Positions 1-64,000 of a stretch of DNA of 64,000 nucleotides are shown here, one piece after another. Made by a program: the position numbers and the translations under genes. Under the pieces are notes generated by a model. It had not been told where the DNA came from, ran no database searches, and worked only from the letters and a program-made list of their open reading frames with translations. Each line of letters opens with the position of its first letter. Within the stretch, counting starts at the first letter, position 1. Source of the DNA: a virus; the IMG/VR virus record IMGVR_UViG_3300021375_000014, positions 1-64,000 of that record, one strand, 5' to 3'.

Positions 1-234
1 GTAGCAGCAGAAGAGGCAGCAGCGGCAGAAGCCGCGCGTGTAGCAGCAGAAGAGGCAGCAGCGGCAGAAGCCGCGCGTGTAGCAGCAGAAGAGGCAGCAG
101 CGGCAGAAGCCGCGCGTGTAGCAGCAGAAGAGGCAGCAGCGGCAGAAGCCGCGCGTGTAGCAGCAGCAGAGGCAGCAGCGGCAGAAGCCGCGCGTGTAGC
201 AGCAGCAGAGGCAGCAGCGGCAGAAGCCGCGCGT
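1..234 (+). repeat. 39-bp tandem coding repeat, 6 copies (VAAEEAAAAEAAR x4, VAAAEAAAAEAAR x2)
   Basis: Unit gtagcagcagaagaggcagcagcggcagaagccgcgcgt starts at 1, 40, 79, 118, 157 and 196; a degenerate 7th copy starts at 235. The unit is 26/39 G+C and in frame with ORF 253..1371. Confidence 0.97.
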
Positions 235-1371
235 GTAGTAGCAGAAGAGGCGGTGGTGGAAGAGGAAGTGATACAAGTTTCTCCTGTTATTAGAACTTTT
301 CGTGTATTACTTATGGCTGCGCCAGTTGTAACAAGTACTTCTGATGAAACTATTTCATCAACAACAGAAACACAAAGTACAACTTTGCCAGTATTAACAT
401 CAAATGTTGTAAAACATGATTCTACAGTTGATAACAACTTACAAACTATCTCTAAAGAAACCTTCACACTGATAACAACACCAATGGATATCATAACAGA
501 AACATTTGTTCGTACTACAGAAACATATGATAATGGTTCAGAGGTAGTAACTGATGGAGATACAACTACCACAACAATCGTGCGAAATGATACTGTCAAA
601 ACATCTAGTAATATTGAATCAGTTATTGGTAGAGTTGATCAGACAGAACAATTGTTAGGAATTGATATGCATAGAAATATGGATATTGAGCAGGGCATCA
701 CAGTTACTAAATCAGAACACAAAATGAATAATGGCTATAGCGCAAAATCAATCGTGAATAGTATTGGAATTGAAGATATCTCAAGTACCGATAATATTGT
801 TACAGGCATAGAATATAATGAAGTCAATACAACTATGATCGGCAGTGATAGTAATGGCAGTATTAGTTCAGACGCAGTAAGATTTGATATTGGTAAAACA
901 TTAAATGACAATGATACAAAATTAACCGCATCATTTAATCATACCACATCTGATATTTCATATTCTAGAGTGGTTGGTGATTATTCAGCCGCTGGTGAAA
1001 CTACATCAACCGATAATTATATTAGTCTTATGTTAGAAAAAGAAACCGGCAATTTTCGTCCATTCGTTGGTTACACAATTGGACAACGAGAAACACAAGG
1101 CTATACTGAAACTGGTAGTGCATTGGCGGTTCTAGATTATGCAACTGAGAAAGATACATATAATTATCCAACAATTGGTCTCAATGTTGAGTATGATGTA
1201 TTTACCGTAAGTGTTCGTCGGGATTTTGATGAATACAATACTACTAGTATTGATTTTGATATTACTAAAAATATCAATGAAAACGCAGAGTTGCTATTAG
1301 GATTTAATCGCAATATATCAACATATGATACTAGTGATTCCGTAACCGCAGGATTATCTTGGACTTTCTAA
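1..1371 (+). CDS. 5'-truncated autotransporter-like / outer-membrane beta-barrel protein with Ala/Glu-rich helical repeat and Thr-rich linker
   Basis: Frame +1 is open from base 1. The C-terminal ~250 aa has alternating beta-strand patterns (FRPFVGYT, YPTIGLNVEY, VTAGLSWTF) and ends in Phe, a BAM-type signal. Confidence 0.6.
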   Translation, partial: VAAEEAAAAEAARVAAEEAAAAEAARVAAEEAAAAEAARVAAEEAAAAEAARVAAAEAAAAEAARVAAAEAAAAEAARVVAEEAVVEEEVIQVSPVIRTFRVLLMAAPVVTSTSDETISSTTETQSTTLPVLTSNVVKHDSTVDNNLQTISKETFTLITTPMDIITETFVRTTETYDNGSEVVTDGDTTTTTIVRNDTVKTSSNIESVIGRVDQTEQLLGIDMHRNMDIEQGITVTKSEHKMNNGYSAKSIVNSIGIEDISSTDNIVTGIEYNEVNTTMIGSDSNGSISSDAVRFDIGKTLNDNDTKLTASFNHTTSDISYSRVVGDYSAAGETTSTDNYISLMLEKETGNFRPFVGYTIGQRETQGYTETGSALAVLDYATEKDTYNYPTIGLNVEYDVFTVSVRRDFDEYNTTSIDFDITKNINENAELLLGFNRNISTYDTSDSVTAGLSWTF

Positions 1372-1385
1372 GATTAGAAAAACAA

Positions 1386-1413
1386 AAAGTTGTCGATTTA
1401 TATTGACAACTTT
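1386..1413 (+). terminator. hairpin / likely intrinsic terminator overlapping the next -35 box
   Basis: AAAGTTGTCGAT-ttat-ATTGACAACTTT just after the stop at 1371. Confidence 0.55.
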
Positions 1414-1431
1414 ACTTATTTATGATAGTAT
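1403..1431 (+). promoter_or_regulatory. sigma70-type promoter
   Basis: TTGACA(1403)-N17-TAGTAT(1426) with extended TG; AGGAG RBS before 1456. Confidence 0.75.
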
Positions 1432-1455
1432 TAACATATAATATAGGAGAACGCA

Positions 1456-2211
1456 ATGCGTGACATTTTAAAAGATATTGTGAAACACACACATTCACTT
1501 GGAATTATTCAAGCAGTAAAAGTGACAACAGACGATAATAGTACAGTACTAGATGCAATGGACGATGACCGCACCGTTGTGCTACGTGCCAAGATGCATG
1601 AACGTGTACCAGAATTTTCAGGTAAATTTGGTATGGGTCGTTTGGGAGTTCTAAATGGTTATCTATCTTATGAAAATCAAAATGAAAATGGGGATCGTAT
1701 TGGTGCTGATATCACAGTGGGCACCACAGAACGAAATGGAGAAGTTGTCCCATCTGAACTAGGATTCTCAATGAAAGGGGTATTTGACTCAACTTATCGT
1801 GTTATTATAAGTGAATTAGTTGATGCCCAAATCAAAACAGCAAACTTCAAAGGTGCAAAATGGGATGTTGAGGTGATGCCATCATCCAAAGCAGTTAAAG
1901 ATTTGCAAACATTTGCAGGTATTCTCAGTTCATATGATCCCCTATTTACAGTAAAAACTGAAGGCAATGACTTGATGTTTCATATAGGTGATGCATCAAC
2001 CGATAAATTAAGTTTGAAATTTGCATCGAATGTAGAAGGAACACTTAGCACAGGTTGGAGTTTTCCACTCTCAACAGTTCTAACAATTTTAAAACTCGGT
2101 GATACTTCATCTATGAGTATTAAAATTTCAGATCAAGGAGCAATGGCAATTCATGTAGATTCTGGTATGGGATTATATGAATATATCTTACCAGCAAAAT
2201 CAGGCAATTAA
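1456..2211 (+). CDS. probable DNA polymerase sliding clamp (T4 gp45/PCNA-like)
   Basis: 251 aa, two-domain clamp-like size and beta/alpha pattern, C-terminal YEYILPA, replication-gene context. Confidence 0.55.
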   Translation: MRDILKDIVKHTHSLGIIQAVKVTTDDNSTVLDAMDDDRTVVLRAKMHERVPEFSGKFGMGRLGVLNGYLSYENQNENGDRIGADITVGTTERNGEVVPSELGFSMKGVFDSTYRVIISELVDAQIKTANFKGAKWDVEVMPSSKAVKDLQTFAGILSSYDPLFTVKTEGNDLMFHIGDASTDKLSLKFASNVEGTLSTGWSFPLSTVLTILKLGDTSSMSIKISDQGAMAIHVDSGMGLYEYILPAKSGN

Positions 2212-2244
2212 TAAAAATGTGTTTATAGCGAGAACTGTGGAGAC

Positions 2245-2281
2245 ACGTATACAGAAGTACCTATTGTATTTCTGTATACGT
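2245..2281. other. 16-bp inverted repeat / stem-loop in intergenic region
   Basis: ACGTATACAGAAGTAC-ctatt-GTATTTCTGTATACGT with one G-T pair. Confidence 0.85.
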
Positions 2282-2326
2282 TCACTTATAACTTTTGCTG
2301 CTAAATCTTTAAACTAAATAAAAATA

Positions 2327-2665
2327 GTGAAAATAAATACAGGATCTAAAAATGTCATTTTCGAAACCAACACTAAACAAAATATTTACGGCAAACTCTT
2401 CGGTCATTTCAACAATAATGACAAACTTCAAGTCACTTTTAGATTCTCACCAAAGTTATCCACTCAAATCGAGTCTTGTGATGATGCTATTAAGCTTAAT
2501 ATTGTTTATAAGTATAACATTTTGGATGCTAGTAACGTTTGTCTCAAGTTTTTTATTGTTGATAGAAGCGATATTTATGAAGTCACTAGGAATGTTCAGT
2601 CATACAGGAATACCAGGATGGAATATTCATTATACATTAAGTCGATGGTTGAACGTGATGAATGA
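2327..2665 (+). CDS. hypothetical protein
   Basis: 112-aa ORF with ordinary composition; its stop overlaps the ATG at 2658 (ATGAATGA). Confidence 0.5.
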   Translation: MKINTGSKNVIFETNTKQNIYGKLFGHFNNNDKLQVTFRFSPKLSTQIESCDDAIKLNIVYKYNILDASNVCLKFFIVDRSDIYEVTRNVQSYRNTRMEYSLYIKSMVERDE

Positions 2666-2840
2666 TATTCCTGCTACATACAAGAAGTGGCGGAAATCTG
2701 AATTGACCGAGGATAGTGATTTACATCCAGACTTCACATCTCATTATTCGGAAATGCCCGGAGGACTTGATGAAGTTTCAAAATACAATCGTGGAATTGT
2801 AACAGAAGAACAATTTGAAAATATTAGGAAAAAAGTATGA
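2658..2840 (+). CDS. hypothetical protein (MNDIPATY..., 60 aa)
   Basis: 3' part of ORF 2352..2840; ATG 2658 overlaps the upstream stop, and its own stop forms an ATGA overlap with 2837. Confidence 0.5.
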   Translation: MNDIPATYKKWRKSELTEDSDLHPDFTSHYSEMPGGLDEVSKYNRGIVTEEQFENIRKKV

Positions 2841-3019
2841 AAGATCCAAATGTAGAAGAAATGGTTAAGGAACTAAGAACACTAATGAAAAATCTTAATA
2901 AATTAAATGTAAAATTGTACAGAGAAGATATTTCATATAGGTTAATTGATGGATATGATGAAAATACAAGATCCAAACATATTGAAATACATCATCTTCA
3001 ACAAACAGTGGAGTATTAA
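2837..3019 (+). CDS. hypothetical protein
   Basis: 60-aa ORF, ATGA-coupled to the previous ORF, AGGA upstream. Confidence 0.6.
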   Translation: MKDPNVEEMVKELRTLMKNLNKLNVKLYREDISYRLIDGYDENTRSKHIEIHHLQQTVEY

Positions 3020-3023
3020 TATT

Positions 3024-3494
3024 ATGGGCAAAGTTAAAGACTGGTTCATAACAATGCTTATGGACGCAAAAAGTAAAGAAAAATATATCATTGAAAAATT
3101 ATCAGATGATGATATTAAAACAAAAAAACTTTTAGATTATGATCTAAAACATTCTAACATCACACAAGATGAATTTGATAAACAAACAGCAACACTAGAT
3201 GGTGAGCCGTATATTCGTGTTGTTAACTTAGAAATGGATCCATCATCACCAAGTGCGGGGTATTTTGAACTAGATTTTAATGAACACTTTGTTGAATTTC
3301 TTGCCAATAGCGGATATGAAGGTGTAGAACCAGATGAAATTGTAGATAATTGGTTTAACGATTTATGTCAAAATATTGTAATGGAAGGCCTTGAAGATAA
3401 TGAAGGCATTACAAAAAGCGTTGATTCTACTAGCAAAGAAGGCTTAATTATTCAGAGATTAAAAACTGATAATGATAATGCAGAATACTCTTGA
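3024..3494 (+). CDS. hypothetical phage protein
   Basis: Likely start ATG 3024 (GGAG at 3010); acidic, GYFELDFNEHFV...WFNDLC segment. Confidence 0.7.
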   Translation: MGKVKDWFITMLMDAKSKEKYIIEKLSDDDIKTKKLLDYDLKHSNITQDEFDKQTATLDGEPYIRVVNLEMDPSSPSAGYFELDFNEHFVEFLANSGYEGVEPDEIVDNWFNDLCQNIVMEGLEDNEGITKSVDSTSKEGLIIQRLKTDNDNAEYS

Positions 3495-3519
3495 CATTAG
3501 TATTTAAATCATCTATGAT
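3491..3519 (+). promoter_or_regulatory. sigma70-type promoter
   Basis: TTGACA(3491)-N17-TATGAT(3514); GAGG RBS before 3549. Confidence 0.8.
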
Positions 3520-3548
3520 AGAAACATAATTTAAAAACAGAGGTAATA

Positions 3549-4550
3549 ATGGCTACTTTCATTCTTGTTGACAGTCTTAATATGTATCATCGTGCCAAAC
3601 ACGTGACGCATCGTGGTGCAGATATAGATACTAAAATTGGCATGTCATTTCACATTATGATGTCGAGTGTAAAGATGTGTTATAATATGTTTAACGCAGA
3701 TCATGCAGTATTTTGCTTAGAGGGACGTAGTTGGCGTAAAGACTTTTATACACCATATAAAGCACAACGTAGAGCCGCACAAATGGCAAAAAGTGAACGT
3801 GAACAAGAAGAAGATGCTATTATGTTCGGAGCATATGATAGTATGATAAAGTTCTTAGATGAACGAACCAATTGTACACTATTACAAAATCCAGAAGCAG
3901 AAGCAGATGATATGATTGCGCTGTTTATCGAATCACATCCAAACGACCATCATGTTATTATCAGTAGTGATAGCGATTATCAACAATTAATATGTGATAA
4001 TGTAACCATATATGATGGAGTACAAAATCGTATCATTACGCCCGATGGGTTTTTTAAGGATGATAAAAAACGTACTCCTATTAAAGATAAGAAGACTAAA
4101 GAAGTAATGTCGCCACCAGATCCCGAATGGTTACTATTTGAAAAATGTATACGCGGCGATACAAGTGATAATATCTTTAGTGCATATCCTGGATGTCGTA
4201 AGAAAGGCACAAAGAATAAAGTTGGCATGATTGAAGCATTTGAAGATCGTAATACAGGTGGTTTTAATTGGAATAACTTTATGTTACAACGTTGGACAGA
4301 CCATAACGGTGAAGAACATACCGTACGTGATATGTATGAACGTAATAAGAAACTTATTGATCTTACTGCACAGCCACACGATCTTAAAGTAAAATTTATT
4401 GAAACTATTGCCGAGCGCAGTATTCCCAAGAATAAATCAGGGGTTGGCGTAAACTTTCTTCGTTGGTGTGGCGAATGGGATTTACAGAATTTAGCAAAAA
4501 CACCAGATGAAATGGCTGCTATATTAAACAAAGGCTATCCATATGCTTAA
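3549..4550 (+). CDS. rnh: RNase H / 5'-3' exonuclease (T4 Rnh, FEN-like)
   Basis: Motifs ILVDS, EADDMIA, SSDSDYQQL, GDTSDNI. Confidence 0.88.
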   Translation: MATFILVDSLNMYHRAKHVTHRGADIDTKIGMSFHIMMSSVKMCYNMFNADHAVFCLEGRSWRKDFYTPYKAQRRAAQMAKSEREQEEDAIMFGAYDSMIKFLDERTNCTLLQNPEAEADDMIALFIESHPNDHHVIISSDSDYQQLICDNVTIYDGVQNRIITPDGFFKDDKKRTPIKDKKTKEVMSPPDPEWLLFEKCIRGDTSDNIFSAYPGCRKKGTKNKVGMIEAFEDRNTGGFNWNNFMLQRWTDHNGEEHTVRDMYERNKKLIDLTAQPHDLKVKFIETIAERSIPKNKSGVGVNFLRWCGEWDLQNLAKTPDEMAAILNKGYPYA

Positions 4551-5250
4551 ATACGTCTTTGATGTGGACGGTACATTGACTCCAAGTAGACAAGTAATTA
4601 ATAAAAAGTTTGCTGTTTGGTTTAAAAAATTCTGTCAATCAAATGACGTTTATCTTGTCACAGGAAGTGATCGTCCAAAAACTCTTGAACAAATAGGTAA
4701 TACAATTTACAACTGCTGTAATCGTGTTTATAATTGTAGCGGCAACGATGTTTGGCAAAGTGAAAAACATATTTGTACAAACGAATGGGCACTTCCAGAA
4801 GATGCACATGACTGGTTAAGTGATCAATTAGCCGAGAGTGATTTTAGTATACGCACAGGTAATCATATCGAAGAACGCCCAGGTATGGTAAACTTTAGTA
4901 TTGTAGGACGTAACGCAAACCAAGAACAACGGCAAGCATGGTTAGCCTATGAGGCTTGGAATGATGATAGACGTAAAATTGCAGATGCGTTTAATATTAT
5001 GTTTCCTGATTTACAAGCAACGGTAGGTGGAGAAACTGGTATTGATATCGGTCCTACTGGATCTGATAAAAGCCAAATACTCAAAGACTTTAATAAGAAC
5101 GATTCAATTATATTCTTTGGCGATGGCATTTTTGATGGTGGAAATGATTTCACACTAGCACAAGCAATTAAGAAAAAAGGTATAGGTAGAGCCCATAAAG
5201 TATCTGGTTGGGAAGAAACTTACAAAATATTAATAGATGTATACAGTTGA
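4543..5250 (+). CDS. HAD-IIB hydrolase, eukaryote-type phosphomannomutase-like
   Basis: FDVDGTLT, VTGSD, RPGMVNFSIVGR, GGETGIDI, DKSQIL, FFGD..GGND. Confidence 0.8.
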   Translation: MLKYVFDVDGTLTPSRQVINKKFAVWFKKFCQSNDVYLVTGSDRPKTLEQIGNTIYNCCNRVYNCSGNDVWQSEKHICTNEWALPEDAHDWLSDQLAESDFSIRTGNHIEERPGMVNFSIVGRNANQEQRQAWLAYEAWNDDRRKIADAFNIMFPDLQATVGGETGIDIGPTGSDKSQILKDFNKNDSIIFFGDGIFDGGNDFTLAQAIKKKGIGRAHKVSGWEETYKILIDVYS

Positions 5251-5740
5251 AATAATTAAAGACAAGTTTTGGATCGTTGAAGATGCAGGAATAAAACTTG
5301 GCACTATTCGTAGAACCAAGTCTTATGACTTTGAAGTAATCATTCGAGATGATGGCTTTGAAATACTTAGCCTTGATGCTCTAACTTCGAAGTTCGGAAG
5401 TAAAATTCTTGAATCTCGACAAGTTAAAAAAATTGAAAGTGTAGGCAAAGATAGTGGATATTCAATTGATGAAGCGGAAGGTTATCCTTGTAAGCATATT
5501 GCATACAACGTTGAAGTGATAGAATTAAAAGGCAAAAAAATTCCAACATATACCAAGAGTATCACAAGCAAAGTAAGATATGCTGCAGGATACTATGGTG
5601 TACGATTTCCTAGTGACTGGAGATGGTTTTATGGTGGCAAACTTGATACATTAAATTCTTGTAACTTTATAGGTCCATATAAAACAAAATCTGAAATGCA
5701 GGTAGAGACACTCATGGCAAATAAACGGGAAGCAGTATAA
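5237..5740 (+). CDS. hypothetical phage protein
   Basis: 167-aa ORF in an operon, overlapping the upstream gene end. Confidence 0.75.
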   Translation: MYTVEIIKDKFWIVEDAGIKLGTIRRTKSYDFEVIIRDDGFEILSLDALTSKFGSKILESRQVKKIESVGKDSGYSIDEAEGYPCKHIAYNVEVIELKGKKIPTYTKSITSKVRYAAGYYGVRFPSDWRWFYGGKLDTLNSCNFIGPYKTKSEMQVETLMANKREAV

Positions 5741-5742
5741 AT

Positions 5743-5931
5743 ATGTCGTATACACAAATAAAAAGTTTTCTTATTTCGATTAATAAATCCGCAATTAGAA
5801 AAGATCCATATGTTCGTATAAGTATGGAAGATGCAGTTAAATTACAAACAGAATTATCTCTACTTCTTATGGAATTAAAAGATACAAACACAGAACCAAA
5901 AACAGTCACATTTGACGGAGGAAAATTTTAA
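5743..5931 (+). CDS. hypothetical protein
   Basis: 62 aa, coupled to neighbours; ends FDGGKF. Confidence 0.65.
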   Translation: MSYTQIKSFLISINKSAIRKDPYVRISMEDAVKLQTELSLLLMELKDTNTEPKTVTFDGGKF

Positions 5932-6239
5932 TGCCAGATTTTAACGCAGTTATGATTATAGGACACTTTGTAGTTTCTATATTTCAAATTCCACTGGGAC
6001 AACCACTATATCAATTTATGCCATTTCCAAGTATGGATAAATGCCAAGAATATGTACAATATGTAGTAACACCACCCGCAGGTTTCACTATGGATATAGA
6101 ATACAAAATGTATAAGACCGGACAATGTGTTACAAGAGAAGAATTCCAAAGACAAATGGAATTGTATAATAAACAAAATGCAGCACCATCAACTCCAGAA
6201 TTACCAGAAGACAATAACGATGGATGGGAATTAAGATAA
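5931..6239 (+). CDS. hypothetical protein (hydrophobic N-terminus, two Cys)
   Basis: 102 aa, TAATG overlap, GGAGG upstream. Confidence 0.7.
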   Translation: MPDFNAVMIIGHFVVSIFQIPLGQPLYQFMPFPSMDKCQEYVQYVVTPPAGFTMDIEYKMYKTGQCVTREEFQRQMELYNKQNAAPSTPELPEDNNDGWELR

Positions 6240-6271
6240 ATATACTATAATACCAATAAGGAATATAGTTT

Positions 6272-7144
6272 ATGAAATATCTAAGTAAAGCACGTGAAGT
6301 CGTAATTTTAACAATAAAATCAACTTGGATTTATAAACAATTAAGAAAACTTATTGTAAAACCTGTATATTTATTTCTAATTTTAGCAGTTATAATAATG
6401 GGTGGAATACATGTAAAAAATTATGTAAATTTATATATAGCAGAATTTAAAAGATTAAATGATATATCTGTAAAGGCAGAAAATCTAAAAGCAGAACAAG
6501 AAAAGCATTTAGATTTTACTAAGATAGATGATTTCTTATACACATTAACTGGCAGTGTTGGCAGTGGCGATTGTGATCGTATTGTACCTGATATGCCGAT
6601 GGACTTTACTGTAATACTAGAAAGTCCTGGCGGTAATCTCGCAGAAGGATCGTGTATTGCAGCGCATTTCAAATTAAGAAATGTTGTAACAGTTGTACGT
6701 AACACACCAGTAATGAATGCAGACGGTAAAATTATATACTCTCCTGGTAAAATAGGAGATGAATTAGATATCGACCATCTAAAAAATAAAACAGTATGTG
6801 CAAGTGCATGTGGTCTTATATTTTTGGGTGGAGATAGAAGATATCTCATAGGTGATGTATGGTTCGGTATTCACGGACCTGGCACACCAGAACAATTTAT
6901 TAATATAATGCCTGCTAGACAAGCAGAATCAGGAGCATACCGCACTGCTAGTAATCTCTTAGGATTATTAGAAGAACTAGGTGTGGATGATCCAGAAGTT
7001 CGTAAATTGTTTATACAAATCCCAAATCAAACAATGTATTGGTTGAAACCCAATGACTTCCCGGCGAAGCCAGGACTTGTTTCATTAGCTACAAACTATG
7101 TAAATTTTTGGGGTTTAACTACCGCAACACTTAATCCAATATAA
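6272..7144 (+). CDS. membrane-anchored ClpP/crotonase-fold protein (COG3904-like)
   Basis: N-terminal TM helix; LESPGG, CASACGLIFLGG, FGIH motifs. Confidence 0.7.
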   Translation: MKYLSKAREVVILTIKSTWIYKQLRKLIVKPVYLFLILAVIIMGGIHVKNYVNLYIAEFKRLNDISVKAENLKAEQEKHLDFTKIDDFLYTLTGSVGSGDCDRIVPDMPMDFTVILESPGGNLAEGSCIAAHFKLRNVVTVVRNTPVMNADGKIIYSPGKIGDELDIDHLKNKTVCASACGLIFLGGDRRYLIGDVWFGIHGPGTPEQFINIMPARQAESGAYRTASNLLGLLEELGVDDPEVRKLFIQIPNQTMYWLKPNDFPAKPGLVSLATNYVNFWGLTTATLNPI

Positions 7145-7175
7145 GGATAAGGTTGTCTAATAGGAGGACTACAAA

Positions 7176-8213
7176 ATGCTAAAGAGTTTCTTTTGGACTC
7201 CATCCCAATTTTTATACGCCTGGCTAATGCTTGCTTGGCTATTATTCATTGGTTGGTATAACGTTCAAATTCTAGTTTATTATAACGCATGGAATCGTGA
7301 GTTTTATGATGCTATACAAACACTACAAGAGGCGAGATTTTGGGAACTATTCTGGAGTTTCAATCCAGTTAGACTATGGGAGTTTATCACGTTTCGTATG
7401 GACGAAACAACAACCGTTCCCAGTTTCTTAGAAATACTTCTTATCTATGTGCCAATGGCAACGTATGCTACGTGGCAAACACAACGATTTACATTCCGTT
7501 GGAGAGAAGCAAATACACACTACTATCTAAAGCGTTGGGAAAATTCAACAGCGAAAATCGAAGGTGGCTCACAACGTATTCAAGAGGATCTAATGATCTT
7601 TGGCAAAACACTGCAATCTCTATTCACTGGCTTTGTTAATAAGATTTTTATTCTTGCTGCGTTCTTACCAGTGTTATGGACATTAAGTGAAGGTCTTCCT
7701 GTTTGGAATGGTCAAATTATTCCTGGCTTTCTAGTCTGGGCTGCACTTATAATGAGTATCGGCGGAACACTATTATCATTCTTACTAGGTATTAAATTAC
7801 CTGGATTGGAGTATAAAAATCAAGTTGTGGAAGCAAAGTTTCGTAAAAAATTGGTACACAGCGAAGATGATTTTAAAGAACGTTTGTCAGAAGACTTGTT
7901 TCCAATGTTTGCATCAATTAAACGTAACTACTATAGACTATTCAATTACTATATGGGATTCGGCATATGGCAAACAGGATTTTCATTACTAGCGGGTAAT
8001 GTTGCTATTGTAATATTAGCTCCAAGTTACTTTGCACAGTTAATTACATTCGGTGTTCTCATCCAGGTTCTTAATGCATTTGGAAGAGTAGAAGGTGCAC
8101 TAACATTCTTCATCGATAGATGGACAACAATTGTTGATTTTCAATCTGTAATCAAGCGATTAAGAGAGTTTAATAAAGTACTTGATGAAGAAGATAATAA
8201 CGCTGTGACATAA
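7176..8213 (+). CDS. sbmA: SbmA/BacA-like inner-membrane peptide transporter
   Basis: Polytopic membrane protein with FFW, WNREFYDAIQ, FRWR, IEGGSQRIQED, NQVVEAKFRKKLV, QVLNAFGRVE; AGGAGG RBS. Confidence 0.88.
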   Translation: MLKSFFWTPSQFLYAWLMLAWLLFIGWYNVQILVYYNAWNREFYDAIQTLQEARFWELFWSFNPVRLWEFITFRMDETTTVPSFLEILLIYVPMATYATWQTQRFTFRWREANTHYYLKRWENSTAKIEGGSQRIQEDLMIFGKTLQSLFTGFVNKIFILAAFLPVLWTLSEGLPVWNGQIIPGFLVWAALIMSIGGTLLSFLLGIKLPGLEYKNQVVEAKFRKKLVHSEDDFKERLSEDLFPMFASIKRNYYRLFNYYMGFGIWQTGFSLLAGNVAIVILAPSYFAQLITFGVLIQVLNAFGRVEGALTFFIDRWTTIVDFQSVIKRLREFNKVLDEEDNNAVT

Positions 8214-8236
8214 TAACAGTGCTACTATATCACATT

Positions 8237-8264
8237 AAAAAGCGTCTTTTAAGGCGCTTTTTTT
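8237..8264 (+). terminator. intrinsic terminator
   Basis: AAAAAGCGTCTT-tt-AAGGCGCTTTTTTT after sbmA. Confidence 0.8.
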
Positions 8265-8295
8265 ATGTTATATAAGCATATAATTATAAAATTTA

Positions 8296-8303
8296 GATAA
8301 ATA
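8296..8303 (+). promoter_or_regulatory. putative T4-like late promoter (GATAAATA)
   Basis: Variant of TATAAATA ~30 nt upstream of 8331; the same motif precedes 6272 and the structural genes. Confidence 0.5.
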
Positions 8304-8330
8304 TGTTTAACAATTAAGGAATAAAATACT

Positions 8331-8621
8331 ATGGCAAGACCCAAACCAACAATAATATTAGAGTACACAGACTCTAAAACATATAGAAGCGAACAAGTAC
8401 TTAAAGCAACTGCAATATATGCTGTTTTTTATAAAGGCGAAGCTATAAACTTACGATCACTTAACAGTCTGATTAACTTTCCAGGACCAAAATATAAAAA
8501 GTGTTCATTTTCAAATCCAGGACATGCTTATAACTTAGCAGAAAAATTAAATGATTTATTTAAATGTGACGATTTTGAAGTTTATTTGCTGGATAAAGGA
8601 CAAAAGTTATCTCCTAAGTAA
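8331..8621 (+). CDS. hypothetical phage protein
   Basis: 96 aa, MARPKP...GPKYKKCSFSNPGHA, AAGGA RBS. Confidence 0.8.
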   Translation: MARPKPTIILEYTDSKTYRSEQVLKATAIYAVFYKGEAINLRSLNSLINFPGPKYKKCSFSNPGHAYNLAEKLNDLFKCDDFEVYLLDKGQKLSPK

Positions 8622-8633
8622 CTTCATAACATT

Positions 8634-8999
8634 ATGACTAAGACTGAATTAATAACATATCTTAATGTAAATACAAAAGGAAAATGTACTGGCAGAAAGG
8701 AATATAAGGCCAATGACATTTTTATTAGTGAAAAAAAAGATTGTAATAATTTTAGATTAACAACAATGGGCAAAGATGTCATGTCCAAACATTTCGATAC
8801 ATATACTATCAGATTACAAACTGCTGCCAAAATAGAAACTGGTACACAAATAATACAATTAGATAGATATATGGTAACTCCATATTATTTACGTAATGGA
8901 AAACTTATAGTTTTCGAAGAATCATTAGCTGCAGAATTTTTATTACTAGATAGTGATTTCGATCTATGGATACAGAACAAAAAATTTGCTCAATCATAA
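8634..8999 (+). CDS. hypothetical phage protein
   Basis: 121-aa ORF directly after 8621. Confidence 0.7.
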   Translation: MTKTELITYLNVNTKGKCTGRKEYKANDIFISEKKDCNNFRLTTMGKDVMSKHFDTYTIRLQTAAKIETGTQIIQLDRYMVTPYYLRNGKLIVFEESLAAEFLLLDSDFDLWIQNKKFAQS

Positions 9000-9018
9000 A
9001 ATTCATGTAAAATAACTC

Positions 9019-9047
9019 TTGACTTTCATAACGAATCGCTCTATATA
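9019..9047 (+). promoter_or_regulatory. early promoter with CGAATCG (GANTC) in spacer
   Basis: TTGACT(9019)-N7-CGAATCG(9032)-N3-TATATA(9042). Confidence 0.75.
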
Positions 9048-9078
9048 GAATGCATAAGTTAGGCAGAAGGGTAAGAAC

Positions 9079-9318
9079 ATGTCCACAGGTATTAATAACT
9101 TTATGAATGCAATATATGACGCGGTTGGCATCGAAGTTAGTGGTTACTATAAAGATACTCCATTCCTTGGTAAAATTATCTCCACCCGTGCGAAGTATGG
9201 CAATGATATTCAAGTTACGGTCGAAGATGATGATGGTCGCTGGTTTCTTATTGATGCGACCGAACTTCTAAATGGCGACAATGAAATTTATACTAATCTT
9301 CATGTTTATTTTAAATAA
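9079..9318 (+). CDS. small early hypothetical protein
   Basis: 79 aa directly behind its own promoter. Confidence 0.75.
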   Translation: MSTGINNFMNAIYDAVGIEVSGYYKDTPFLGKIISTRAKYGNDIQVTVEDDDGRWFLIDATELLNGDNEIYTNLHVYFK

Positions 9319-9331
9319 TTCAAGATAGTTG

Positions 9332-9360
9332 TTGACAATATAAACGAATCACTATATAAA
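9332..9360 (+). promoter_or_regulatory. early promoter with CGAATCA (GANTC) in spacer
   Basis: TTGACA(9332)-N7-CGAATCA(9345)-N3-TATAAA(9355). Confidence 0.8.
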
Positions 9361-9391
9361 GAATATGTAGACAGTAATAAAGGAATATGAT

Positions 9392-9700
9392 ATGTTTGTT
9401 GTTAAAACACAAATTCTGGAAAATTATGGTGCACATTCAGCCAATGGCAAATTTTCAAATGGCAATGCTTACTGGAAAATGAAAGGCGGCAATGAATATA
9501 TTGTGAACGATGTAGAACGTCCGCAAGATGCTATGGCATTTATTGCTGCAAAATATATGACAAATGATCTGTATTACAAAGAGTTTCCGCTAGAAGTCGT
9601 TACATGGAAGGAATGGCAAAACGAGTTAATGAATGTTGACGAAGGATATCGTGCTTTTCTAGTAGAACAAGCAATTTCAGTATCACCTCTCCAGACTTAA
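9392..9700 (+). CDS. small early hypothetical protein
   Basis: 102 aa, TQILENYGAH...YWKMKGG, AAGGA RBS. Confidence 0.8.
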   Translation: MFVVKTQILENYGAHSANGKFSNGNAYWKMKGGNEYIVNDVERPQDAMAFIAAKYMTNDLYYKEFPLEVVTWKEWQNELMNVDEGYRAFLVEQAISVSPLQT

Positions 9701-9707
9701 AAAGTTC

Positions 9708-9736
9708 TTGACAGTTCAATCCAACTACGCTATACT
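9708..9736 (+). promoter_or_regulatory. sigma70-type promoter
   Basis: TTGACA(9708)-N17-TATACT(9731). Confidence 0.8.
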
Positions 9737-9768
9737 ATAATAGTAATCAATATAGAAAGAGAATCATC

Positions 9769-10896
9769 ATGGCACAAGTTTCAACAGCAGATATGGATGT
9801 ACGGTTAGTTCGCCCAAGTGATATTCGTGAAGAAGTTAACTATGCAATGAATCGTAAGCGTCCTGTATTTATTTGGGGACCTCCAGGCATTGGCAAATCT
9901 GAAATTGTAAGTTCTATTACACAAGAACGCTCAGGCTATATGATTGATATGCGTCTTGCACTTATGGAACCTACTGACTTACGTGGTATTCCTGTTCCAA
10001 ACATGGAGTCTGGACTTATGGAATGGTTGCCGCCAGCGGATCTACCCACTCAAGAACTCGCCGATCAGTTTGAATGTGTTGTTTTATTCTTAGACGAAAT
10101 GAACCAAGCACCACAATCAGTACAGGCTGCAGCATATCAGTTAATTCTTAATCGTCGATTAGGCAATTATCATCTTCCTGATAATGTTCTTATTGTTGCT
10201 GCTGGTAACCGTGAGAGTGACCGTGGTGTTGCATATCGTATGCCTAGTGCACTTGCTAATCGTTTTGTTCACTTAGAAATGACTACAGATTTCGAAGATT
10301 GGCAGACTTGGGCATTACTTAACAATATGAACCCAGAAGTCATAGGCTATGTAACTGCTAACAAAATGGACCTAATGAATTTTGATCCTCGTACGGCATC
10401 ACGTGCATTTGCTACTCCCCGTTCATGGACGTTTGTTTCACAAATGCTTCCGCTGCCTGGCGAAGAAATCAGCACGAGTCGTTTACATGATTTGATTGCT
10501 GGCACAGTAGGTGATGGTATCGCTACCAAGTTCATGGCACATCGTGCAATTGCTGGTAAACTTCCTAATCCATCAGATATCTTAAATGGTACAGTTACCA
10601 CACTTTCATCAGAAGCACGTGAAATCTCTGCTATGTTCTCACTGACTGCATCACTATGTTATGAACTTAAAGATTTTCTAGATCGTAATGGTAAAGAAAA
10701 AATGGAAGAGTTGTATAAAATGGCTGATAATTTCTTCAACTTTATGATGGATAACTTTGAAACTGAAATGACCGTACTTGGTGGTCGCACTGCATTGAAA
10801 GTTTATAAACTACCGCTTGAGCCGCGCAAAGTTCCTTGTATCGAAAAGTTTTTCAAAAAATATGGCAAACTAATCATTGATGCACACAATGCTTAA
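9769..10896 (+). CDS. MoxR-like AAA+ ATPase
   Basis: Walker A GPPGIGKS, Walker B LFLDE, AAGN, ALANRF, TPRSW. Confidence 0.9.
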   Translation: MAQVSTADMDVRLVRPSDIREEVNYAMNRKRPVFIWGPPGIGKSEIVSSITQERSGYMIDMRLALMEPTDLRGIPVPNMESGLMEWLPPADLPTQELADQFECVVLFLDEMNQAPQSVQAAAYQLILNRRLGNYHLPDNVLIVAAGNRESDRGVAYRMPSALANRFVHLEMTTDFEDWQTWALLNNMNPEVIGYVTANKMDLMNFDPRTASRAFATPRSWTFVSQMLPLPGEEISTSRLHDLIAGTVGDGIATKFMAHRAIAGKLPNPSDILNGTVTTLSSEAREISAMFSLTASLCYELKDFLDRNGKEKMEELYKMADNFFNFMMDNFETEMTVLGGRTALKVYKLPLEPRKVPCIEKFFKKYGKLIIDAHNA

Positions 10897-10900
10897 AAAT

Positions 10901-10927
10901 AAAAAGTGATCTTCGGATCACTTTTTT
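10901..10927 (+). terminator. intrinsic terminator with cUUCGg tetraloop
   Basis: AAAAAGTGATC-TTCG-GATCACTTTTTT; TTGACA follows at 10929. Confidence 0.9.
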
Positions 10928-10989
10928 CTTGACATATTATAAATATATATGATATGTTATTAAAGTAATCAGACACAAGGACGAATCAT

Positions 10990-12330
10990 ATGCGTATCGA
11001 ACCAGAAAAAATTACCACAGAAGACGATTTCAATTCAGTGTTTGATGATTTGCTTAAAGAAAATGGCATTGAAGTTGACGAAAATTCAGAAGAACCTGTA
11101 GTATTTGAATATACAGATCACGAAGTTAAAGAAATGATTGTCTCTGGTCGTGTTCGCTTGCTGATTAAACATCCTTTTTTCGGCACACTTGCTACACGTT
11201 TGAAACTGGTAGAAGCAGAATGGTGTCCAACCGCCGCAGTAGATGGCAAACATTTTTATTATAACACCGATTTCTTTCGCACAATGACACCAGAAGAAAT
11301 TGACTTTATTGTTGGACATGAAGTATTTCACTGCGTATATGATCACTGCGGTATTGGCAGTCGCTTAATGGACTTTGCAGATAATGAACGTGACGCTAAA
11401 CTTTGGAATATCGCGGCTGATTATAAAGTTAACCAAGCAACCGTAGAAGCAAAGATTGGCACAATGCCAAAGCAAGCCTTGTATGATCGCAAGTATTACA
11501 AATCATATACCGAAGAAATTTATCGTGACCTATTTCAACAACAGAAAGATGGCAAAGATTTTAGTGATACTGATACACTTGATGAACATATGTTCGGTGA
11601 TGGTGACGGTTCTGGTGATGGCAGTGGCGAAAATGATCCCACCGGTCGCAAGGCTCCTATCAAAATCACAAAAGAAGAAGCCAAAGAAATTAAAGATCAA
11701 ATGAAACAGGCTGTATTGCAGGCTGCACAAGCATCTGGTTCTGGCAATCTTCCAGGTGATATCAAGCGCATGATTAAAGATATGACAGAGCCTAAAATGG
11801 ATTGGCGTGAATATATTAATCTAAGTATTCAAAGTTCACAAAAAGCAGATTTCACATGGATGCGCCAATCTCGTAAATCACGTAGTATGGGTATATATCT
11901 ACCAGGTATGGACAATGAAGTTATGATTGATGCTGCAATCGGCATTGATGTATCTGGTTCTATATCTAAAGAAATGATCCGCGATTTCTTAGGTGAAATC
12001 TATGGAATCATGCAACAATTTCAAGATTTTCGATTGAAAATCTGGACATTTGATACACAAGTATATGCTGAATCATTTAAAGAATTTACACCTATGAATT
12101 CAGAAGAATTAAAAGAGTATGAAATTATTGGCTGTGGCGGCACTGACTTTGCTTGCAACTGGGACTTTATGGAAGAAAATCAAATTGAACCAGATAAGTT
12201 CATCATGTTTACTGATGGTATGCCATTTGGTAGTTGGGGTAATTCCGCGTATTGTGATACATTATTTGTTATTCATGGTTCACAGCATATTGTGCCACCA
12301 TTTGGCGAATACACATATTACGAATCATAG
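10990..12330 (+). CDS. DUF2201-type metallopeptidase + VWA domain protein (MoxR partner)
   Basis: HEVFH (HExxH), WNIAADYKVN, Gly/Asp linker, MIDAS DVSGS, GGTDF, FTDG. Confidence 0.88.
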   Translation: MRIEPEKITTEDDFNSVFDDLLKENGIEVDENSEEPVVFEYTDHEVKEMIVSGRVRLLIKHPFFGTLATRLKLVEAEWCPTAAVDGKHFYYNTDFFRTMTPEEIDFIVGHEVFHCVYDHCGIGSRLMDFADNERDAKLWNIAADYKVNQATVEAKIGTMPKQALYDRKYYKSYTEEIYRDLFQQQKDGKDFSDTDTLDEHMFGDGDGSGDGSGENDPTGRKAPIKITKEEAKEIKDQMKQAVLQAAQASGSGNLPGDIKRMIKDMTEPKMDWREYINLSIQSSQKADFTWMRQSRKSRSMGIYLPGMDNEVMIDAAIGIDVSGSISKEMIRDFLGEIYGIMQQFQDFRLKIWTFDTQVYAESFKEFTPMNSEELKEYEIIGCGGTDFACNWDFMEENQIEPDKFIMFTDGMPFGSWGNSAYCDTLFVIHGSQHIVPPFGEYTYYES

Positions 12331-12354
12331 TAAAATATAAGTATAAATATAATT

Positions 12355-12894
12355 ATGAGCAATGATACACTATTATTGAATGCTAATGGTGCACCGTTAA
12401 GCGTGACTCCGTTATCAACTTTAACCTGGCAAGAGAGTATAAAACTTATCTGGTTAGATAAGATAAATGTACTTGAATGGCATGATTGGACGGTAAGGTC
12501 GGTTAACCATAGTATGCACGTACCTAGTGTTATTTGTGTTAGGGAATACATGCCACACTCTGGCACAATTAATTTCTGTCGAGCAAATGTTTTTATACGT
12601 GACCGATATACTTGTCAATATTGTCATAATACATTCAATAAAAAAGATTTAACACTTGATCATATATTGCCAAGAAGCAAGGGTGGCAGAACAAATTGGC
12701 ATAATATCGTGAGCGCATGTAAAAAATGTAATCATAGTAAAGGAAATAATTCAAATATTGTACCCAAAGTTATGCCAGATAAACCCAATTTCTATCAAAT
12801 GTATGGAAGTAAAAATTTTACATTAAACATAAAGCACGAAATTTGGCTAAAATATCTAAACTGGCCAGATGAATATGTAAATATGGTTGCATAA
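12355..12894 (+). CDS. HNH endonuclease (McrA-like)
   Basis: RDRYTCQYC, DHILPRSKGG, NIVSACKKCN; TATAAATA at 12342. Confidence 0.9.
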   Translation: MSNDTLLLNANGAPLSVTPLSTLTWQESIKLIWLDKINVLEWHDWTVRSVNHSMHVPSVICVREYMPHSGTINFCRANVFIRDRYTCQYCHNTFNKKDLTLDHILPRSKGGRTNWHNIVSACKKCNHSKGNNSNIVPKVMPDKPNFYQMYGSKNFTLNIKHEIWLKYLNWPDEYVNMVA

Positions 12895-12900
12895 AATCAC

Positions 12901-12929
12901 TTGACAACAATCACTTAATATAGTATAAT
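12901..12929 (+). promoter_or_regulatory. perfect sigma70 consensus promoter
   Basis: TTGACA(12901)-N17-TATAAT(12924); followed by a hairpin at 12931-12960. Confidence 0.88.
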
Positions 12930-12994
12930 TGTAGTATGAATAAGAGTTTATTCATATTATATATAATAAATTGACAAAATAGGAGAAACTTAAT

Positions 12995-13252
12995 ATGTCA
13001 GAAGAAACTCAAGCACCTGAAGTTGCTGCAGAAGCACCAGCAGAAGTACCAGCGGTTACAGTTAACGATCTTGTTAATGTATATGCTATTATTGATCTAG
13101 CATCAAAGCGCGGAGCATTTCAAGCAGGTGAACTATCTGCAGTAGGAAATACTGCAAATCGTGTTAAAGCATTTGTGGATCACGTACAGGCACAAAGTGC
13201 AGCGGCAGCAGAAGTAACTGGTGAAACTGAAACACCTGAAGAAGCAGGTTAA
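12995..13252 (+). CDS. small acidic hypothetical phage protein
   Basis: 85 aa, AGGAG RBS, IIDLASKRGAF motif. Confidence 0.85.
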   Translation: MSEETQAPEVAAEAPAEVPAVTVNDLVNVYAIIDLASKRGAFQAGELSAVGNTANRVKAFVDHVQAQSAAAAEVTGETETPEEAG

Positions 13253-13257
13253 CAATT

Positions 13258-13896
13258 ATGGCAACTGCACCATTTATAAAACACGTTGGCAGACATAAGG
13301 GAACAGGACAAAGACTAAGTGTTGTTTTCATGTCTCTTCCTGATGAACCAGAAAATGCTCTAGCAGTGTACAGTGATTCATTGCCGGATCGCTATCACGA
13401 TTCGTATATGGAAGCAATTGAGTCTAATGAAGGCCAAACAACTAATAATCTATATGAAGTTCTTTCACGCAAAGTATTTTGGCATGGCAAAGTTATGTTA
13501 GATACACTCCACGCTGAAGGACATCTTTCAAAGATCCCAACAGATCAGATTATTATGACTCCAAATACACAAACAAATGTACCATTGAATGAAATCAATG
13601 CCGCAATGAATTCTACAGAACAAGAAACAGTCAAATCTGTAGAACCACAAGAATCACGTATTGATTCAAATGTTAAATCGTCAAAGGCAGATGAAAATAA
13701 ACAAATTGCGCAGAATCTTTTGGTACAAGCAAACTTGTTGGCTGCAGACGCAGAAGCAAAAAGACAGGAAGCATATAATTATGATCCTAGTCTGAAACCT
13801 AAAGCAAAAACGTCTAATGCAACAGTAACTGCAAACAAATCTTCAGTTACAGATGTTCCCAAAAAGCGTGGGCGACCAAGAAAGTCAACAGCATAA
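13258..13896 (+). CDS. hypothetical protein with C-terminal AT-hook-like motif
   Basis: 212 aa; ends PKKRGRPRKSTA. Confidence 0.8.
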   Translation: MATAPFIKHVGRHKGTGQRLSVVFMSLPDEPENALAVYSDSLPDRYHDSYMEAIESNEGQTTNNLYEVLSRKVFWHGKVMLDTLHAEGHLSKIPTDQIIMTPNTQTNVPLNEINAAMNSTEQETVKSVEPQESRIDSNVKSSKADENKQIAQNLLVQANLLAADAEAKRQEAYNYDPSLKPKAKTSNATVTANKSSVTDVPKKRGRPRKSTA

Positions 13897-14168
13897 TGTC
13901 TAGTAAGCGTAGTAGTATTTTAAGTAGAATTGAACAAGAACGTATTCGCCAATCAGATTTGGCAGGAAGTGAATATGATGCAAAAAACTCTCCAAATGAC
14001 TGGATTGCTATAACATCTTATTATCTTGCACAAGAAACCAAACGTGCTACTATGCTTACCCCACCAAACGCTGACGATTTCGAAAGAGAATTAATAAAAG
14101 CAGCGGCAGTTATATTAGCGTCACTTGAGCATATTAATGTTATGAAAGAACATGGCCATCTAAGTTAG
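13896..14168 (+). CDS. MazG-like all-alpha NTP pyrophosphatase-like protein
   Basis: EQERIRQ...NDW...ERELIKAAAV pattern; adjacent to thyA. Confidence 0.45.
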   Translation: MSSKRSSILSRIEQERIRQSDLAGSEYDAKNSPNDWIAITSYYLAQETKRATMLTPPNADDFERELIKAAAVILASLEHINVMKEHGHLS

Positions 14169-14176
14169 GGAAATAA

Positions 14177-14491
14177 ATGGAATTTGATAGAGAAGGCGAA
14201 TTTGATAGAATAATGGAAGAAGTAGTTCCTATTAGCATTCCATCTTCATTCATTAAAGGAATTCAAGTAACAATGAAAAATGGCCACATTGTAACACTGA
14301 GTGGTGATGAACTATTAGCCCCGTTGCCGCTGAGTGGTGAATTTAGTTGGGCAGATATGGCAAAGAACTTTGATGCAATTATTGATGTTGAAATATTGCT
14401 TGATATTCCAAACTTACGCGAAAGTGTAGTAACGAGTGTAAAAGAAATTTTAAAAGAACATTTTGAAAGTTATAAGGACAAAGACAAATAA
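14177..14491 (+). CDS. hypothetical protein
   Basis: 104-aa acidic ORF in an operon. Confidence 0.75.
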   Translation: MEFDREGEFDRIMEEVVPISIPSSFIKGIQVTMKNGHIVTLSGDELLAPLPLSGEFSWADMAKNFDAIIDVEILLDIPNLRESVVTSVKEILKEHFESYKDKDK

Positions 14492-15361
14492 ATGCCAAAC
14501 TATGAAGAAGATGAATACTTAGATTTACTACATCATACACTAGAGAAAGGCGAAACACGTGGTAACGAGCGCACAGGCGTTGGCACTCGATCTATCTTTA
14601 TGACTACAAATAGATACAATCTTAGTAATGGATTTCCTCTATTAACAACTAAACGTGTGCCATTTAAATCAGTTCTAAGTGAATTACTTTGGTTCTTAGA
14701 AGGATCAATGAATGAACGAAGACTTGCTGAAATTCATTATGGCAAACCTAGGGAAGAACTTATTGGCAAAACAACAATATGGACTGCCAACGCAGACTCA
14801 CAAGGCAAAGCATTAGGACACTATAATAGTGACACTAATAAAGACTTGGGTCCAGTCTACGGAGTACAGTGGCGAAACTTTAATGGAATAGATCAAATAA
14901 ATCAGTTAGTACAAGGATTAAAAAATAATCCACAATCACGCAGACATATTTTAAATTCATGGAATGTTAGTGACTTAGATAAAATGGCATTACCTCCATG
15001 CCATGTAATGTCACAGTTCTATGTAAATAATGAAGGAAGATTAAGTTGTAGTTTATACCAACGCAGTGCCGATTTATTTTTAGGTGTACCGTTTAATATT
15101 GCTAGTTATTCGTTACTAACGCATATGATTGCACATGTATGTAAACTTGGTGTAAATGAATTTATTCACGTAATAGGTGATGGTCATATATATAATAATC
15201 ACATAGATGCGGTCAGGACGCAACTGGAGAGGGATCCAGTGTCGTTTCCCACACTTGTAATAAAACGTAGCGTAGATTCTATATTTGATTTTAAAATGGA
15301 AGATTTTGAAATAGTAGGATATGACCCAGGTGATACTATTCGAGCGCCAATGGCAGTATAA
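14492..15361 (+). CDS. thyA: thymidylate synthase
   Basis: RTGVGT, FPLLTTK, ELLWFL, GPVYGVQWR, MALPPCH, YQRSADLFLGVPFNIASY. Confidence 0.97.
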   Translation: MPNYEEDEYLDLLHHTLEKGETRGNERTGVGTRSIFMTTNRYNLSNGFPLLTTKRVPFKSVLSELLWFLEGSMNERRLAEIHYGKPREELIGKTTIWTANADSQGKALGHYNSDTNKDLGPVYGVQWRNFNGIDQINQLVQGLKNNPQSRRHILNSWNVSDLDKMALPPCHVMSQFYVNNEGRLSCSLYQRSADLFLGVPFNIASYSLLTHMIAHVCKLGVNEFIHVIGDGHIYNNHIDAVRTQLERDPVSFPTLVIKRSVDSIFDFKMEDFEIVGYDPGDTIRAPMAV

Positions 15362-15364
15362 AAG

Positions 15365-15390
15365 AAAAGCACCTAATAGGTGCTTTTTTT
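15365..15390. terminator. bidirectional intrinsic terminator
   Basis: AAAAGCACCT-aat-AGGTGCTTTTTTT between convergent thyA and the radical SAM cluster. Confidence 0.85.
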
Positions 15391-16501
15391 ATGTCTTACG
15401 TTTTGGTATTTTACTATCTGCACTACTGACACAACTCTTGCTTATGCACGGCATTGGTTTGTCAAATAGTTTAAATCCACTTTCGATGTATCCCAATGGC
15501 TGATCTGAACAACTATAACTGCGTTTTATACTACCATCTGGTTCACGAATTATGATGCCTTGATAACCGCTATTACAACTCCAGCCTTCAAAGTTATTAA
15601 AATTAAATGCATTGAAACGCTCAGCCTGATCCATATACCATTTCTTGCCTTTCGAATCGGTAAATTCAACTTGCATATGCCACGGCACGCTTTTATCATT
15701 TTGACCAATAGCATATGCTGGAACTTGGAAATTGGGTTTGGGTCTATCATTCCATTTACGTTTTACCTCAGTATAAGCAAGTTGCGGCATACCATTCCAC
15801 AATCTTTTCATCTGTTCTTCCGTATATCCATCAACTACACGGCTTGCAGTAGGATCAGATTGCGGCTTCAATGTTACATTGATACCTTGTTCGTGAAAAA
15901 ATAATGCATTGTCCCAATCACGTTCAAACCAGTCTGGCACCATAACCATATTCACTGTAATTTGCACATCATTTTCTTGACATAATATAAGTTTATCTGC
16001 AAACTCTTGCATCTTATCTCTTGTGTTAAGATGTTCAGTATGTAAACTAGCAGTGATACTTGCACGATGAAATGGTTTAACTCTATCTACATAATCCTCA
16101 TGCCATTTAACATTACGTGACATATTAGTTGTCATATGAACACTGGTGTAGTTGGTATTTGATACATCGTCTGCAAGATGTTCCAGAATATCTAAATATC
16201 CTGGATGAAAGGTTGGTTCACCACCAGACAATGAAAAATGAAAACTATTAAATCCGTTTTCACGTGCTTGTCTCTTTATTTCATCTATGGTTCGTAGACA
16301 TAGTTCAGTAGGACGGTGGTCTTTACGGTCACTGCGGGCATAAGGCCAACAGTAGGAGCATTTGTAGTTGCAGAATCTTCCAAGTAACCAACTAACAGTA
16401 AATAGGTCACGGTACAATAAAGTACGCTGACCAACACTAACAATATCGTCAAATGGTATTTTTGTAAAGTCATAGTTAGACCATTTTAAATCTTCGCTCA
16501 T
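15389..16501 (-). CDS. radical SAM protein with C-terminal twitch/SPASM-like domain (subtype B)
   Basis: CNYKCSYC, SGGEPT, WSCNSG...DG..RSYSC...CISKSC. Confidence 0.92.
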   Translation of the reverse strand: MSEDLKWSNYDFTKIPFDDIVSVGQRTLLYRDLFTVSWLLGRFCNYKCSYCWPYARSDRKDHRPTELCLRTIDEIKRQARENGFNSFHFSLSGGEPTFHPGYLDILEHLADDVSNTNYTSVHMTTNMSRNVKWHEDYVDRVKPFHRASITASLHTEHLNTRDKMQEFADKLILCQENDVQITVNMVMVPDWFERDWDNALFFHEQGINVTLKPQSDPTASRVVDGYTEEQMKRLWNGMPQLAYTEVKRKWNDRPKPNFQVPAYAIGQNDKSVPWHMQVEFTDSKGKKWYMDQAERFNAFNFNNFEGWSCNSGYQGIIIREPDGSIKRSYSCSDQPLGYIESGFKLFDKPMPCISKSCVSSADSKIPKRKT

Positions 16502-16504
16502 AAT

Positions 16505-17461
16505 CTATAAGTCCTCTTTAATAAATGTATCACGCTTCATCTGTTTACATACTTGCATACAACGAGGTACAGGATTATCACTATTCCAACTATTAACTAT
16601 ACCTTGCCATACATCGCTACTTATAGCATCTTCAACACTTACATTATTCAAGTTAATTGAATTTTTATAATCAGTATCTCTAAGTAATGTCTCATAACTA
16701 TCTTTGGTATTACCACTTACGCCATACTCCAATGTCTTTGCATTTAGATGACAACAAGGAATAACATCACCTGTATGGTTTATAAAAATTCGTTTTTGAT
16801 TTCCATACTTACAACTTACATAAGGAATTTCTGGTGCAGTATCAATCTTCTCTGTATTTGCTGCTTTTACATTTCCAGTAGTGTCTTTACGATGGCTAAT
16901 AATAGTTTTGAAGTTTTTAAAACCCTCAGCCGTGGCTTTATTTTTGGCTTTCTCCAATTGATGTTCGTTATGTTCGAACACGATAAACTGCCATACACTT
17001 TTGCCACCAGCTGCATTGAAAGATCGATAGTTTTGTTCTACTTTTTTGAAATTACTACCCTGCCGATATACTTCACTTAGTTCATCACTGCCGTCAATTC
17101 CCCAAGTAACATTATGGCTACTTGGTAAAATACCTGCTAACTCAGTCCACCAGTTAGTAGTTCGCAAACTACCGTTTGTTGCAATATTGATGTGCGTATT
17201 CCAATCAGCAAAATGACGGATAATATCAAAAAACTGTGGATGACTTGTTGGTTCGTCTATACTGCCACAAAAGTTTACAATTTTAATACTAGGAAATAAT
17301 TCTTTTTTAAATTTTTCACGTATAGTTTCTATTGTAAGATATTCTTTATTGATAAGATCATCAGCGTGTTTGGATATAACTCGCAAACAACCTTTGCACT
17401 CAATATTACAAAAACTAGTAAGTTCTATATCTAACCATTCTATTGTATCCATACTCCACAT
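16505..17461 (-). CDS. radical SAM protein (subtype C)
   Basis: ELTSFCNIECKGC, CGSIDEP, TNGS, C-terminal VIPCC...CMQVC. Confidence 0.9.
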   Translation of the reverse strand: MWSMDTIEWLDIELTSFCNIECKGCLRVISKHADDLINKEYLTIETIREKFKKELFPSIKIVNFCGSIDEPTSHPQFFDIIRHFADWNTHINIATNGSLRTTNWWTELAGILPSSHNVTWGIDGSDELSEVYRQGSNFKKVEQNYRSFNAAGGKSVWQFIVFEHNEHQLEKAKNKATAEGFKNFKTIISHRKDTTGNVKAANTEKIDTAPEIPYVSCKYGNQKRIFINHTGDVIPCCHLNAKTLEYGVSGNTKDSYETLLRDTDYKNSINLNNVSVEDAISSDVWQGIVNSWNSDNPVPRCMQVCKQMKRDTFIKEDL

Positions 17462-17465
17462 ATTA

Positions 17466-18653
17466 TTATTCTCCCTGCATTGAATTATTTTTTAGATGGT
17501 AACCCAATTTCGAGTAATTATCAGTTACATAGTTACGAATATCGTTCCATAATTCACTATCTATATCACCAAAACTAGTTCCACGTATCAAGTCTAAGTG
17601 TTCTGTGTATTTTATAAACTCAGTCATTAGTGTATATGTAGTTAATGGATCATTCTCAGGCTGTGATAATATACTACGTATAGTGTCGTGATGTGGCAAA
17701 TTAATATATTTTTGTCGTATACTCCATGGCAGATTTTTAATATTTAATTTTTCTGGCCAAGTTAATGGTGATACTACATCACATTCTTCAACTAAATCAC
17801 CTAGATCATCATTTAATTTAAAGTAACTAGTTAAGTTGTAAATCTGTATAGTTTGACTGATTGTATATTTCCAATTTGGATAATCTTTCCCTATGATTCT
17901 ATAACGTTTTATAGTGTCCTTTAGTTTACTGTATGTACTATTAGTACGAATATAATCATTGATTTCACCAACACTGTCAATACTAAATTGCCAAACAATG
18001 TTAGGAAAATGCTTGACAAGATCAAACCAATACTGTTTGGTGGCAGTTGCATTAGTTGTTATCATAATATCAATGTCAGTATTGTTGCACTCTATTAACT
18101 TAGTTAAAATATCAAAACATTGTGGAGTTAAACTAGGTTCACCTCCTAATAGACGAAGTTCTTTGATGTCTTTAAGATGCTCACTGATTAATCCACTATT
18201 TACTTCTGTAATTGAAGGATTAATAAACTTTTCTTTTGCTATTTGACTACTAGCAATCTCATTACACATTCGACATTTAAGATTACACTTATTACTTAAC
18301 CGTAAGTCTAACGCAGAAGGAATGGAGGTATCTGTTATCTTATTTTTTTCATAGTGGTTAAGATATTTTTTATTCCTATCCTGCCTTTCACTCACAATCC
18401 CTAGATCTTCATTTCGATAACACGTTGCACAACTTGGATGCTCTGTATTTTCAAGCATCATCGTGCGCAAATTATTAAATTCACTATCAGCAAATAAACT
18501 ACGCATATTATCATGGCTACTGTATTTTACGCCTATGTAATTCGGATCTTGTACACAACAACTTTTAACACTGCCATCAGGATCAACATTTAGACTCGTA
18601 AAAGGAGCAACACAAAATTTAGATATGTTGTCTATTTCAGATTTATACCTCAT
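17466..18653 (-). CDS. radical SAM protein with N-terminal SPASM/twitch domain (subtype A)
   Basis: FCVAPF..KSCC..CATC before CNLKCRMC, GGEP; start probably 18653. Confidence 0.9.
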   Translation of the reverse strand: MRYKSEIDNISKFCVAPFTSLNVDPDGSVKSCCVQDPNYIGVKYSSHDNMRSLFADSEFNNLRTMMLENTEHPSCATCYRNEDLGIVSERQDRNKKYLNHYEKNKITDTSIPSALDLRLSNKCNLKCRMCNEIASSQIAKEKFINPSITEVNSGLISEHLKDIKELRLLGGEPSLTPQCFDILTKLIECNNTDIDIMITTNATATKQYWFDLVKHFPNIVWQFSIDSVGEINDYIRTNSTYSKLKDTIKRYRIIGKDYPNWKYTISQTIQIYNLTSYFKLNDDLGDLVEECDVVSPLTWPEKLNIKNLPWSIRQKYINLPHHDTIRSILSQPENDPLTTYTLMTEFIKYTEHLDLIRGTSFGDIDSELWNDIRNYVTDNYSKLGYHLKNNSMQGE

Positions 18654-19899
18654 GCCAATATTTCCTGAATTCTGGATAAACATCTAATATATTAGTTCCG
18701 TGGTGTTGGTCTTGTGCATTAGCGTATTCAATAAAGTCATCCCAATAATGATACCAATCCTCGCCATTCATATAATTAATTACGTTGTCACCAAATTTCT
18801 TCCATCGCTCAAATGATCTGTTTACAAATTTTTGTGAGTGATTATAAGATTGCATCCATTCTCTATCTCCATTAATCAATTCATCCCAATCATTTGTTAC
18901 TTTTTCTTTTAATGCCGGTGGTAACAATTTAGGATTTAATGGTTGAGGAAACTGAACAATACTTGTGTGATAATCAACTCCCATTGAATAATAATACTTG
19001 GCGATTTCAGTTGCTCTGGTAATATTTAATAAATTGGCTGTCATTGTTGCACTTAGTTGAATATTGCTTAACTGTAGTGCTTTTTTTATATTATCTTCTG
19101 CTATCGATAAATTACCTCGCACTCTAACGTATTCGTATATTTCAGGATACGCATCCAAACTAACTCGTATACTAACACGCTTAAAATGCTTCCACAAATC
19201 TAGTATACTTTTTCCCTTGTATTCTAGTGTACTAAAATTACTATTATATTGTAATGTAATATGGTTTGCTTCAGGTAAAATACGCTCTAAAAAATCATAA
19301 TGCTTATCATGGAACAAAGGCTCTCCGCCTGTAATCATCAATTCAGTAAGGTTAGGACTAAGTGAAACCACTTCATCAATTATCTCTTGTGTTAGACTAA
19401 CATGATTTTCAAGTTCCCTGTATGTTCCAACTTTTTTCATTTGCCCCATTAATATAGGATCTCGTTTCGCCTTCTGTTCCCATATGCTACTATATGTAGG
19501 TGAACAATGTCTGCACATTAAATTACAAATATTATCAAAACGTATTTCAATACTTTGTAGATTTTCAATTGGGTAACTGCCATCTTCTTCAATATTATTG
19601 ATAATAGTATTACTATCAACATCGGGATACATTTCAGACGCATTTTGGCGTAAACTTTTAGCACCACTACGTTCTAAATCCCAACAACTTATACATCCTT
19701 TATGCTGAACTCCATTTACTAATTCGGTTCGCACTTTACGTAACTGGTCGCCATTCCAAGTATCTGCAAGTGTATCTGTTAGAAAATCTCCAACCTTATC
19801 TGGATATCGCCAACATGCACTCAACTTGCCTTCATTTTTGATGTTAATATGATGGAAAGGCATTATGCAAAATGTATCACTCTTATTCTTATCAGCCAT
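18643..19899 (-). CDS. radical SAM protein, N-terminal SPASM/twitch (subtype A)
   Basis: FCIMPF..ACW..CISC, CNLMCRHC, TGGEP. Confidence 0.92.
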   Translation of the reverse strand: MADKNKSDTFCIMPFHHINIKNEGKLSACWRYPDKVGDFLTDTLADTWNGDQLRKVRTELVNGVQHKGCISCWDLERSGAKSLRQNASEMYPDVDSNTIINNIEEDGSYPIENLQSIEIRFDNICNLMCRHCSPTYSSIWEQKAKRDPILMGQMKKVGTYRELENHVSLTQEIIDEVVSLSPNLTELMITGGEPLFHDKHYDFLERILPEANHITLQYNSNFSTLEYKGKSILDLWKHFKRVSIRVSLDAYPEIYEYVRVRGNLSIAEDNIKKALQLSNIQLSATMTANLLNITRATEIAKYYYSMGVDYHTSIVQFPQPLNPKLLPPALKEKVTNDWDELINGDREWMQSYNHSQKFVNRSFERWKKFGDNVINYMNGEDWYHYWDDFIEYANAQDQHHGTNILDVYPEFRKYWHEV

Positions 19900-21309
19900 T
19901 TATATATCCTTAAATATGTCTTTCATCTCTACAAAGGTAGAACTGAAACTATTGTTGCGCTGCCTATCACATAGACTTAAATATTCTTTTAATTCTGGTA
20001 ACCTAATGCTCCAGTCTTCACTTTCCATAAATTGTAACATGCCTTGAAGACGTTTTATTCCGTATTCAGCTTCGATAAAATTTTCTTGTGTTATATTTTC
20101 CTTATGCCAACTTGGGATACCTTTTTCCCAATTCTCTTCCCACCATGGATAGAACTCTTCATACTTTTTACGTATTTCTGCTTTGAACCATTCGGGTAAT
20201 ACTTTAACGTTTAGGTGCGGAGGATGATAAACAAAGTGATAGTTAATACCACCTGCGCCAAACGGCCACATGTTTATTTTCGTAAAACCCTGTTCTAGTT
20301 TCCATCTGATGAAATCAGGTAAGTAGTAAATGTTTAAAGCCTGCACAGCACATGCAACTGTTACTTCTACATTGTCACTTGTTTGTGTATCTAATATATG
20401 AAATACTTCTTCCTGTCTGCTCCAGTTACTAGGATATCGAATATAATCATTCATACTCCCAATACTATCAACACTATAGTGAAAGCGTACTAATTTAAAT
20501 TCTTTCCATAGATCAAATAAATCATCTCTCCACTCTACGCCATTTGAGTTATAACGTAGTTCTAGATTCTTTGCATAACCATTACTAATTGCATGTTCAA
20601 GTATTTCGTAGTGTTCTTCAATAATAAGACTTTCGCCACCTGCAAAATATATCTGTTGCATACTAGGCATCTGTTCGTAAAACTGTTTCCAAAATTTTGG
20701 GTTTTGCTTGTGCCAATTATAACTACTTCTATTAGTACTACCTTTATCAGCCCACTGCATTGTTTCCTTTAGCGATTCGTTTTTTACCTCCGGAAAAATC
20801 TTTTTGTAATCTTTAATCCAACCACTACTATCATGTGGACTACACATCACACATGCTAATTGACACTTAGTACCAAATCTTAAATCAATATATGCTAACT
20901 GTGGAGGGACACCACCGTCTTCAGATGTGTTTTCGATAAGTTCATCAACATTTACACGTTTACTCCAATAATTTGTTTCCCACATACGTTTACTATTATG
21001 TCCCGATGCCTCTTCTTTGTAACACTTCATACAACTAGGAGGCTTTTCACCATTAAGCATTTGTAGTCGTACATTCTTCATGTAATTAGAATTCCAAGCA
21101 GTTTCGAAGTCACTAACATTTAGATTGTTTGGTTTGCCATCGTCTGTTTTCAGAATTCCAATTTGCCCGCCATTAACTTTATCATTGGTTGGACCAACGC
21201 TACTTGCATTTGCAGTACAACATACTCGCATACTGCCATCAGGACGAGTGCTAAGGTGTACCCATGGCAACAGACAAAATGTATCACTTGGATATTTTTT
21301 TTCAGACAT
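19900..21309 (-). CDS. radical SAM protein, N-terminal SPASM/twitch (subtype A)
   Basis: FCLLPW..RVCC..CMKC, CQLACVMC, AGGES. Confidence 0.92.
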   Translation of the reverse strand: MSEKKYPSDTFCLLPWVHLSTRPDGSMRVCCTANASSVGPTNDKVNGGQIGILKTDDGKPNNLNVSDFETAWNSNYMKNVRLQMLNGEKPPSCMKCYKEEASGHNSKRMWETNYWSKRVNVDELIENTSEDGGVPPQLAYIDLRFGTKCQLACVMCSPHDSSGWIKDYKKIFPEVKNESLKETMQWADKGSTNRSSYNWHKQNPKFWKQFYEQMPSMQQIYFAGGESLIIEEHYEILEHAISNGYAKNLELRYNSNGVEWRDDLFDLWKEFKLVRFHYSVDSIGSMNDYIRYPSNWSRQEEVFHILDTQTSDNVEVTVACAVQALNIYYLPDFIRWKLEQGFTKINMWPFGAGGINYHFVYHPPHLNVKVLPEWFKAEIRKKYEEFYPWWEENWEKGIPSWHKENITQENFIEAEYGIKRLQGMLQFMESEDWSIRLPELKEYLSLCDRQRNNSFSSTFVEMKDIFKDI

Positions 21310-21335
21310 TTGGTGTTTACTCCGTTATTATACGT

Positions 21336-21364
21336 ATTATACTAACATTTTAAATGATTGTCAA
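21336..21364 (-). promoter_or_regulatory. perfect sigma70 consensus promoter internal to the cluster
   Basis: Minus strand TTGACA(21364-21359)-N17-TATAAT(21341-21336); GGAG RBS before 21309. Confidence 0.88.
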
Positions 21365-21369
21365 TATAA

Positions 21370-22152
21370 TTAATCATTAATTATTTCTCCATACGCCCAT
21401 TCACGTTCCTGACACCACCAACAAGTATTACACGTTTTAGTCCAGTTATCGGTTTTATGACCATCCCCTTCACAACTACGAGTGATCTTATCTAGTGTAT
21501 CAAGTATACCGAGGTTATCTGCCAACCACATTGTTACACGTTTATCTGCATTACGAAATGGTTCAACATATCTACAATCATCACCATTTGCATTGTGTAC
21601 CACAGTACAACTATCTATTGCAACTGCCGGACTGTTAGGGTCATTGTGGTCACGTTTTACTTCTCTATACTGGTGCATATTATCGATAGTCATAGGCACA
21701 GGCGGATTTTTAGTGACACCATTATAATCATGTACTCTACACACTTGATTATTTGGCATTTCTGCTTTTCGAATTGGATTATAATTTTGCGAAACTAAGT
21801 TTTTTTGTGCAGCAAGATATGTTGCACTTCCATTTTCCCACCAGTTTATTGCATCTAACCACTGTTTGTCTCTGATATCAGCATCTGGTATTTCTTTTCT
21901 AACCCAATCTATAATAGTATCTACTATTGGTCTATTATCAACCCGATAAAGCCATGTTCTGTCATCATCTGGATTTGCACGAACTACTGTAATAGGTTGA
22001 ATTATAGCATTAGGATTTGTTTCTGCGCATGTTTGTGCAACCATATACAATAATAGTGCACTATCAAATCCGCCACTAGTGCGAACTGTTATCATTTGTG
22101 ATTCTACCGGTATATAAACTGTACCATATGGTGTATTATAAATTTTGTTCAT
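21370..22152 (-). CDS. QueC-like PP-loop ATP pyrophosphatase
   Basis: SGGFDS PP-loop; TRSCE...CNTCWWCQER Zn motif. Confidence 0.8.
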   Translation of the reverse strand: MNKIYNTPYGTVYIPVESQMITVRTSGGFDSALLLYMVAQTCAETNPNAIIQPITVVRANPDDDRTWLYRVDNRPIVDTIIDWVRKEIPDADIRDKQWLDAINWWENGSATYLAAQKNLVSQNYNPIRKAEMPNNQVCRVHDYNGVTKNPPVPMTIDNMHQYREVKRDHNDPNSPAVAIDSCTVVHNANGDDCRYVEPFRNADKRVTMWLADNLGILDTLDKITRSCEGDGHKTDNWTKTCNTCWWCQEREWAYGEIIND

Positions 22153-23224
22153 TGTGATCCTCTATCTTGAATTTTGCAATTGGTTTTGTTTCTTGGACTT
22201 TCTTACTACATGTGCTGGCACATTTAACCATCTTACTTCCGCAACTTGTACCATAATCTGAATCAAAACTTCCTACTAAATCTTTTTTATAAAATGGATG
22301 ATTTAATATGTCATTAACACTATGCAGATCCAACCTATTCCAATCAGGTGAATTATATTCACTATACATAGTTTTACTTACCTGATGCCAATGTGTATTA
22401 TGACCGCCGAATTCAGTATTTCTAATAAAACAGCAAGGCCACAGACGCGCATTGAAATCAATAAAATACATTTTTTGTCTTTGAAAGAAACAATCAATTG
22501 GATCGTTTTCAACACTTTTCTTTGATATAAAAAACTTATCAAGATCGTCTGGGCTTGAATTATTATATTGTTTATCTTCCGCCTGTAGCCTCTGTATGTC
22601 TTCTATTTCCCAATTATTCTCAGATATCATACTTCGGTCTAACCTATGTATGAAATTCTTAAATCCCATCTGCTTGCTTTTCTCACTTGCTTCTTCAACT
22701 TGATGTTTGTTCCATGGAAATACCAAATATTGCCAGCCCGCATCTCCGCCCGCGTGAATGAAAGATTCTGCATTTTCCATAATTCGATTAAAATTAGTTC
22801 TTTGTCTATATAAATGATTGGTATCGTGTAAACCATCTATACTAAATTTCAATTGGTGCCGGTCAAACTGTTGTAGTATTTCAGCAGTTTCAGCCCAGTA
22901 ACTTGGATTTCTAATACTACCATTAGTATGTATCCAAACTTTTTTTATTCCACATTTCAGTGCTAACCTAAGAATATCATTAAATTGAGGATGCATGAAA
23001 GGATCATCAACTGTTCCACAAAAGTCCAAATCTGTAACTGTCTCAAACTCATTTAAGAATTTTTCAATCACATCTAGTTGTAGGATCTTTTTATCTGGAA
23101 TAGTTGGCATCTTATCATTGAAATTTAGATGATTGGTACGTGCACAGCCGAAACACAGCGCATTACACATACTACTAATCTCTAGTTGTAATCGTGTAGG
23201 CTCCGGTAGATACATCTGTGTCAA
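22136..23224 (-). CDS. radical SAM protein (subtype C)
   Basis: LEISSMCNALCFGC, CGTVDDP, TNGS, LWPCC. Confidence 0.9.
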   Translation of the reverse strand: MTQMYLPEPTRLQLEISSMCNALCFGCARTNHLNFNDKMPTIPDKKILQLDVIEKFLNEFETVTDLDFCGTVDDPFMHPQFNDILRLALKCGIKKVWIHTNGSIRNPSYWAETAEILQQFDRHQLKFSIDGLHDTNHLYRQRTNFNRIMENAESFIHAGGDAGWQYLVFPWNKHQVEEASEKSKQMGFKNFIHRLDRSMISENNWEIEDIQRLQAEDKQYNNSSPDDLDKFFISKKSVENDPIDCFFQRQKMYFIDFNARLWPCCFIRNTEFGGHNTHWHQVSKTMYSEYNSPDWNRLDLHSVNDILNHPFYKKDLVGSFDSDYGTSCGSKMVKCASTCSKKVQETKPIAKFKIEDHNEQNL

Positions 23225-24206
23225 TGTACTTATCTCCTTTTTTCATATTTTTAATCTTAGTTGTTTGTAAATCAGTCAGACAACCACATAAGTTCCACTT
23301 ACATTTTACTGGTAGTAATGGAATACTATAATTTTTATCCCTAATATTACCATATTTTAAGTTCTTAAAACACTGGCTACCTGGTTTAATCCAACCATTA
23401 TGTTGAACTACCAGTGTTTCAACTCCCATATAACAATACCAATCTTTCCAATCATTTAGTTTTGGTAATAGTATTTCATTTTCTATACTTTTAATTTTTA
23501 CTGGTTCTTCTCCGTCTTTTCTCCACTGCATTATGCTTTGTTGTTTTTTATTTGGTGTTCCGTGTAATGTCTGCAAAGAATTCATTGTTGCTAATTGTAC
23601 ATCTGTGTACGGTTGTAAGTCATGCTTCCGTATTGATATTCTAACAGGCTTGTATTGTAAACTAATATTATGGGTTAAATTATCATACAAATATTTATAT
23701 GTGGCAACACACCCATCAAATTGTGCAATATCCATCATAACATGCAATGATATATTTATACCCGATTGTTGAACTTGATTAAATTTTTCAACAATCTTTT
23801 CTTTTTTGGTCTGCCCCTCATGAATACTTACAATAAGCAAATCGAATAAATGTGCTCTATCAGTCCACCATTTTGTGCCGCGTGTGCCGTTAGTTAATAA
23901 TCGGATTATATTATTTTCATTTATATTTTTAATATACTCACAAACTTTATCCACCTCTGGCCATAATGCAGGCTCACCACCATGAAAATTAAAAAACATT
24001 ATTTTTTTCTGTGGGACACATATTTTTTCCCATATAAAATCAATGAACCTAACACAATCATCAAAATCATGCCAGGGAACTCCGCCATCCCAACATGCTG
24101 GATCACAGTAAGAGCATTGAAAATTACAAGTGTTTCCTGCAGCCCAATCAATGATTATTGCATTTTCTGACGCGGGTTCAAAATAATCATATTCATCTTT
24201 TGTCAT
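23175..24206 (-). CDS. radical SAM protein with C-terminal twitch (subtype B)
   Basis: CNFQCSYC, GGEP, WYCYMG...C...CKWNLCGC. Confidence 0.92.
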   Translation of the reverse strand: MTKDEYDYFEPASENAIIIDWAAGNTCNFQCSYCDPACWDGGVPWHDFDDCVRFIDFIWEKICVPQKKIMFFNFHGGEPALWPEVDKVCEYIKNINENNIIRLLTNGTRGTKWWTDRAHLFDLLIVSIHEGQTKKEKIVEKFNQVQQSGINISLHVMMDIAQFDGCVATYKYLYDNLTHNISLQYKPVRISIRKHDLQPYTDVQLATMNSLQTLHGTPNKKQQSIMQWRKDGEEPVKIKSIENEILLPKLNDWKDWYCYMGVETLVVQHNGWIKPGSQCFKNLKYGNIRDKNYSIPLLPVKCKWNLCGCLTDLQTTKIKNMKKGDKYIDTDVSTGAYTITTRD

Positions 24207-25288
24207 CTGAATTGTTCCTTAAACGGATCAAATTCGGATCCACACTTCATTGCGCATACTCCCAACTTACCGTCACTTAAACTAGATTTACTCCAACTGT
24301 CTGTAATGCTATTTAATAATGTACCATCCATAACATTTTTTATATCATTGGTAATAACATTAATTCCATCTTTACCACCAGATGAATCAATGTGATCCCA
24401 AATCTGCTCTACACGATAATCTTTATGCCACCATTTATACATACGTCCAGCAGTCCAACAACATGGCATTAATAATCCCTCAGCAGTAACAAAAATCTCA
24501 TTCTTTTCTACTGCCTTACATTTAATAGAACACTTATCATAATAGTCTCTCATTGACCCATAAGATTTTTCTATTTCTTTTTGTTTTAATAATGCAATAT
24601 TCTGATTATCAATACTTTTTGGTTTCGCAATCATTGTTGTTTTTTCACCCTTGCGATTTTGAGCCTGATGTGTCTCTTTAGATGTTTCACCACTTGCAAC
24701 TATAAATCTTCCAGATTTTTTCTTTTGAAACTTTTCACATCCCCATTCAATAGCAAGTGCTTCTGCTTCTGCAACCTGATGTTCATTGTGTTGGAATATC
24801 AAAAAATCCCATCTCGCTCTACCACCGGCAGAAATAAATGTACGCATATTACGTTCTACATTATCCCAAACAACATTTTGTCTATAAAGATGATTAGTAT
24901 CACGGAGACCATCAACACTAAATATTACTGCACCTTTATTATTAATAACACCGGCCAATTCTTCCCACCATTCTGAATTCTTTGCACCGGCATTTGTATT
25001 CATACTTAGCCACATTGTAGAATTATGTTCTCTAAAGTATTTAAATACTTCTAATGTATCTCTAGCAACAATGGGATCACCAAGATTGCCACACATATAC
25101 ATAGCGTCTAATTGTCCTATAAACTCCGGAGAGAATATCTTTTTACAATCGTCTATTGATAGTTCTGCATTAGTAATATGTCTATTGTCAACCCCACCGT
25201 TTTCATTTCGATCACACATAGGACACGCTGCTTGGCAACGTTGAGTTATTTCTAGATGAACTTGTTTTATGTTACTATATCTATACAA
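24203..25288 (-). CDS. radical SAM protein (subtype C)
   Basis: LEITQRCQAACPMC, CGNLGDP, MPCCW, CAMKC; likely TTG start at 25288 overlapping the upstream stop. Confidence 0.9.
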   Translation of the reverse strand: MYRYSNIKQVHLEITQRCQAACPMCDRNENGGVDNRHITNAELSIDDCKKIFSPEFIGQLDAMYMCGNLGDPIVARDTLEVFKYFREHNSTMWLSMNTNAGAKNSEWWEELAGVINNKGAVIFSVDGLRDTNHLYRQNVVWDNVERNMRTFISAGGRARWDFLIFQHNEHQVAEAEALAIEWGCEKFQKKKSGRFIVASGETSKETHQAQNRKGEKTTMIAKPKSIDNQNIALLKQKEIEKSYGSMRDYYDKCSIKCKAVEKNEIFVTAEGLLMPCCWTAGRMYKWWHKDYRVEQIWDHIDSSGGKDGINVITNDIKNVMDGTLLNSITDSWSKSSLSDGKLGVCAMKCGSEFDPFKEQFR

Positions 25289-25946
25289 GTCTACCAAATC
25301 CCCATTGTCTTTCTTTACAAAACCAACATTTGCCACAGTGATGTGTAAAATCAGTGGTGTGAATTTCACAACTTCTAGTCAATGGGAATATTTCCTCTAA
25401 TATTCCCAATGTAACATAATGTTCACACACACCTTTTTTATCAGTATTGATCAACGGGCGTGTACTAAATCCATTAGTATAAGATTTTTTTTCTTTGCCA
25501 CGTTGACGTTCATTATACCATGCTGAATTAAATTCGCTAGGATCTACTAGTTCAGGTGCTTGCTCTGCGCTAGGGTTAGCAGTTATTCCAGCATAGTGGG
25601 ACTGTAAACCATATGATTTGTAAGCATTGATTACCAAAATGTCTTGGTCTTTAACATAGTTTGTATCACTCCTTACTGGCCCAGCGATATGAGTACTAAA
25701 GGTATAGTTGACAAGCGATTCAATTTTTGATATAACCTGTTTAGAAAATATTTCCTGAAATGGTTTTTTTTCACTCACTCCAGTTATAGGATAAATTTTT
25801 AAATCTGGACGTTCCGCTTCTGCATATTTGGCCAACATATAGGCTACTAATGCACTATCTGCCCCGCCTGATATTTTTAATCCTATTTTAGTAATGTTAG
25901 AATCTATACTCATTGTATAGTCATCTTGTGTGTTTTTAAATAGCAT
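25281..25946 (-). CDS. QueC-like PP-loop ATP pyrophosphatase
   Basis: SGGADS; TRSCE...HCGKCWFCKER. Confidence 0.82.
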   Translation of the reverse strand: MLFKNTQDDYTMSIDSNITKIGLKISGGADSALVAYMLAKYAEAERPDLKIYPITGVSEKKPFQEIFSKQVISKIESLVNYTFSTHIAGPVRSDTNYVKDQDILVINAYKSYGLQSHYAGITANPSAEQAPELVDPSEFNSAWYNERQRGKEKKSYTNGFSTRPLINTDKKGVCEHYVTLGILEEIFPLTRSCEIHTTDFTHHCGKCWFCKERQWGFGRLV

Positions 25947-25984
25947 CTATTTTCCCATTATAAATTCAACTTTTAAAGTAATAT

Positions 25985-26902
25985 TTACTTATATCCTATT
26001 ATCATAAATCGCTTATACTTATCAAGTTTTAATTCACCACTATATAATATATTTTGCATAGGCGCCATTACTACAAACTCTGCAATGTTATTTATACAAT
26101 TGACATGTTCCTCTACTTCAAAAAAGTTATTGCTTTGTAGTATAACTAGTTTACCATCTGGTATTAGATCATACCACGCTGCAAAGTTCGCAATATGTTC
26201 GCAACTAGTATTAATTATAGTGTCAGGAGAATCTACAATAGGATAACTCATACGATTGTTCGTTTTACTCCAACATTGCCAAGTATGTTGAGTATAATCA
26301 ATATCTAGTATGTCTGCTGTTATGCTTTTAAACTTCCATTGATTCGAAAACCAAGGATTATTAAAAACTTCTGCAATGTCTACACAAGTTTCGTCAATGT
26401 CAAAACTGCGGATTTTGTCTACTTTAATGTCGCTTTCAAACAGCATGGTTGCAAGAGTAGCGTACCATCCTGCACATAAGAAAACAGTACCTAAATCTAC
26501 ATTACACTTTTTAAGTTCATGTACTAACCAAAGTTTACTTCGCAACTGTCCTCGACTGAAACAGTCATTCCATATTTCGGTATTGTTAACAAAAAAACTT
26601 TTGAACGCTGCTGTAAATTGTGTATCAACATAACGATCTAATACTGGCCACAACTTCCAAGTGTTGTCTTCTAGTATAAGTTTACGCAAGTCCTCGTCGT
26701 CCGTAAGTCTAAAAATACTGTGCAGATTTTGTTCAAGCACTGCTCTGCGCAAGTCTTCTAGTTCTCCGTTTATTGCGGCTGGCAGCAATCTAAAAATACT
26801 TGAAATATCTTGATCAATATATGCTCTGCGTAAATCAGCAAGGTTACTATTAGTAGGATATAGTAGTTCAAATCTATCTAATAATTCAAATGTTTTGAGC
26901 AT
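25985..26902 (-). CDS. class I SAM-dependent methyltransferase-like protein with N-terminal repeats
   Basis: VFLCAGWYA, SFDID, INTSCEH, ILQSNN; three DLR...IFRL-type repeats. Confidence 0.65.
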   Translation of the reverse strand: MLKTFELLDRFELLYPTNSNLADLRRAYIDQDISSIFRLLPAAINGELEDLRRAVLEQNLHSIFRLTDDEDLRKLILEDNTWKLWPVLDRYVDTQFTAAFKSFFVNNTEIWNDCFSRGQLRSKLWLVHELKKCNVDLGTVFLCAGWYATLATMLFESDIKVDKIRSFDIDETCVDIAEVFNNPWFSNQWKFKSITADILDIDYTQHTWQCWSKTNNRMSYPIVDSPDTIINTSCEHIANFAAWYDLIPDGKLVILQSNNFFEVEEHVNCINNIAEFVVMAPMQNILYSGELKLDKYKRFMIIGYK

Positions 26903-27844
26903 TTACTTAATACCGATTTTCATATAATAATTTATCCCATTTATTTTTTGTACACCGGAATATAGTTCTGTTGTTAACTGAAACTTGCGATTAAATGCTA
27001 TTGAGCTAGTGAATGGTCTACATGAATCATCACTGCTACTGCCAACTAATACAACATATCGTGTCGTTGGAACCATTCTCCACCAATCTTCATAGTGTTC
27101 AATATTGCTAATATTAGTATTAATTATAACATTAGGAATTTCATCAAATGGATTACTCAAACTGCCATCCGGTAAAGTAGTAATAAATGTGTTACTAATG
27201 TAATTTATATTAAATATATCTTGTGTGGCAGATTTAAAGTTCCAATCTTCTAGCAATTTATCTTTCATCATCGAATCTGCCATGAATTGGCCGGATGGGT
27301 TTAAATCAAAACTACGAATATTTTGAAATATTAACGAACTATCCAAAAAGCTTGTACCTAATAATCCAATGCCACCATCTAAGATATAAATTGTCCCTAG
27401 ATACTTTGCTGCAAATATATTTGTCATCTGGGATATTATCCAACTGTTTATAGTACCATTAACGTCAGTAAGATAGGATGACATGTCAAAATTAGGAAAA
27501 TCATAAATCAAATCTTTAATTCTGCGTATCATCATGCCACTCTGAGAAACATTTATACTATGATAAGCAAGATAATCCATTGCACACCTATAGTTACCAA
27601 GCTGCTGTGAAGTATTATCTTCTGTATACAAATTACTCATGTACTGATAATCATACTTCTGTATTTTTGAATTTGTAGATATTATAACATCAGGATCAGA
27701 TACAATTTCATTTGTTTCTTCAATTATAAGTGTTGGATTTGTGTTGTTATTCAATTCATCATACACAACTGAGTTTGTTTTGAGTGTATTTGTTTTTCTT
27801 CTTGCTGCTCTTTTGTTTCTGACACTACTCATAATATCTATCAA
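26903..27844 (-). CDS. methyltransferase-like paralog (divergent)
   Basis: IYILDGGIG, RSFDLN, WNFKSATQDI, IINTN, YMKIGIK align with 25985..26902. Confidence 0.55.
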   Translation of the reverse strand: MIDIMSSVRNKRAARRKTNTLKTNSVVYDELNNNTNPTLIIEETNEIVSDPDVIISTNSKIQKYDYQYMSNLYTEDNTSQQLGNYRCAMDYLAYHSINVSQSGMMIRRIKDLIYDFPNFDMSSYLTDVNGTINSWIISQMTNIFAAKYLGTIYILDGGIGLLGTSFLDSSLIFQNIRSFDLNPSGQFMADSMMKDKLLEDWNFKSATQDIFNINYISNTFITTLPDGSLSNPFDEIPNVIINTNISNIEHYEDWWRMVPTTRYVVLVGSSSDDSCRPFTSSIAFNRKFQLTTELYSGVQKINGINYYMKIGIK

Positions 27845-28916
27845 ACCTTTCTTTTAGCCAATTATAATCATTTATTTTATTTAATTCTATGATGTTTTCT
27901 TTATTTTCTTCACCATATTTTCGGCCTGCAATCGCACCAGCAATGGCGTATTCGCCAAATTTTTTGTTTTTTCCTATCGCTGTCCAAGTAAACAATCGTT
28001 CATTTGTTTCTGTATCTACTTGTCCCTTAATGGTCTTACTCGACAACTTAGTACATTCCCTGAACGCACTTTTCCAAGCATTAAATGGATCGGTGTTAAA
28101 CTTAGTCACATTAGATATATCCGGCATTAACTTAAAATGTTCTGATATACTAGTAGTAAAATCTATATTCCAATCAGTTGCATTTCTCAGTAATGCTGTT
28201 GGAAATAATTTAACACCGCCATATCCATACACCAAGTCATTGATAGGATTAATTGAATGCCATGCATGCACGACTGTACGATCCCATATGGGTGCATAAT
28301 AATCAAAATTAAAATCTGGAGAAATAATAGCATCTGCATCTATTACGTAAAACATATCAGTTTCGGCAATCATTGCTGCTTTTTTGTGTGCATTAAAAAT
28401 TCCAGTAACACCGTGGACACGCTTTGCATATGGAAAACGTTCTAATATTGTTTGATAATTTTCATCAGCAAACTCTTCATCATAACTTAAATAAATTATA
28501 TCGTACAGTTTAATATTAGAATTAACACCACAGAGATCGTGTTTAATATATTCACCAGATAATAGATATAAATCATTTTCAATATTGTCTACATCATGAT
28601 TTTTATGTAACAATCTAATGCCTATATCGTGGCCGTGTTCATTTCTTATACCTGTATCGCCGCTCCAAATATGTGATAAATTATTATCCCATTCAGAAGG
28701 TCGGAAGTTCCAATCAAAGTCCGTTAAATTTATTTGATTATCGATTATCCAATAGTACTGAGTATTAACGTGCTTTTTTATTTCTTTGTGTAAATCATGT
28801 ACATTATTATTTGTTTTAACAATCTGTACATTTGGAATCTTTTCCTTGACTTTTTTATATTGTTCAATCACTTGAACGTGTAAGTCATCTATTATATAAA
28901 AACAATCGTATGCCAT
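27825..28916 (-). CDS. glycosyltransferase-like protein (GT-A fold)
   Basis: YLSYDE, GIFNAHKKAA, VIDAD (DxD), YGYGGVKLFP, AWKSAFRE. Confidence 0.7.
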   Translation of the reverse strand: MAYDCFYIIDDLHVQVIEQYKKVKEKIPNVQIVKTNNNVHDLHKEIKKHVNTQYYWIIDNQINLTDFDWNFRPSEWDNNLSHIWSGDTGIRNEHGHDIGIRLLHKNHDVDNIENDLYLLSGEYIKHDLCGVNSNIKLYDIIYLSYDEEFADENYQTILERFPYAKRVHGVTGIFNAHKKAAMIAETDMFYVIDADAIISPDFNFDYYAPIWDRTVVHAWHSINPINDLVYGYGGVKLFPTALLRNATDWNIDFTTSISEHFKLMPDISNVTKFNTDPFNAWKSAFRECTKLSSKTIKGQVDTETNERLFTWTAIGKNKKFGEYAIAGAIAGRKYGEENKENIIELNKINDYNWLKERFDRYYE

Positions 28917-28949
28917 TGATATCCCATTAATTATTATTATTATATCATA

Positions 28950-30485
28950 TTAATCATCGTGTGTAAAGACTTTTATTCCATAATGATTAGAAAATTCTCG
29001 GGCATCATTTATATCATTGACTATAGGTTGTCCTTTTATATTCAATGATGTATTAACTAACATTGGACATCCAGTGTTCTTTTTAAATTCAGTTAATAAT
29101 TCATACAATCCAGCATGTTGGCTCTTGTTTACTGTTTGTACCCTTGAAGTGCCATCTATATGCACAATAGCCGGAAACTTTTCTGGATATTTGCATTTAG
29201 CAACAAACTGCATATACGGAGATTCTATAATGTTTTCTGGCATGTCAAAATAATCGTGTACATCTTCTTCTAATATCATAGGAGCAAATGGACGAAATTT
29301 CTGTCTATGCTTAATATTATTCATTCTATCTTTAATAGTATCTCCACGTGGATCTGCTGTAAGTGTGCGATTACCTAATGCTCTTGGACCAAACTCCGCG
29401 CGTCCGTTAGCGATGCCAATTATTTCACCATCTAGCAATGCTTTTAGGGCACGTTTAACAGGATAAGAACCCGCAATATTATGTCCCAGATACGGAGTAT
29501 GTAATTTAGTTCTCTTATTAAAAAATAAAGATCCACTTGCTCCAATACAACTGCCAGCATCACCAGGATTAGGCATAATCCATATATTTTTAAATCTATC
29601 AGTGATAGAACTATTAGCACTACAGTTAAGTGCACATCCTCCCATCAGTACCAAGTTTTCACATTTTGTGTTTTTACGGGCGTATTCTATTATTTTGACT
29701 AACATCTGCGTATATATATGTTGTGTTGCTGCCGCGATATCAAATTTGTCTTGTTCACTCGTTAACTCAGATAGAAAATCATTACATCCTCTGTGTAGAT
29801 TTTTTTTAAAATTAACAATATGATAAAATTTACTCGTATGATCATTTAATTTTATTCCAAATTTATCATACATGTGATTTACTATCGTTTTGCCTCTTAC
29901 CTGTCTGGTAATGTCTCCATATGCCGCCATACCCATAAGTATATACTCATCTTCTTGTGGTTTTAAACCCAATCTTGCTGTCATCGCACTGTAAAATAAA
30001 CCAATACTATCAGGATAAACTTGTGAATAAATTTTTTCTAGATTATTACAATTACCTTTCCATATAGTTAATGTTTCTAATTCACCTATACTATCAATTA
30101 CTACTACAACAGCATTATTAAACGGACTAGTAAAATATCCACTTGCAGCGTGGGTATAATGATGCGATTGATATATTATCGGAATGTTTCGAAGTTGTGA
30201 AAATGATTTTAAATAACGTTTCGGCAGTTCGTTCATATCAAATGCTAACGAATATTGGCCAGCAACAAATTGTCTCCACTTTTTTACATATGGACGTTCA
30301 TACCACGCTATTACATCAGGCGTACCATACGAGAGGGCTTCTTGAATTATTTCTGCATTCAAGTTAGGATCATTTTTAATTTTAGAATAGCGTTCACTAT
30401 GACTAGCGAATAAAATTTCACTGTCTTTAATGACGCTGACCGCAGCATCATGGTTTAATGCACCTGATATACCTAATACAATCAT
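28950..30485 (-). CDS. O-carbamoyltransferase (NodU/CmcH/TobZ family)
   Basis: HDAA, ERYSKIK, HHYTHAAS, MGMAAYG, GGCALN, PGDAG, EFGPRALGNR, FRPFAP, NTSLN. Confidence 0.95.
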   Translation of the reverse strand: MIVLGISGALNHDAAVSVIKDSEILFASHSERYSKIKNDPNLNAEIIQEALSYGTPDVIAWYERPYVKKWRQFVAGQYSLAFDMNELPKRYLKSFSQLRNIPIIYQSHHYTHAASGYFTSPFNNAVVVVIDSIGELETLTIWKGNCNNLEKIYSQVYPDSIGLFYSAMTARLGLKPQEDEYILMGMAAYGDITRQVRGKTIVNHMYDKFGIKLNDHTSKFYHIVNFKKNLHRGCNDFLSELTSEQDKFDIAAATQHIYTQMLVKIIEYARKNTKCENLVLMGGCALNCSANSSITDRFKNIWIMPNPGDAGSCIGASGSLFFNKRTKLHTPYLGHNIAGSYPVKRALKALLDGEIIGIANGRAEFGPRALGNRTLTADPRGDTIKDRMNNIKHRQKFRPFAPMILEEDVHDYFDMPENIIESPYMQFVAKCKYPEKFPAIVHIDGTSRVQTVNKSQHAGLYELLTEFKKNTGCPMLVNTSLNIKGQPIVNDINDAREFSNHYGIKVFTHDD

Positions 30486-30595
30486 TTATATATAAACGGA
30501 TCACGCTTACGTAGTTCTGCTAAACGTTTTTTTAATCGTTTTTTCTCTTTATACATTGTATAAGGATAAATTATTATTTGCCATATTTTTTTCAT
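30482..30595 (-). CDS. 37-aa basic micro-protein MKKIWQIIIYPYTMYKEKKRLKKRLAELRKRDPFIYK (not in ORF track)
   Basis: Translated by hand; its TGA overlaps the carbamoyltransferase ATG (ATGA). Confidence 0.75.
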   Translation of the reverse strand: MKKIWQIIIYPYTMYKEKKRLKKRLAELRKRDPFIYK

Positions 30596-30597
30596 TC

Positions 30598-30867
30598 TTA
30601 TTCTATTCCTATATTTACTAGTATTATTAATATTATTACAGTGAGAACTTTTACTATAAACATTTTGCCTATACCTTTTCCAGTATCTTCAACTACTGGC
30701 TTCCAAGTTTCTAATCTGCCTATTTTTTTCCATTCTTCTTTAGATGTCCACAATCCACCGACATGTTTGAGCCATTGCTTAAACGTTTTGTCATCGTGTC
30801 TCTTGCGTTCAGTATGCCACGCATCTAATATTTCAAAAATAGTCTTAATTCCCATAATAATTCTCAA
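30598..30867 (-). CDS. small protein with C-terminal TM helix
   Basis: 89 aa, hydrophobic C-terminus, coupled to neighbours. Confidence 0.6.
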   Translation of the reverse strand: MRIIMGIKTIFEILDAWHTERKRHDDKTFKQWLKHVGGLWTSKEEWKKIGRLETWKPVVEDTGKGIGKMFIVKVLTVIILIILVNIGIE

Positions 30868-31133
30868 TTAATGTAATGTATTTCAAACCAGGTTAGCATT
30901 TCTTTTCCTTCTTCTGGAGTAGCATTAAACCATTCACCATGTACGCGACGATGTGCATATTCCCGGTGTAGTTTTTTCTCCAATTTAACAACATCACCAT
31001 CTATATGAATTGTTTCAATAATATTGAGTTTTTTTGCATTTCCAGTTTGTAGTGTTTTGAGTCTTTTTTCTGGATTATTACTAAATCCAAATTTACACAA
31101 TTCTGCTCCATCAGATATACAATATATATACAT
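30864..31133 (-). CDS. GIY-YIG (T5orf172/MUG113-like) domain protein
   Basis: YIYCI..KFGFS.NPEKRLKTLQTGN..E..LH..GEWF. Confidence 0.85.
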   Translation of the reverse strand: MYIYCISDGAELCKFGFSNNPEKRLKTLQTGNAKKLNIIETIHIDGDVVKLEKKLHREYAHRRVHGEWFNATPEEGKEMLTWFEIHYIN

Positions 31134-31864
31134 TATCCATTTCCCGATCTTGTACGTTCAATATCATCGAATATAATTTTAGCCCAATCTTTATGTGCTA
31201 CATCATTGGGATGTAAAAATTTTTCATCTCCCTCTATGTCATAATATAGATTCAAATCATACATATAAGTAAAAAATGTCTGGTCTTCATATAGGTATTG
31301 CATATCTATTTGTTTCATAACATTTTCCATCTCATAGGTCTTGCATATTTCTGAAAATCTAGTGGGATCAATAAGATTAGGAGTTAGATTTAAAGAGTTA
31401 AATAATACATATTCTAGTTCTGCATTTTTTAAAAAGTTCTGAAGTGTAATAACATTGATAAGATACTGATGAAAATCATACACTGGTGACCAAAAATGCT
31501 TCATGTATAATTCATTTAGTTTCTTTAAATCATCATTTGTATTAGCATCAAGTCTTATATTACCATGATATTCAATCGCAGGTATATTGTGTATCAATAA
31601 ATTTTTATCTTCAATAAAATGTTCTTTTCTATTTGGAGTTGTTAATCCAATAGCAACAAACGGACGTTCACCATTGGCAAGCATATCACTTATTGTTTTA
31701 ATTGCTGTACGAACAATATAAAAATTAGAAACTCCTCGATCCGCTTCTGTTTTCGTCTCTTGTCTATCAAATCCTAATAGTTCAGCCAATTCATATGGCC
31801 AAGCAGTTTCTTTATTTGCTAGTCCAGTACCATATGTAAAACTACATCCATTCGCATATAACAT
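31133..31864 (-). CDS. SGNH/GDSL-like protein
   Basis: YANGCSFTYG, GVSN, C-terminal HPN..AH. Confidence 0.65.
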   Translation of the reverse strand: MLYANGCSFTYGTGLANKETAWPYELAELLGFDRQETKTEADRGVSNFYIVRTAIKTISDMLANGERPFVAIGLTTPNRKEHFIEDKNLLIHNIPAIEYHGNIRLDANTNDDLKKLNELYMKHFWSPVYDFHQYLINVITLQNFLKNAELEYVLFNSLNLTPNLIDPTRFSEICKTYEMENVMKQIDMQYLYEDQTFFTYMYDLNLYYDIEGDEKFLHPNDVAHKDWAKIIFDDIERTRSGNG

Positions 31865-31897
31865 TTTTTATACATCCTTCTTTATTATATTCGTAGT

Positions 31898-31905
31898 TAT
31901 TTATC
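31898..31905 (-). promoter_or_regulatory. putative late promoter GATAAATA
   Basis: tatttatc on + strand, 34 nt upstream of ATG 31864; AAGGA RBS. Confidence 0.55.
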
Positions 31906-31917
31906 TTGAGAAAAAGG

Positions 31918-31946
31918 TTGACATTATAGACGAATCACTTTATAAA
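31918..31946 (+). promoter_or_regulatory. early promoter with CGAATCA in spacer
   Basis: TTGACA(31918)-N7-CGAATCA(31931)-N3-TATAAA(31941). Confidence 0.8.
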
Positions 31947-31974
31947 GAATGTATAAGTTAGATAGGAAATCATC

Positions 31975-32172
31975 ATGCACAAGAAAAACAGTTATTTCTT
32001 CAAAACAAAAGAAGAGGCTCTTTCGTATATCAAAGGTTTCAATACAAAAGAAACTGGGCGGCCAGACCGCGACACATACATCCGTGGACCATTTGCGCAC
32101 GATAGTGGCCATGACGCTGACGATCCAAATCGTCAAGTTGGATTTGTTGTTCATGTAGAAAAATATAGTTGA
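31975..32172 (+). CDS. small early hypothetical protein
   Basis: 65 aa, AGGA RBS, directly behind a promoter. Confidence 0.75.
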   Translation: MHKKNSYFFKTKEEALSYIKGFNTKETGRPDRDTYIRGPFAHDSGHDADDPNRQVGFVVHVEKYS

Positions 32173-32183
32173 AGACGGGTTTT

Positions 32184-32345
32184 ATGATTTATACTTGGCA
32201 AATATTCTACAATGATATCTTTCTTGGATATCAATATGCAATGACTGAATACTCAGCCCGAGAAAAGGCATTTATGACGGGTGGCAGTGCTAGTAAATAT
32301 ACTGGCGCCAATTTAGATAATATAAAAGTAGTGAGAATAAATTAA
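32184..32345 (+). CDS. 53-aa hypothetical protein (not in ORF track)
   Basis: MIYTWQIFYNDIFLGYQYAMTEYSAREKAF...GSASKYTG...VVRIN; fills the gap between genes. Confidence 0.6.
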   Translation: MIYTWQIFYNDIFLGYQYAMTEYSAREKAFMTGGSASKYTGANLDNIKVVRIN

Positions 32346-32363
32346 TGTCATTGAAAAAGAATA

Positions 32364-32392
32364 TTGACAACCCCGACGAATCACTTTATACT
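32364..32392 (+). promoter_or_regulatory. early promoter with CGAATCA in spacer
   Basis: TTGACA(32364)-N7-CGAATCA(32377)-N3-TATACT(32387). Confidence 0.82.
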
Positions 32393-32423
32393 AGTTAAGT
32401 AATCAAAAGAAAGAGAAGATAAT

Positions 32424-32618
32424 ATGAATATTATAGATTTCACAAAAGTAACTGATATTGAATTTGAAGGCGTTGACATGGCAGACTATCCTAAGTTCTG
32501 CGATGCGTATATTGAATCTGCTGTTATCAATGGCGTTGAAGCCACAGAAGAAGAACTTGACGTAATCAACAATGACTATTCGTTTGTTTACGAAAAACTA
32601 CAGGAATGGTTGTATTAA
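32424..32618 (+). CDS. small acidic early protein
   Basis: 64 aa, DYPKFCDAYIESA. Confidence 0.75.
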   Translation: MNIIDFTKVTDIEFEGVDMADYPKFCDAYIESAVINGVEATEEELDVINNDYSFVYEKLQEWLY

Positions 32619-32621
32619 ATC

Positions 32622-32650
32622 TTGACAATCATTACGAATCACTATATAAA
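32622..32650 (+). promoter_or_regulatory. early promoter with CGAATCA in spacer
   Basis: TTGACA(32622)-N7-CGAATCA(32635)-N3-TATAAA(32645). Confidence 0.82.
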
Positions 32651-32683
32651 GAGTGCATAAGTTAGATAGTTAAGGAGAACATT

Positions 32684-32836
32684 ATGTGGTCAGTAGCAGC
32701 GAAGAACTTTGGTGAAAATGCAGACAGTATGCATGTCAGTGGGTTAACATATGAAAATGCACGTGCATTACATTCCAGTCTTAGTAACAGTGGTGAATGG
32801 GCTGAAGTTCGTAGTTACAAAGTGGAGGCAGTATAA
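32684..32836 (+). CDS. 50-aa hypothetical protein (not in ORF track)
   Basis: AAGGAG RBS; MWSVAAKNFGE...YKVEAV; TAATG overlap with the next gene. Confidence 0.7.
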   Translation: MWSVAAKNFGENADSMHVSGLTYENARALHSSLSNSGEWAEVRSYKVEAV

Positions 32837-33033
32837 TGGATGCTACATTCGCTTGGTTTTGCAATGATATGATTAATCTAACCTATAGATCAGAAAACAA
32901 AAAAGAAAGCGGTGAAATTGATTGGAATTTTGTCGATAGCGATCTTTTCGAAAAGTGGCAAGTTCTCTTAGACGGAGAAACATATTCTGAATATTTTGAT
33001 CGTGCGGCTGATATGGTGGAGAATATACAATGA
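32836..33033 (+). CDS. small hypothetical protein
   Basis: 65 aa, GGAGG RBS, IDWNFVDSD. Confidence 0.75.
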   Translation: MDATFAWFCNDMINLTYRSENKKESGEIDWNFVDSDLFEKWQVLLDGETYSEYFDRAADMVENIQ

Positions 33034-33773
33034 TTGATCCTATTAAATTTTGTAATCCCGAATTAAAAGAAAATGGTGCTTATATTAAACCAAAAACAAA
33101 ACAAGAAGTTCTTGCTTTGGCAATTGCAGCACAACGTATTAACGGCGAATATTTAAAACGTGGCGGAAAGTCAGACTTTGTTACTAGAATCGAAGATGGT
33201 GAAAAAGTCCAACGATACACACGTATTAAAGAAAGCAATCGACATGTTATTCAAACATTAGAAGAGGTAGTTCCAAATATTCTAGAAGATACTGAGTTAT
33301 TGAATGCCGCACAATCAATGCTTGATAATCTGAATATGGAATTTATGTTCAAAGTTCTCGGTGATAATATGAACGATTTTGAAACCAGTATTCATGAATT
33401 TTTGGCAGAAAATGATGATGAATTATATATTCAAAAGCATATGGGTATTATCGCTTTTATTCCTGAATATGTAAAACGTGATACTAATAAAAAGAATTTA
33501 GAAGAACGTTCGGTTGGGTCTGAATACGTTGGAAGTAAAGGTGATAAAGTTACTATAGATATTGAGATTGTTTCCAAACGTCAGGCAACTGCCTGGGCTG
33601 GATGGAATGTAAATGCTATTACTTCCGATGGTAATCGCGTTTCATTCTTTACTACTAAAGATGATTTATCAGAAATGACTGGAATTTTTAGTATCACTGC
33701 AAAAGTTAAAGATTGCGGCACTGTTTGGGGCAATTCTGATATTAAAGAGACCAGATTGAATTACGTGAAGTAA
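33030..33773 (+). CDS. hypothetical protein, possible C-terminal OB-fold
   Basis: 247 aa; SEYVGSKGDKVTIDIEIV...ITAKVK...ETRLNYVK. Confidence 0.7.
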   Translation: MIDPIKFCNPELKENGAYIKPKTKQEVLALAIAAQRINGEYLKRGGKSDFVTRIEDGEKVQRYTRIKESNRHVIQTLEEVVPNILEDTELLNAAQSMLDNLNMEFMFKVLGDNMNDFETSIHEFLAENDDELYIQKHMGIIAFIPEYVKRDTNKKNLEERSVGSEYVGSKGDKVTIDIEIVSKRQATAWAGWNVNAITSDGNRVSFFTTKDDLSEMTGIFSITAKVKDCGTVWGNSDIKETRLNYVK

Positions 33774-33780
33774 TAAGAAT

Positions 33781-34764
33781 TTATAAATCAATACAATTAG
33801 AAAAATGATGCGCTATCTTTTTATGATAGACAGGACTAGGATGTAAAACCCAATTATTAAAGTCATGATATATATTTTCATTATCTGGTAAAAATATATC
33901 ATTGATTGATATATCTGATTTTAAATTCAAAGGAGCCAAATCTCTGCCAGCCCCATATTTACAAAAAGGTTCACTAGCGTCAATAAACCATGGCTTTTCT
34001 ATATTATAGTTAATATTATAATTCCTGCATATATCTTTTATACTATTATGATAAAAATCATACTTGTCAGATTCTTGTAGTAGGTACGTTTGAATTTCTT
34101 TAAAAGAATATCCATGTTCACTTATTTTAAATTTCAGTGTTCCCAAATCATTATTGCGTTTCTTTAGATCATCCAATGTATCGATCATTAATGGTCTATA
34201 AAAAGTATTCCCATCATACGTTCTTTTATGTTCCGCTCTTCCCTCAAAGAATCCAAGATTTATAATATCACTAGGAGGGTAATCAACATGTTTTATCCAA
34301 TTTAATAAAATTCTATAAGCAGTGTTTATACCAGTACCACTAAGTCCATAATTAATTACTTTTCGTTCCGTATAGTTCTGTAATTGATTTGTCCATCTTC
34401 TATTTTCGGGTACCCCTATACCTTCAGTAAAACTACAACCAAAGCACCATATTTCATTTTGTGTATTATTTTTTGTATAATCGAAACTGCTTCGGAAGTC
34501 ATAATTATTGTAACTATATTTCCATTTACAAAATTCATCTACAGTGTAGTTGTCAATGCCAATTGTAAAAATTTCTTTCAATTTATCTTTATATGATTGT
34601 TCATGTTTTAGAACTGATTCGATAGTTCTCTCTTCGTCATTTCTATTATTACTGAATTTACCGTGCGATGTCTTTTGTTCTATTAATATATCTTTGCTCG
34701 TTACTTTTCTTCCAAAATCTGGATATATTCCACGTGCGTACAGTTCAAACTTCATTTCTAACAC
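33781..34764 (-). CDS. SGNH/GDSL-like protein
   Basis: YNNYDFRS, CFGCSFTEGIG, NYGLSGTG, ARD-like GRDL, HP..YH. Confidence 0.65.
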   Translation of the reverse strand: MLEMKFELYARGIYPDFGRKVTSKDILIEQKTSHGKFSNNRNDEERTIESVLKHEQSYKDKLKEIFTIGIDNYTVDEFCKWKYSYNNYDFRSSFDYTKNNTQNEIWCFGCSFTEGIGVPENRRWTNQLQNYTERKVINYGLSGTGINTAYRILLNWIKHVDYPPSDIINLGFFEGRAEHKRTYDGNTFYRPLMIDTLDDLKKRNNDLGTLKFKISEHGYSFKEIQTYLLQESDKYDFYHNSIKDICRNYNINYNIEKPWFIDASEPFCKYGAGRDLAPLNLKSDISINDIFLPDNENIYHDFNNWVLHPSPVYHKKIAHHFSNCIDL

Positions 34765-34807
34765 TTTCGCTGGTAAAAATATAGGTTTCTAAGTTTTTTT
34801 CTAAAAT

Positions 34808-35605
34808 TCATATATCTATCAACAAATTTTTATTTTTTTCATTAACAGGTAGATTAGTTATTCGTAATAATTCATCAATATGAATGTTTTTACTTTTTAG
34901 CATTTCATCGAACATCTCATACTCACTTAGTTTTGTAACTTTTTTGGAATCCAAATTTGAATTATCCAGGAGGGTATTTGCATCATATTGTTCATGTAAA
35001 TTGTCATAATCCAATCCAAAAATTTCCAAGTCTTTTGTTGTAAATATTAAGTCTTCGTACCAAATATTAGTTACTTCATATTTTTTTGTTAAATTGTACC
35101 AATGACTAATTAATTTACAGATATAAATTATATCTTTTACTTCTACACTGAGATGGTCAAATTCTTGTATATCAATTTCGTGTATAACATTCCATACTCC
35201 TGTCTGTTTACTTTTTAAAAATGAAATTACTGTATGTTTCCAATTTTTTCTACCAATAGAAAATAAATTAGTAGTGTCACGTATAGTTTGATAGTCCATT
35301 TCAAACATTAAGTCATTTATTATTATTTTCCAAACAGTATATATATCTTTTTCGTTATAATCATATAAACTCTTTACTACAGTGTTAGTAGTAGTCACAT
35401 CTCTATAATTTTTTACTTCTCCTGGATTCCAATCTACATCTGTAATTAAGTCGTTAGTAAACACAAAGTTGCCACCAAAATCAGGTCCGCTGTGGCGAAA
35501 TCTAGGATAAAATCGCATGTTAAAATAACGCTGTAACAAATACATCAAATACGTTGATCCAGATCTTGGATGTGCTAATAGAACAAATTGTTTATAATTC
35601 TTCAT
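34808..35605 (-). CDS. sulfotransferase-like protein
   Basis: N-terminal PAPS-binding loop HPRSGSTYL; R.N....VIS; WYEDL. Confidence 0.65.
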   Translation of the reverse strand: MKNYKQFVLLAHPRSGSTYLMYLLQRYFNMRFYPRFRHSGPDFGGNFVFTNDLITDVDWNPGEVKNYRDVTTTNTVVKSLYDYNEKDIYTVWKIIINDLMFEMDYQTIRDTTNLFSIGRKNWKHTVISFLKSKQTGVWNVIHEIDIQEFDHLSVEVKDIIYICKLISHWYNLTKKYEVTNIWYEDLIFTTKDLEIFGLDYDNLHEQYDANTLLDNSNLDSKKVTKLSEYEMFDEMLKSKNIHIDELLRITNLPVNEKNKNLLIDI

Positions 35606-36246
35606 TTGTAATACCTATATAAAGTCTGTGCTAATTCAAATTCTTCACGCACATCAATGTCAATTGCTTCAAATTGGTTCATAGTAAAATATTCAAACTC
35701 CAGAGGTATCATATATTTAGCTTCACGCAAGTCTTGCATTTTACACACTGTCCCTGCATAAGGGAACATATATACTGGATCAATGCCCTGGCTATATGGG
35801 TGCCATAAACCGAATGAAAAGTTAATAGGACGCTTATTCACATCCAAATAATAATGAGTACTTGCATGTACTGCTATTTGATTTTTACCACTATATATAT
35901 AGGCATCATATAATTCTTTATAACGATTAAATAATGGACAACACACAAAAGTATAAACAACATCTTGGTTATCGTCAACTGGAACATCATTATATATTTG
36001 CTCTAGTACATATGAAAATCTTGTAACATTATTACAATACTTCGCATCTCGGTGAATATAAGTTACATTTTCAGTATCTGAAACTTCTTTATCATCTGTA
36101 CTTATGTAAACGTGTTCTGCTCCTGCTGCGAATAATTGTTCTAGTTTAATGTCTACCAGTGTTTTGTCACCATCAAATATATTGTGATGCTTACCTGGTA
36201 GTCGATCACTTGTCTTTTTGTAATTTGTTACTCCTACAAATCCCAT
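35602..36246 (-). CDS. NeuA/KdsB-like sugar cytidylyltransferase
   Basis: KKTSDRLPGKH, ISTDD, IDIDVREEFELA. Confidence 0.8.
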   Translation of the reverse strand: MGFVGVTNYKKTSDRLPGKHHNIFDGDKTLVDIKLEQLFAAGAEHVYISTDDKEVSDTENVTYIHRDAKYCNNVTRFSYVLEQIYNDVPVDDNQDVVYTFVCCPLFNRYKELYDAYIYSGKNQIAVHASTHYYLDVNKRPINFSFGLWHPYSQGIDPVYMFPYAGTVCKMQDLREAKYMIPLEFEYFTMNQFEAIDIDVREEFELAQTLYRYYK

Positions 36247-36247
36247 T

Positions 36248-37135
36248 TTAATATCTTTCTATAAAACAATTATTGTTACCATATTCTAATAATCTGCGAA
36301 CCAATATCGGGTCATCCGTTATTTTAAATTTTGTTTCTTTTTTCATACCAGGGAATGTGACACGTACTGTATCACTATCATCCGGTAATATGACATTGCA
36401 ATTTTCTGCAAATCGTACTAAGTCAAAGTCCGGATCTCTTACATATCCTCGCTGATCAGGCTGACTCCAACCATCATGATAACTATAAAGATGCAAATGA
36501 GATACTAACCCTTCGATTTTTTCAATGAATCCCAACAGTTTTCCATCATAACTAGATTCTAGTTGTGATATGGTAGTTATATATTTATTAACATCAATAG
36601 TATTAATTGGTATGTTAATACGACTATTATCTTTGGGTATCATTACTATAACTCGTAGCGGCTTATCTATTATCTGGTGTGCTTGTGCTAACGTACTGCC
36701 TGGATGAATAGTGTTATGGACAATATTACTCAAGACTGGTGGCGACTTGACTTCGGTATTAACTAATTCAGATGCTAACAATACAAGTCTTAAAAAACGA
36801 CTGAATAGATTATTGTAATCTTCCTGGTCGAGGGTATCAATTATTTCAAGGTCTTTAAGAAAACTTAATCCAGTTAACACTCCATTACCACTAGGTATAC
36901 TATGATACTTTTCTTGAAGATTACCCAAATTCCACAAGTAACTCATATTATATTTCCTTGCATCAATAAAACAATCTAGTAAGGTAAATTCATCCAATAC
37001 CTGTAGCCAATCTGCGTATGTTGGCTGTGCTACAGTTCTCCAACTATGCGAGGGATGAGATAATAATGCATAATCTACATCATCATCTCTTCTGTTTAGA
37101 AAAATATCATTAAATAATTTATTTTCATCATTCAT
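36248..37135 (-). CDS. hypothetical protein
   Basis: Likely start ATG 37135 overlapping the upstream stop; IHPGS motif. Confidence 0.7.
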   Translation of the reverse strand: MNDENKLFNDIFLNRRDDDVDYALLSHPSHSWRTVAQPTYADWLQVLDEFTLLDCFIDARKYNMSYLWNLGNLQEKYHSIPSGNGVLTGLSFLKDLEIIDTLDQEDYNNLFSRFLRLVLLASELVNTEVKSPPVLSNIVHNTIHPGSTLAQAHQIIDKPLRVIVMIPKDNSRINIPINTIDVNKYITTISQLESSYDGKLLGFIEKIEGLVSHLHLYSYHDGWSQPDQRGYVRDPDFDLVRFAENCNVILPDDSDTVRVTFPGMKKETKFKITDDPILVRRLLEYGNNNCFIERY

Positions 37136-39272
37136 TATGTAGAGTAATCCCATCAAATTCTGATATATTACCAGATGCTTCAAATACTTGTTTTTCGAAT
37201 GACATGTCTTCTCTTTTTATTTCATAATGTTCTATCGTTTTATCATCATTCTGTGCAACGTGTTCAAACTTATACCAGCATTTAAATTCATAATCTCCGT
37301 TGTCATTGACATTCCATGATGCTTCACCCGATAACATTGTGGCAAGGTTCATACCAAATTCTTCCATATCTAATTCTGGATCCCATATCATTTTAAAACT
37401 ATGACCACCAAACGCTTTATACATAATCCACATATGAGGTAGATTTTCGTTTGCTAAACTTGCAGCAAATTGAACTTGTATGTGGTCATGCTTGAATTTA
37501 TTAAAATCTTGCTTGTCCTGTTGCGGAATATAATCTACATATTTTCCTGGATTATTCCATTTAAAATCTACAAACTTATCAAATCCGGGGCGGCTCTGGG
37601 CATTGATTACTGAGCCTTCTGCTTCATTAACACACATAGATAGCCATTGGTTCACGTATTTTAATCTAATTGCACGATGCAGGACGGTATTTTCATATCC
37701 ATGGGTATACCAATTACTCATAAATTTATTATCCCACGGCTTTTCATTCCATGCTATATTATAGTCTTTCCAATTCTTATTCATATCACTAAGAGGTGCA
37801 TCGCCACAAGTCATACCAGGGCTAATAACAGTTACCCAATTTCTAGTATTATATAATACATGTAGGCTATGACACCAATCGGCAGTAGTTTCAGTAGGAA
37901 AACCTATTACCCAGTTTACATGATTTTCAATATTTGCAATTCTGGCGTCACGCAGATTGTCTTCTATTTCCCAAACTTTAATTTTCTTCTTCATTTCGTC
38001 TAATACTTTTTCGCTTCCACTTTCAACTCCAAAACTTAATAGACTACAGCCACTTGCTTTAATTTTATGAAAGAAATCCAAATCCATTCTACCGTCACAC
38101 CTTGCATAACTATTCCATCGTATATCCATTTTTCTTTCAATGATTTGGTCCACTAAGTCTCTAAAACTTTTCAAGTTGCCGTTAACTAAACTATCAACAA
38201 ACCAAAATCTATTTGTTCCATATGTATCAATTTGATGCTGCATTTCATCAATAACATTATGACTGTCACGTGATCGAAATTTCCAAAAATGCGTCTCACT
38301 GCAGAAACTACACAATGCAATACAACCTCTGCTAGTTTCTATACTTACTCCACCCTGCGTAGTATATTCATTGAGATTATAGTCACTGTAATCTGGAAAT
38401 GGCAGTTGATTAAGGTCTAATCTGCTTTTGACCCCGCCAAAATCATAAGGGCCTTCTGCTATTGGATAGTCACGATGATTGTCTAAAAAGCCTAAAAGCA
38501 TTTCTTCTCCTTCGCCTATAATACGAACATCAAATGAATTTATTATATCAACCAAATGCTCGAGGTGACGATGCTCGGGATTAGGATCTCTATCATCTAG
38601 CCAGTCTTGAAAGGATTCTGGACCACCTATTATTATGCATATCTCAGGTGCTAATCTTTTTAATTCTTTCATCATATATGAGGTAGGTAGAAGATTGGTT
38701 GCATACATACTAAATCCAACAAATTGAGAACCATCAGCAATTATCTGCTGTATAGTTTCATCAAGTAACGGTTTGAGTGCATCTCTAATATAATTATCAT
38801 AATTAGGGACCTGCCAATGATCCCAATAAATTGCATCCCACGGATCATAATTTAACATTCTTTTAAGATGATGATATGCTTTTATATTTGTATCATGTAC
38901 ATTAACTTCATATCCGTTATGTCGAAGCAACGCAGATAATCGTGCAGCATTATATGGGGGGAAGACAACACCCCATGCAGGACATACAACAAATGATATT
39001 TTACTATCAGCAAGTGGTTTGTTTAGGGAACTCCAATATTGATATTTAATATCTGATTCGTGTTGTAGTGACCACGGTATATATTTCTTTTCAACATCCG
39101 GATTGTCTAGTTTGCCAAGATGACTATTAGCATGCCGCATTTCTTCTTCATGCTGAATAACACTCAGAACAATTTGATCTCTATCTTCACTATCAAAATT
39201 AAATTTTGTGCGCTTTAGATTTTTTGTTGGAGTAGTCTGCAAGTTTTGTTCTTTGTTTTCTTTGTTCGGCAT
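37128..39272 (-). CDS. cobalamin-binding radical SAM enzyme (class B methyltransferase-like)
   Basis: PPYNAARLSALL, VGFSMY, IIGGP, GEGE B12 domain; TSRGCIALCSFC; FGVESGS; IGFPTET. Confidence 0.9.
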   Translation of the reverse strand: MPNKENKEQNLQTTPTKNLKRTKFNFDSEDRDQIVLSVIQHEEEMRHANSHLGKLDNPDVEKKYIPWSLQHESDIKYQYWSSLNKPLADSKISFVVCPAWGVVFPPYNAARLSALLRHNGYEVNVHDTNIKAYHHLKRMLNYDPWDAIYWDHWQVPNYDNYIRDALKPLLDETIQQIIADGSQFVGFSMYATNLLPTSYMMKELKRLAPEICIIIGGPESFQDWLDDRDPNPEHRHLEHLVDIINSFDVRIIGEGEEMLLGFLDNHRDYPIAEGPYDFGGVKSRLDLNQLPFPDYSDYNLNEYTTQGGVSIETSRGCIALCSFCSETHFWKFRSRDSHNVIDEMQHQIDTYGTNRFWFVDSLVNGNLKSFRDLVDQIIERKMDIRWNSYARCDGRMDLDFFHKIKASGCSLLSFGVESGSEKVLDEMKKKIKVWEIEDNLRDARIANIENHVNWVIGFPTETTADWCHSLHVLYNTRNWVTVISPGMTCGDAPLSDMNKNWKDYNIAWNEKPWDNKFMSNWYTHGYENTVLHRAIRLKYVNQWLSMCVNEAEGSVINAQSRPGFDKFVDFKWNNPGKYVDYIPQQDKQDFNKFKHDHIQVQFAASLANENLPHMWIMYKAFGGHSFKMIWDPELDMEEFGMNLATMLSGEASWNVNDNGDYEFKCWYKFEHVAQNDDKTIEHYEIKREDMSFEKQVFEASGNISEFDGITLHNE

Positions 39273-40935
39273 TATTCATTCTCTCTATGGCGCCTGCTAG
39301 GTCAGGTAAACTTTCTTTCCAATCTTCGTTTCGTAACTTATCTAATTTTATAGTTGTTTCTTTAAATTTATTCCAAATTTTACTATCTGGTTCTTTACTC
39401 CACATTTGCGCTAATACTTGACGTAATGAATGTTCAGTAATTTCACACCATAACATACCATGCGTAGTACATCTTGCATCAGGCCAACGTTTCCATATAT
39501 GACTGATAAATCTATTATATAATTCATCAACCTCTTGCTTTAGCCTGTCGGGTAAATGGTGTATACTATATTCTTCAGGTCCGTAAACCAAATGTACATG
39601 AATTTCATTGTTAAGTCTAGTATAATTTTGTTCCTTCATCCAATACATAAAATCCGGTAAATGAAATACATTCATTACACTACATGTAAGAGTTATTTTG
39701 CCTGTTAAGTTGTCTAGTCCTGTCGCAGTATCAATCTCATTGAGAATGCGTTCAGTTTTATTCCACTTACCAGGATGTCGGATATATTCAAAATGACTAT
39801 ACATCCCGTCTAAACTAAGTCCCAATGAAACATCTTTAAATTGTTTCCATAATTTAAAATAACTTTTAGTACTTGCTGCTGCATTAGTGTTATATTCTAA
39901 GGTAACATTCTTGGAATGTCCAGCATCTATTATATTTTCTAAAAGTTCTTTATGTTTATGATTGATGGTAGGTTCGCCACCAGTAAAGTAAATTCGTTTA
40001 ATATCAGTAATATTATTATTAATATCGCTCCATAATCTAGAATCTTCGTACCAACTTTTCATATGTGGTATTTCAAGTTGTCCTTTTTTATTTGTTATAA
40101 TTGCAGCTTTTTCGCCGTCTAAATCAATTATAATATTAGTGTTGCCATCGTCTTCTTGAATAGATTTATAATCTTTATACCACAAGTCACTATTTGATGG
40201 GCCACAAGTTCTACATTTTAGATTACACTTATTGCCAAATCTCAAATCCCACCATTCAATAGGAAAGTCAGCATGGGATATCGTACCGTCTTCATCTGTC
40301 ATATCAAGTGCTTTTGCCATTGTATCTGGAAATGATTGATTGGCATATGCGCGCCTAGAAGACGGTATATTTGTATCGGATGAATCTTCTTCTTCCCAAC
40401 ATAGTTTACAAACAGAACTTCGTTTTCCTTTAAGCATGTCACTTCTGACTGTTTTCCACAACTTTGCATTACGATGCTCCGAAATGTTGTCATTGTAGTT
40501 TAGTAATCTACCGTCATCTTTTTTTATCAATCCTACATTTGATAGTGAATCATTAAAAATCATTTGGCAACACGCTCTGATTGTACCGTTTGCATTTGTT
40601 CCAGCATGAACCCAAGGAATACTACAAAATGTTTTATGCATTGGGTGGGATTTATCTACTTGTTTAGGTTTAGAAGCCTCTAATTTTTTAAATTCTTTTA
40701 ACCATGCAGCAAAATCAATATTACTATTTTTATATATCAATTTTTCTATATCATCATTGCAACGATCAGTATTCAACACAGCATATAATACTATCGGATC
40801 CGTGTCAAACTGAGCAACTGATTCTAACACATTTAGTGGACAATCTTCATGTTCTACCATAGCAATACGTTCGGCTGCAGTACGTCTTATACTACTATCT
40901 AAATTAAACATGTTTTTATTAATTAAATCTACCAT
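39199..40935 (-). CDS. radical SAM protein, N-terminal SPASM/twitch (subtype A) with extra helical N-terminal extension
   Basis: FCSIPW..RACC..CKLC, CNLKCRTC, TGGEPT; N-terminal HEAT/LRV-like segment. Confidence 0.92.
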   Translation of the reverse strand: MVDLINKNMFNLDSSIRRTAAERIAMVEHEDCPLNVLESVAQFDTDPIVLYAVLNTDRCNDDIEKLIYKNSNIDFAAWLKEFKKLEASKPKQVDKSHPMHKTFCSIPWVHAGTNANGTIRACCQMIFNDSLSNVGLIKKDDGRLLNYNDNISEHRNAKLWKTVRSDMLKGKRSSVCKLCWEEEDSSDTNIPSSRRAYANQSFPDTMAKALDMTDEDGTISHADFPIEWWDLRFGNKCNLKCRTCGPSNSDLWYKDYKSIQEDDGNTNIIIDLDGEKAAIITNKKGQLEIPHMKSWYEDSRLWSDINNNITDIKRIYFTGGEPTINHKHKELLENIIDAGHSKNVTLEYNTNAAASTKSYFKLWKQFKDVSLGLSLDGMYSHFEYIRHPGKWNKTERILNEIDTATGLDNLTGKITLTCSVMNVFHLPDFMYWMKEQNYTRLNNEIHVHLVYGPEEYSIHHLPDRLKQEVDELYNRFISHIWKRWPDARCTTHGMLWCEITEHSLRQVLAQMWSKEPDSKIWNKFKETTIKLDKLRNEDWKESLPDLAGAIERMNNAEQRKQRTKLADYSNKKSKAHKI

Positions 40936-42315
40936 CTACTGTTCCTTAAAAAATTCTATTTCATTATCACTGTAATTTACAAGAGATTCCGAATTATTTA
41001 TATCACGAATAGGAACTAAACTAAGTGAGCCCTTCATGCGTCCGTTTGCACCAGGCGTATGCCACTGTGAAATATTGAGTATTTTATCACGCATTGTTTC
41101 TGCTCTTTCTAGAAATCCTGGTGGGGTCATTAGTTTTATCTCAAGCCAATTATCTTCGTCAACTTTATCATGATGATCCATAATTATTTTACAATTTTCA
41201 ATGAATCTTTCTTCGTTGCCTCGGTATAGATCCATACTAGCAAAATGTGCACTCATATTAACACTATTAATATATTTTATTGCTTCACTCCAGAATTTTG
41301 TACTTCGACTGCCATTTGTAGTTACCAATATCCATTGATTTCGAGACTTTAAATATTTTAAAATGTCAATGAATTGCGGATGCATTGTAGGTTCACCTCC
41401 ACCAAAATTCCATCTGATTTGTTCGCCGTTGCCCCAATTATCGATAATCATATCGATAGTATTTATAACAGTTTCATATGATGGAAACTTTTCAGTATTA
41501 CTATGAACTGCCGGCCAACAATAGTCACATGCATAATTACATCGTCTTCCAATGTCCCATAAGATTTGATATGGAATAGGAAAGTTCATTTCTACTCCAA
41601 CGCTTTCATCTATATTATCAGTGAGATAATTCTTGCCACCACGTTTAGTGCCATCATATTGATTATGTGTCACATCCAGTAACTTCATATGTTCTACGGT
41701 TTTTGCTTTACTTAAAATTACATCCGCACCGCAGCCACAACTCTTAAAAGGACAAACTGTATAATTTTCAGGTATATCAATACCTTCACGAATATTGCCT
41801 AACAACCCCCAATTTTTCGGTATGTCATCTAATGTACTTTCCCATTTCCATGCACTTGCAGTTGTATCAATATTATCTGTTTGTATATTCTTTCCTAAAT
41901 TCTTGAAAAAAGTTTCTTCTGCTTCTTTTAATGCATCTTGTAGTTTAATATGTTGTTCGCATGTTTCCCAACCGTTCTTAGGCAACGGCCAACCACCTAT
42001 TGTATTTTCATTATACCATTCAATATGCGGATAAGAACCAAATATTCTTTCACGCTCAACCCTCCATCCTTCTACAGTTGTATCATGATGTGCAGTACTA
42101 TTTCTATGACTACTGGCACAGTTGCCATTCCATATATTACCATCATAATCTATATAAAGTCCACGCACTCCGGCACTACACTGCCATCCCTTCCATTTGT
42201 TATGTTCTCTTGCAATAGCCTCATCCACACTCATTCTAATAAACTTACCATTCGTATCATACACACGTAGTTGTTTATTATCTAATGGAATCCGAGGATC
42301 TGATTTAATCGGCAT
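40936..42315 (-). CDS. radical SAM protein, domain-permuted subtype B
   Basis: WKGWQCSAG..IDYDG..C...CPFKSCGCGAD precedes CNYACDYC/GGGEPT. Confidence 0.9.
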   Translation of the reverse strand: MPIKSDPRIPLDNKQLRVYDTNGKFIRMSVDEAIAREHNKWKGWQCSAGVRGLYIDYDGNIWNGNCASSHRNSTAHHDTTVEGWRVERERIFGSYPHIEWYNENTIGGWPLPKNGWETCEQHIKLQDALKEAEETFFKNLGKNIQTDNIDTTASAWKWESTLDDIPKNWGLLGNIREGIDIPENYTVCPFKSCGCGADVILSKAKTVEHMKLLDVTHNQYDGTKRGGKNYLTDNIDESVGVEMNFPIPYQILWDIGRRCNYACDYCWPAVHSNTEKFPSYETVINTIDMIIDNWGNGEQIRWNFGGGEPTMHPQFIDILKYLKSRNQWILVTTNGSRSTKFWSEAIKYINSVNMSAHFASMDLYRGNEERFIENCKIIMDHHDKVDEDNWLEIKLMTPPGFLERAETMRDKILNISQWHTPGANGRMKGSLSLVPIRDINNSESLVNYSDNEIEFFKEQ

Positions 42316-43312
42316 CTTCTAAGACCTCATATCTATTTTTAGGAAGTAATTTTTTACTCATAATATCAAAGTTACAATGACACATACTTTTTGTGCACAT
42401 TACAGGCTTAGTTGGCCATTTGATATTCTTTGGTAACTTCATATTACCAAGAGTTCCGCCCACTCTACACCAGCCAATCATTACACTACCATCAAAGTCT
42501 ACTACAATCTGTTCTATTCCACTCCAACACAACCAACCTTTCCAGTTGTTTGTCTTATCATTAATAAAACGATGTGCACTGCTATTTTCACTTAAATTAT
42601 TAACATCATCGTGCATTTGCATACTACCACGATATATAGGCCAAGACTTTGTATGTTCTATATTACTTGCTAGATCATGCCATTGTCTATCAATGTATCC
42701 TATTTGTGCATCAGTATAAGTATAAAGTGTTTCACCAAAATCTATAATTAACGGTTGCAAAGCAAGGCTAATATTTGGAATACTAATAACGGTTTCAGCA
42801 AGGTCTTGACAGATTGGCCATATTTCAGGATCATAATGCATCATTATGTTTACATGGGTACGACATTGTTCACTCATAATCTTAACTACGTTAAGAAAAT
42901 GTTCGGCATCGCCTTCTTCTGGATGAAAGCTTAAGCAAACATGATCGAATTTCTCTTTGTTCTTTTCCCACCACCGTACGGTACGACTTCCATTACTGAT
43001 AAATCCAATGTCGTGTCCAATAGATTTAATATATTCAGCACACTTAATAAAATCTTTCCATAAGGTTACTTCTCCTCCAGTAAATTCGAAATATACTTTA
43101 CGAGGGGAATAATGTTCTACAGTGGCATCAATGAATTCATGAATAATTTTAAAATCATTCCATCCAAAACTACCATCATTTAGTATACTAGGACAATATG
43201 AACAAGTAAAATTGCACATATTACCCAAATTCCAATTCACAACTACCCAATCTTTACACTCACTGTGATGATGATCTAGTCGATTATAAAAGTCTTGTGG
43301 TCCTAAGGGCAT
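42305..43312 (-). CDS. radical SAM protein with C-terminal twitch (subtype B)
   Basis: CNFTCSYC, TGGEV, WKGWLCWSG...CTKSMCHCNFD. Confidence 0.92.
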   Translation of the reverse strand: MPLGPQDFYNRLDHHHSECKDWVVVNWNLGNMCNFTCSYCPSILNDGSFGWNDFKIIHEFIDATVEHYSPRKVYFEFTGGEVTLWKDFIKCAEYIKSIGHDIGFISNGSRTVRWWEKNKEKFDHVCLSFHPEEGDAEHFLNVVKIMSEQCRTHVNIMMHYDPEIWPICQDLAETVISIPNISLALQPLIIDFGETLYTYTDAQIGYIDRQWHDLASNIEHTKSWPIYRGSMQMHDDVNNLSENSSAHRFINDKTNNWKGWLCWSGIEQIVVDFDGSVMIGWCRVGGTLGNMKLPKNIKWPTKPVMCTKSMCHCNFDIMSKKLLPKNRYEVLEDAD

Positions 43313-43492
43313 CTACTTATCTTTGTCCATTTTATTATTCATTTGTTCTTCCAAACGTTGCACAGATTGTAATATTTCCCATAGTTTCCAATCCATAGTT
43401 TTTGCTAATTCTAAAATTTCAGCATTAAATTCATTGTTATTTTCTTTGACTTCATCAATTGGTGCATCCAATAGTCTTATTTTCTTAACCAT
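43313..43492 (-). CDS. 59-aa micro-protein MVKKIRLLDAPIDEVKENNNEFNAEILELAKTMDWKLWEILQSVQRLEEQMNNKMDKDK (not in ORF track)
   Basis: AGGAG RBS; its TAG abuts the radical SAM ATG at 43312. Confidence 0.8.
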   Translation of the reverse strand: MVKKIRLLDAPIDEVKENNNEFNAEILELAKTMDWKLWEILQSVQRLEEQMNNKMDKDK

Positions 43493-43520
43493 AATTATCT
43501 CCTAGGTTATAATTTTATTT

Positions 43521-44477
43521 TTATCTATCCCAACCGGTTGATTTTTCAGTTGCCAGTGGATTTCCTACACGCTTGGGATTTATGTAAACTAATTTAAAAA
43601 AGTTTGACATTTCTGCTGTTGGATCACATAATTCCATTCCTAGCATTTCTGATAATTTATCACCTAATTCTAATGATTTATCATATAACAAGTCTTCATC
43701 GAATTCAGAATTGTCTGACAAAAATTCTGGATATATATCATCATGAAAATAAGATTTGAACCAATCATAATCACTAATACTTTCAGTGATAAAGGTTTCA
43801 TCGAAGTTGACACGATAACATCCCAGACGCGCACCATATATTGCCCATAAACCATTTTCTATATCTGCACCAATATTACACCAGGTAAGTAATCGATGAT
43901 AATTCTTTGGCCAAACTTTAGTTTTAAATTTAGAAGGTTCAATAATTTTGCCTTCATCCAACGACATTTTAACACCTTCACGAAAACCACTACGAAATGC
44001 TTGAAATGGTGATCCACTATTAAATATCATTGAATATGTATTATTCATTTGCTTGTAATCTAAATCCCAACAAAAGTCAAGTTTTTTAGTTTCATTATCT
44101 GCATTCTCATGAGTCCGCATATCTAACACAAGTTGTACAGGCCAGCATTTAATGCCACCATTGCCATATACTAATCCATTTGTTATGTTCTTTGCGCCCC
44201 AGGATATTACACTTTTACTTATATCAATGTTGGTAGGAAAATTCAATACAAGATCAAAGAATTTTTCATCAACGATATTATCACCATCAATAGTTATAAA
44301 TCTATCTGATTTACTTTCACGCGCACAAGCCTTATGTGCATTATCAAATCCTTTTACGCCATCAATACGTTTTGCGTGTGGATACTTCTTCAATAAATCG
44401 ACATAATGCTCTTCTTTGTTAGGTTCATCATAACTAAGATAAAAAATATCTAAGTCTTTAATTGTAATTGTAGTCAT
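43521..44477 (-). CDS. glycosyltransferase-like protein (paralog of 27825..28916)
   Basis: YLSYDEPN, GFDNAHKACA, TIDGD, YGNGGIKCWP, AFRSGFREG. Confidence 0.7.
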   Translation of the reverse strand: MTTITIKDLDIFYLSYDEPNKEEHYVDLLKKYPHAKRIDGVKGFDNAHKACARESKSDRFITIDGDNIVDEKFFDLVLNFPTNIDISKSVISWGAKNITNGLVYGNGGIKCWPVQLVLDMRTHENADNETKKLDFCWDLDYKQMNNTYSMIFNSGSPFQAFRSGFREGVKMSLDEGKIIEPSKFKTKVWPKNYHRLLTWCNIGADIENGLWAIYGARLGCYRVNFDETFITESISDYDWFKSYFHDDIYPEFLSDNSEFDEDLLYDKSLELGDKLSEMLGMELCDPTAEMSNFFKLVYINPKRVGNPLATEKSTGWDR

Positions 44478-45046
44478 AATAATCTTTTATCCTTTATTGA
44501 ATAAGTTTCTAGTATCTCTTCAGTTATATACATACTTATGTCATCGTATTTATGTATGTAGTTAATTGTATATTTTTCACCAGAAATTAACTTTTCATAA
44601 TTTAAATTTACAGCATCAATTATAAAATCAGGCTCGTCTTTTAATGTAATATAGAAATTTTGATTTAACTTAGCAAGCAATGTGGTGTCTACCGATATAT
44701 CTTTTGCTAACTGAAATGAAAATCCTGTGTCAATAATATCAATAATAATTGTCGGATTAAACATTGTTTTCAATTTTTGTATATTATTTTTTATATGTAT
44801 AGGTTTTTTTCTATCTTTTTGAACAATATAATAACTCACTGTATCATTTTTGTAAATGACATGGAAATCATCAATTTTTCGTGTGCCATCTAATAAAATA
44901 CTAATATCAGAAGTTTTAAAGTATGCATATGTATTATTACTATCAGAACACACACGGTTTTCAAATGATTCGATTGTGCCATTATCGTCAAAATAAACTA
45001 TCTTGTAATCATCAGAGTCCTTTATATTTTTTATACACTCGAACAT
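44474..45046 (-). CDS. hypothetical protein
   Basis: 190 aa, overlapping both neighbours. Confidence 0.7.
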   Translation of the reverse strand: MFECIKNIKDSDDYKIVYFDDNGTIESFENRVCSDSNNTYAYFKTSDISILLDGTRKIDDFHVIYKNDTVSYYIVQKDRKKPIHIKNNIQKLKTMFNPTIIIDIIDTGFSFQLAKDISVDTTLLAKLNQNFYITLKDEPDFIIDAVNLNYEKLISGEKYTINYIHKYDDISMYITEEILETYSIKDKRLL

Positions 45047-45891
45047 AATACTACATCCTCATATTTTTCAATAATTGAATCTGTGAGCCAATCTTTTTCT
45101 ACATAATGAAATGGCATTATTATTTCTTGATTATTAACAACAATTCTCAAATCATCAGTTACATAACTTGGCAATGTTTTATTCCAAGCAGAAGATATAC
45201 TTCTATTTGGTATATTCTGTACGTGACTTTTCATATGTACAAATTTGGGAACAACTGAGTTGATAGTAATAGAACTATTTGATGGGAACAACTTTGCAGC
45301 CAGAGAGAATGCAATATCAGCACTTATCCAATCTTGCCCTTCATCATCCAAGTATGCATTATAGTAATAATCCCAATTTTCCATAATATCTTGAACTAAT
45401 CTAAAGTATTGAAATGATTTTTTAGATTTATTAAAGTAAGTAAAATTACTGTATATGTCAGGAAGTTCACAACTTGTAAATTTTTTACGATAATAATCAC
45501 TTGTTACTGGTTTATCTCTAAATGTTCTGGCATTGGAACATAAGCATACATCCGATGAGGCTAGAATGTCCCACCAATGATCGACTGACGCAGTAAACAA
45601 CTGGTCAGAATCGAGTATAATAGTTTGGTCGAATGGAGACATATGAATATATTTCCATTTATTTTCTATTTTCCATGTCGAAGATGCCGCATTATCTTTC
45701 CAGGGTATATCAATTATGTGGTCAAATATATCGATATGCTTTTGTTCTAATCTATCGCCAGTCTTGTTATCAACACAAAGACAAACTAAATTTTCTTCTT
45801 GTGTTGCTTTTATACTCAGCGCCAACGCATATGACAATCGCAAGTGGTCAACATCTGAATTTTGAGCAATTATAATGTAACCTCTACTCAA
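45031..45891 (-). CDS. glycosyltransferase-like protein (GT8/mannosyltransferase-like)
   Basis: RGYIIIAQN, ALALSIK, SPFDQTIILDSD, FVHMK, FHY. Confidence 0.65.
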   Translation of the reverse strand: MSRGYIIIAQNSDVDHLRLSYALALSIKATQEENLVCLCVDNKTGDRLEQKHIDIFDHIIDIPWKDNAASSTWKIENKWKYIHMSPFDQTIILDSDQLFTASVDHWWDILASSDVCLCSNARTFRDKPVTSDYYRKKFTSCELPDIYSNFTYFNKSKKSFQYFRLVQDIMENWDYYYNAYLDDEGQDWISADIAFSLAAKLFPSNSSITINSVVPKFVHMKSHVQNIPNRSISSAWNKTLPSYVTDDLRIVVNNQEIIMPFHYVEKDWLTDSIIEKYEDVVLCSSV

Positions 45892-46748
45892 TTTGCCATA
45901 CCATATTCAAAGAAACTGTCTATATTTTTCATAATGCTTCCCTTGTTCATTATGTGCAAATCAGTATTCTGAATCCTAACCATATTGCCACTTTTTTTAT
46001 TCATCTTAGTAAGCATTAAAATATTAGTCGGACTATCAATTCTAAAGATTCTATCTGTATCAAAACTATTCATCAAGCAATTTATAGGCAATTTAGGAAC
46101 AATATCATTCATACCATTTGTAATAATATGAAGTGCAATTGAAAACGTATGGTCATTACGATATAATTTTATATCACAGGAATACTTTTTATAATACCAC
46201 TTCCAATTATTTTTTATGATATCAACCATACTAAATAACATTGAAGTAAATTCACTCTTTCTAAAATAAAGTAACGTTGCCCAATACATGTCAATGCTGG
46301 TGTTAGATATTTTAATAACGCTATCTAAATTATTGTTAGAAATATCAGAATAGTTTTTAGTAATCATGAAATCGTTTTTACTTCCCCATACACCATCCAA
46401 TACATCAGACATTATAAAATAATCACAATCAATTACTAGAGTTTCATCATACGGTGATAAGTTATAAACATTTCCTCTATTAGTATTAATAAATTTCGCA
46501 TTTACTGAATCACTATAAGTATCATGATATTTACGAGTAGTGGCATCAGTGGGAACTGGTACTATGATGGTTCTATCAAAATACATATTAACTAATTCTT
46601 CATTGCCAGATAATGATTCTTTATCTGTAACTAAACATATTTCATGAAATCCAGACAAGTTTCTTCTTGCATAGCCTGCACTTGCACATGCTATCATAAC
46701 ATAATCTATATACTTATTATTATGGGAAAATATTATTATACCATTCAT
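45888..46748 (-). CDS. glycosyltransferase-like protein (paralog of 45031..45891)
   Basis: GIIIFSHN, SPYDETLVIDCD, YWAT, RNDHTFSIA, HIMNK. Confidence 0.65.
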   Translation of the reverse strand: MNGIIIFSHNNKYIDYVMIACASAGYARRNLSGFHEICLVTDKESLSGNEELVNMYFDRTIIVPVPTDATTRKYHDTYSDSVNAKFINTNRGNVYNLSPYDETLVIDCDYFIMSDVLDGVWGSKNDFMITKNYSDISNNNLDSVIKISNTSIDMYWATLLYFRKSEFTSMLFSMVDIIKNNWKWYYKKYSCDIKLYRNDHTFSIALHIITNGMNDIVPKLPINCLMNSFDTDRIFRIDSPTNILMLTKMNKKSGNMVRIQNTDLHIMNKGSIMKNIDSFFEYGMAN

Positions 46749-47092
46749 TATATTTCTAATGCTATTTCAATTTTTGATGAACTACGCAACTGTTCATACT
46801 GCATATAAAAATCATTCACAACTTCAAAATATTTACAAGAGACAGTTTCTAATAGTTCGACAATATCATTTATTCTAATAGGCAAATTATTTCTATCTAG
46901 AATGACAATGGTTTTCTTATTATTTTGTACAGCATAATTCAAGAATCCAATAAATTCTTGAGTTATATCAAACGATCCACCATTTTCATGATGTATTAGA
47001 GCAGTTGAAACTTTATCTTGCATAATCTTTTTATTAAGATTAAATGTACACAATGTGTTTCTATAGGATAAAATATCTTGTAAATCTTCCAT
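46748..47092 (-). CDS. hypothetical phage protein
   Basis: Likely start MEDLQ at 47092, because a promoter lies within the longer ORF; NGGSF, ILDRNNLPI. Confidence 0.7.
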   Translation of the reverse strand: MEDLQDILSYRNTLCTFNLNKKIMQDKVSTALIHHENGGSFDITQEFIGFLNYAVQNNKKTIVILDRNNLPIRINDIVELLETVSCKYFEVVNDFYMQYEQLRSSSKIEIALEI

Positions 47093-47123
47093 TATAATAA
47101 TTCCACTAATATTAATCTCTTCT

Positions 47124-47152
47124 ACTATATCATAGCAAGACCAATATGTCAA
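47124..47152 (-). promoter_or_regulatory. sigma70-type promoter at the head of the modification cluster
   Basis: Minus strand TTGACA(47152-47147)-N17-TATAGT(47129-47124) with extended TG. Confidence 0.75.
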
Positions 47153-47172
47153 CATAAATTATTAATAATTTA

Positions 47173-48216
47173 TTAATCTGATATTTCTGAAATATCAGAT
47201 ATTATATTATAAATTGGCATTTCAGTGATAACGCCAAGACTACTACTATCAGAATCATCAGCACGTTTCTGTGATAATTTAATTGATAAATCTCCAATAA
47301 CATAATCTCCATTTGTAGTTCCAATTGGATCTGTTGGCAATACACCATCACCACAGTAATAACCGCCATAGCTAAGTTCGGTTGAAGTGTCACAATTTGT
47401 CATTGTTACATTAATTTCTATATTAGCATCGCCAGAAAGTTTAGCGTAAACAGTTACTGAATTTCCATTAAAACTTGGATTTTCTAACGCAGAATACACA
47501 CGATTATAAATCTGTTGCCAGTCTGCAGTTAGACTTGTAAATCCAGGTCCAGACGTGCCAATTCCAGTTGATGAAACGGTTTGGGAATGTCCAATAATTA
47601 TAACACCGATTGAATCAAATAGATTACTCCATGCGATACTAGGAATATATAATGGAGCACTATCTATTAATAAGTCGGCAGTAATTCTAATATCGCCGCC
47701 AGCATTAAAGTGCCACCGTCTTGCATCTTCACTTGCAAATTTAGTATTAAATATTATATTCTTACCTATATTCGAAGTTTTCCATAACTCATCTGGATCA
47801 TTTGTTTCTAAATTATCAACATATGTTTGCTGCACACTAGAAACATTGTTTTGAACTGACATTTTTCCTAAATTAGAAGTTAATTTATTTGTTCTAATAG
47901 ATTCTATATCTGTACGAATCGTATCGATATGATATATTATATCATCTAAAGAATCAAAATCGCCTTCGAATATATTACTAAGCGTAGTGAGTGTTGTTCC
48001 TTGATGCGATGCAGAAAAAGTCATTGCATAAAAAAGTTCCATCCAGTTCTTTTTAAGTAATCTCTGCCCTTTATTAACATGATTAACAAAAAGTTGGTCT
48101 TGTCCATATCCAGAATCACCTGCGCCTATACCAACAATTTCATTTATATCGTTTGCTAATAAATTAAAATCATCAGATGTGAATTGACTACTTATGGGAT
48201 AACTTTGCGGGGACAT
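47173..48216 (-). CDS. virion structural protein (tail/baseplate-associated)
   Basis: SGYGQ and RRWHFNAGGDIRI motifs, Ser/Thr/Gly-rich; AAGGAG RBS; downstream of baseplate genes. Confidence 0.6.
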   Translation of the reverse strand: MSPQSYPISSQFTSDDFNLLANDINEIVGIGAGDSGYGQDQLFVNHVNKGQRLLKKNWMELFYAMTFSASHQGTTLTTLSNIFEGDFDSLDDIIYHIDTIRTDIESIRTNKLTSNLGKMSVQNNVSSVQQTYVDNLETNDPDELWKTSNIGKNIIFNTKFASEDARRWHFNAGGDIRITADLLIDSAPLYIPSIAWSNLFDSIGVIIIGHSQTVSSTGIGTSGPGFTSLTADWQQIYNRVYSALENPSFNGNSVTVYAKLSGDANIEINVTMTNCDTSTELSYGGYYCGDGVLPTDPIGTTNGDYVIGDLSIKLSQKRADDSDSSSLGVITEMPIYNIISDISEISD

Positions 48217-48226
48217 TCACCACTCC

Positions 48227-48901
48227 TTAATTTACTTGAATCGTTATGGTATAGTCAATAATAATTGTTCTATTTGCTGACAACAATACCGGATGGAATG
48301 TGACATGAGTCAACATTGTTGTTTTTGATTCATCCATGTCGCCATTAGTAGTTACTCCAGCCATTAGTCCTATTTCATCAATTGTAAACGCATTCACACT
48401 TAGTGTATCTGGCGAACTATCTGTTTCTGGTAAATTTAAACTGGGATCAACTATTTTAACTGCATCTTCATATGCGGTGTGGTTAACTTCAACAGAACAT
48501 ACAATCTTAGCAGTATTTGCGGGAACGGATTCATTACTATCCATCTCCTCACCTGCATAATAAACTGTATTAACTGTCTCCTGTTCATACACCTTTGCAT
48601 AAAGCGTTGAATTACTTGCAGTTATGGGAAGTTGATCATAATTTCCAAAAACTCTAGGTGCACGATATTCTAATGTAGTGGTAGAGTTACTACCACCATT
48701 GCCGAAAGCCATCCAATTAACTATGGGAGGCGCGCCAGCAGAGTTAACGCTTGTAGGTTTACCTGCTAGTGCGGATGCAAGAACATAAGCCATATTACCT
48801 GGATGTATCGCATTCTTTTTTTCCAAGAGTACCTTTCCAGTATCTTTATCATATATTTTAACTTTACCAACTATCTGGGATGTCACTTCATCATTAAACA
48901 T
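48227..48901 (-). CDS. virion structural protein (baseplate/tail-collar-like)
   Basis: KKNAIH, MAFGNGG, FTIDEIGL, LTHVTFHPV..SANR. Confidence 0.65.
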   Translation of the reverse strand: MFNDEVTSQIVGKVKIYDKDTGKVLLEKKNAIHPGNMAYVLASALAGKPTSVNSAGAPPIVNWMAFGNGGSNSTTTLEYRAPRVFGNYDQLPITASNSTLYAKVYEQETVNTVYYAGEEMDSNESVPANTAKIVCSVEVNHTAYEDAVKIVDPSLNLPETDSSPDTLSVNAFTIDEIGLMAGVTTNGDMDESKTTMLTHVTFHPVLLSANRTIIIDYTITIQVN

Positions 48902-48937
48902 TTCGGTCTCTCTTCTTTGTTATATCAGAACTTAAAG

Positions 48938-48945
48938 TATTTATC
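48938..48945 (-). promoter_or_regulatory. putative late promoter GATAAATA
   Basis: ATGATAAATACT on the minus strand, identical 12-mer to the site at 62991-63002. Confidence 0.65.
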
Positions 48946-48963
48946 ATTTTAGTTATATACATA

Positions 48964-51900
48964 TTATATTATGTGCTTATCTACTTGTTCTGCCATAAAC
49001 TGTATTGTTTCGATGTTTGATACTATATGTACAGTATCACCAACTTGAATATCTAGGCATGTGCCGTTAAATAATCCACGTTCATTAATTTGTAATACGC
49101 TTCCATCTTTTTTATTATAGTGCATAAACTCTAATTTATTTTCGGCATTTTCAACTATTATTAGATAAACAGTGTTTGCAATTGCGTGTTTAAACTTTGT
49201 TTCATCTGCAATCTCGATATTTCTATAACCGTGGTCATTTGTTACTGCTACTACTGTATCGGTATCAATACTATGCATAAAGTGTCCACGTCCAAGTCTA
49301 TCATACACTATAAATGAACGCTTGTCAATTACTGCAGTACCAATACCGCCCACAATACTTGAATCATATTCATCCACTCTTACAATTGCAGACTCTAAAA
49401 TTCTACTATCTACTAGTCCAGTATCTATACCACCTTTCGTCGCAGTAACTTCGTATGGATGACGTAATAATGCACCTTGCTCGTAGCTACCATCTGCTAT
49501 ATTTGGATGGTCATCATCTGGTGCAATACCACCATCATATGTATTATAATCGTACCTACTATAATCGCCACCCAAATCAATTTTTAAATTCATATGATGT
49601 GAACTATCTACATCAGCATTAACAGTTTCACTTAGCGGATAAATTCTGTCAGTGTTTCTAAGTTTAACATGATATGGTTTTGCTTCCAATACATACTCAA
49701 TTGTATCATCAAATGTATCGTTCTGATATATTGCATATTGTCTTAATGGTTTGTTCATTAAGATTAAGTCAATATAACTCGTTTTGAACAACCACTCAGG
49801 ATGTTCTCTTTCAGTATACATGTATGATAACATATCAAAAAATAAATCTTTAATAACTTTATTTTCTGAATAAGAATAAAGCATATTAATAAATTCGTGC
49901 ACTTGTACATTAATAACATTAGTGTAATATTGTGAAATAGTATTAGCATTTCCTGTCTGACCAGGTATTGCAATATTATTAAAATCTATATTAAGCGCAC
50001 CGTTAATCTTGTTAACCATAGTGATTTCTTCAGGTGAACCATAACCAAAGTAAACTTCTTCATACTCAGGATTTACTACACCAAAAGAACGTATACCAGA
50101 ATTAAACATACTAATCATATCAATATCTCGGGTATTACTCAGATATTCAAATTGAGTTATTTCTTTGTAATCTGGATGTTTATACCAATCAATTGAATTG
50201 AAAATGTAGTGGTTTAATTTAATGTAATCTTTGTAAAATGGATATTCGGTTTCTATTAACACAGTGCCTAACATCGTGTTTACAACTGTTGAAAAATTAT
50301 TTCTAGCATTTGTCAGGTTTTTATACCAAGAGTTGGAGATTGCGCCGACTTGATAAACTCTGACAACATCACCTACTATAACATTGAATGTGTTATTAAT
50401 TCTTAATTCGGTGCCATTTAAGTTAAAGTTTGTAAGTTCTAAGAACTCATTATTAACTGAAATTGCAAGATTTTCGGGCGACAAGTCAAGCAAGAAATCA
50501 ATTGAAAGTAATGCGCCATCATTGTCTAAATTTGGGTAATCGATTATAATTTGTTTTAAATTTTCAATTTTAGAATCTGCAATACTATTTTTAAAATCTT
50601 CTAAATATTTGGACATTATAGGCTTTGTAGATTCTCTTGATAATAGTTCCCAGTCATCGTGCCTGCCTTGATTATTAGATGCAATGCTATATTCAGTTGT
50701 CACTGTTATTGTACTATTTAATGACCGAGAGTTATAATTTAAGATTATAGTATTATTATCAATTGGTATAAATTTATGTTTAATTTGTCCAGTCTCAATA
50801 ATCATTTTAATTTCATCAGTACTATATTCTTTTTCGTATCTAGGCAATGTACCAATTGAAGTCCAATAATAATATGTTGTTACTTCTTTATTCTTAACTG
50901 GATCCCATTCTTTTTCTTGATTGAACCAAGTAATACCAACAGGAAGTACATTGTTCTTAACCCATTGCTTGATCTCTACTACCGAACCGTCAACAATTTT
51001 ACCCCAGTTACGCATTGCATACTCAACCGAGATATTGCCATTGGCATCACCATAATCATTGTATCTATAAAAACGTGTGCTAGTAGTATCCCACCAAATT
51101 TCACCTAAATGTTCTTCTAACCACAAATCGTTACTTAGATATTCATCATACTTAGCAGGATCATTCCAATCTACATAATCAATATCTTTCATGACTTTGC
51201 CAGGTAATTTTAAGTTTAGCGGATCATACAATGTATGAATTATATGTTCTTCTCCATCTGTTACGATAACTCTGTTAACATTGCTAACATCTACTTCATT
51301 TGCTTTTCTATTAACAATTTCAATATTACCAATCGCGGTTCTATTCAGTACTGCCCAATCGTTTAGACCGGGATATGAGTCTGCCCATATTTTACTAGCA
51401 GTATTTAATCCTAAATCATTATAGAATTCATCAAATGTCGCACCATTATATCCTGGAGTAAATCTAACTGATTTCCATCTCATAACTTTAAAGTTTGCAT
51501 TACTGGTAACACTGGTATATTCTGTGTAAAACCCTATCTTGTCTAACAAATTTTGAGAAGTGCCAGCAAAAGATAATTGTAATGCCGGACTTGTTATAAT
51601 GAAACGTCCATCAGATGATATACTTGCTGTTAACGTAGATGATTGTTGATTAATTATATCTCTAAATGTAAGAAGTGATGAATTTGCTAGACCCGAAGTT
51701 AAATATTCCCCTTCGGATATTCCTAAATCATCTAGTGGATTACCAGTTACATCAGAAATAATTACCTTAAATTCATCACCTGATATCAATAATCGATCAA
51801 CAAATGCTATACTAGCAACTAAATTAGTTTCAAGTGATAGTATAGAATTTATATCATCTACAATATTATCCAACATGTTAGAAGTTATCGTATTAGAAGT

Positions 51901-54900
51901 GAATCCTAGACGCACCATTGATCCATTATTCAAAGGATCAGATACCACCAACGTAGAACCTATAGAAATAATTTTTAATTTACCAGTTTCAACTGTTGCA
52001 TTAACATCTGGTATACTCAAGTCATTTATTTGCTGTGCAATACTTGCGGCAGTAGGCGGCAATTCGGATTGATATGTAGTACTAGGAAAACCAAACAAAC
52101 TAAATTCGTTTCCACCTAGTGTCATAGTAGGCAACAATGTGGATATAACCAATTTATCAACATTAATGTTAGCAGTAACATCATCCTGTAAATTTATCTG
52201 TTCTGCCAAATTACCTAATTTAGTTTCTGTATATGGCGTTGCAGTAATTAAACCTAACTCGATTGCTGCTTGTCCTTGAATTGTCACCGAAGGTGCAGAC
52301 GAAGTTAAAACTAATACGTTTCCAATATCTTGTGCACTCACATCTGCAGATGCTATATTAATAGTATCTACTATATCAGTTAATGTTATAGTAGTACCAC
52401 TGTAAACAAATGCTATTGTTTGTCCGTTAATTTGAATAGATTTAGTTTCATCAAAAGTTGGTGACACAACTGTACCCGTTACTGTAATATCCTGTATTAC
52501 ATAACTTGATGATGCAGCACTGCCTACCTGTACAGACAATTCAGAACCTGAACTTATGTTATCTTCTGTAGTAAGTGTTGATGTTGCTTCAATCGTACCA
52601 TTATCTGTTGCTTCCACAACAAGGGCAACATCATTAATAGTAATGCTATCGCCGTCATTTGAGGTGACGTTATTAGTTGCGTGGATGCTGTTTCCAGAAA
52701 ATGTTATTAATGTGTTTGTATTTTTTATAATATCATTTTGATCATAAACAATTATAGATATCTGCTCTCCCGATGTTACGATTGGATTAGATGTAGCATC
52801 TGCACCGCCAATTGTTATATCAGTAGTAGAAATCGTATCTTCTATATATGTATAACTATTACCATCAATAACTAAAACTTCACCTTCAATAATCTGTACA
52901 TTTGAATTCAGACTGATTGCTTCAACGCCAGCATTTTCACTGGTAGGTACAAATATACTATTCTGGGAACTTGCGTCGATTTCAACTGTAACCGGTTCAA
53001 AATCAGTATCAAATACCAGATATTTGTAAACAGTTATACCGTCGAATGATTCAGTGCCATCGTCTACAATGTTATAATATCCGTTTAATTCTGGATCAAT
53101 TTCTTCATTAATTATTCGCAAATAAACTGTTTCTGTAGTATCAATAGACGAAGTGACAACAATGTATAATTGAGAATCCTCTGTTTCACCGATATAAGAT
53201 ATTTCAGATACTTCACTGAGTTTTCTTACATCCCAATCTCTAAGATTATCGAATTGTATCCAAGCCAAATCACCTTCATAATAATTTTCACTTACCGTTG
53301 TTTCTAATATTGTTGAGTTTCTAACAATATAATTCACATCTTTGCTATCTACGTATCCTGTCGTTTTTATAGGTGTAGTTCTTCTAGTTGTTTTGTATTC
53401 AAATAAATTTTGATTATCATATGTAATAGAGAACGGATCACGGTATATCAACGCAGTATTAATATTTTTACTAACCGATGCATTTCTATTTAAGTTTCCA
53501 TACTCGCCTAATTTAAATGCCCATACGTCATTTGAACTTACCTCACTGAAATTAGAATTGGTATTAACAATTTTATTTAAACTACCAGGCGTTCCTTTAT
53601 CACTGATAAAACCTTTATAAAATTCTAATTGAGATTCGCGTTCCATTAAATGATTTGACAGATATGCTCGTGGCGTAAATCCTATATGACTTGCTTTAAT
53701 GAGATTAACGTTTGATAAACTTTGGTCTACAATCGTGTCTCTGTGGAACTTGGTATCCGCTACCATGGTCTCAAAATTTGGTATTAATGTGTTTTGATAA
53801 ACTATATAACCGTCAGTACTTAGTGTTCCATCCCAGTCGCTAGTTCTGTTACAATCAATAATCATGCGCAAGTTTCTATTGTGTGAGATTGGATCATATA
53901 TTATATCTCCATAGTTGTCAACACGATCAACAACGTAGGCGTGTTCAACATCAACAATATCAATTTTCATTCCATAAACTGGAATTGTCGATTCCCACAT
54001 TATAGCATCGCCATCGGAATAGAATGTTATTGCTGTATTAGATATTTGTCTACCAGCACTATCAAGTACTCTATAGAAATTCTTATTTGTTTCACGCTGT
54101 ACACTTGCAACACCGTATGGTGCAGAGAAACGACCAGACAATAATATTGGAGTTAGAGTAATAAATTCACCTACATCATGATTTTCTGCACTCCAATCTA
54201 GAAATTTAACTAATAAGTTTTCAAAATCTACATTTTCGCCCAACTCATTTGTATCTGTGAAACTCCAACCCACCGCATTTAAATAATCTTGATACCCAAT
54301 CAACAGTTGTGCAATTTCATCAAGTGAGTAAAGTACATCGCCATAATTGTGGGTACGAATTTGATCTGGTAATGTTTCCTTGTATCCGGTTGCAGTCACT
54401 TGATTGACTCTGGGCCATGATACCAACCGTTTCCAATAATCATCCAGGTCATCATTAAACGCTGCAGAACCGGTGTGATCCGAGAGAGAAATATAAGGTA
54501 CCCCATCATAAACAGTGTAAGAATCTAGCGTGTAAAATGAACCTGCTTGCCAATCATTAATGATTGCTTCATCTCCTAGTGTGCTCCACGATTTGGCCGG
54601 TGATGTGGTATCCCAGTTCATACTATAAAATTGTGGATTAAATTCATCATATCCATTAATTCTATATCCGTAATTTTTGACTTGTGGTTGAGATATCAAT
54701 GTCCACGCATTGTAATCAAAATTAATCACAGTAGATAATTCTTTATCTGTTGGTTGAACTATTTTTCTTTTATAATATCTATTATCAGAAGAATTATAAA
54801 CAACATCACCCTGACGATAAGATTGTATATCTGATAAACTATATATCGGATATGATACATCTAGCGATACTTTTTCTATTACAATAGCACTAAAACTCTC

Positions 54901-57900
54901 ACTGCGATTTGGTTCACCTGTATGGATGAACAAGTCATAGTTGTCTTTTGGTATTTCAGTATATCTAGAATTAGATAATGCTGAATTTTCACTGCTTAAT
55001 GTGAAGTTATTAACAAACCCACCTAACTTAGATCCTAATTTGAATTCATAACCGTTTTGTTCGTTTGTAATCGTATCAGTATTAATTCCTTCTACTTTGT
55101 GATATATTCTAATAATACCGTTTAATTCACTTGCATATAGATCAATAATTTCGAATGGCTTAGTAATCATTGACAATAAAAATTCAATGAACGGATATTC
55201 ACTGCTACGTCTCCACGCTTGTTCGATTGGCGAGCCGTCTCCGAATTCCCAGTCCTGATCCATCTTTGCAGTATCATCAGCCGATAATTGAGAATTGAAA
55301 AATAAATCATTGACATTTTTTAAATTACCAAAGTTGTCTATTGGAATTGGCCATGTTGTAGAATAAGTTGTTTTTAAATCATTCCAGAATTCTAGTTCAG
55401 TGTAACGTGCTGGATTAGTTTCAAAGCCATCGGGTATAGTACTATATCCAACCGTGACCCAGGGTTCTAATAATGGCATGTCTGTGCCGTAAGCATATTG
55501 GAATATACCTCTCCAATATCCAGGAGAAAGATCGTTGCTCACACGATAATTCCAAGTCTTATAGTCAACAACATCAAAATCAGTGTTATAAAGATTGTCG
55601 ATATTATTTCTCAGCATCCATTTCTTAAAAAATGGATACATTGTAAACTTCTTTTCATTTAATGAATATTCAGTAGTACTGTCTCTGTACATACCATATT
55701 TTGTATTACCGAGAGTTGTATTTTTAGTATTTTGTTCTATACGATTATAAACTAATTTCTCAAACAATAATAAAATAGAATCTGTTCTATCGCCCCAACA
55801 TAATGTTTTAGAGCCATCGTGTCCTACTATCATTGTTTGTGGGGTATTAAATTCTTGATCAATAATATATCTAGGCTTATAAACAGCAGATATACCAAGT
55901 TTTGCCGCGCTAGGTGGAATAAATGTTTCTTGTATTAATTTAAAATATCTAACTTCAATAACATCTCCATCTGAAATTACAGTATCACCAAATGAAATTT
56001 CAACACCGTTAATTAAATTAACATCAGTATTAAGTACTCCGTTGACATATACTGATATATTATTTTCGTCTACTATTTCAGTGGATATACTTGCAGGTAT
56101 AAATTGCGTTGTTGATCCTGGAACAACTGGATCAATGTTCGCAGTTATATAATGTGTTGGAAAACTACCATAATTTATCATACGACTACCAGTAAACACA
56201 CTAATGTTTTCTCTCTTGACTAGCGCAATTGCTGCAATTGCTTCTTCAAGAATAAAATCATCAGATTTAGATGTACTTGCAGCATCAGATAGAATATTCT
56301 GTATCGTTGTTATTAATTTATTTTTATAATTATTATACGACACTGAAAGATATTCAACCGCAGCAAATGGATTATAATCGTCCCGAGTTATTGAAAAATA
56401 AGCATTCTTAATATCAATACTATTGCGAACCATAACAGAGCCATACTTATTATTGCGCATTTTATCTGTGTTGTCGCCAATATTACGATAATTATTCACA
56501 GCATTTGGATTTCCTGTTAATCCTATTGTAGTTGATAACTGGCGCAACATATGTTCATAGACTGTAGAAAATGTAAAGTTTCTATTATTATGAAATAAAT
56601 TATCTGGATTATACTCAAGTGATGGATCAACACGTTGCCACGCTCCGTCTCCATCAACAAAAACATTATCTTTTGTCGTGAAATCAACATAAACATAACC
56701 TGTCACCGGCTCAGAAAATGAAATTCTATTAGAATCATAAACATAGTTGCCTATTTGTTTAATACCATCTACATATACATCTATTGTTTCAGAAGATTTT
56801 GGTTCTTGTAATAACTCCAACTGCGTGTGTGTTGCAGATCCATATTCATGTCGTAAATTTCTATAATCAAATTCTGATTTAATATAAAGTTGTTGATATG
56901 ATGTTCCAGATTTAAAACTGGTATTATCCGGCATATCAATATTAAATGTGAATTCACTGGCATAATCACCAGGTGTTAATAATGCACGAATTGATAAGAA
57001 CATATCTATAATACTATCTTCATCTTCTACATAATGAAATATCTTATAATCATTTAGATAATTTAATTCAGCATCATACATTTTAAATGTTGGTACAGAC
57101 CAGGCATCGGCTGCACTACTAATATCACTTAGTTCTAAATTCTTATCAAATTCAATAATTGGTCTTTTTGCTTGTTTAACATAAGGCAAACTATCATCAT
57201 TAATATACATACGAATGTCTTCATAATGATACCATGAATTTCTATCACTCCACCAATTTGTTTTGGTTGCTCTATCAGTATTTTTATCGATTGTTATATA
57301 ATGTGTGTCGTTACTATTTCCTAAATTAAATACAAATTCTTCACCGTCATATAATTCCCAATCAGGTGTACTAGACTGTGAATTGGCTCTGTATTCTATT
57401 AAACTTAGTAATCCGACTGATGTATCAGAAAATCTTAGTGCATAAGGATTAACATCAATATTCCATCTATCATAGATAGTGTCTTTAAGGACAAAAGTTT
57501 GATTATTTTTTAATAATGTAATACGTAGTTCATTTGTATTTACATATGTATCGCCTATGGTGGGCGATATAGGTCTTTGGTCTGTTGCATTAAATGCTGA
57601 AGCGCCGGGATCATCAGAACCAACACGTGCCCATCCTTCAATACTATCCTTTTTCCAATAAACTAGACTTGACTGTTGTATTACAATAGCATAATCACCA
57701 TCTTCACCAAACGAAGAATTAGGCAAATACTCGGCTAATAGATATTCAGAATTACTTTTCAGTACATATGGTTTTTGTTTTATCCAACCTGTTAGTCCTG
57801 CTTCATATTCTTTAAATTCATATAGAGCATATTCACTAGTAAATCCATTATCTATCCAATAATATAATTCCCAATTAATAAACTTATCAATGTCAACTGG

Positions 57901-58251
57901 TAGGTTAATAGTATATACATCCGATTTAAATAATCTTCTGTGATCATTTGTAAGTGCGCCTTTATTATACAGTGAGTTTAATAAATCGTCATAAAATACA
58001 TTGTCTCCTATAGCAGTATTTGAGAATACTGGTTCAAAACCGTAATTGTCTCTTTGAAATAGATGCTCTGGAAATGATACATATGCATCGGTTTCACTAT
58101 ACACGCCACGTTCTTTTCTGCCAATAAACGCTTTAGTTTTTTCTATATTACCCTTAGAAAATGCTCTTTCTAATGTAGAGTCAAAAATTGTTTCCAATTC
58201 TTTATTCTGCAGGTGCACTGGTAAGAGATTATAAATTTTATTATTTGCCAT
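48964..58251 (-). CDS. giant virion structural protein (baseplate wedge gp7-like), 3095 aa
   Basis: Follows the gp6-like gene; N-terminal YNLLP, DKFINWELYYW; WEFGDGSP; late KPYHVKLR motif. Confidence 0.75.
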   Translation of the reverse strand: MANNKIYNLLPVHLQNKELETIFDSTLERAFSKGNIEKTKAFIGRKERGVYSETDAYVSFPEHLFQRDNYGFEPVFSNTAIGDNVFYDDLLNSLYNKGALTNDHRRLFKSDVYTINLPVDIDKFINWELYYWIDNGFTSEYALYEFKEYEAGLTGWIKQKPYVLKSNSEYLLAEYLPNSSFGEDGDYAIVIQQSSLVYWKKDSIEGWARVGSDDPGASAFNATDQRPISPTIGDTYVNTNELRITLLKNNQTFVLKDTIYDRWNIDVNPYALRFSDTSVGLLSLIEYRANSQSSTPDWELYDGEEFVFNLGNSNDTHYITIDKNTDRATKTNWWSDRNSWYHYEDIRMYINDDSLPYVKQAKRPIIEFDKNLELSDISSAADAWSVPTFKMYDAELNYLNDYKIFHYVEDEDSIIDMFLSIRALLTPGDYASEFTFNIDMPDNTSFKSGTSYQQLYIKSEFDYRNLRHEYGSATHTQLELLQEPKSSETIDVYVDGIKQIGNYVYDSNRISFSEPVTGYVYVDFTTKDNVFVDGDGAWQRVDPSLEYNPDNLFHNNRNFTFSTVYEHMLRQLSTTIGLTGNPNAVNNYRNIGDNTDKMRNNKYGSVMVRNSIDIKNAYFSITRDDYNPFAAVEYLSVSYNNYKNKLITTIQNILSDAASTSKSDDFILEEAIAAIALVKRENISVFTGSRMINYGSFPTHYITANIDPVVPGSTTQFIPASISTEIVDENNISVYVNGVLNTDVNLINGVEISFGDTVISDGDVIEVRYFKLIQETFIPPSAAKLGISAVYKPRYIIDQEFNTPQTMIVGHDGSKTLCWGDRTDSILLLFEKLVYNRIEQNTKNTTLGNTKYGMYRDSTTEYSLNEKKFTMYPFFKKWMLRNNIDNLYNTDFDVVDYKTWNYRVSNDLSPGYWRGIFQYAYGTDMPLLEPWVTVGYSTIPDGFETNPARYTELEFWNDLKTTYSTTWPIPIDNFGNLKNVNDLFFNSQLSADDTAKMDQDWEFGDGSPIEQAWRRSSEYPFIEFLLSMITKPFEIIDLYASELNGIIRIYHKVEGINTDTITNEQNGYEFKLGSKLGGFVNNFTLSSENSALSNSRYTEIPKDNYDLFIHTGEPNRSESFSAIVIEKVSLDVSYPIYSLSDIQSYRQGDVVYNSSDNRYYKRKIVQPTDKELSTVINFDYNAWTLISQPQVKNYGYRINGYDEFNPQFYSMNWDTTSPAKSWSTLGDEAIINDWQAGSFYTLDSYTVYDGVPYISLSDHTGSAAFNDDLDDYWKRLVSWPRVNQVTATGYKETLPDQIRTHNYGDVLYSLDEIAQLLIGYQDYLNAVGWSFTDTNELGENVDFENLLVKFLDWSAENHDVGEFITLTPILLSGRFSAPYGVASVQRETNKNFYRVLDSAGRQISNTAITFYSDGDAIMWESTIPVYGMKIDIVDVEHAYVVDRVDNYGDIIYDPISHNRNLRMIIDCNRTSDWDGTLSTDGYIVYQNTLIPNFETMVADTKFHRDTIVDQSLSNVNLIKASHIGFTPRAYLSNHLMERESQLEFYKGFISDKGTPGSLNKIVNTNSNFSEVSSNDVWAFKLGEYGNLNRNASVSKNINTALIYRDPFSITYDNQNLFEYKTTRRTTPIKTTGYVDSKDVNYIVRNSTILETTVSENYYEGDLAWIQFDNLRDWDVRKLSEVSEISYIGETEDSQLYIVVTSSIDTTETVYLRIINEEIDPELNGYYNIVDDGTESFDGITVYKYLVFDTDFEPVTVEIDASSQNSIFVPTSENAGVEAISLNSNVQIIEGEVLVIDGNSYTYIEDTISTTDITIGGADATSNPIVTSGEQISIIVYDQNDIIKNTNTLITFSGNSIHATNNVTSNDGDSITINDVALVVEATDNGTIEATSTLTTEDNISSGSELSVQVGSAASSSYVIQDITVTGTVVSPTFDETKSIQINGQTIAFVYSGTTITLTDIVDTINIASADVSAQDIGNVLVLTSSAPSVTIQGQAAIELGLITATPYTETKLGNLAEQINLQDDVTANINVDKLVISTLLPTMTLGGNEFSLFGFPSTTYQSELPPTAASIAQQINDLSIPDVNATVETGKLKIISIGSTLVVSDPLNNGSMVRLGFTSNTITSNMLDNIVDDINSILSLETNLVASIAFVDRLLISGDEFKVIISDVTGNPLDDLGISEGEYLTSGLANSSLLTFRDIINQQSSTLTASISSDGRFIITSPALQLSFAGTSQNLLDKIGFYTEYTSVTSNANFKVMRWKSVRFTPGYNGATFDEFYNDLGLNTASKIWADSYPGLNDWAVLNRTAIGNIEIVNRKANEVDVSNVNRVIVTDGEEHIIHTLYDPLNLKLPGKVMKDIDYVDWNDPAKYDEYLSNDLWLEEHLGEIWWDTTSTRFYRYNDYGDANGNISVEYAMRNWGKIVDGSVVEIKQWVKNNVLPVGITWFNQEKEWDPVKNKEVTTYYYWTSIGTLPRYEKEYSTDEIKMIIETGQIKHKFIPIDNNTIILNYNSRSLNSTITVTTEYSIASNNQGRHDDWELLSRESTKPIMSKYLEDFKNSIADSKIENLKQIIIDYPNLDNDGALLSIDFLLDLSPENLAISVNNEFLELTNFNLNGTELRINNTFNVIVGDVVRVYQVGAISNSWYKNLTNARNNFSTVVNTMLGTVLIETEYPFYKDYIKLNHYIFNSIDWYKHPDYKEITQFEYLSNTRDIDMISMFNSGIRSFGVVNPEYEEVYFGYGSPEEITMVNKINGALNIDFNNIAIPGQTGNANTISQYYTNVINVQVHEFINMLYSYSENKVIKDLFFDMLSYMYTEREHPEWLFKTSYIDLILMNKPLRQYAIYQNDTFDDTIEYVLEAKPYHVKLRNTDRIYPLSETVNADVDSSHHMNLKIDLGGDYSRYDYNTYDGGIAPDDDHPNIADGSYEQGALLRHPYEVTATKGGIDTGLVDSRILESAIVRVDEYDSSIVGGIGTAVIDKRSFIVYDRLGRGHFMHSIDTDTVVAVTNDHGYRNIEIADETKFKHAIANTVYLIIVENAENKLEFMHYNKKDGSVLQINERGLFNGTCLDIQVGDTVHIVSNIETIQFMAEQVDKHII

Positions 58252-58254
58252 TTT

Positions 58255-61200
58255 TTATTCGCCCAATAATTCTGATGCTACTATACTGGATATAATTTTA
58301 ACATCTGAAGATGTTGTTATACTCAAGAATATTTCTGTAGGTTCACTAGTAATACTTAGCAAGTTTGCAAACTCGCTTGTTTGATATTTTGGTGTAATTA
58401 CAACTGAAGAAATATGATTAGGTAATGATGTGTGAATGTAAGATGCTAATTCCGAGAAGTAGAATGTTTCGCCAAAATCCCAATTGTCTATATCAAAGAA
58501 AGTATTAACTGCATTTGCTACTGCAGTTTTTATTTCACTATCGCTATACGATGTGCCTGATTTTTTAACAACTTTGAACACTGTTTGGTTTTCGGGTGCT
58601 GCAAAAGAGCCAAAGAGATATTTAAACTTAACCGGTATATAACTTATATGATCTGATATACTTGCTTTGGAATTAATACCTTTCATGATATTAGTTAGTT
58701 CATAATTATTGGGAGGCAAAGGAACTACATCTGAGAATCCGCCATCTATCCAAGCATTTACTCTTCTGACATAATCTGTACTTAATATATACATATCAAT
58801 GATATTACTTGTACTTGGATCAATTCTCTTATCGATATCAGCATAGTGATCCCATCTGAATGTCATGAATTTATCTTCGACATAACTTCTACCTATAACA
58901 ATTCTATATTGATTGCCAGCATAAATTATTTTATCCTTTTCGGGTGAGTTTACTAGTGTATATTGATTGGCGGGTAGTTCTTCCCATCCTTCGCCAGATC
59001 GTCTTTGCCACTCACCTTCATTAATATCAAGATCATTACTTTCTATATAGAATCTTATTATTGCGGTTTCAGGTATTCTATCTGACTGCGCTTGATTTGT
59101 AGCTACAATTCGATCACTAACACGTTCATATTGAATGCCATCAACATCAGTATATTGTTCTAAAACGATGTGAGAGAATTCAACTTCTGATGTATCTCCC
59201 AATTCAGGATTATCGACATTATCAATATTAGTAAATACTTGCAGCATACCATGTGGATTACGATCAATATCAACACTCGTTAATTTAACTTTTGTATAGT
59301 CAACGTAGCCAGCGGGTGTTAAATATGAATCATATACATATGACTCTACATCCGCATATGCTTGTAGTCTATCAGAACCTTTTGGCGATAGAGTGCGCTC
59401 TACCCGTACTAAGAAATCTGAAATTTCAGCAGTGCCGCCAATACTTCTAATATTAATAATTGAACCTACTCCTGGATCAACTGTCCAGAAAATAATTTTA
59501 TAAGATCCATTATTCTGTATTACTTCACAGTCAGTTAAATTAATTTGATTGTTATTAACATCGGTCAATATTAAATTATTTAAATTAATATTATCTGCTG
59601 GAAAGTTTATTTCGCCGAATGCGAATTGTTTCCAATATACATCATCATCTGGATTATCCGGATCGGTTCCATCTAGATTATGATTTCTTATTGACCAGCC
59701 ACTAGCAGTCATATCTGTAAAAGTAAATTCATAATTAGCGCCGTCAAATGATCTACCGAACTCAGTTTGTACACCAGTATCACCTGATTCTGCGGTGTCT
59801 ATTGTTTTACCAGATGGCAATTCGGATGTGTCTACCCACGCAAAATTATTAGGATATGCAAGATCAAAATATGCATTAGTTAGGTTGCCTTTAAAACCTT
59901 GGTTTTCAAATTCAAGTGGTGTATAGGTACTGGTGTATGTAAAACCGTCAGGAATATTACCACTATCATCAATTGTCACAATCGTAGTTGAATATACATA
60001 TTCATCACTATTTTCTACATCACTATTGTCATCATAATCATTTAGAGTTAATAAGTCACTCAGATTATCTTTATCATAACTAACTGTGTATTCAGGTGTT
60101 TCACCGATAACAGTATCAGATGACGGGGCAACTGGAGCAATTGGATATTCAACGCCTAAAGGTGATATAAGTTTATGTTGCGTACTATTAACGGTATACA
60201 TTTCAGAATTATTAACAAAGTCATGTGTAATAACTGCTCCAGTTGAAGAAAAATCTGCATCAAATGTAACAGTATTATCGCCGGGCACTACTATATTACT
60301 AAGTTGTGCAGTACCTATATTAATTAATTCATCAAGTCCTGACGAACTGTCATTTGCTAGGGTAGTATAATATTTCAAAAATAGTTTATCTCGTTCTGCA
60401 AGACTAGTTTCATTATCTACAACCAATTTGTTATTATTATAAAAGAATTTTACTTGTTTTTTACTATCAAAAACTATTTTCTTACCTGTAAATCTAGCAA
60501 CATATTCTGCTTCATTTTCTCTGACGCCTGGAATATATGTGAATTCTATATATACATCTTTTCCTTCAACTAATGCAACATCATTTACTTCATCGTGTAA
60601 TTTCCATTCCCAAACAGATGTATTACTTTTAGGTACATACTTTATGATAAAGCTCTGAATTGACAAGTCTTCTATTTTATTAATTTTAATATTTTTAATT
60701 TCATCTGCTTCGAAACGTGATCTATATGCACGTACTATTTTTTCAATACTACCAGCAGTTTCGGGTAGAAGATTTTCAATAAAATATGAATCAACTGCTG
60801 ATCCAGCAACGCTACTTTCAATATTTTTAATTTTAGTCCAGGATAATTCTTTTTCATTCGCACTCTGGGTTAAAATATGATCACCAGGATATAGAAATAC
60901 TGTGCCTAATGTGTTCGATGATACTGTATCAATTATACTAGCATTAGTACTACGCACTGTAAAATTCAATGATGGTGTTAATATGGTAGATGCTGGATTA
61001 TACATATTTTCGAAATAATATAGATTCATCAGACTAGGATGCTTTAATACTTCAGTAATTTTGTTTCTAATGAAATTATCAATTTGTCCATTCTGTCGAT
61101 TAAAACTTAGATTCATTGAAATAATATCATCTTCCAAGAATATACTACCATCTGTGCCAGTCGCACTTAGATTACTGTGATTCCCAGTAACATCGTCCAT

Positions 61201-62598
61201 TTCAAAGAAACGGGATTTGCCAGAGAATGTAGTATTAATTGCTTTTGATTTTGATATAACATTTGCACCAAGAGTAAGAGGATATATATTATAATCCTGT
61301 GCGTTTACCATTCTGTCTTGTGCGTAATATGCTCTTGGTGCAATACGTCTAACACTTTCAAATGTTTCAGCGGCATAGTTTTCACTAAAGTCACTTGTTG
61401 TGGTCATTGTTATTGTTAGATCATATGGACGGTCATCACCGCCAATATATGGTATAGTAATTGCAACTTCTGATATATCGTTTGCATTAACCGTGAAATT
61501 TACATTTTCTGTTTGTCTGTACCAAATACGATAATTTCCATATGCAGCATTACCAAATATACCATCGGGAAAATTAATTGCGATACTATTGTCAATATTG
61601 GTAGTAACACTTGCTAGATCGCCACTACCGGTTCTTAATGAATTATATATAGCAGTTTCTCTACTATCATTATCGACTTTTGTTACAGTGGATGTATAAT
61701 TTCTATTGCTATCTGTACGTTGAATCCAAACGTCTGTGTTCGATATATCAATAACATCAATATTTTGTGTTCTATTAGATAATTTCAAATCATATGTATA
61801 ATCATTAAAGTTCATTTCACCGGCTTTTGCATATACAAAAAATCCAGTTCGGTCACTGGCTGGTCCTAGATTATCATTACGATTAATAATTGTGAAGTTT
61901 TTAGAAGATCTGGGTTCTGCTTCGCCAATAATTTCATCTACTATCTCTACTTTAGTAGTTTCGAATTTTCTATTACTGCCAGCAATGGTTGCATTAAAAG
62001 GATAATTAAAACGTTTAACCTGTGGATTTTCATTAATTTCATATATATTATTTTCGATGTTTAGAATATTTAGAGTTGCTATTGGGTCTTGAATTTTAGA
62101 ATTTTTAGAAAACGATGAGTCTAATATTGTTATAAAGTTTTCATACCAATCAGCGTTATTTGCATCATTCCAATTGACTGTGGTATTTGCTAAAGAATTG
62201 CCTTCATTATCTGCTACATCTTGATTTGTGGTGACACTAGTAATTTTCATATAACCACGTGCATTGATAGGCCGAGTTTTAATATAACCTAAATTCTTTG
62301 CCATTCGAAGAATTGATTCACGGCGTTCTGCAGTATCTAAGAAATTTTCACGGGTATTCATATCCAATCTAAAAGATAATGAATGACCTAGATAAGCAAC
62401 CAAGTCTAAGATTGCAATAAACTCAGAACTAGCAATAAAATCATTGAATTTATCAGGGTATGTTTGCTGTACATAAGCAAGTAATGCTTCACGTATTGTA
62501 TCAAAATCATATGCTTTGAGACTAATATTACTATAGGCAGTATAAACTGCACTCCAACTTTCACTGGCGAATAAGTTATCAACTCTTTCTTGGCTCAT
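58255..62598 (-). CDS. baseplate wedge subunit (T4 gp6-like), 1447 aa
   Basis: YDFDTIRE, DFIASSE, RENFLDTAERRESILRMAKNLGY, FPDGIFG, ETFESVRRIAP..Y.QDRMVNAQDY. Confidence 0.88.
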   Translation of the reverse strand: MSQERVDNLFASESWSAVYTAYSNISLKAYDFDTIREALLAYVQQTYPDKFNDFIASSEFIAILDLVAYLGHSLSFRLDMNTRENFLDTAERRESILRMAKNLGYIKTRPINARGYMKITSVTTNQDVADNEGNSLANTTVNWNDANNADWYENFITILDSSFSKNSKIQDPIATLNILNIENNIYEINENPQVKRFNYPFNATIAGSNRKFETTKVEIVDEIIGEAEPRSSKNFTIINRNDNLGPASDRTGFFVYAKAGEMNFNDYTYDLKLSNRTQNIDVIDISNTDVWIQRTDSNRNYTSTVTKVDNDSRETAIYNSLRTGSGDLASVTTNIDNSIAINFPDGIFGNAAYGNYRIWYRQTENVNFTVNANDISEVAITIPYIGGDDRPYDLTITMTTTSDFSENYAAETFESVRRIAPRAYYAQDRMVNAQDYNIYPLTLGANVISKSKAINTTFSGKSRFFEMDDVTGNHSNLSATGTDGSIFLEDDIISMNLSFNRQNGQIDNFIRNKITEVLKHPSLMNLYYFENMYNPASTILTPSLNFTVRSTNASIIDTVSSNTLGTVFLYPGDHILTQSANEKELSWTKIKNIESSVAGSAVDSYFIENLLPETAGSIEKIVRAYRSRFEADEIKNIKINKIEDLSIQSFIIKYVPKSNTSVWEWKLHDEVNDVALVEGKDVYIEFTYIPGVRENEAEYVARFTGKKIVFDSKKQVKFFYNNNKLVVDNETSLAERDKLFLKYYTTLANDSSSGLDELINIGTAQLSNIVVPGDNTVTFDADFSSTGAVITHDFVNNSEMYTVNSTQHKLISPLGVEYPIAPVAPSSDTVIGETPEYTVSYDKDNLSDLLTLNDYDDNSDVENSDEYVYSTTIVTIDDSGNIPDGFTYTSTYTPLEFENQGFKGNLTNAYFDLAYPNNFAWVDTSELPSGKTIDTAESGDTGVQTEFGRSFDGANYEFTFTDMTASGWSIRNHNLDGTDPDNPDDDVYWKQFAFGEINFPADNINLNNLILTDVNNNQINLTDCEVIQNNGSYKIIFWTVDPGVGSIINIRSIGGTAEISDFLVRVERTLSPKGSDRLQAYADVESYVYDSYLTPAGYVDYTKVKLTSVDIDRNPHGMLQVFTNIDNVDNPELGDTSEVEFSHIVLEQYTDVDGIQYERVSDRIVATNQAQSDRIPETAIIRFYIESNDLDINEGEWQRRSGEGWEELPANQYTLVNSPEKDKIIYAGNQYRIVIGRSYVEDKFMTFRWDHYADIDKRIDPSTSNIIDMYILSTDYVRRVNAWIDGGFSDVVPLPPNNYELTNIMKGINSKASISDHISYIPVKFKYLFGSFAAPENQTVFKVVKKSGTSYSDSEIKTAVANAVNTFFDIDNWDFGETFYFSELASYIHTSLPNHISSVVITPKYQTSEFANLLSITSEPTEIFLSITTSSDVKIISSIVASELLGE

Positions 62599-62599
62599 T

Positions 62600-62959
62600 T
62601 TATTCTCTTTCTAAATTTACTGTAAGTTCAACTTGTTCACCAGTTGGAATAATAGAAACTGATAATTTTATGTTTAAACTGTGGTCATCGTCTGTTATAT
62701 TAAGAGTGTTAATCATTACTCTAGGATCTTCATCTATTATAGAATTTATATCAATGTCAATCAAATCTTTAATTTCCGGCGTCAATGGTTCAAAAATTAA
62801 ATCATGAATGATACTGCCATATGTTGGCATCATAACACGCTCGCCTTTGCGCGTCATTAAATGATTCATTAAATCTTCAATAATCAAATCTTTGCCATAA
62901 AGATTATGATTTATTGCTTTTTTATTTTTTGTACTAAATCCTGCAAAATTAACTGCCAT
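62600..62959 (-). CDS. baseplate wedge protein (T4 gp25/GPW-like)
   Basis: DLMNHLMTRKGERVMMPTYGSIIHDLIFEP, DEDPRV; start probably 62959. Confidence 0.88.
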   Translation of the reverse strand: MAVNFAGFSTKNKKAINHNLYGKDLIIEDLMNHLMTRKGERVMMPTYGSIIHDLIFEPLTPEIKDLIDIDINSIIDEDPRVMINTLNITDDDHSLNIKLSVSIIPTGEQVELTVNLERE

Positions 62960-62992
62960 TGGTTCTCTCAATTTTTAATATTTCGTTAAGAG

Positions 62993-63000
62993 TATTTATC
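62993..63000 (-). promoter_or_regulatory. putative late promoter GATAAATA for the baseplate operon
   Basis: ATGATAAATACT upstream of the gp25-like gene. Confidence 0.65.
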
Positions 63001-63033
63001 ATCGTATAAACTACGTATATTTAGAAAAAGTAC

Positions 63034-63062
63034 TTGACAATTAATAATTTTTACTATACTAT
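63034..63062 (+). promoter_or_regulatory. sigma70-type promoter
   Basis: TTGACA(63034)-N17-TACTAT(63057). Confidence 0.7.
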
Positions 63063-63084
63063 GAATATAATAGGAGTATTATCG

Positions 63085-63294
63085 ATGACTGATAAAAATA
63101 AAATAATACCACTTAATATTTTTAAGAAAAGTAAAGATCGTGATGTATCATTAATGCAAACAATAACTACAGAAGAAATGTTTCGATTGGAAATAAATGA
63201 ACTTCAGAAAAATTTATATGCAGCCTATGATCGAATTACAGAACTAAATGAAGAAATACGAAAACTTAAATCTACAAAAACAAACAAGGAATAA
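63085..63294 (+). CDS. small coiled-coil hypothetical protein
   Basis: AGGAG RBS before ATG 63085; heptad EINELQKNLYAAYDRITEL. Confidence 0.7.
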   Translation: MTDKNKIIPLNIFKKSKDRDVSLMQTITTEEMFRLEINELQKNLYAAYDRITELNEEIRKLKSTKTNKE

Positions 63295-63297
63295 TTA

Positions 63298-63894
63298 ATG
63301 CCAAATCTAGTACCAATGGTTGTAGACCAATCTGCGAATGGTGAACGAAGTTATGATATCTTTTCACGGCTTCTTAAGGAACGTGTACTGTTTTTAACAG
63401 GAGAAGTCAATGACTATCAAGCAGATTTACTTTGTGCACAATTTCTATTTTTAGAAAGCGAAAATCCAGAAAAAGATATTCACTTTTACATCAACTCTCC
63501 TGGCGGAGTAGTGACTGCTGGCATGGCGATTTATGATACTATGCAATTTATTAAGCCAGATGTTAGTACAACGGTCATGGGACAAGCGTGTTCAATGGGA
63601 TCACTATTAGCGACTGCTGGTGCACCAGGAAAAAGATATATTCTGCCTAATGCAAGACATATGATTCATCAACCCAGTGGCGGGGCAGGTGGTCAAGCAA
63701 CTGATATGGAAATTCAAGTTAAAGAAATCTTGAAAATGAAACGTTCACTAACTGAAATTTATGTTAAACATAATAGTTCTGGAAAAACACTTGATGAAAT
63801 GCTGGCAGCAATGGAACGTGATAATTTTATGGATCCACAAGAGGCACTAGCGTATGGTTTGGTAGACCAAGTTATAGAACAACGACCCGTTTAG
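63298..63894 (+). CDS. clpP: ATP-dependent Clp protease proteolytic subunit
   Basis: [29 protein letters not shown] (Ser), MIHQP (His), MERDNF (Asp). Confidence 0.97.
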
Positions 63895-63942
63895 CTAAAT
63901 CCAGGAACGTAACTAAACATTTTTGCAGTCTGAATTCTTAAA

Positions 63943-63975
63943 GCGGCAAGTCGGTGATCGACTTTGCCGTTTTTT
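63943..63975 (+). terminator. intrinsic terminator
   Basis: GCGGCAAGTCG-gtgat-CGACTTTGCCGT followed by a T-run. Confidence 0.75.
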
Positions 63976-64000
63976 CTTTTAATATTACTCTGTATTTCAT

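Follow-up and report, generated by a model that had tools for sequence, protein, structure and literature searches.

GcrA and CcrM form the best-studied epigenetic transcription switch in bacteria, a switch that to our knowledge is known from host chromosomes only. In Caulobacter crescentus, GcrA activates CcrM-methylated sigma70 promoters, such as PcsM, through a box located in the promoter spacer (Haakonsen 2015 PMC4647560; Wu 2018 PMC5887438; Wu 2023 PMC9976885). The top-ranked GcrA site is TGATTCG, with a broader preference for YGAKTCK, and GcrA acts on sigma domain 2 and on open-complex formation (PMC4647560). In published cases the centre of the GcrA box lies at -20 ± 1 or -30 ± 2, counted from the start site, and the PcsM-derived scaffold used for cryo-EM of the activation complex reads TTGACA-CCCGGG-CG(m6A)ATC-CCTGC-TATAAT (PMC9976885). 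Control of alphaproteobacterial phage genes by CtrA boxes has been described as ‘lytic deferment’, and the one published search for GcrA sites in genomes of alphaproteobacterial phages reported no positional signal (PMC9437464).

Here, we describe a class of phage promoters found in a 64,000-nucleotide stretch of viral DNA (positions 1 to 64,000 of IMG/VR record IMGVR_UViG_3300021375_000014, hereafter the window). Like the GcrA promoters of Caulobacter, these promoters have a sigma70 core, a 17-bp spacer, and a single asymmetric GANTC with preferred flanks, placing CGAATC on the non-template strand near -20. The logic we propose is also that of Caulobacter, with a cofactor that would aid open-complex formation. 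In contrast to the Caulobacter promoters, those described here lie in phage genomes instead of a host chromosome, are centred mostly at -19 rather than -20, carry extra conserved positions, and would operate in a host that is likely a member of the Rhodobacteraceae. As in the CtrA-box phages, promoters of an alphaproteobacterial phage would be wired to a host cell-cycle regulator, but the regulator and its site differ (CtrA recognizes TTAA-N7-TTAA).

The first-pass annotation had placed five promoters sharing the layout TTGACW-N7-CGAATCR-N3-TATA at positions 9019, 9332, 31918, 32364, and 32622. Each of the five is an exact plus-strand match to TTGACWNNNNNNNCGAATCRNNNTATA at the position given (Table 1), while none of 100 dinucleotide-preserving shuffles contained any match; the chance expectation for the five-promoter layout is none. 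Scanning the whole 95,949-bp contig recovered no TTGACWNNNNNNNCGAATCRNNNTATA copies beyond these five window sites. The conserved block is longer than the motif originally noted, extending to (A/G)CGAATC(A/G)CT, and a conserved R-T-A occupies nucleotides 7–9 3′ of the -10 hexamer, where we predict the start site, 7 nt after the hexamer. The sigma70-type architecture, TTGAC(A/T)-N17-TATAnn, in which the -35 and -10 elements stand about 17 bp apart, is found in 5/5 window sites and in 207 of the 235 promoters related to them. When two segments of the window were compared with cultured phages by megablast, no match emerged, and BLAST with the 45-nt promoter cassette returned noise only.

Table 1. 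Box promoters, box-free comparators, and open reading frames in the window. Start sites and the assignment of genes to box promoters are predicted.
Feature	Coordinates (strand)	-35	Box	-10	Predicted start	Context
Box promoter 1	9019..9054 (+)	TTGACT 9019-9024	CGAATCG 9032-9038	TATATA 9042-9047	A 9054	drives 79-aa ORF
79-aa ORF	9079-9318 (+)					behind box promoter 1
Box promoter 2	9332..9367 (+)	TTGACA 9332-9337	CGAATCA 9345-9351	TATAAA 9355-9360	G 9367	drives 102-aa ORF
102-aa ORF	9392-9700 (+)					behind box promoter 2
Box-free comparator	9708..9743 (+)	TTGACA		TATACT (17-bp spacer, with -7 T)		5′ of MoxR-like AAA ATPase gene 9769-10896
Box-free comparator	12901..12936 (+)	TTGACA		TATAAT (17-bp spacer, consensus)		5′ of ORF 12995-13252
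Box promoter 3	31918..31953 (+)	TTGACA 31918-31923	CGAATCA 31931-31937	TATAAA 31941-31946	31953	5′ of 65-aa ORF
Small-ORF array	31975..33773 (+)					box promoters 3-5; 65, 58, 64, 50, 65, 247 aa
65-aa ORF	31975-32172 (+)					behind box promoter 3
ORF	32169-32345 (+)					behind box promoter 3
Box promoter 4	32364..32399 (+)	TTGACA 32364-32369	CGAATCA 32377-32383	TATACT 32387-32392	32399	5′ of 64-aa ORF
64-aa ORF	32424-32618 (+)					behind box promoter 4
Box promoter 5	32622..32657 (+)	TTGACA 32622-32627	CGAATCA 32635-32641	TATAAA 32645-32650	32657	5′ of last three ORFs
ORFs	32684-32836, 32836-33033, 33030-33773 (+)					behind box promoter 5

Behind box promoters 1 and 2, neither of the two ORFs between 9079 and 9700 belongs to a Pfam family or has a homologue in the relative G001, and the small-ORF array likewise lacks Pfam families, with G001 homologues for its last two ORFs only. 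Gene context suggests that these are early genes. Promoters with the box and promoters without it are intermingled within the same arrays of genes.

More than 118 stretches of viral DNA in IMG/VR show the same promoter design. Of 235 related promoters, 160 have their GANTC centred at -19 relative to the predicted start, always as MGAATCR on the non-template strand, and smaller numbers have it at -18, -20, or -22. No copy in the opposite orientation was found in the window’s phage. An unbiased search for every TTGAC[AT]-N17-TATA site, covering 1.4 Mb of DNA from related phages, gave a bimodal distribution of distances to the box: 157 sites differ from it by 0–3 mismatches and 99 by at least 5, leaving just 2 with 4. 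The box occupies -22 to -16 and leaves the -35 TTGACA intact, and conservation besides the box is seen for A at -23, A-C-T at -16 to -14, and A at -7. CGAATC is invariant across phages of 34–48% GC from different families while free drift is seen at -29 to -24 and at -13, which indicates selection on the word rather than recent copying. Two unrelated mid-sized phages, G024 and G027, carry three box promoters each.

The interpretation given in the first-pass annotation was partly borne out, namely in all points open to checking in silico. Read on the opposite strand, CGAATCA is TGATTCG, the top-ranked GcrA site, and CGAATCG is CGATTCG. Near-variants of the box retain CGAATC or AGAATC, and since the rare variants read AGAATCA, the tolerated set MGAATCR, which lies within the reverse complement of YGAKTCK, mirrors the published GcrA preference. 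With the start assumed to be 7 nt after the hexamer, the predicted box centre of -19 falls inside the published -20 ± 1 window. Compared with the cryo-EM scaffold, the phage box has the same orientation (non-template CGAATC) and the same 5′ C with an offset of 1 bp, and G001 has nine sites at exactly the N6 spacing of the scaffold.

The box promoters also have a weak -10 element. T is missing from -7 in four of the five window promoters, promoter 4 being the sole exception, and it is present in 7/7 box-free promoters on the list of the first-pass annotation, which had drawn attention to this difference. Family-wide, -7 T occurs in 26/138 box promoters versus 39/62 box-free promoters (Fisher p = 3e-9). 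Additionally, box promoters lack the TG of an extended -10, with C-T instead of T-G at -15/-14. Together, the missing -7 T and the C-T at -15/-14 fit a cofactor working through sigma domain 2 and on the formation of the open complex; the basic patch of GcrA touches the non-template strand at -7 to -4.

The first-pass annotation had allowed for either a host or a phage GcrA, and the phage half of that proposal is not supported, as no PF07750 match was found in 57 box-carrying phage records. A methyltransferase of the relatives G003–G005 was rejected as a CcrM orthologue because it is a generic beta-class enzyme (96 bits in G004/G005 versus the CcrM cut-off of 830). With no GcrA or CcrM orthologue found in the phage set, the reader of the box would be the host’s. 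The presence of the box in the cultured roseophage CRP-6 and in the unrelated G024 and G027 likewise argues for a host-side reader. CRP-6, which infects an RCA member of the Rhodobacteraceae, carries TTGACG-N7-CGAATCA-CTC-TATACA and a CGAATCR cluster in its control region.

The window’s phage, a giant T4-like marine phage, very probably infects a host of the Roseobacter group (Rhodobacteraceae), a link that is new here. The tip of its tail fibre shares 57% amino acid identity with that of roseophage CRP-227, versus at most 37% for other cultured phages, and the adjacent chaperone module is 82% identical to CRP-227 at the nucleotide level, with further matches in Lentibacter, Celeribacter, and CRP phages. 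In G001, the fibre shares 50% identity with CRP-6 gp61 along 434 aa. Given these modules shared with RCA-roseobacter phages and the CRP-6 box, a host outside the Alphaproteobacteria, which would contradict the earlier annotation, now appears unlikely. Most Rhodobacterales possess gcrA and ccrM (PMC4046655), and going by this order-level literature the window phage’s own host may carry both. GcrA was found in 105 of 401 sampled Pseudomonadota genomes. The box is absent from the cultured jumbo relatives Phosso, Atu_ph07, PA5oct, Vibrio 2.275.O, and SCTP-2, which thus provide no host clue. An SbmA-like gene could be placed in the ESM Atlas no further than ‘Pseudomonadota’. Sequencing runs that contain the phage come from 13 studies and are marine, estuarine, and marsh metagenomes, none of them labelled with a host, and cover in four metatranscriptome assemblies was low, even, on both strands, and without usable ends, such that it has no bearing on expression.

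Taken as a whole, the match in sequence, register, and orientation leads us to favour the view that the box promoters are sigma70-type promoters of the host RNA polymerase with a GcrA box, and that host GcrA is probably their reader. Riding on sigma70 domain 2, GcrA would use its DNA-binding domain to read CGAATC(A/G), or TGATTCG/CGATTCG on the complementary strand, from the major groove, with the contact centred near -19 on the side of the spacer that faces away from RNA polymerase. The box is probably N6-methylated by host CcrM, and the contact would help open-complex formation where the -10 is deliberately weak, having neither -7 T nor extended TG. Box-free promoters of the same arrays, with their full -10, would fire without the cofactor.

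Some observations run counter to this assignment to GcrA. A-C-T at -16 to -14 and the preference for A at -7 exceed the published GcrA preference, no GANTC-type methylase was found in the near-complete phage genomes of the set, and jumbo relatives that infect Sinorhizobium and Agrobacterium lack the box. The GC content of the phage is 34%, versus 50–53% for RCA hosts. CcrM is cell-cycle-restricted in Caulobacter, and together with the lack of a phage methylase this leaves no obvious route by which virion DNA would become methylated. Two further counts were less informative. Across 80 GcrA-positive bacterial genomes, 331 geometry matches were found versus 113 for the reversed control, but there was no clean peak at a gap of 7–8 among the matches listed and conserved coding sequences confound the count. 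In box-free promoters, GANTC at +2 to +30 was observed 19 times versus 5.2 expected; these are mostly AGAATCA immediately before start codons and may reflect leader or RBS context, so we do not count them as support.

A further possibility, which we advance tentatively and regard as rather doubtful, is that methylation of the phage’s own DNA serves as a clock, and that unrelated roseophages share the device. Injected DNA, fully methylated by CcrM, would fire the box promoters through host GcrA, and hemi- or unmethylated copies arising from replication would lose GcrA activation, yielding an early-to-late switch without a phage regulator. As GcrA and CcrM oscillate with the cell cycle, infection could in this way be gated to a stage of the host cell cycle.

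Among the alternatives to host GcrA, we considered whether the box could be read by a phage-encoded activator that follows MotA-like logic but binds the spacer, with the box promoters forming a delayed-early or middle class spread between jumbo and CRP-6-like phages by horizontal transfer together with the activator gene. Indeed, like the MotA/AsiA middle promoters of T4, the box promoters form a second class with an extra box 5′ of the sigma70 -10, interspersed with plain early promoters, as expected of two temporal classes. A weak -10 would suit any activator, and genes have been exchanged between CRP-6-like and jumbo phages. The box is also present in only one of seven RCA phages, its absence from the remaining six, which infect the same RCA hosts, counting against host GcrA. 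However, the MotA box at -30 replaces the -35, whereas the phage box sits at -22 to -16 with the -35 intact. Matches to PF09114 and PF09010 (MotA/AsiA) were absent from the window’s phage, G001 (92% complete), and G002, although the control genomes were silent too. When four box-carrying genomes were compared, nothing was common to all of them except an XkdF-type protease module and a cytidylyltransferase-like gene; PhoH, MazG, glutaredoxin, and DUF1127 occur in some box-carrying genomes, and there was no DNA-binding candidate among the shared genes. Under such an activator, a seven-position match to the GcrA site in the right register and orientation would be a coincidence, and we consider this explanation improbable.

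The box could instead be an intrinsic element contacted by the host polymerase, or a passenger in a mobile promoter cassette copied between loci. PeSL (promoter-early stem-loop) cassettes of T4-type phages, reportedly described by Arbiol et al. in 2010, provide a precedent: here too, hypervariable small ORFs are bordered by early-promoter cassettes that are almost identical to one another, and the 45-bp cassette at 31918-31962 recurs with unrelated flanks in another phage’s contig. Several box-promoter copies also stand after terminator-like T runs. PeSLs, though, are defined by mobility and a stem-loop rather than by a conserved factor-binding spacer word, and our comparison covers the promoter part only. 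The invariance of CGAATC across families amid drifting neighbours is difficult to reconcile with a passenger, and the fact that -7 T and TG have been lost in compensation points to a functional contact. The strict box pattern gave 26 scattered single matches in 596 Gb of bacterial genomes, which is chance level, with no host-binned phage contig among them. A cassette or intrinsic element is thus an explanation to which we assign little weight.

Less weight still goes to the box as an operator for a phage or host repressor that would shut these promoters off later in infection. Operators within spacers are common, and the box is short and asymmetric, as for a monomeric binder. Repression, though, leaves the systematic absence of -7 T and TG unexplained, as repressed promoters are usually strong, and there is no candidate repressor common to the phage families.

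Promoters of the T7 type consist of a conserved block of roughly 23 bp (-17 to +6), do not need a -35, and go with a phage RNA polymerase gene. The T7 promoter consensus is ACGACTCACTATA, and the block ACGAATCACTATA, aligned to it by eye, agrees at 12 of 13 letters, but a promoter for a T7-like single-subunit RNA polymerase can be practically dismissed given the invariant TTGACA exactly 17 bp from TATA, a register 2 nt off with TATA at -4 to -1, free variation at the equivalent of T7 -3, the lack of a PF00940 match in the contig (a search run without a positive control), and the same box in the siphovirus-like CRP-6. A reading modelled on lambda Q and its QBE, in which a spacer box acts with a downstream -10-like element, had been prompted by TGTATAAG after the hexamer. 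It was dropped because TGTATAAG is the predicted start region (R-T-A) and is also found in box-free promoters, and because each genome holds many such promoters before small ORFs.

If host GcrA does read these boxes, this would be the first instance in which phages wire early transcription to the GcrA/CcrM switch, through a promoter class built on GcrA’s optimal site. This class is conserved across more than 100 contigs of cosmopolitan marine jumbo phages and appears in unrelated roseophages as well, and the finding would bear on the timing of infection in one of the ocean’s dominant bacterial groups. The question is directly testable, as the same box is available in a cultured pair, CRP-6 and RCA strain FZCC0042. 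The phages also supply a natural promoter series, pairing a box with a weak -10 or no box with a full -10, in which compensation of a defective -10 by GcrA could be studied. The series includes an orthologous swap at the MoxR-like AAA ATPase gene: the G001 orthologue is 86% identical, and its promoter has a box and TATAAC, without the -7 T, where the window’s phage has no box and TATACT.

The pattern TTGACW-N7-CGAATCR-N3-TATA recovered all five of the identically laid out promoters described in the first-pass annotation, each carrying a CGAATCR word (the box) in the spacer that separates the -35 element from the -10 element (table). It had no match in any of 100 dinucleotide-preserving shuffles and no sixth copy anywhere in the whole 95,949-bp contig. 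Given the -10 hexamers, a T at -7 is absent from four of the five, and all seven listed promoters that share the core but lack the box carry it; both counts given by that annotation were reproduced. The conserved block exceeds the earlier description, reading TTGACA-N6-(A/G)CGAATC(A/G)CT-N-TATA, with a purine-T-A at the seventh to ninth nucleotides 3′ of the hexamer that we take as the predicted transcription start. A small ORF without a Pfam family follows each box site, its Shine-Dalgarno sequence and start codon lying 20-27 nt downstream.

Promoters, genes and contigs, with coordinates (G000, the window's phage; G001, its jumbo relative; G024 and G027, non-jumbo viral contigs; L-numbers, fetched loci)
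Feature	Source	Position or size	Description
Box promoter	window, + strand	9019	TATATA
Box promoter	window, + strand	9332	TATAAA
Box promoter	window, + strand	31918	TATAAA
Box promoter	window, + strand	32364	TATACT
Box promoter	window, + strand	32622	TATAAA
MoxR-like AAA ATPase	window	9708-10896	no box; TATACT, with -7 T
MoxR-like AAA ATPase	G001 (L124)	37810-38975	box; TATAAC, without -7 T
AGAATCA before start codon	window	about 9755	agagaatcatcATG
HNH endonuclease ORF	window	12355-12894	PF14279/PF01844
T5orf172/MUG113 ORF	window	30864-31133	GIY-YIG-like
Tail-fibre chaperone module	G000, beyond window	91807-93579 (L142 11807-13579)	
Box-type promoter	CRP-6 (MK613348.1)	918	TTGACG-N7-CGAATCA-CTC-TATACA
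Non-coding end	CRP-6	42.4-44.9 kb (L184 42400-44927)	dense cluster of 10 CGAATC(A/G) heptamers, both strands; includes TTGCAA-N7-CGAATCG-N3-TTAATG, register as in box promoters
DUF1127 protein gp26	CRP-6	L184 11802-11999	beside MazG
DUF1127 protein	G027	L175 9777-9959	beside MazG
DUF1127 protein	G001	192118-192336	beside MazG
Contig G024		46.3 kb, terminal repeats	rated 100% complete; GC 46%; siphovirus-type tail genes
Contig G027		31 kb	GC 48%

The strict pattern matches more than 118 stretches of IMG/VR DNA, whereas bacterial and archaeal genomes totalling 596 Gb yielded only 26 single, scattered matches, the level of chance. Across 1.4 Mb, made up of G000, G001 and the fetched loci, every TTGAC[AT]-N17-TATA site was scored for mismatches of spacer positions 7-16 to ACGAATCACT; the scores are bimodally distributed, with 0-3 in 157 sites, 4 in 2 and at least 5 in 99. 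Among promoters also having a downstream Shine-Dalgarno sequence and start codon, 138 carry CGAATC at -22 to -17, followed at -16 by A (124) or G (13), while positions -29 to -24 and -13 drift freely; near-variants of the box are rare and mostly AGAATCA. When spacers of 16-18 bp were allowed, 160 of 235 promoters had their GANTC centre at -19, with minor registers at -18 (6), -20 (3) and -22 (4), bearing out the fixed promoter position claimed earlier. Without exception in this count, GANTC stood on the non-template strand as MGAATCR, and no promoter of G000 holds CGAATCR in the opposite orientation. The -35 hexamer of G001 lies 7 nt upstream of the box C in 14 sites and 6 nt upstream in 9 more. 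GANTC overall is mildly under-represented (observed/expected 0.83 in G000 and 0.63 in G001). The box is a discrete element under selection.

Box and box-free promoters differ beyond the box itself. T occupies -7 in 26 of 138 box promoters versus 39 of 62 box-free ones (Fisher p = 3e-9), A being favoured there in the former (89/138), and at -15/-14 the box-free class is enriched in T-G, the extended -10 element, and the box class has C-T there. The predicted purine-T-A start is common to both classes, which are intermixed in G000 and G001 alike, sharing strand and small-gene array. The MoxR-like AAA ATPase genes of these two phages, orthologues with 86% amino acid identity, are a natural compensatory pair of box versus -7 T. 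The box cassettes are modular, since the five small ORFs directly behind the G000 box promoters have no G001 homologue and a metatranscriptome contig of another phage matches only the 45-bp cassette 31918-31962, diverging on either side. The modularity of this cassette resembles that of PeSL.

Box-free promoters of G000, G001 and loci L001-L118 show a peak of AGAATCA at +19 to +22, just 5′ of start codons. GANTC occurs 19 times at +2 to +30 of box-free promoters against 5.2 expected, an excess that could be a GcrA downstream window or only conserved leader and ribosome-binding-site context.

The window spans the leading 64 kb of an IMG/VR viral contig (GC 34%) rated 26% complete by CheckV, a rating that implies a full genome of about 350 kb. 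The portal, major head and baseplate proteins of G000 are of T4 type, and among cultured phages it is closest to the jumbo phages PA5oct, Phosso, Atu_ph07, Vibrio 2.275.O and SCTP-2 (major capsid 68-70% identical, portal 47-54%), all five of which lack the box. G001 (342 kb, 92% complete, GC 39%) has core genes 75-86% identical in amino acid sequence to those of G000.

Several features bear on the host. The distal 230 aa of a 1077-aa G000 tail fibre are closest to roseophage CRP-227 (host FZCC0040; 57%, other cultured phages at most 37%), and the adjacent chaperone module shares 82% nucleotide identity with CRP-227 across about 690 nt, which suggests that a jumbo phage of 34% GC and a 39-kb podovirus exchanged sequence recently; its further matches are to other phages of Rhodobacteraceae, namely Lentibacter, Celeribacter and CRP phages. 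The non-jumbo contigs G024 and G027 have three box-type promoters each, and among cultured phages G024 is by far the closest to Roseobacter phage CRP-6 (portal 65% versus 36% for the next), likewise the top match of its DNA polymerase. CRP-6 infects strain FZCC0042, a Rhodobacteraceae of the RCA lineage, and itself carries the box (table). It has host-interaction genes in common with the jumbo phages: its tail fibre gp61 and a G001 protein share 50% identity across 434 aa, gp59 and gp60 have matches among the ORFs adjoining the G000 tail fibres, and a cell-wall hydrolase lies downstream of a box promoter in CRP-6 and in G001. From the fibre tip, the chaperone module and the CRP-6 box, a Rhodobacteraceae-type (roseobacter) host is probable, in keeping with the alphaproteobacterial host presupposed by the first-pass annotation. 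Pelagibacter is the other obvious low-GC marine candidate. It has been placed in a group without ccrM and gcrA (PMC2877005), while both occur in 'most other Rhodobacterales', and the ccrM genes of Dinoroseobacter and Caulobacter share 68% identity (PMC4046655).

GcrA binds domain 2 of sigma70 and promotes formation of the open complex; it favours TGATTCG above other sites, or YGAKTCK more broadly, and the sites in its regulon lie either 'narrowly around -20' or between +2 and +30 (Haakonsen et al., PMC4647560). The reverse complement of TGATTCG is exactly CGAATCA, and the phage set MGAATCR falls inside that of YGAKTCK. Upstream GcrA boxes sit at -20 ± 1 and -30 ± 2, on the side of the DNA away from polymerase, and the non-template strand of the activation-complex scaffold reads TTGACA-CCCGGG-CG(m6A)ATC-CCTGC-TATAAT (Wu et al., PMC9976885). 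The phage promoters share its orientation, 5′ C and 17-bp spacer but place the box 1 bp nearer the -10 element, the spacing matching exactly in the N6 subset of G001. The basic patch at GcrA's C terminus contacts the non-template strand at -7 to -4 and makes the open complex more stable (PMC9976885), which in our reading would offer a rationale for dispensing with the -7 T. Sequence, register, orientation, promoter logic and probable host lineage thus fit a GcrA-type promoter read by a host cofactor, and the interpretation in the first-pass annotation is partly supported; dependence on GcrA, methylation of the sites and early timing would be its predictions. The alternative that the phage supplies GcrA is not supported: no PF07750 homologue was found in G000, G001-G005, 50 further box-carrying contigs or CRP-6, in a search that detected GcrA in Caulobacter. 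Searches of G000, G001, G002, G024 and G027 yielded neither a beta-class (PF01555) nor a Dam-like (PF02086) adenine methylase, CRP-6 yielded none of the beta class, and the methylase of the partial relatives G003-G005 has only generic kinship to CcrM. If GcrA and methylation take part, they would therefore be host-supplied, host GcrA reading the box and a host methylase writing it. Published GcrA boxes come from bacterial chromosomes only; the sole scan of phage genomes for GcrA sites gave no signal (PMC9437464), and the CRP phage paper does not mention promoters.

A spacer-binding activator encoded by the phages is a possible reader instead, as the box is absent from six other RCA phages and CRP-6-type and jumbo phages swap genes, but the genes common to both phage groups include no DNA-binding candidate, and searches of G000, G001 and G002 for MotA and AsiA found neither, the control genomes being silent for these families as well. 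Copying along within a promoter cassette cannot explain an invariant word amid freely drifting flanks in phage families of 34-48% GC. A repressor operator leaves the weakened -10 element unaccounted for. A T7-type promoter is excluded by the fixed -35 element.

Many 6-bp palindromes are wholly avoided in G001, with AAGCTT, AGATCT, AGCGCT, GACGTC and GTCGAC each at 0 against 16-58 expected across the whole genome (L123-L140); G000 avoids AGCT (0.27), AGATCT (0.23) and GGCC (0.48), a pattern suggestive of strong host restriction. The HNH and T5orf172/MUG113 ORFs of the window, set between early-type arrays, are likely homing endonucleases. Small DUF1127 proteins, of a family typical of alphaproteobacteria, are encoded beside MazG in CRP-6, G027 and G001.

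Follow-up and report, generated by a model that had tools for sequence, protein, structure and literature searches.

What does a giant phage make with 12 radical SAM enzymes interleaved with candidate transferases of sugars and small groups? The window analysed here covers the opening 64 kb of an IMG/VR viral record of 95,949 bp, a genome fragment from a marine giant phage that has not been cultured; the record's estimated completeness of 26% puts the whole genome at roughly 370 kb. Our analysis indicates that the product of this island is most likely an unusual, heavily edited sugar.

All genes of the island are on the minus strand, and 22 of its 28 gene junctions are overlaps or gaps of at most 4 nt. 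A preliminary description had taken the block for a single translationally coupled cluster of about 32 kb next to the baseplate operon. It is instead two operons, with an opposite-strand early operon between them; since each has its own sigma-70-type promoter, the island is more than an extension of the baseplate operon. Operon I runs from its first gene, 31133-31864 (minus), to its last, 15389-16501 (minus), and operon II from 46748-47092 (minus) to 33781-34764 (minus). The elements that frame and interrupt them are the following; genes are named below by their lower coordinate.

47124-47152, minus: sigma-70-type promoter of operon II, TTGACA-17-TATAGT with an extended -10 TG
21336-21364, minus: perfect consensus sigma-70 promoter, TTGACA-17-TATAAT
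15365-15387, minus: intrinsic-terminator-like hairpin closing operon I, between convergent genes
31918-33773, plus: early operon of 1.9 kb splitting the island, outside the pathway
30598-31133, minus: T5orf172/MUG113 (homing-endonuclease-like) gene (PF13455, E 1.9e-18) and an 89-aa membrane-anchored ORF
47173-62971, minus: upstream virion module with baseplate and fibre-like genes, including the next five entries
62600-62971, minus: gp25-like (GPW_gp25, E 9.5e-11)
58255-62598, minus: gp6-like baseplate wedge, 33-37% identical to jumbo-phage wedge proteins
48964-58251, minus: giant protein of 3,095 aa
48227-48901, minus: Ser/Thr/Asn-rich fibre-like protein matching phrog_11259
47173-48216, minus: Ser/Thr/Asn-rich fibre-like protein

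The operon II promoter follows directly on the stop codon of 47173-48216, a fibre-like gene, and overlaps the ATG with which the longest ORF opens; the first gene of this operon therefore more likely starts at 47092, where the preliminary description had placed it. Near the promoter at 21336-21364, a GGAG ribosome-binding site precedes the start of 19900. Sigma-70-like hexamers show no overall enrichment in this AT-rich DNA (98 observed vs 92 expected), and we give weight only to the two near-perfect sites in intergenic gaps. The interruption of the block (30598-33773) comprises unrelated genes and the plus-strand early operon, which carries three TTGACA...ACGAATCACT...TATA promoters and whose 33030-33773 portion has no Pfam match. 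The genes at 30598-31133 were found in 2-3 relatives only and look like insertions rather than pathway parts; their 89-aa ORF holds the sole TM-like segment of the island. The proposed vicinity to virion genes holds for the high-coordinate side, the only one where baseplate genes (gp25, gp6-like) occur, but the far, low-coordinate flank is nucleotide metabolism rather than virion genes, with a canonical thymidylate synthase, HNH endonucleases and an ATPase. The wedge proteins matched by the gp6-like product include those of Serratia phage BF, Erwinia pEa_SNUABM phages, Klebsiella phage fENko-Kae01 and Salicola phage SCTP-2.

The Fe-S/SAM residues of the radical SAM enzymes, which the preliminary description had singled out for checking, are retained: each of the 12 ORFs contains a single CX3CX2C motif, intact in 12/12. 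All-against-all BLASTP sorted them into four paralog groups, exactly the subtypes that had been proposed: A (17466, 18643, 19900, 39199), B (15389, 23175, 40936, 42305), C (16505, 22136, 24203) and the B12 group (37128).

17466-21309, minus: three tandem N-terminal-twitch radical SAMs (NF033640; 421, 326 and 263 bits vs 170)
19900-21309, minus: conserved core gene of this tandem (NF033640)
18643-19899 and 17466-18683, minus: its N-twitch paralogs (NF033640)
39199-40935, minus: N-terminal-twitch radical SAM (NF033640; 341 bits vs 170), CX3CX2C at residue 237
15389-16501, minus: subtype B, core component (Pfam 59.4 bits)
23175-24206, minus: subtype B (CX3CX2C, BLASTP group)
40936-42315, minus: subtype B with its core in the C-terminal half, CX3CX2C at residue 259 (Pfam 49.9 bits)
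42305-43312, minus: subtype B with a viperin/MoaA/STM4011-like core, CX3CX2C at residue 33 (Pfam 38.4 bits)
16505-17461, minus: subtype C (Radical_SAM 35 bits) with a C-terminal SPASM match (24.1 bits)
22136-23224, minus: subtype C (CX3CX2C, partial NCBIfam match, paralogy)
24203-25369, minus: subtype C, core component (CX3CX2C)
37128-39272, minus: B12-binding (class B) radical SAM (Pfam B12-binding 32.8 bits, cut-off 32.1; Radical_SAM 51.7 bits)

Ten of the 12 exceed the Pfam Radical_SAM cut-off; 24203 falls just under it (26.7-28.7 vs 29.5 bits), and 22136 is recognised only via partial NCBIfam matches and its paralogy to 16505 and 24203. Auxiliary-cluster cysteines are conserved in each subtype. 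Subtype A corresponds to NCBIfam NF033640 (N_Twi_rSAM), with 263-421 bits for a cut-off of 170, and its N-terminal domain aligns with the twitch domain of BtrN, an enzyme of aminoglycosides. In the tandem, four N-terminal cysteines (three invariant, C30 near-invariant), CX3CX2C and GGE are conserved, and 39199 bears an N-terminal extension of about 100 aa. In subtype B, 15389 shares 62-65% identity with Bdellovibrionota proteins and conserves four C-terminal cysteines; its family is narrow, with 65 representatives at E<=1e-30 among 1.84 billion. The NCBIfam matches of 42305 are all partial. The top PDB profile match of 24203 is BlsE, a cytosylglucuronate (sugar-nucleoside) decarboxylase (E 1.6e-8); its family, seen in 75 viral and 39 bacterial loci, conserves CX3CX2C followed by an FCGNxGDP stretch and a C-terminal PCC...C...C (alignment A7). 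The B12 enzyme 37128, which has only 6 IMG/VR relatives, gave partial matches under cut-off to the PhpK family, RiPP C-methyltransferases and lipid B12-rSAM models, and is a candidate C- or P-methylase. We know of no characterised member of the N-twitch family or of subtypes B and C, and peptide-modifying maturases (SkfB, anSME, CteB, PapB) make up many of the other, distant database matches of these groups.

The enzymes accompanying the radical SAMs are these.

28950-30485, minus: NodU/CmcH/TobZ-type carbamoyltransferase (Carbam_trans_C 185 bits, Carbam_trans_N 159.6 bits)
25985-27844, minus: two tandem class I SAM-dependent methyltransferases by fold (family X; core gene 25985-26902, paralog 26903-27844)
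43521-44477, minus: GT-A (GT2-like) fold protein, family Y (AF2 model, pLDDT 86.6)
27825-28916, minus: GT-A (GT2-like) core protein, family Y, with an N-terminal extension of ~134 aa
45031-45891, minus: GT8-like candidate glycosyltransferase, family Z (protein-atlas lead and DxD)
45888-46748, minus: GT8-like candidate glycosyltransferase, family Z, paralog of 45031
31133-31864, minus: DUF6071, SGNH-like (PF19547 34 bits, cut-off 27)
33781-34764, minus: SGNH-like, C-terminal domain paralogous to DUF6071 (Lipase_GDSL_2 22.9 bits, under the 32.9 cut-off)
34808-35605, minus: Stf0-like sulfotransferase candidate (PF09037 24.7 bits, cut-off 22, E 1.9e-5)
35602-36246, minus: KdsB/NeuA-like cytidylyltransferase candidate (CTP_transf_3 23.9 bits, cut-off 22.6, residues 13-81 only)
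25281-25946, minus: QueC-like PP-loop ATPase (Pfam QueC 24.7 bits, C-terminal Zn region only)
21370-22152, minus: QueC-like PP-loop ATPase, paralog of 25281

The proposed carbamoyltransferase is strongly supported over both domains (E 1e-54 and 2e-46). It is 52% identical to gp199 of Ralstonia phage RsoM2USA, whereas its identity to the 'Nol-like' carbamoyltransferases found in cyanophages and in Pelagibacter phage HTVC008M is about 30%. O-carbamoylation of sugars and of antibiotic hydroxyls is the usual activity in the NodU/TobZ-type family. The two methyltransferase-like genes (25985, 26903) likewise proved to have a class I methyltransferase fold: the family X model (AF2, pLDDT 89.6; Foldseek E 4e-7) retrieved, among the matches listed, only class I SAM-binding folds, nearly all methyltransferases including NodS, RebM and MtmC. 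The family occurs in 68 viral and 22 bacterial loci.

Four glycosyltransferase-like genes had been proposed, of which 43521 and the C-terminal half of 27825 are backed by a GT-A fold and an invariant DxD, and 45031 and 45888 by a GT8-like lead and DxD only. Foldseek matches of 43521 are led by GT-A sugar transferases and sugar-nucleotidyltransferases, and VIA-align matches it best to the glycosyltransferase A197 of STIV (Z 10.5, rmsd 3.7 over 136 residues). Residues 135-358 of 27825 are 34% identical to 43521, for which metagenomes contain at least 7,458 clusters without annotation; family Y homologues occupy 57 viral and 11 bacterial loci. In family Z, known from phages only, DxD and a His are invariant, and the nearest named atlas clusters of 45031, a lead only, are Nucleotid_trans and Glyco_transf_8 (0.95, 157-164 shared features).

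The GT8, SGNH, sulfotransferase and cytidylyltransferase assignments are marginal. The two SGNH-like proteins are indeed paralogous, with GCSFTxG and HPxxxxH in both, but score weakly in databases (33781 has one weak GDSL match in PDB, E 0.19); in RsoM2USA, three 31133 paralogs flank the N-twitch radical SAM and carbamoyltransferase. The Stf0-like 34808 has no NCBIfam match. For 35602, all seven PDB profile matches are CMP-Kdo synthetases (E 0.007-0.25, N-terminal 60 aa). The two QueC-like genes stand as PP-loop proteins, in whose family SGGxDS and four cysteines are invariant, but they score far under the QueC cut-off, and their PDB profile matches are AsnB, TtuA, LarE and QueC.

Four further ORFs have no assignment.

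46748-47092, minus: small protein, first gene of operon II, no family match
44474-45046, minus: 190-aa protein, no Pfam, PHROGs or NCBIfam match
36248-37183, minus: 311-aa protein, no match in Pfam, NCBIfam, PHROGs or the protein atlas
43313-43492, minus: 59-codon ORF immediately preceding 42305, with AGGAG as its ribosome-binding site

Homologues of 46748 hold the same position in 12 viral loci, and 44474 is present in 5 close relatives only. The 59-codon ORF was rejected as a conserved component: it is 86% conserved in locus L081, but the gap is 11 bp in L082-L086.

The pathway is not singular: hundreds of related phage contigs and Bdellovibrionota chromosomes hold the same core. Orthologues of 19900 (82-94% identity) lie on at least 313 IMG/VR contigs, and the fragments bearing them encode 2-10 N-twitch radical SAMs each. 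The five-gene core (three radical SAMs, methyltransferase, GT-A) also occurs, adjoining GT2 genes, in chromosomes of Bdellovibrionota, predatory Bdellovibrio-type bacteria. The commonest bacteria-only neighbours are two GT2 families (16 bacterial loci each), with a PMT_2 protein also close; being placed at cluster edges, the GT2 neighbours could be coincidence. Two groups of cultured phages carry small island versions. The synteny suggested as a check was found in five relatives, where the island is on the same strand and starts 13-33 kb downstream of a gp6-like gene; most N-twitch genes are ~25-30 kb from this gene, itself only 34-36% identical. Earlier publications (PMC2853527, PMC7029224) mention uncharacterised radical SAM gene arrays in phages, as well as equally uncharacterised radical SAM cassettes in the hypervariable region on the fibre side of marine myophage genomes.

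From these data we infer the substrate class and each reaction. The conserved five-gene core (19900, twitch-like 15389, SPASM-like 24203, 25985 and GT-A 27825/43521) would carry the key chemistry, acting on an activated sugar, its radical SAMs abstracting H from unactivated C-H to oxidise, epimerise, deoxygenate, decarboxylate or rearrange the skeleton. Around it is a lineage-specific shell, in which nine more radical SAM paralogs, among them 37128 as a B12-dependent candidate C-methylase, would make further edits. Also in the shell, the two PP-loop enzymes may adenylate a carboxylate to give an amide or nitrile; the NodU-type, Stf0-like, methyltransferase and SGNH-like proteins could add or remove carbamoyl, sulfo, methyl and acyl groups; the KdsB/NeuA-like enzyme might yield a CMP-activated acidic sugar, and the GT-A and GT8-like transferases would attach the product to its acceptor.

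A sugar substrate is suggested by the intact radical SAM motifs with conserved auxiliary-cluster Cys, the BlsE match of subtype C and BtrN twitch alignment of subtype A, the GT-A fold and DxD of family Y, the GT8-like lead and DxD of family Z, the methyltransferase fold near NodS, RebM and MtmC, the strong carbamoyltransferase, the weak but coherent KdsB-like, Stf0 and GDSL matches, and the Bdellovibrionota core with GT2 and PMT_2 neighbours. It is weakened by the distant matches to SkfB, anSME, CteB and PapB maturases, by the GT-A fold being common also to nucleotidyltransferases, and by the window containing no dehydratase, epimerase or aminotransferase gene for making nucleotide sugars from scratch; it is also limited to the 26% of the genome in hand. 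Searches for a conserved precursor peptide and for DpdA found neither.

A decorated glycan on virion proteins, host surface or phage DNA, or a metabolite, had been envisaged. Sugar handling has gained support from the folds, the carbamoyltransferase, BlsE, BtrN and GT2, and the evidence does not separate the possible acceptors decisively. We give about even chances to cytoplasmic tailoring of an activated sugar followed by its transfer, with either fibre or baseplate proteins or the host envelope as recipient. The phage's own fibre/baseplate proteins are the favoured acceptor, because the island enzymes are all predicted soluble (none has a predicted TM segment), because flippase, polymerase and undecaprenyl-phosphate transferase are absent from the island, and because the place downstream of baseplate and fibre genes is kept in distant relatives. 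A host envelope sugar comes second.

With their own sigma-70-type promoters, both operons could probably be initiated by host RNA polymerase without late factors, from which we infer the timing of island expression. Short contigs of at least 99% identity in four RNA libraries from three studies, which are not proof of transcription, span nearly all of 14-34 kb.

The preliminary description had listed twelve minus-strand CxxxCxxC proteins in four subtypes, and both the number and the grouping were confirmed. Each of the twelve ORFs contains one CX3CX2C motif, and an all-against-all BLASTP reproduced exactly subtypes A (17466, 18643, 19900 and 39199, genes being named by their low coordinate), B (15389, 23175, 40936 and 42305), C (16505, 22136 and 24203) and B12 (37128). 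The Fe-S residues, the loss of which had been named as an argument against the proposed pathway, are intact, the motif being invariant in the A, B and C alignments. Ten of the twelve genes score above the Pfam Radical_SAM cut-off (PF04055, 29.5 bits); 24203 falls just under it (26.7-28.7 bits), and 22136, which has no Pfam match, was identified by partial NCBIfam matches and by its paralogy to 16505 (E 2e-39) and 24203.

Subtype A belongs to the NF033640 (N_Twi_rSAM) family, with 262.7, 325.8, 421.3 and 341.0 bits for 17466, 18643, 19900 and 39199 against a cut-off of 170; the remaining eight radical SAM enzymes (21-52 bits) are non-members. An N-terminal four-Cys twitch domain precedes the CX3CX2C core, which is the domain order of NF033640. 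Pfam SPASM matches lie at residues 11-97, before the core, and in ten diverged members C12, C93 and C96 never vary, while C30 is kept in at least 90%. This N-terminal domain aligns with the twitch domain of BtrN (E 2e-4). Few proteins belong to subtype B (65 representatives at E<=1e-30 out of 1.84 billion), which is weakly similar to QueE, MoaA and viperin, all nucleotide-binding radical SAM enzymes; the core gene of this subtype, 15389, shows 71% mean column identity between phage and bacterial members and four invariant C-terminal Cys. Subtype C has a C-terminal PCC...C...C set and, after the CX3CX2C motif, an FCGNxGDP stretch that in our own reading of the sequence may correspond to the GGE-motif position; the best PDB match of its profile is BlsE (E 1.6e-8, about 170 positions). 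BtrN, a twitch radical SAM enzyme of butirosin, and BlsE, of blasticidin S, are both sugar-modifying. Their similarity to subtypes A and C is distant and partly generic, and the domain order of subtype A is reversed relative to BtrN. In 37128, a B12-binding domain (PF02310, 32.8 bits, borderline against a cut-off of 32.1, residues 153-220) is followed by the radical SAM core (PF04055, 51.7 bits, residues 311-470), and the protein reaches no subfamily cut-off. N_Twi_rSAM enzymes make up 4 of the 12 radical SAM enzymes of the island and consistently occur together with two radical SAM families that are not catalogued. A full-text search on the NF033640 family name returned general SPASM/twitch papers only and no characterised member, so that membership gives no function; a literature search likewise returned passing mentions only and no paper characterising NF033640 or the island.

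The genes had been described as a single coupled cluster of about 32 kb next to the baseplate operon. The coupling was borne out, 22 of the 28 junctions being overlaps or gaps of 4 nt or less, but the block is broken at 30598-33773 and consists of two operons:

47092 to 33781, minus strand: operon II, with a TTGACA-17-TATAGT promoter and an extended -10
31864 to 15389, minus strand: operon I, closed by a terminator hairpin

The promoter of operon II lies inside the 80-nt gap directly after the stop of a fibre-like gene. Within operon I, a perfect TTGACA-17-TATAAT occupies the 60-nt gap 5' of the core gene 19900; another good site precedes the transferase gene 27825. Within 30598-33773 lie a homing-endonuclease-like gene and a small ORF with a membrane anchor, together with an early operon on the plus strand (31918-33773). 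This operon splits the island and consists of small early genes with three sigma-70-type promoters at 31918, 32364 and 32622 that share the spacer word ACGAATCACT. The T4-type late promoter TATAAATA was found at no operon start. On the minus strand it occurs inside genes only, and over the whole window it is under-represented (8 sites versus 16.6 expected, with at least 8 in 99 of 100 shuffles). The island does adjoin the baseplate genes, as had been described, yet with sigma-70-type promoters of its own and no late motif at its operon starts it is probably not driven by them, to judge from promoter motifs. Short contigs at least 99% identical to the phage, from four metatranscriptome libraries of three studies, span nearly all of 14-34 kb. 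Being assembled contigs, these data carry no information on strand, expression level or transcript ends and may include DNA carry-over; they fit transcription of the region and do not prove it. One bin each in X15, X17 and X18 is not covered, which carries no meaning.

The T5orf172/MUG113 gene (GIY-YIG-type, homing-endonuclease-like; 30864-31133, minus strand) lies between the carbamoyltransferase and DUF6071 genes, and its presence in only two to three relatives suggests a mobile insertion. The only large gap in operon II, directly 5' of radical SAM gene 42305, is filled by a 59-codon ORF (43313-43492, minus strand) with an AGGAG ribosome-binding site, an acidic product and a KxxxW motif. This ORF is 86% conserved in one related locus, L081; the close relatives L082-L086 keep both flanking genes with an 11-bp gap, and its absence there led us to reject it as a precursor peptide.

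The window covers the opening 64 kb of a 95,949-bp IMG/VR viral record, whose CheckV completeness of 26% indicates a jumbo phage with a genome of roughly 370 kb. The baseplate side of the window carries a gp25-like gene (62600-62971, minus strand) and the gene for a 1,447-aa gp6-like baseplate wedge protein (58255-62598, minus strand), whose jumbo phage homologues, including those of Serratia phage BF, Erwinia pEa_SNUABM phages, Klebsiella phage fENko-Kae01 and Salicola phage SCTP-2, are 33-37% identical. The jumbo myophages matched by this wedge protein, such as Serratia phage BF, the Erwinia pEa_SNUABM phages and SCTP-2, have genomes of about 350-440 kb. The wedge gene is followed by that of a 3,095-aa protein and then by those of two Ser/Thr/Asn-rich fibre-like proteins; Pfam gave no match in the 3,095-aa or 1,447-aa virion proteins. 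The opposite flank is on the plus strand, convergent with the island, and encodes an exonuclease, an ATPase, HNH endonucleases and a thymidylate synthase. The GC content (0.29-0.39) is even along the window. A megablast with 21.6 kb against 50,697 phage records returned no near-identical cultured phage. No function was found in PHROGs or NCBIfam for 36248, 44474, 46748 and 47173, and 36248 had no match in the protein atlas. The thymidylate synthase gene (14492-15361, plus strand) shares the hairpin 15365-15387 with the convergent island, its product has the canonical ThyA motifs (PCH, DLFLGVPFNIASY with Asn, C-terminal APMAV), and it is an island neighbour in 4 of 86 viral loci; the motifs, the convergent orientation and the non-conserved adjacency led us to reject it as an island-linked hydroxymethylase.

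Among the transferases announced by the preliminary description, the carbamoyltransferase (28950) is unambiguous, with 159.6 bits for Carbam_trans_N and 185 bits for Carbam_trans_C (cut-offs 24 and 27). Its 158.3 bits against the NodU equivalog NF041651 (cut-off 1000 bits) make it a superfamily member and not NodU itself. Sequence profiles of the methyltransferase family X (25985 and 26903) and of family Y (43521 and 27825) gave chance-level PDB matches only, and structure prediction was therefore used. The 25985 model (pLDDT 89.6) had at least 500 Foldseek matches at E<=1e-3 (best E 4e-7); among the matches listed, all have the class I SAM-binding fold and nearly all are methyltransferases, NodS, RebM and MtmC being among the best. 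The fold of this model thus identifies the two genes as class I methyltransferases. For the four genes described as glycosyltransferase-like, a GT-A fold was recovered in family Y (43521 and the C-terminal half of 27825), but family Z (45031 and 45888) stays a GT8-like lead. With the 43521 model (pLDDT 86.6), the best VIA-align match was the STIV A197 glycosyltransferase (Z 10.5), and the 35 chains at Z>=8 were GT-A transferases and related nucleotidyltransferases; the top Foldseek matches were likewise sugar transferases and nucleotidyltransferases with this fold. PBCV-1 A64R (VIA-align Z 8.3, Foldseek E 7.7e-4) and SunS were among the structural matches. STIV A197 and A64R are viral GT-A glycosyltransferases that act on virion proteins, A64R on the PBCV-1 major capsid protein; family Y has their fold in common at about 10% identity, and the same fold includes nucleotidyltransferases. 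The DxD residues are invariant in both families (D64 and D66 in Y, D94 and D96 in Z). None of 27825, 43521, 45031 and 45888 had a Pfam (GT2/GT8), NCBIfam or PHROG function match, and family Y comprises more than 7,000 clusters in metagenomes, all unannotated.

The smaller assignments held in part. The two SGNH-like genes, DUF6071 (31133) and 33781, are indeed paralogous, but their likeness to SGNH is weak: 33781 reaches 22.9 bits, below the GDSL cut-off of 32.9, with one PDB GDSL match (E 0.19), and both have GCSFTxG where SGNH block I has GDS. The sulfotransferase-like gene (34808) matches PF09037 (Stf0) marginally (24.7 bits, cut-off 22, residues 112-208) and no NCBIfam family. The NeuA-like gene (35602) has a marginal PF02348 match (23.9 bits, cut-off 22.6) over residues 13-81 only, and every PDB match of this candidate is a CMP-Kdo synthetase (KdsB; E 0.007-0.25, N-terminal 60 aa). 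No TM-like segment was detected in any island enzyme, and no Pfam family of a flippase, polymerase, initiating phosphoglycosyltransferase or exporter was found among the window ORFs.

We then looked at how far the island is conserved. Orthologues of 19900 occur on at least 313 IMG/VR contigs (82-94% identical) of marine, estuarine and freshwater origin; relatives of the B12 enzyme 37128 occur on six IMG/VR contigs only. L081 and locus L001, from one sample, repeat the island gene for gene, and other contigs mix different paralogs. A core was counted as families across 86 viral loci:

19900, subtype A radical SAM: homologue in 80 of 86
24203, subtype C radical SAM: homologue in 75 of 86
methyltransferase X: homologue in 68 of 86
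GT-A family Y: 27825-type in 57 of 86, 43521-type in 28 of 86
15389, subtype B radical SAM: homologue in 26 of 86, a count limited by the flank length fetched

Synteny across related jumbo phages, proposed earlier as a check, was found in all five larger related fragments: the gp6-like gene is on the same strand as the island, which begins 13-33 kb downstream of it, indicating that the position of the island is conserved. These fragments contain 2-10 N-twitch genes each above the cut-off, most of them about 25-30 kb from the gp6-like gene. Compared with the window, their gp6-like wedge is 34-36% identical, whereas 19900 is about 82% and 15389 81-85% identical, so that the core enzymes are far better conserved than their structural neighbour. 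The difference would be explained by an unusually strong constraint on the enzymes or by movement of the island among diverged jumbo phages.

Co-oriented islands of phage type are also present on five contigs (L088, L089, L106, L144 and L112) binned into Crocinitomicaceae, Neisseriaceae, Rickettsiales, Gammaproteobacteria and Acidimicrobiaceae MAGs, with 19900 orthologues 51-82% identical to that of the window. In a quick tree of these orthologues, L088 and L089, from the Crocinitomicaceae and Neisseriaceae MAGs, group within the viral clade, to which L106, L144 and L112 are sister; all five probably derive from phages and were binned into these MAGs in error.

When prokaryotic genomes were scanned, one per species, the core family turned up mostly in Bdellovibrionota, including complete chromosomes. 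In these bacteria, 19900-like (about 60% identical), 15389-like (62-65%) and 24203-like (43%) genes occur together, along with methyltransferase X, GT-A Y and other paralogs of all four subtypes, in mixed orientations. The commonest bacteria-only neighbours are two GT2 families (16 loci each), and a PMT_2 protein and an FAD oxidoreductase are also among them. The viral 19900 members form one clade (SH-aLRT 99) in the quick tree, which is rooted on paralogs with a branch length of 10, an unreliable rooting that gives no direction of transfer between phage and Bdellovibrionota.

The preliminary description had left the product open between a glycan, on virion proteins, host surface or phage DNA, and a secondary metabolite. 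These results partly support that choice and favour its first member: the two kinds of GT-A-type transferase, the NodS/RebM/MtmC-like methyltransferase and the NodU/TobZ-type carbamoyltransferase point to a sugar substrate, as do the weakly KdsB-like, Stf0-like and SGNH-like genes, the BlsE and BtrN matches and the GT2 genes beside the bacterial clusters. The absence of TM segments, flippase, polymerase and initiating transferase argues for a cytoplasmic process and not for lipid-linked polysaccharide assembly. Phage structure is suggested as the acceptor by the conserved place downstream of fibre and baseplate genes and by the viral GT-A matches, A64R included. We thus favour a pathway in which cytoplasmic enzymes would edit an activated, perhaps acidic, sugar and would then transfer the product to fibre or baseplate proteins; a sugar of the host envelope would be our next choice of acceptor. 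More tentatively, and with the expectation that it may well fail, we propose that the N-twitch enzymes and their two uncatalogued, constant companion families perform a new carbohydrate radical chemistry, which would yield an extensively edited and possibly acidic sugar of a new class. Abundant marine jumbo phages would couple this sugar in the cytoplasm to their fibre or baseplate proteins, and predatory Bdellovibrionota would also carry it at their surface. If true, a glycan "cloak" or adhesion device would be common to two kinds of bacterial predator.

Three other products were weighed. It is unlikely that the island makes a diffusible small molecule, namely an unattached metabolite of nucleoside or aminoglycoside type directed against the host, competing phages or grazers. 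The nearest characterised relatives of several components (BlsE, BtrN, TobZ, RebM and MtmC) all come from antibiotic pathways, yet neither an exporter nor a self-resistance gene was found. The enzymes are all predicted to be soluble and no acceptor-specific component was identified; against this, the presence of four GT-type genes hints that the product is assembled on an acceptor. The islands of relatives include AMP-binding and nitroreductase genes, which speak for such a molecule, but the fixed place by fibre genes and the bacterial GT2 and PMT_2 neighbours fit surface glycans better.

Modification of a protein or peptide, in which SPASM/twitch radical SAM enzymes would cross-link, epimerise or methylate a ribosomal substrate and the transferases would decorate the product, appears quite improbable. 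The island adjoins the 3,095-aa virion protein, and the substrate could be the giant fibre or baseplate proteins nearby or else a precursor peptide encoded elsewhere. Among the distant matches of subtypes A-C, many are peptide maturases (SkfB, anSME, CteB, PapB, SCIFF maturase) and the B12 enzyme partly matches RiPP C-methyltransferases, but the maturase scores are all far under the family cut-offs and reflect mainly the generic radical SAM core. The 59-codon ORF with its KxxxW motif precedes 42305 but is absent from L082-L086; this ORF aside, neighbouring genes of each operon either overlap or are separated by no more than 112 bp, which leaves no room for a conserved small ORF. The peptide S-glycosyltransferase SunS is among the GT-A matches, whereas the bacterial homologues stand beside GT2 genes, where no precursor-like gene was noticed.

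We consider hypermodification of DNA or nucleotides very unlikely. It would require pairs of PP-loop and radical SAM enzymes to make a 7-deazapurine-like or other base, with glycosyl- and carbamoyltransferases decorating the DNA against restriction. The two genes described as QueC-like (21370 and 25281) do keep a PP-loop SGGxDS and a four-Cys zinc site, both invariant across the 18 members of the family, but their scores do not qualify them as QueC: against TIGR00364 (cut-off 150.3 bits) 25281 reaches 18.9 bits and 21370 has no match, and in the PDB their profile ranks asparagine synthetase, TtuA and ThiI above QueC. Subtype B weakly resembles the nucleotide-binding QueE, MoaA and viperin, but no TGT/DpdA was found in the 96-kb record (about 26% of the genome), nor FolE or QueD among the window ORFs, and the bacterial homologues are chromosomal clusters adjoining GT2 genes. 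Tet/JBP was found neither in the window ORFs nor in the record, and equally not in control genomes, so that this result is uninformative. The thymidylate synthase gene abuts the island but is convergent, separated by a terminator, canonical (PCH; PFNIASY with Asn) and a neighbour in only 4 of 86 loci. Phage glycosyltransferases that hypermodify DNA are known (bioRxiv 10.1101/2023.12.21.572611), and this precedent favours the DNA reading.

The favoured reading, tailoring of a sugar for fibre or baseplate proteins, can be set beside known phage systems. Radical SAM enzymes are costly and oxygen-sensitive, and to our knowledge phages rarely carry more than one or two of their genes; here about 30 kb of a phage genome is given to twelve of them plus transferases. 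The hundreds of contigs with a conserved core and the more than 7,000 GT-A clusters point to a large, abundant block of enzymology under strong selection. A virion or surface glycan as product would mean a new layer of marine phage-host recognition and new radical chemistry on sugars, and a DNA base or metabolite would be equally new.

A comparable number of radical SAM genes (11-12) has been reported in the T4-like Campylobacter myophages CP220 and CPt10, where the authors called it highly unusual (Timms et al. 2010, PMC2853527). Five of these genes lie in an interchangeable central module, and metabolic help at low oxygen was proposed (PMC2853527). That array and the island are not orthologous: the best tblastn match covers 124 residues at 29% identity (E 3e-4) and only the generic core, and N-twitch and B12 queries gave no Campylobacter phage match. 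Closer in setting are pelagimyophages and cyanomyophages, in whose fibre-side hypervariable region GT8 glycosyltransferase genes, "LPS" genes and cassettes of radical SAM genes have been noted (Zaragoza-Solas et al. 2020, PMC7029224). These cassettes, mentioned only, differ between close pelagimyophage relatives, and host O-chain modification was proposed (PMC7029224). Like these T4-like regions, the island lies beside tail-fibre genes and has candidate GT8-type transferases and radical SAM genes; it differs in belonging to a jumbo phage lineage with a genome of roughly 370 kb and in being dominated by radical SAM genes. The Nol-like carbamoyltransferases of P-SSM2, S-CAM8 and HTVC008M, common in cyanomyophages, are about 30% identical to 28950, and N-twitch homologues were not found in HTVC008M. 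The island is thus a putative radical-SAM-dominated version of the fibre-side glycan-tailoring islands known in marine myophages. For this locus, the present analysis adds the division into two operons and their promoters, the lack of membrane components, evidence on the folds of families X and Y, the difference in conservation between core and wedge, and the small cassettes in cultured phages.

Those cassettes make the question testable at the bench. Ralstonia phage RsoM2USA (gp199-203) encodes a carbamoyltransferase 52% identical to 28950, three DUF6071 paralogs and one N-twitch radical SAM enzyme (E 9e-65 against the family profile); its cassette genes are all annotated as hypothetical and are not mentioned in the RsoM2USA paper. 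The second case is Vibrio phages K566 and K567 (genes 0303-0308). Both cassettes are much smaller than the island and do not contain subtypes B and C or the methyltransferase/GT-A core. In the cultured K566 (255 kb), four N-twitch-like radical SAM genes (0303, 0305, 0306 and 0308) occupy 7 kb at record positions 161548-168284 among hypothetical genes, three of the four being labelled radical SAM domain proteins. Within a few kb of them is a gene with a PagP-like annotation.
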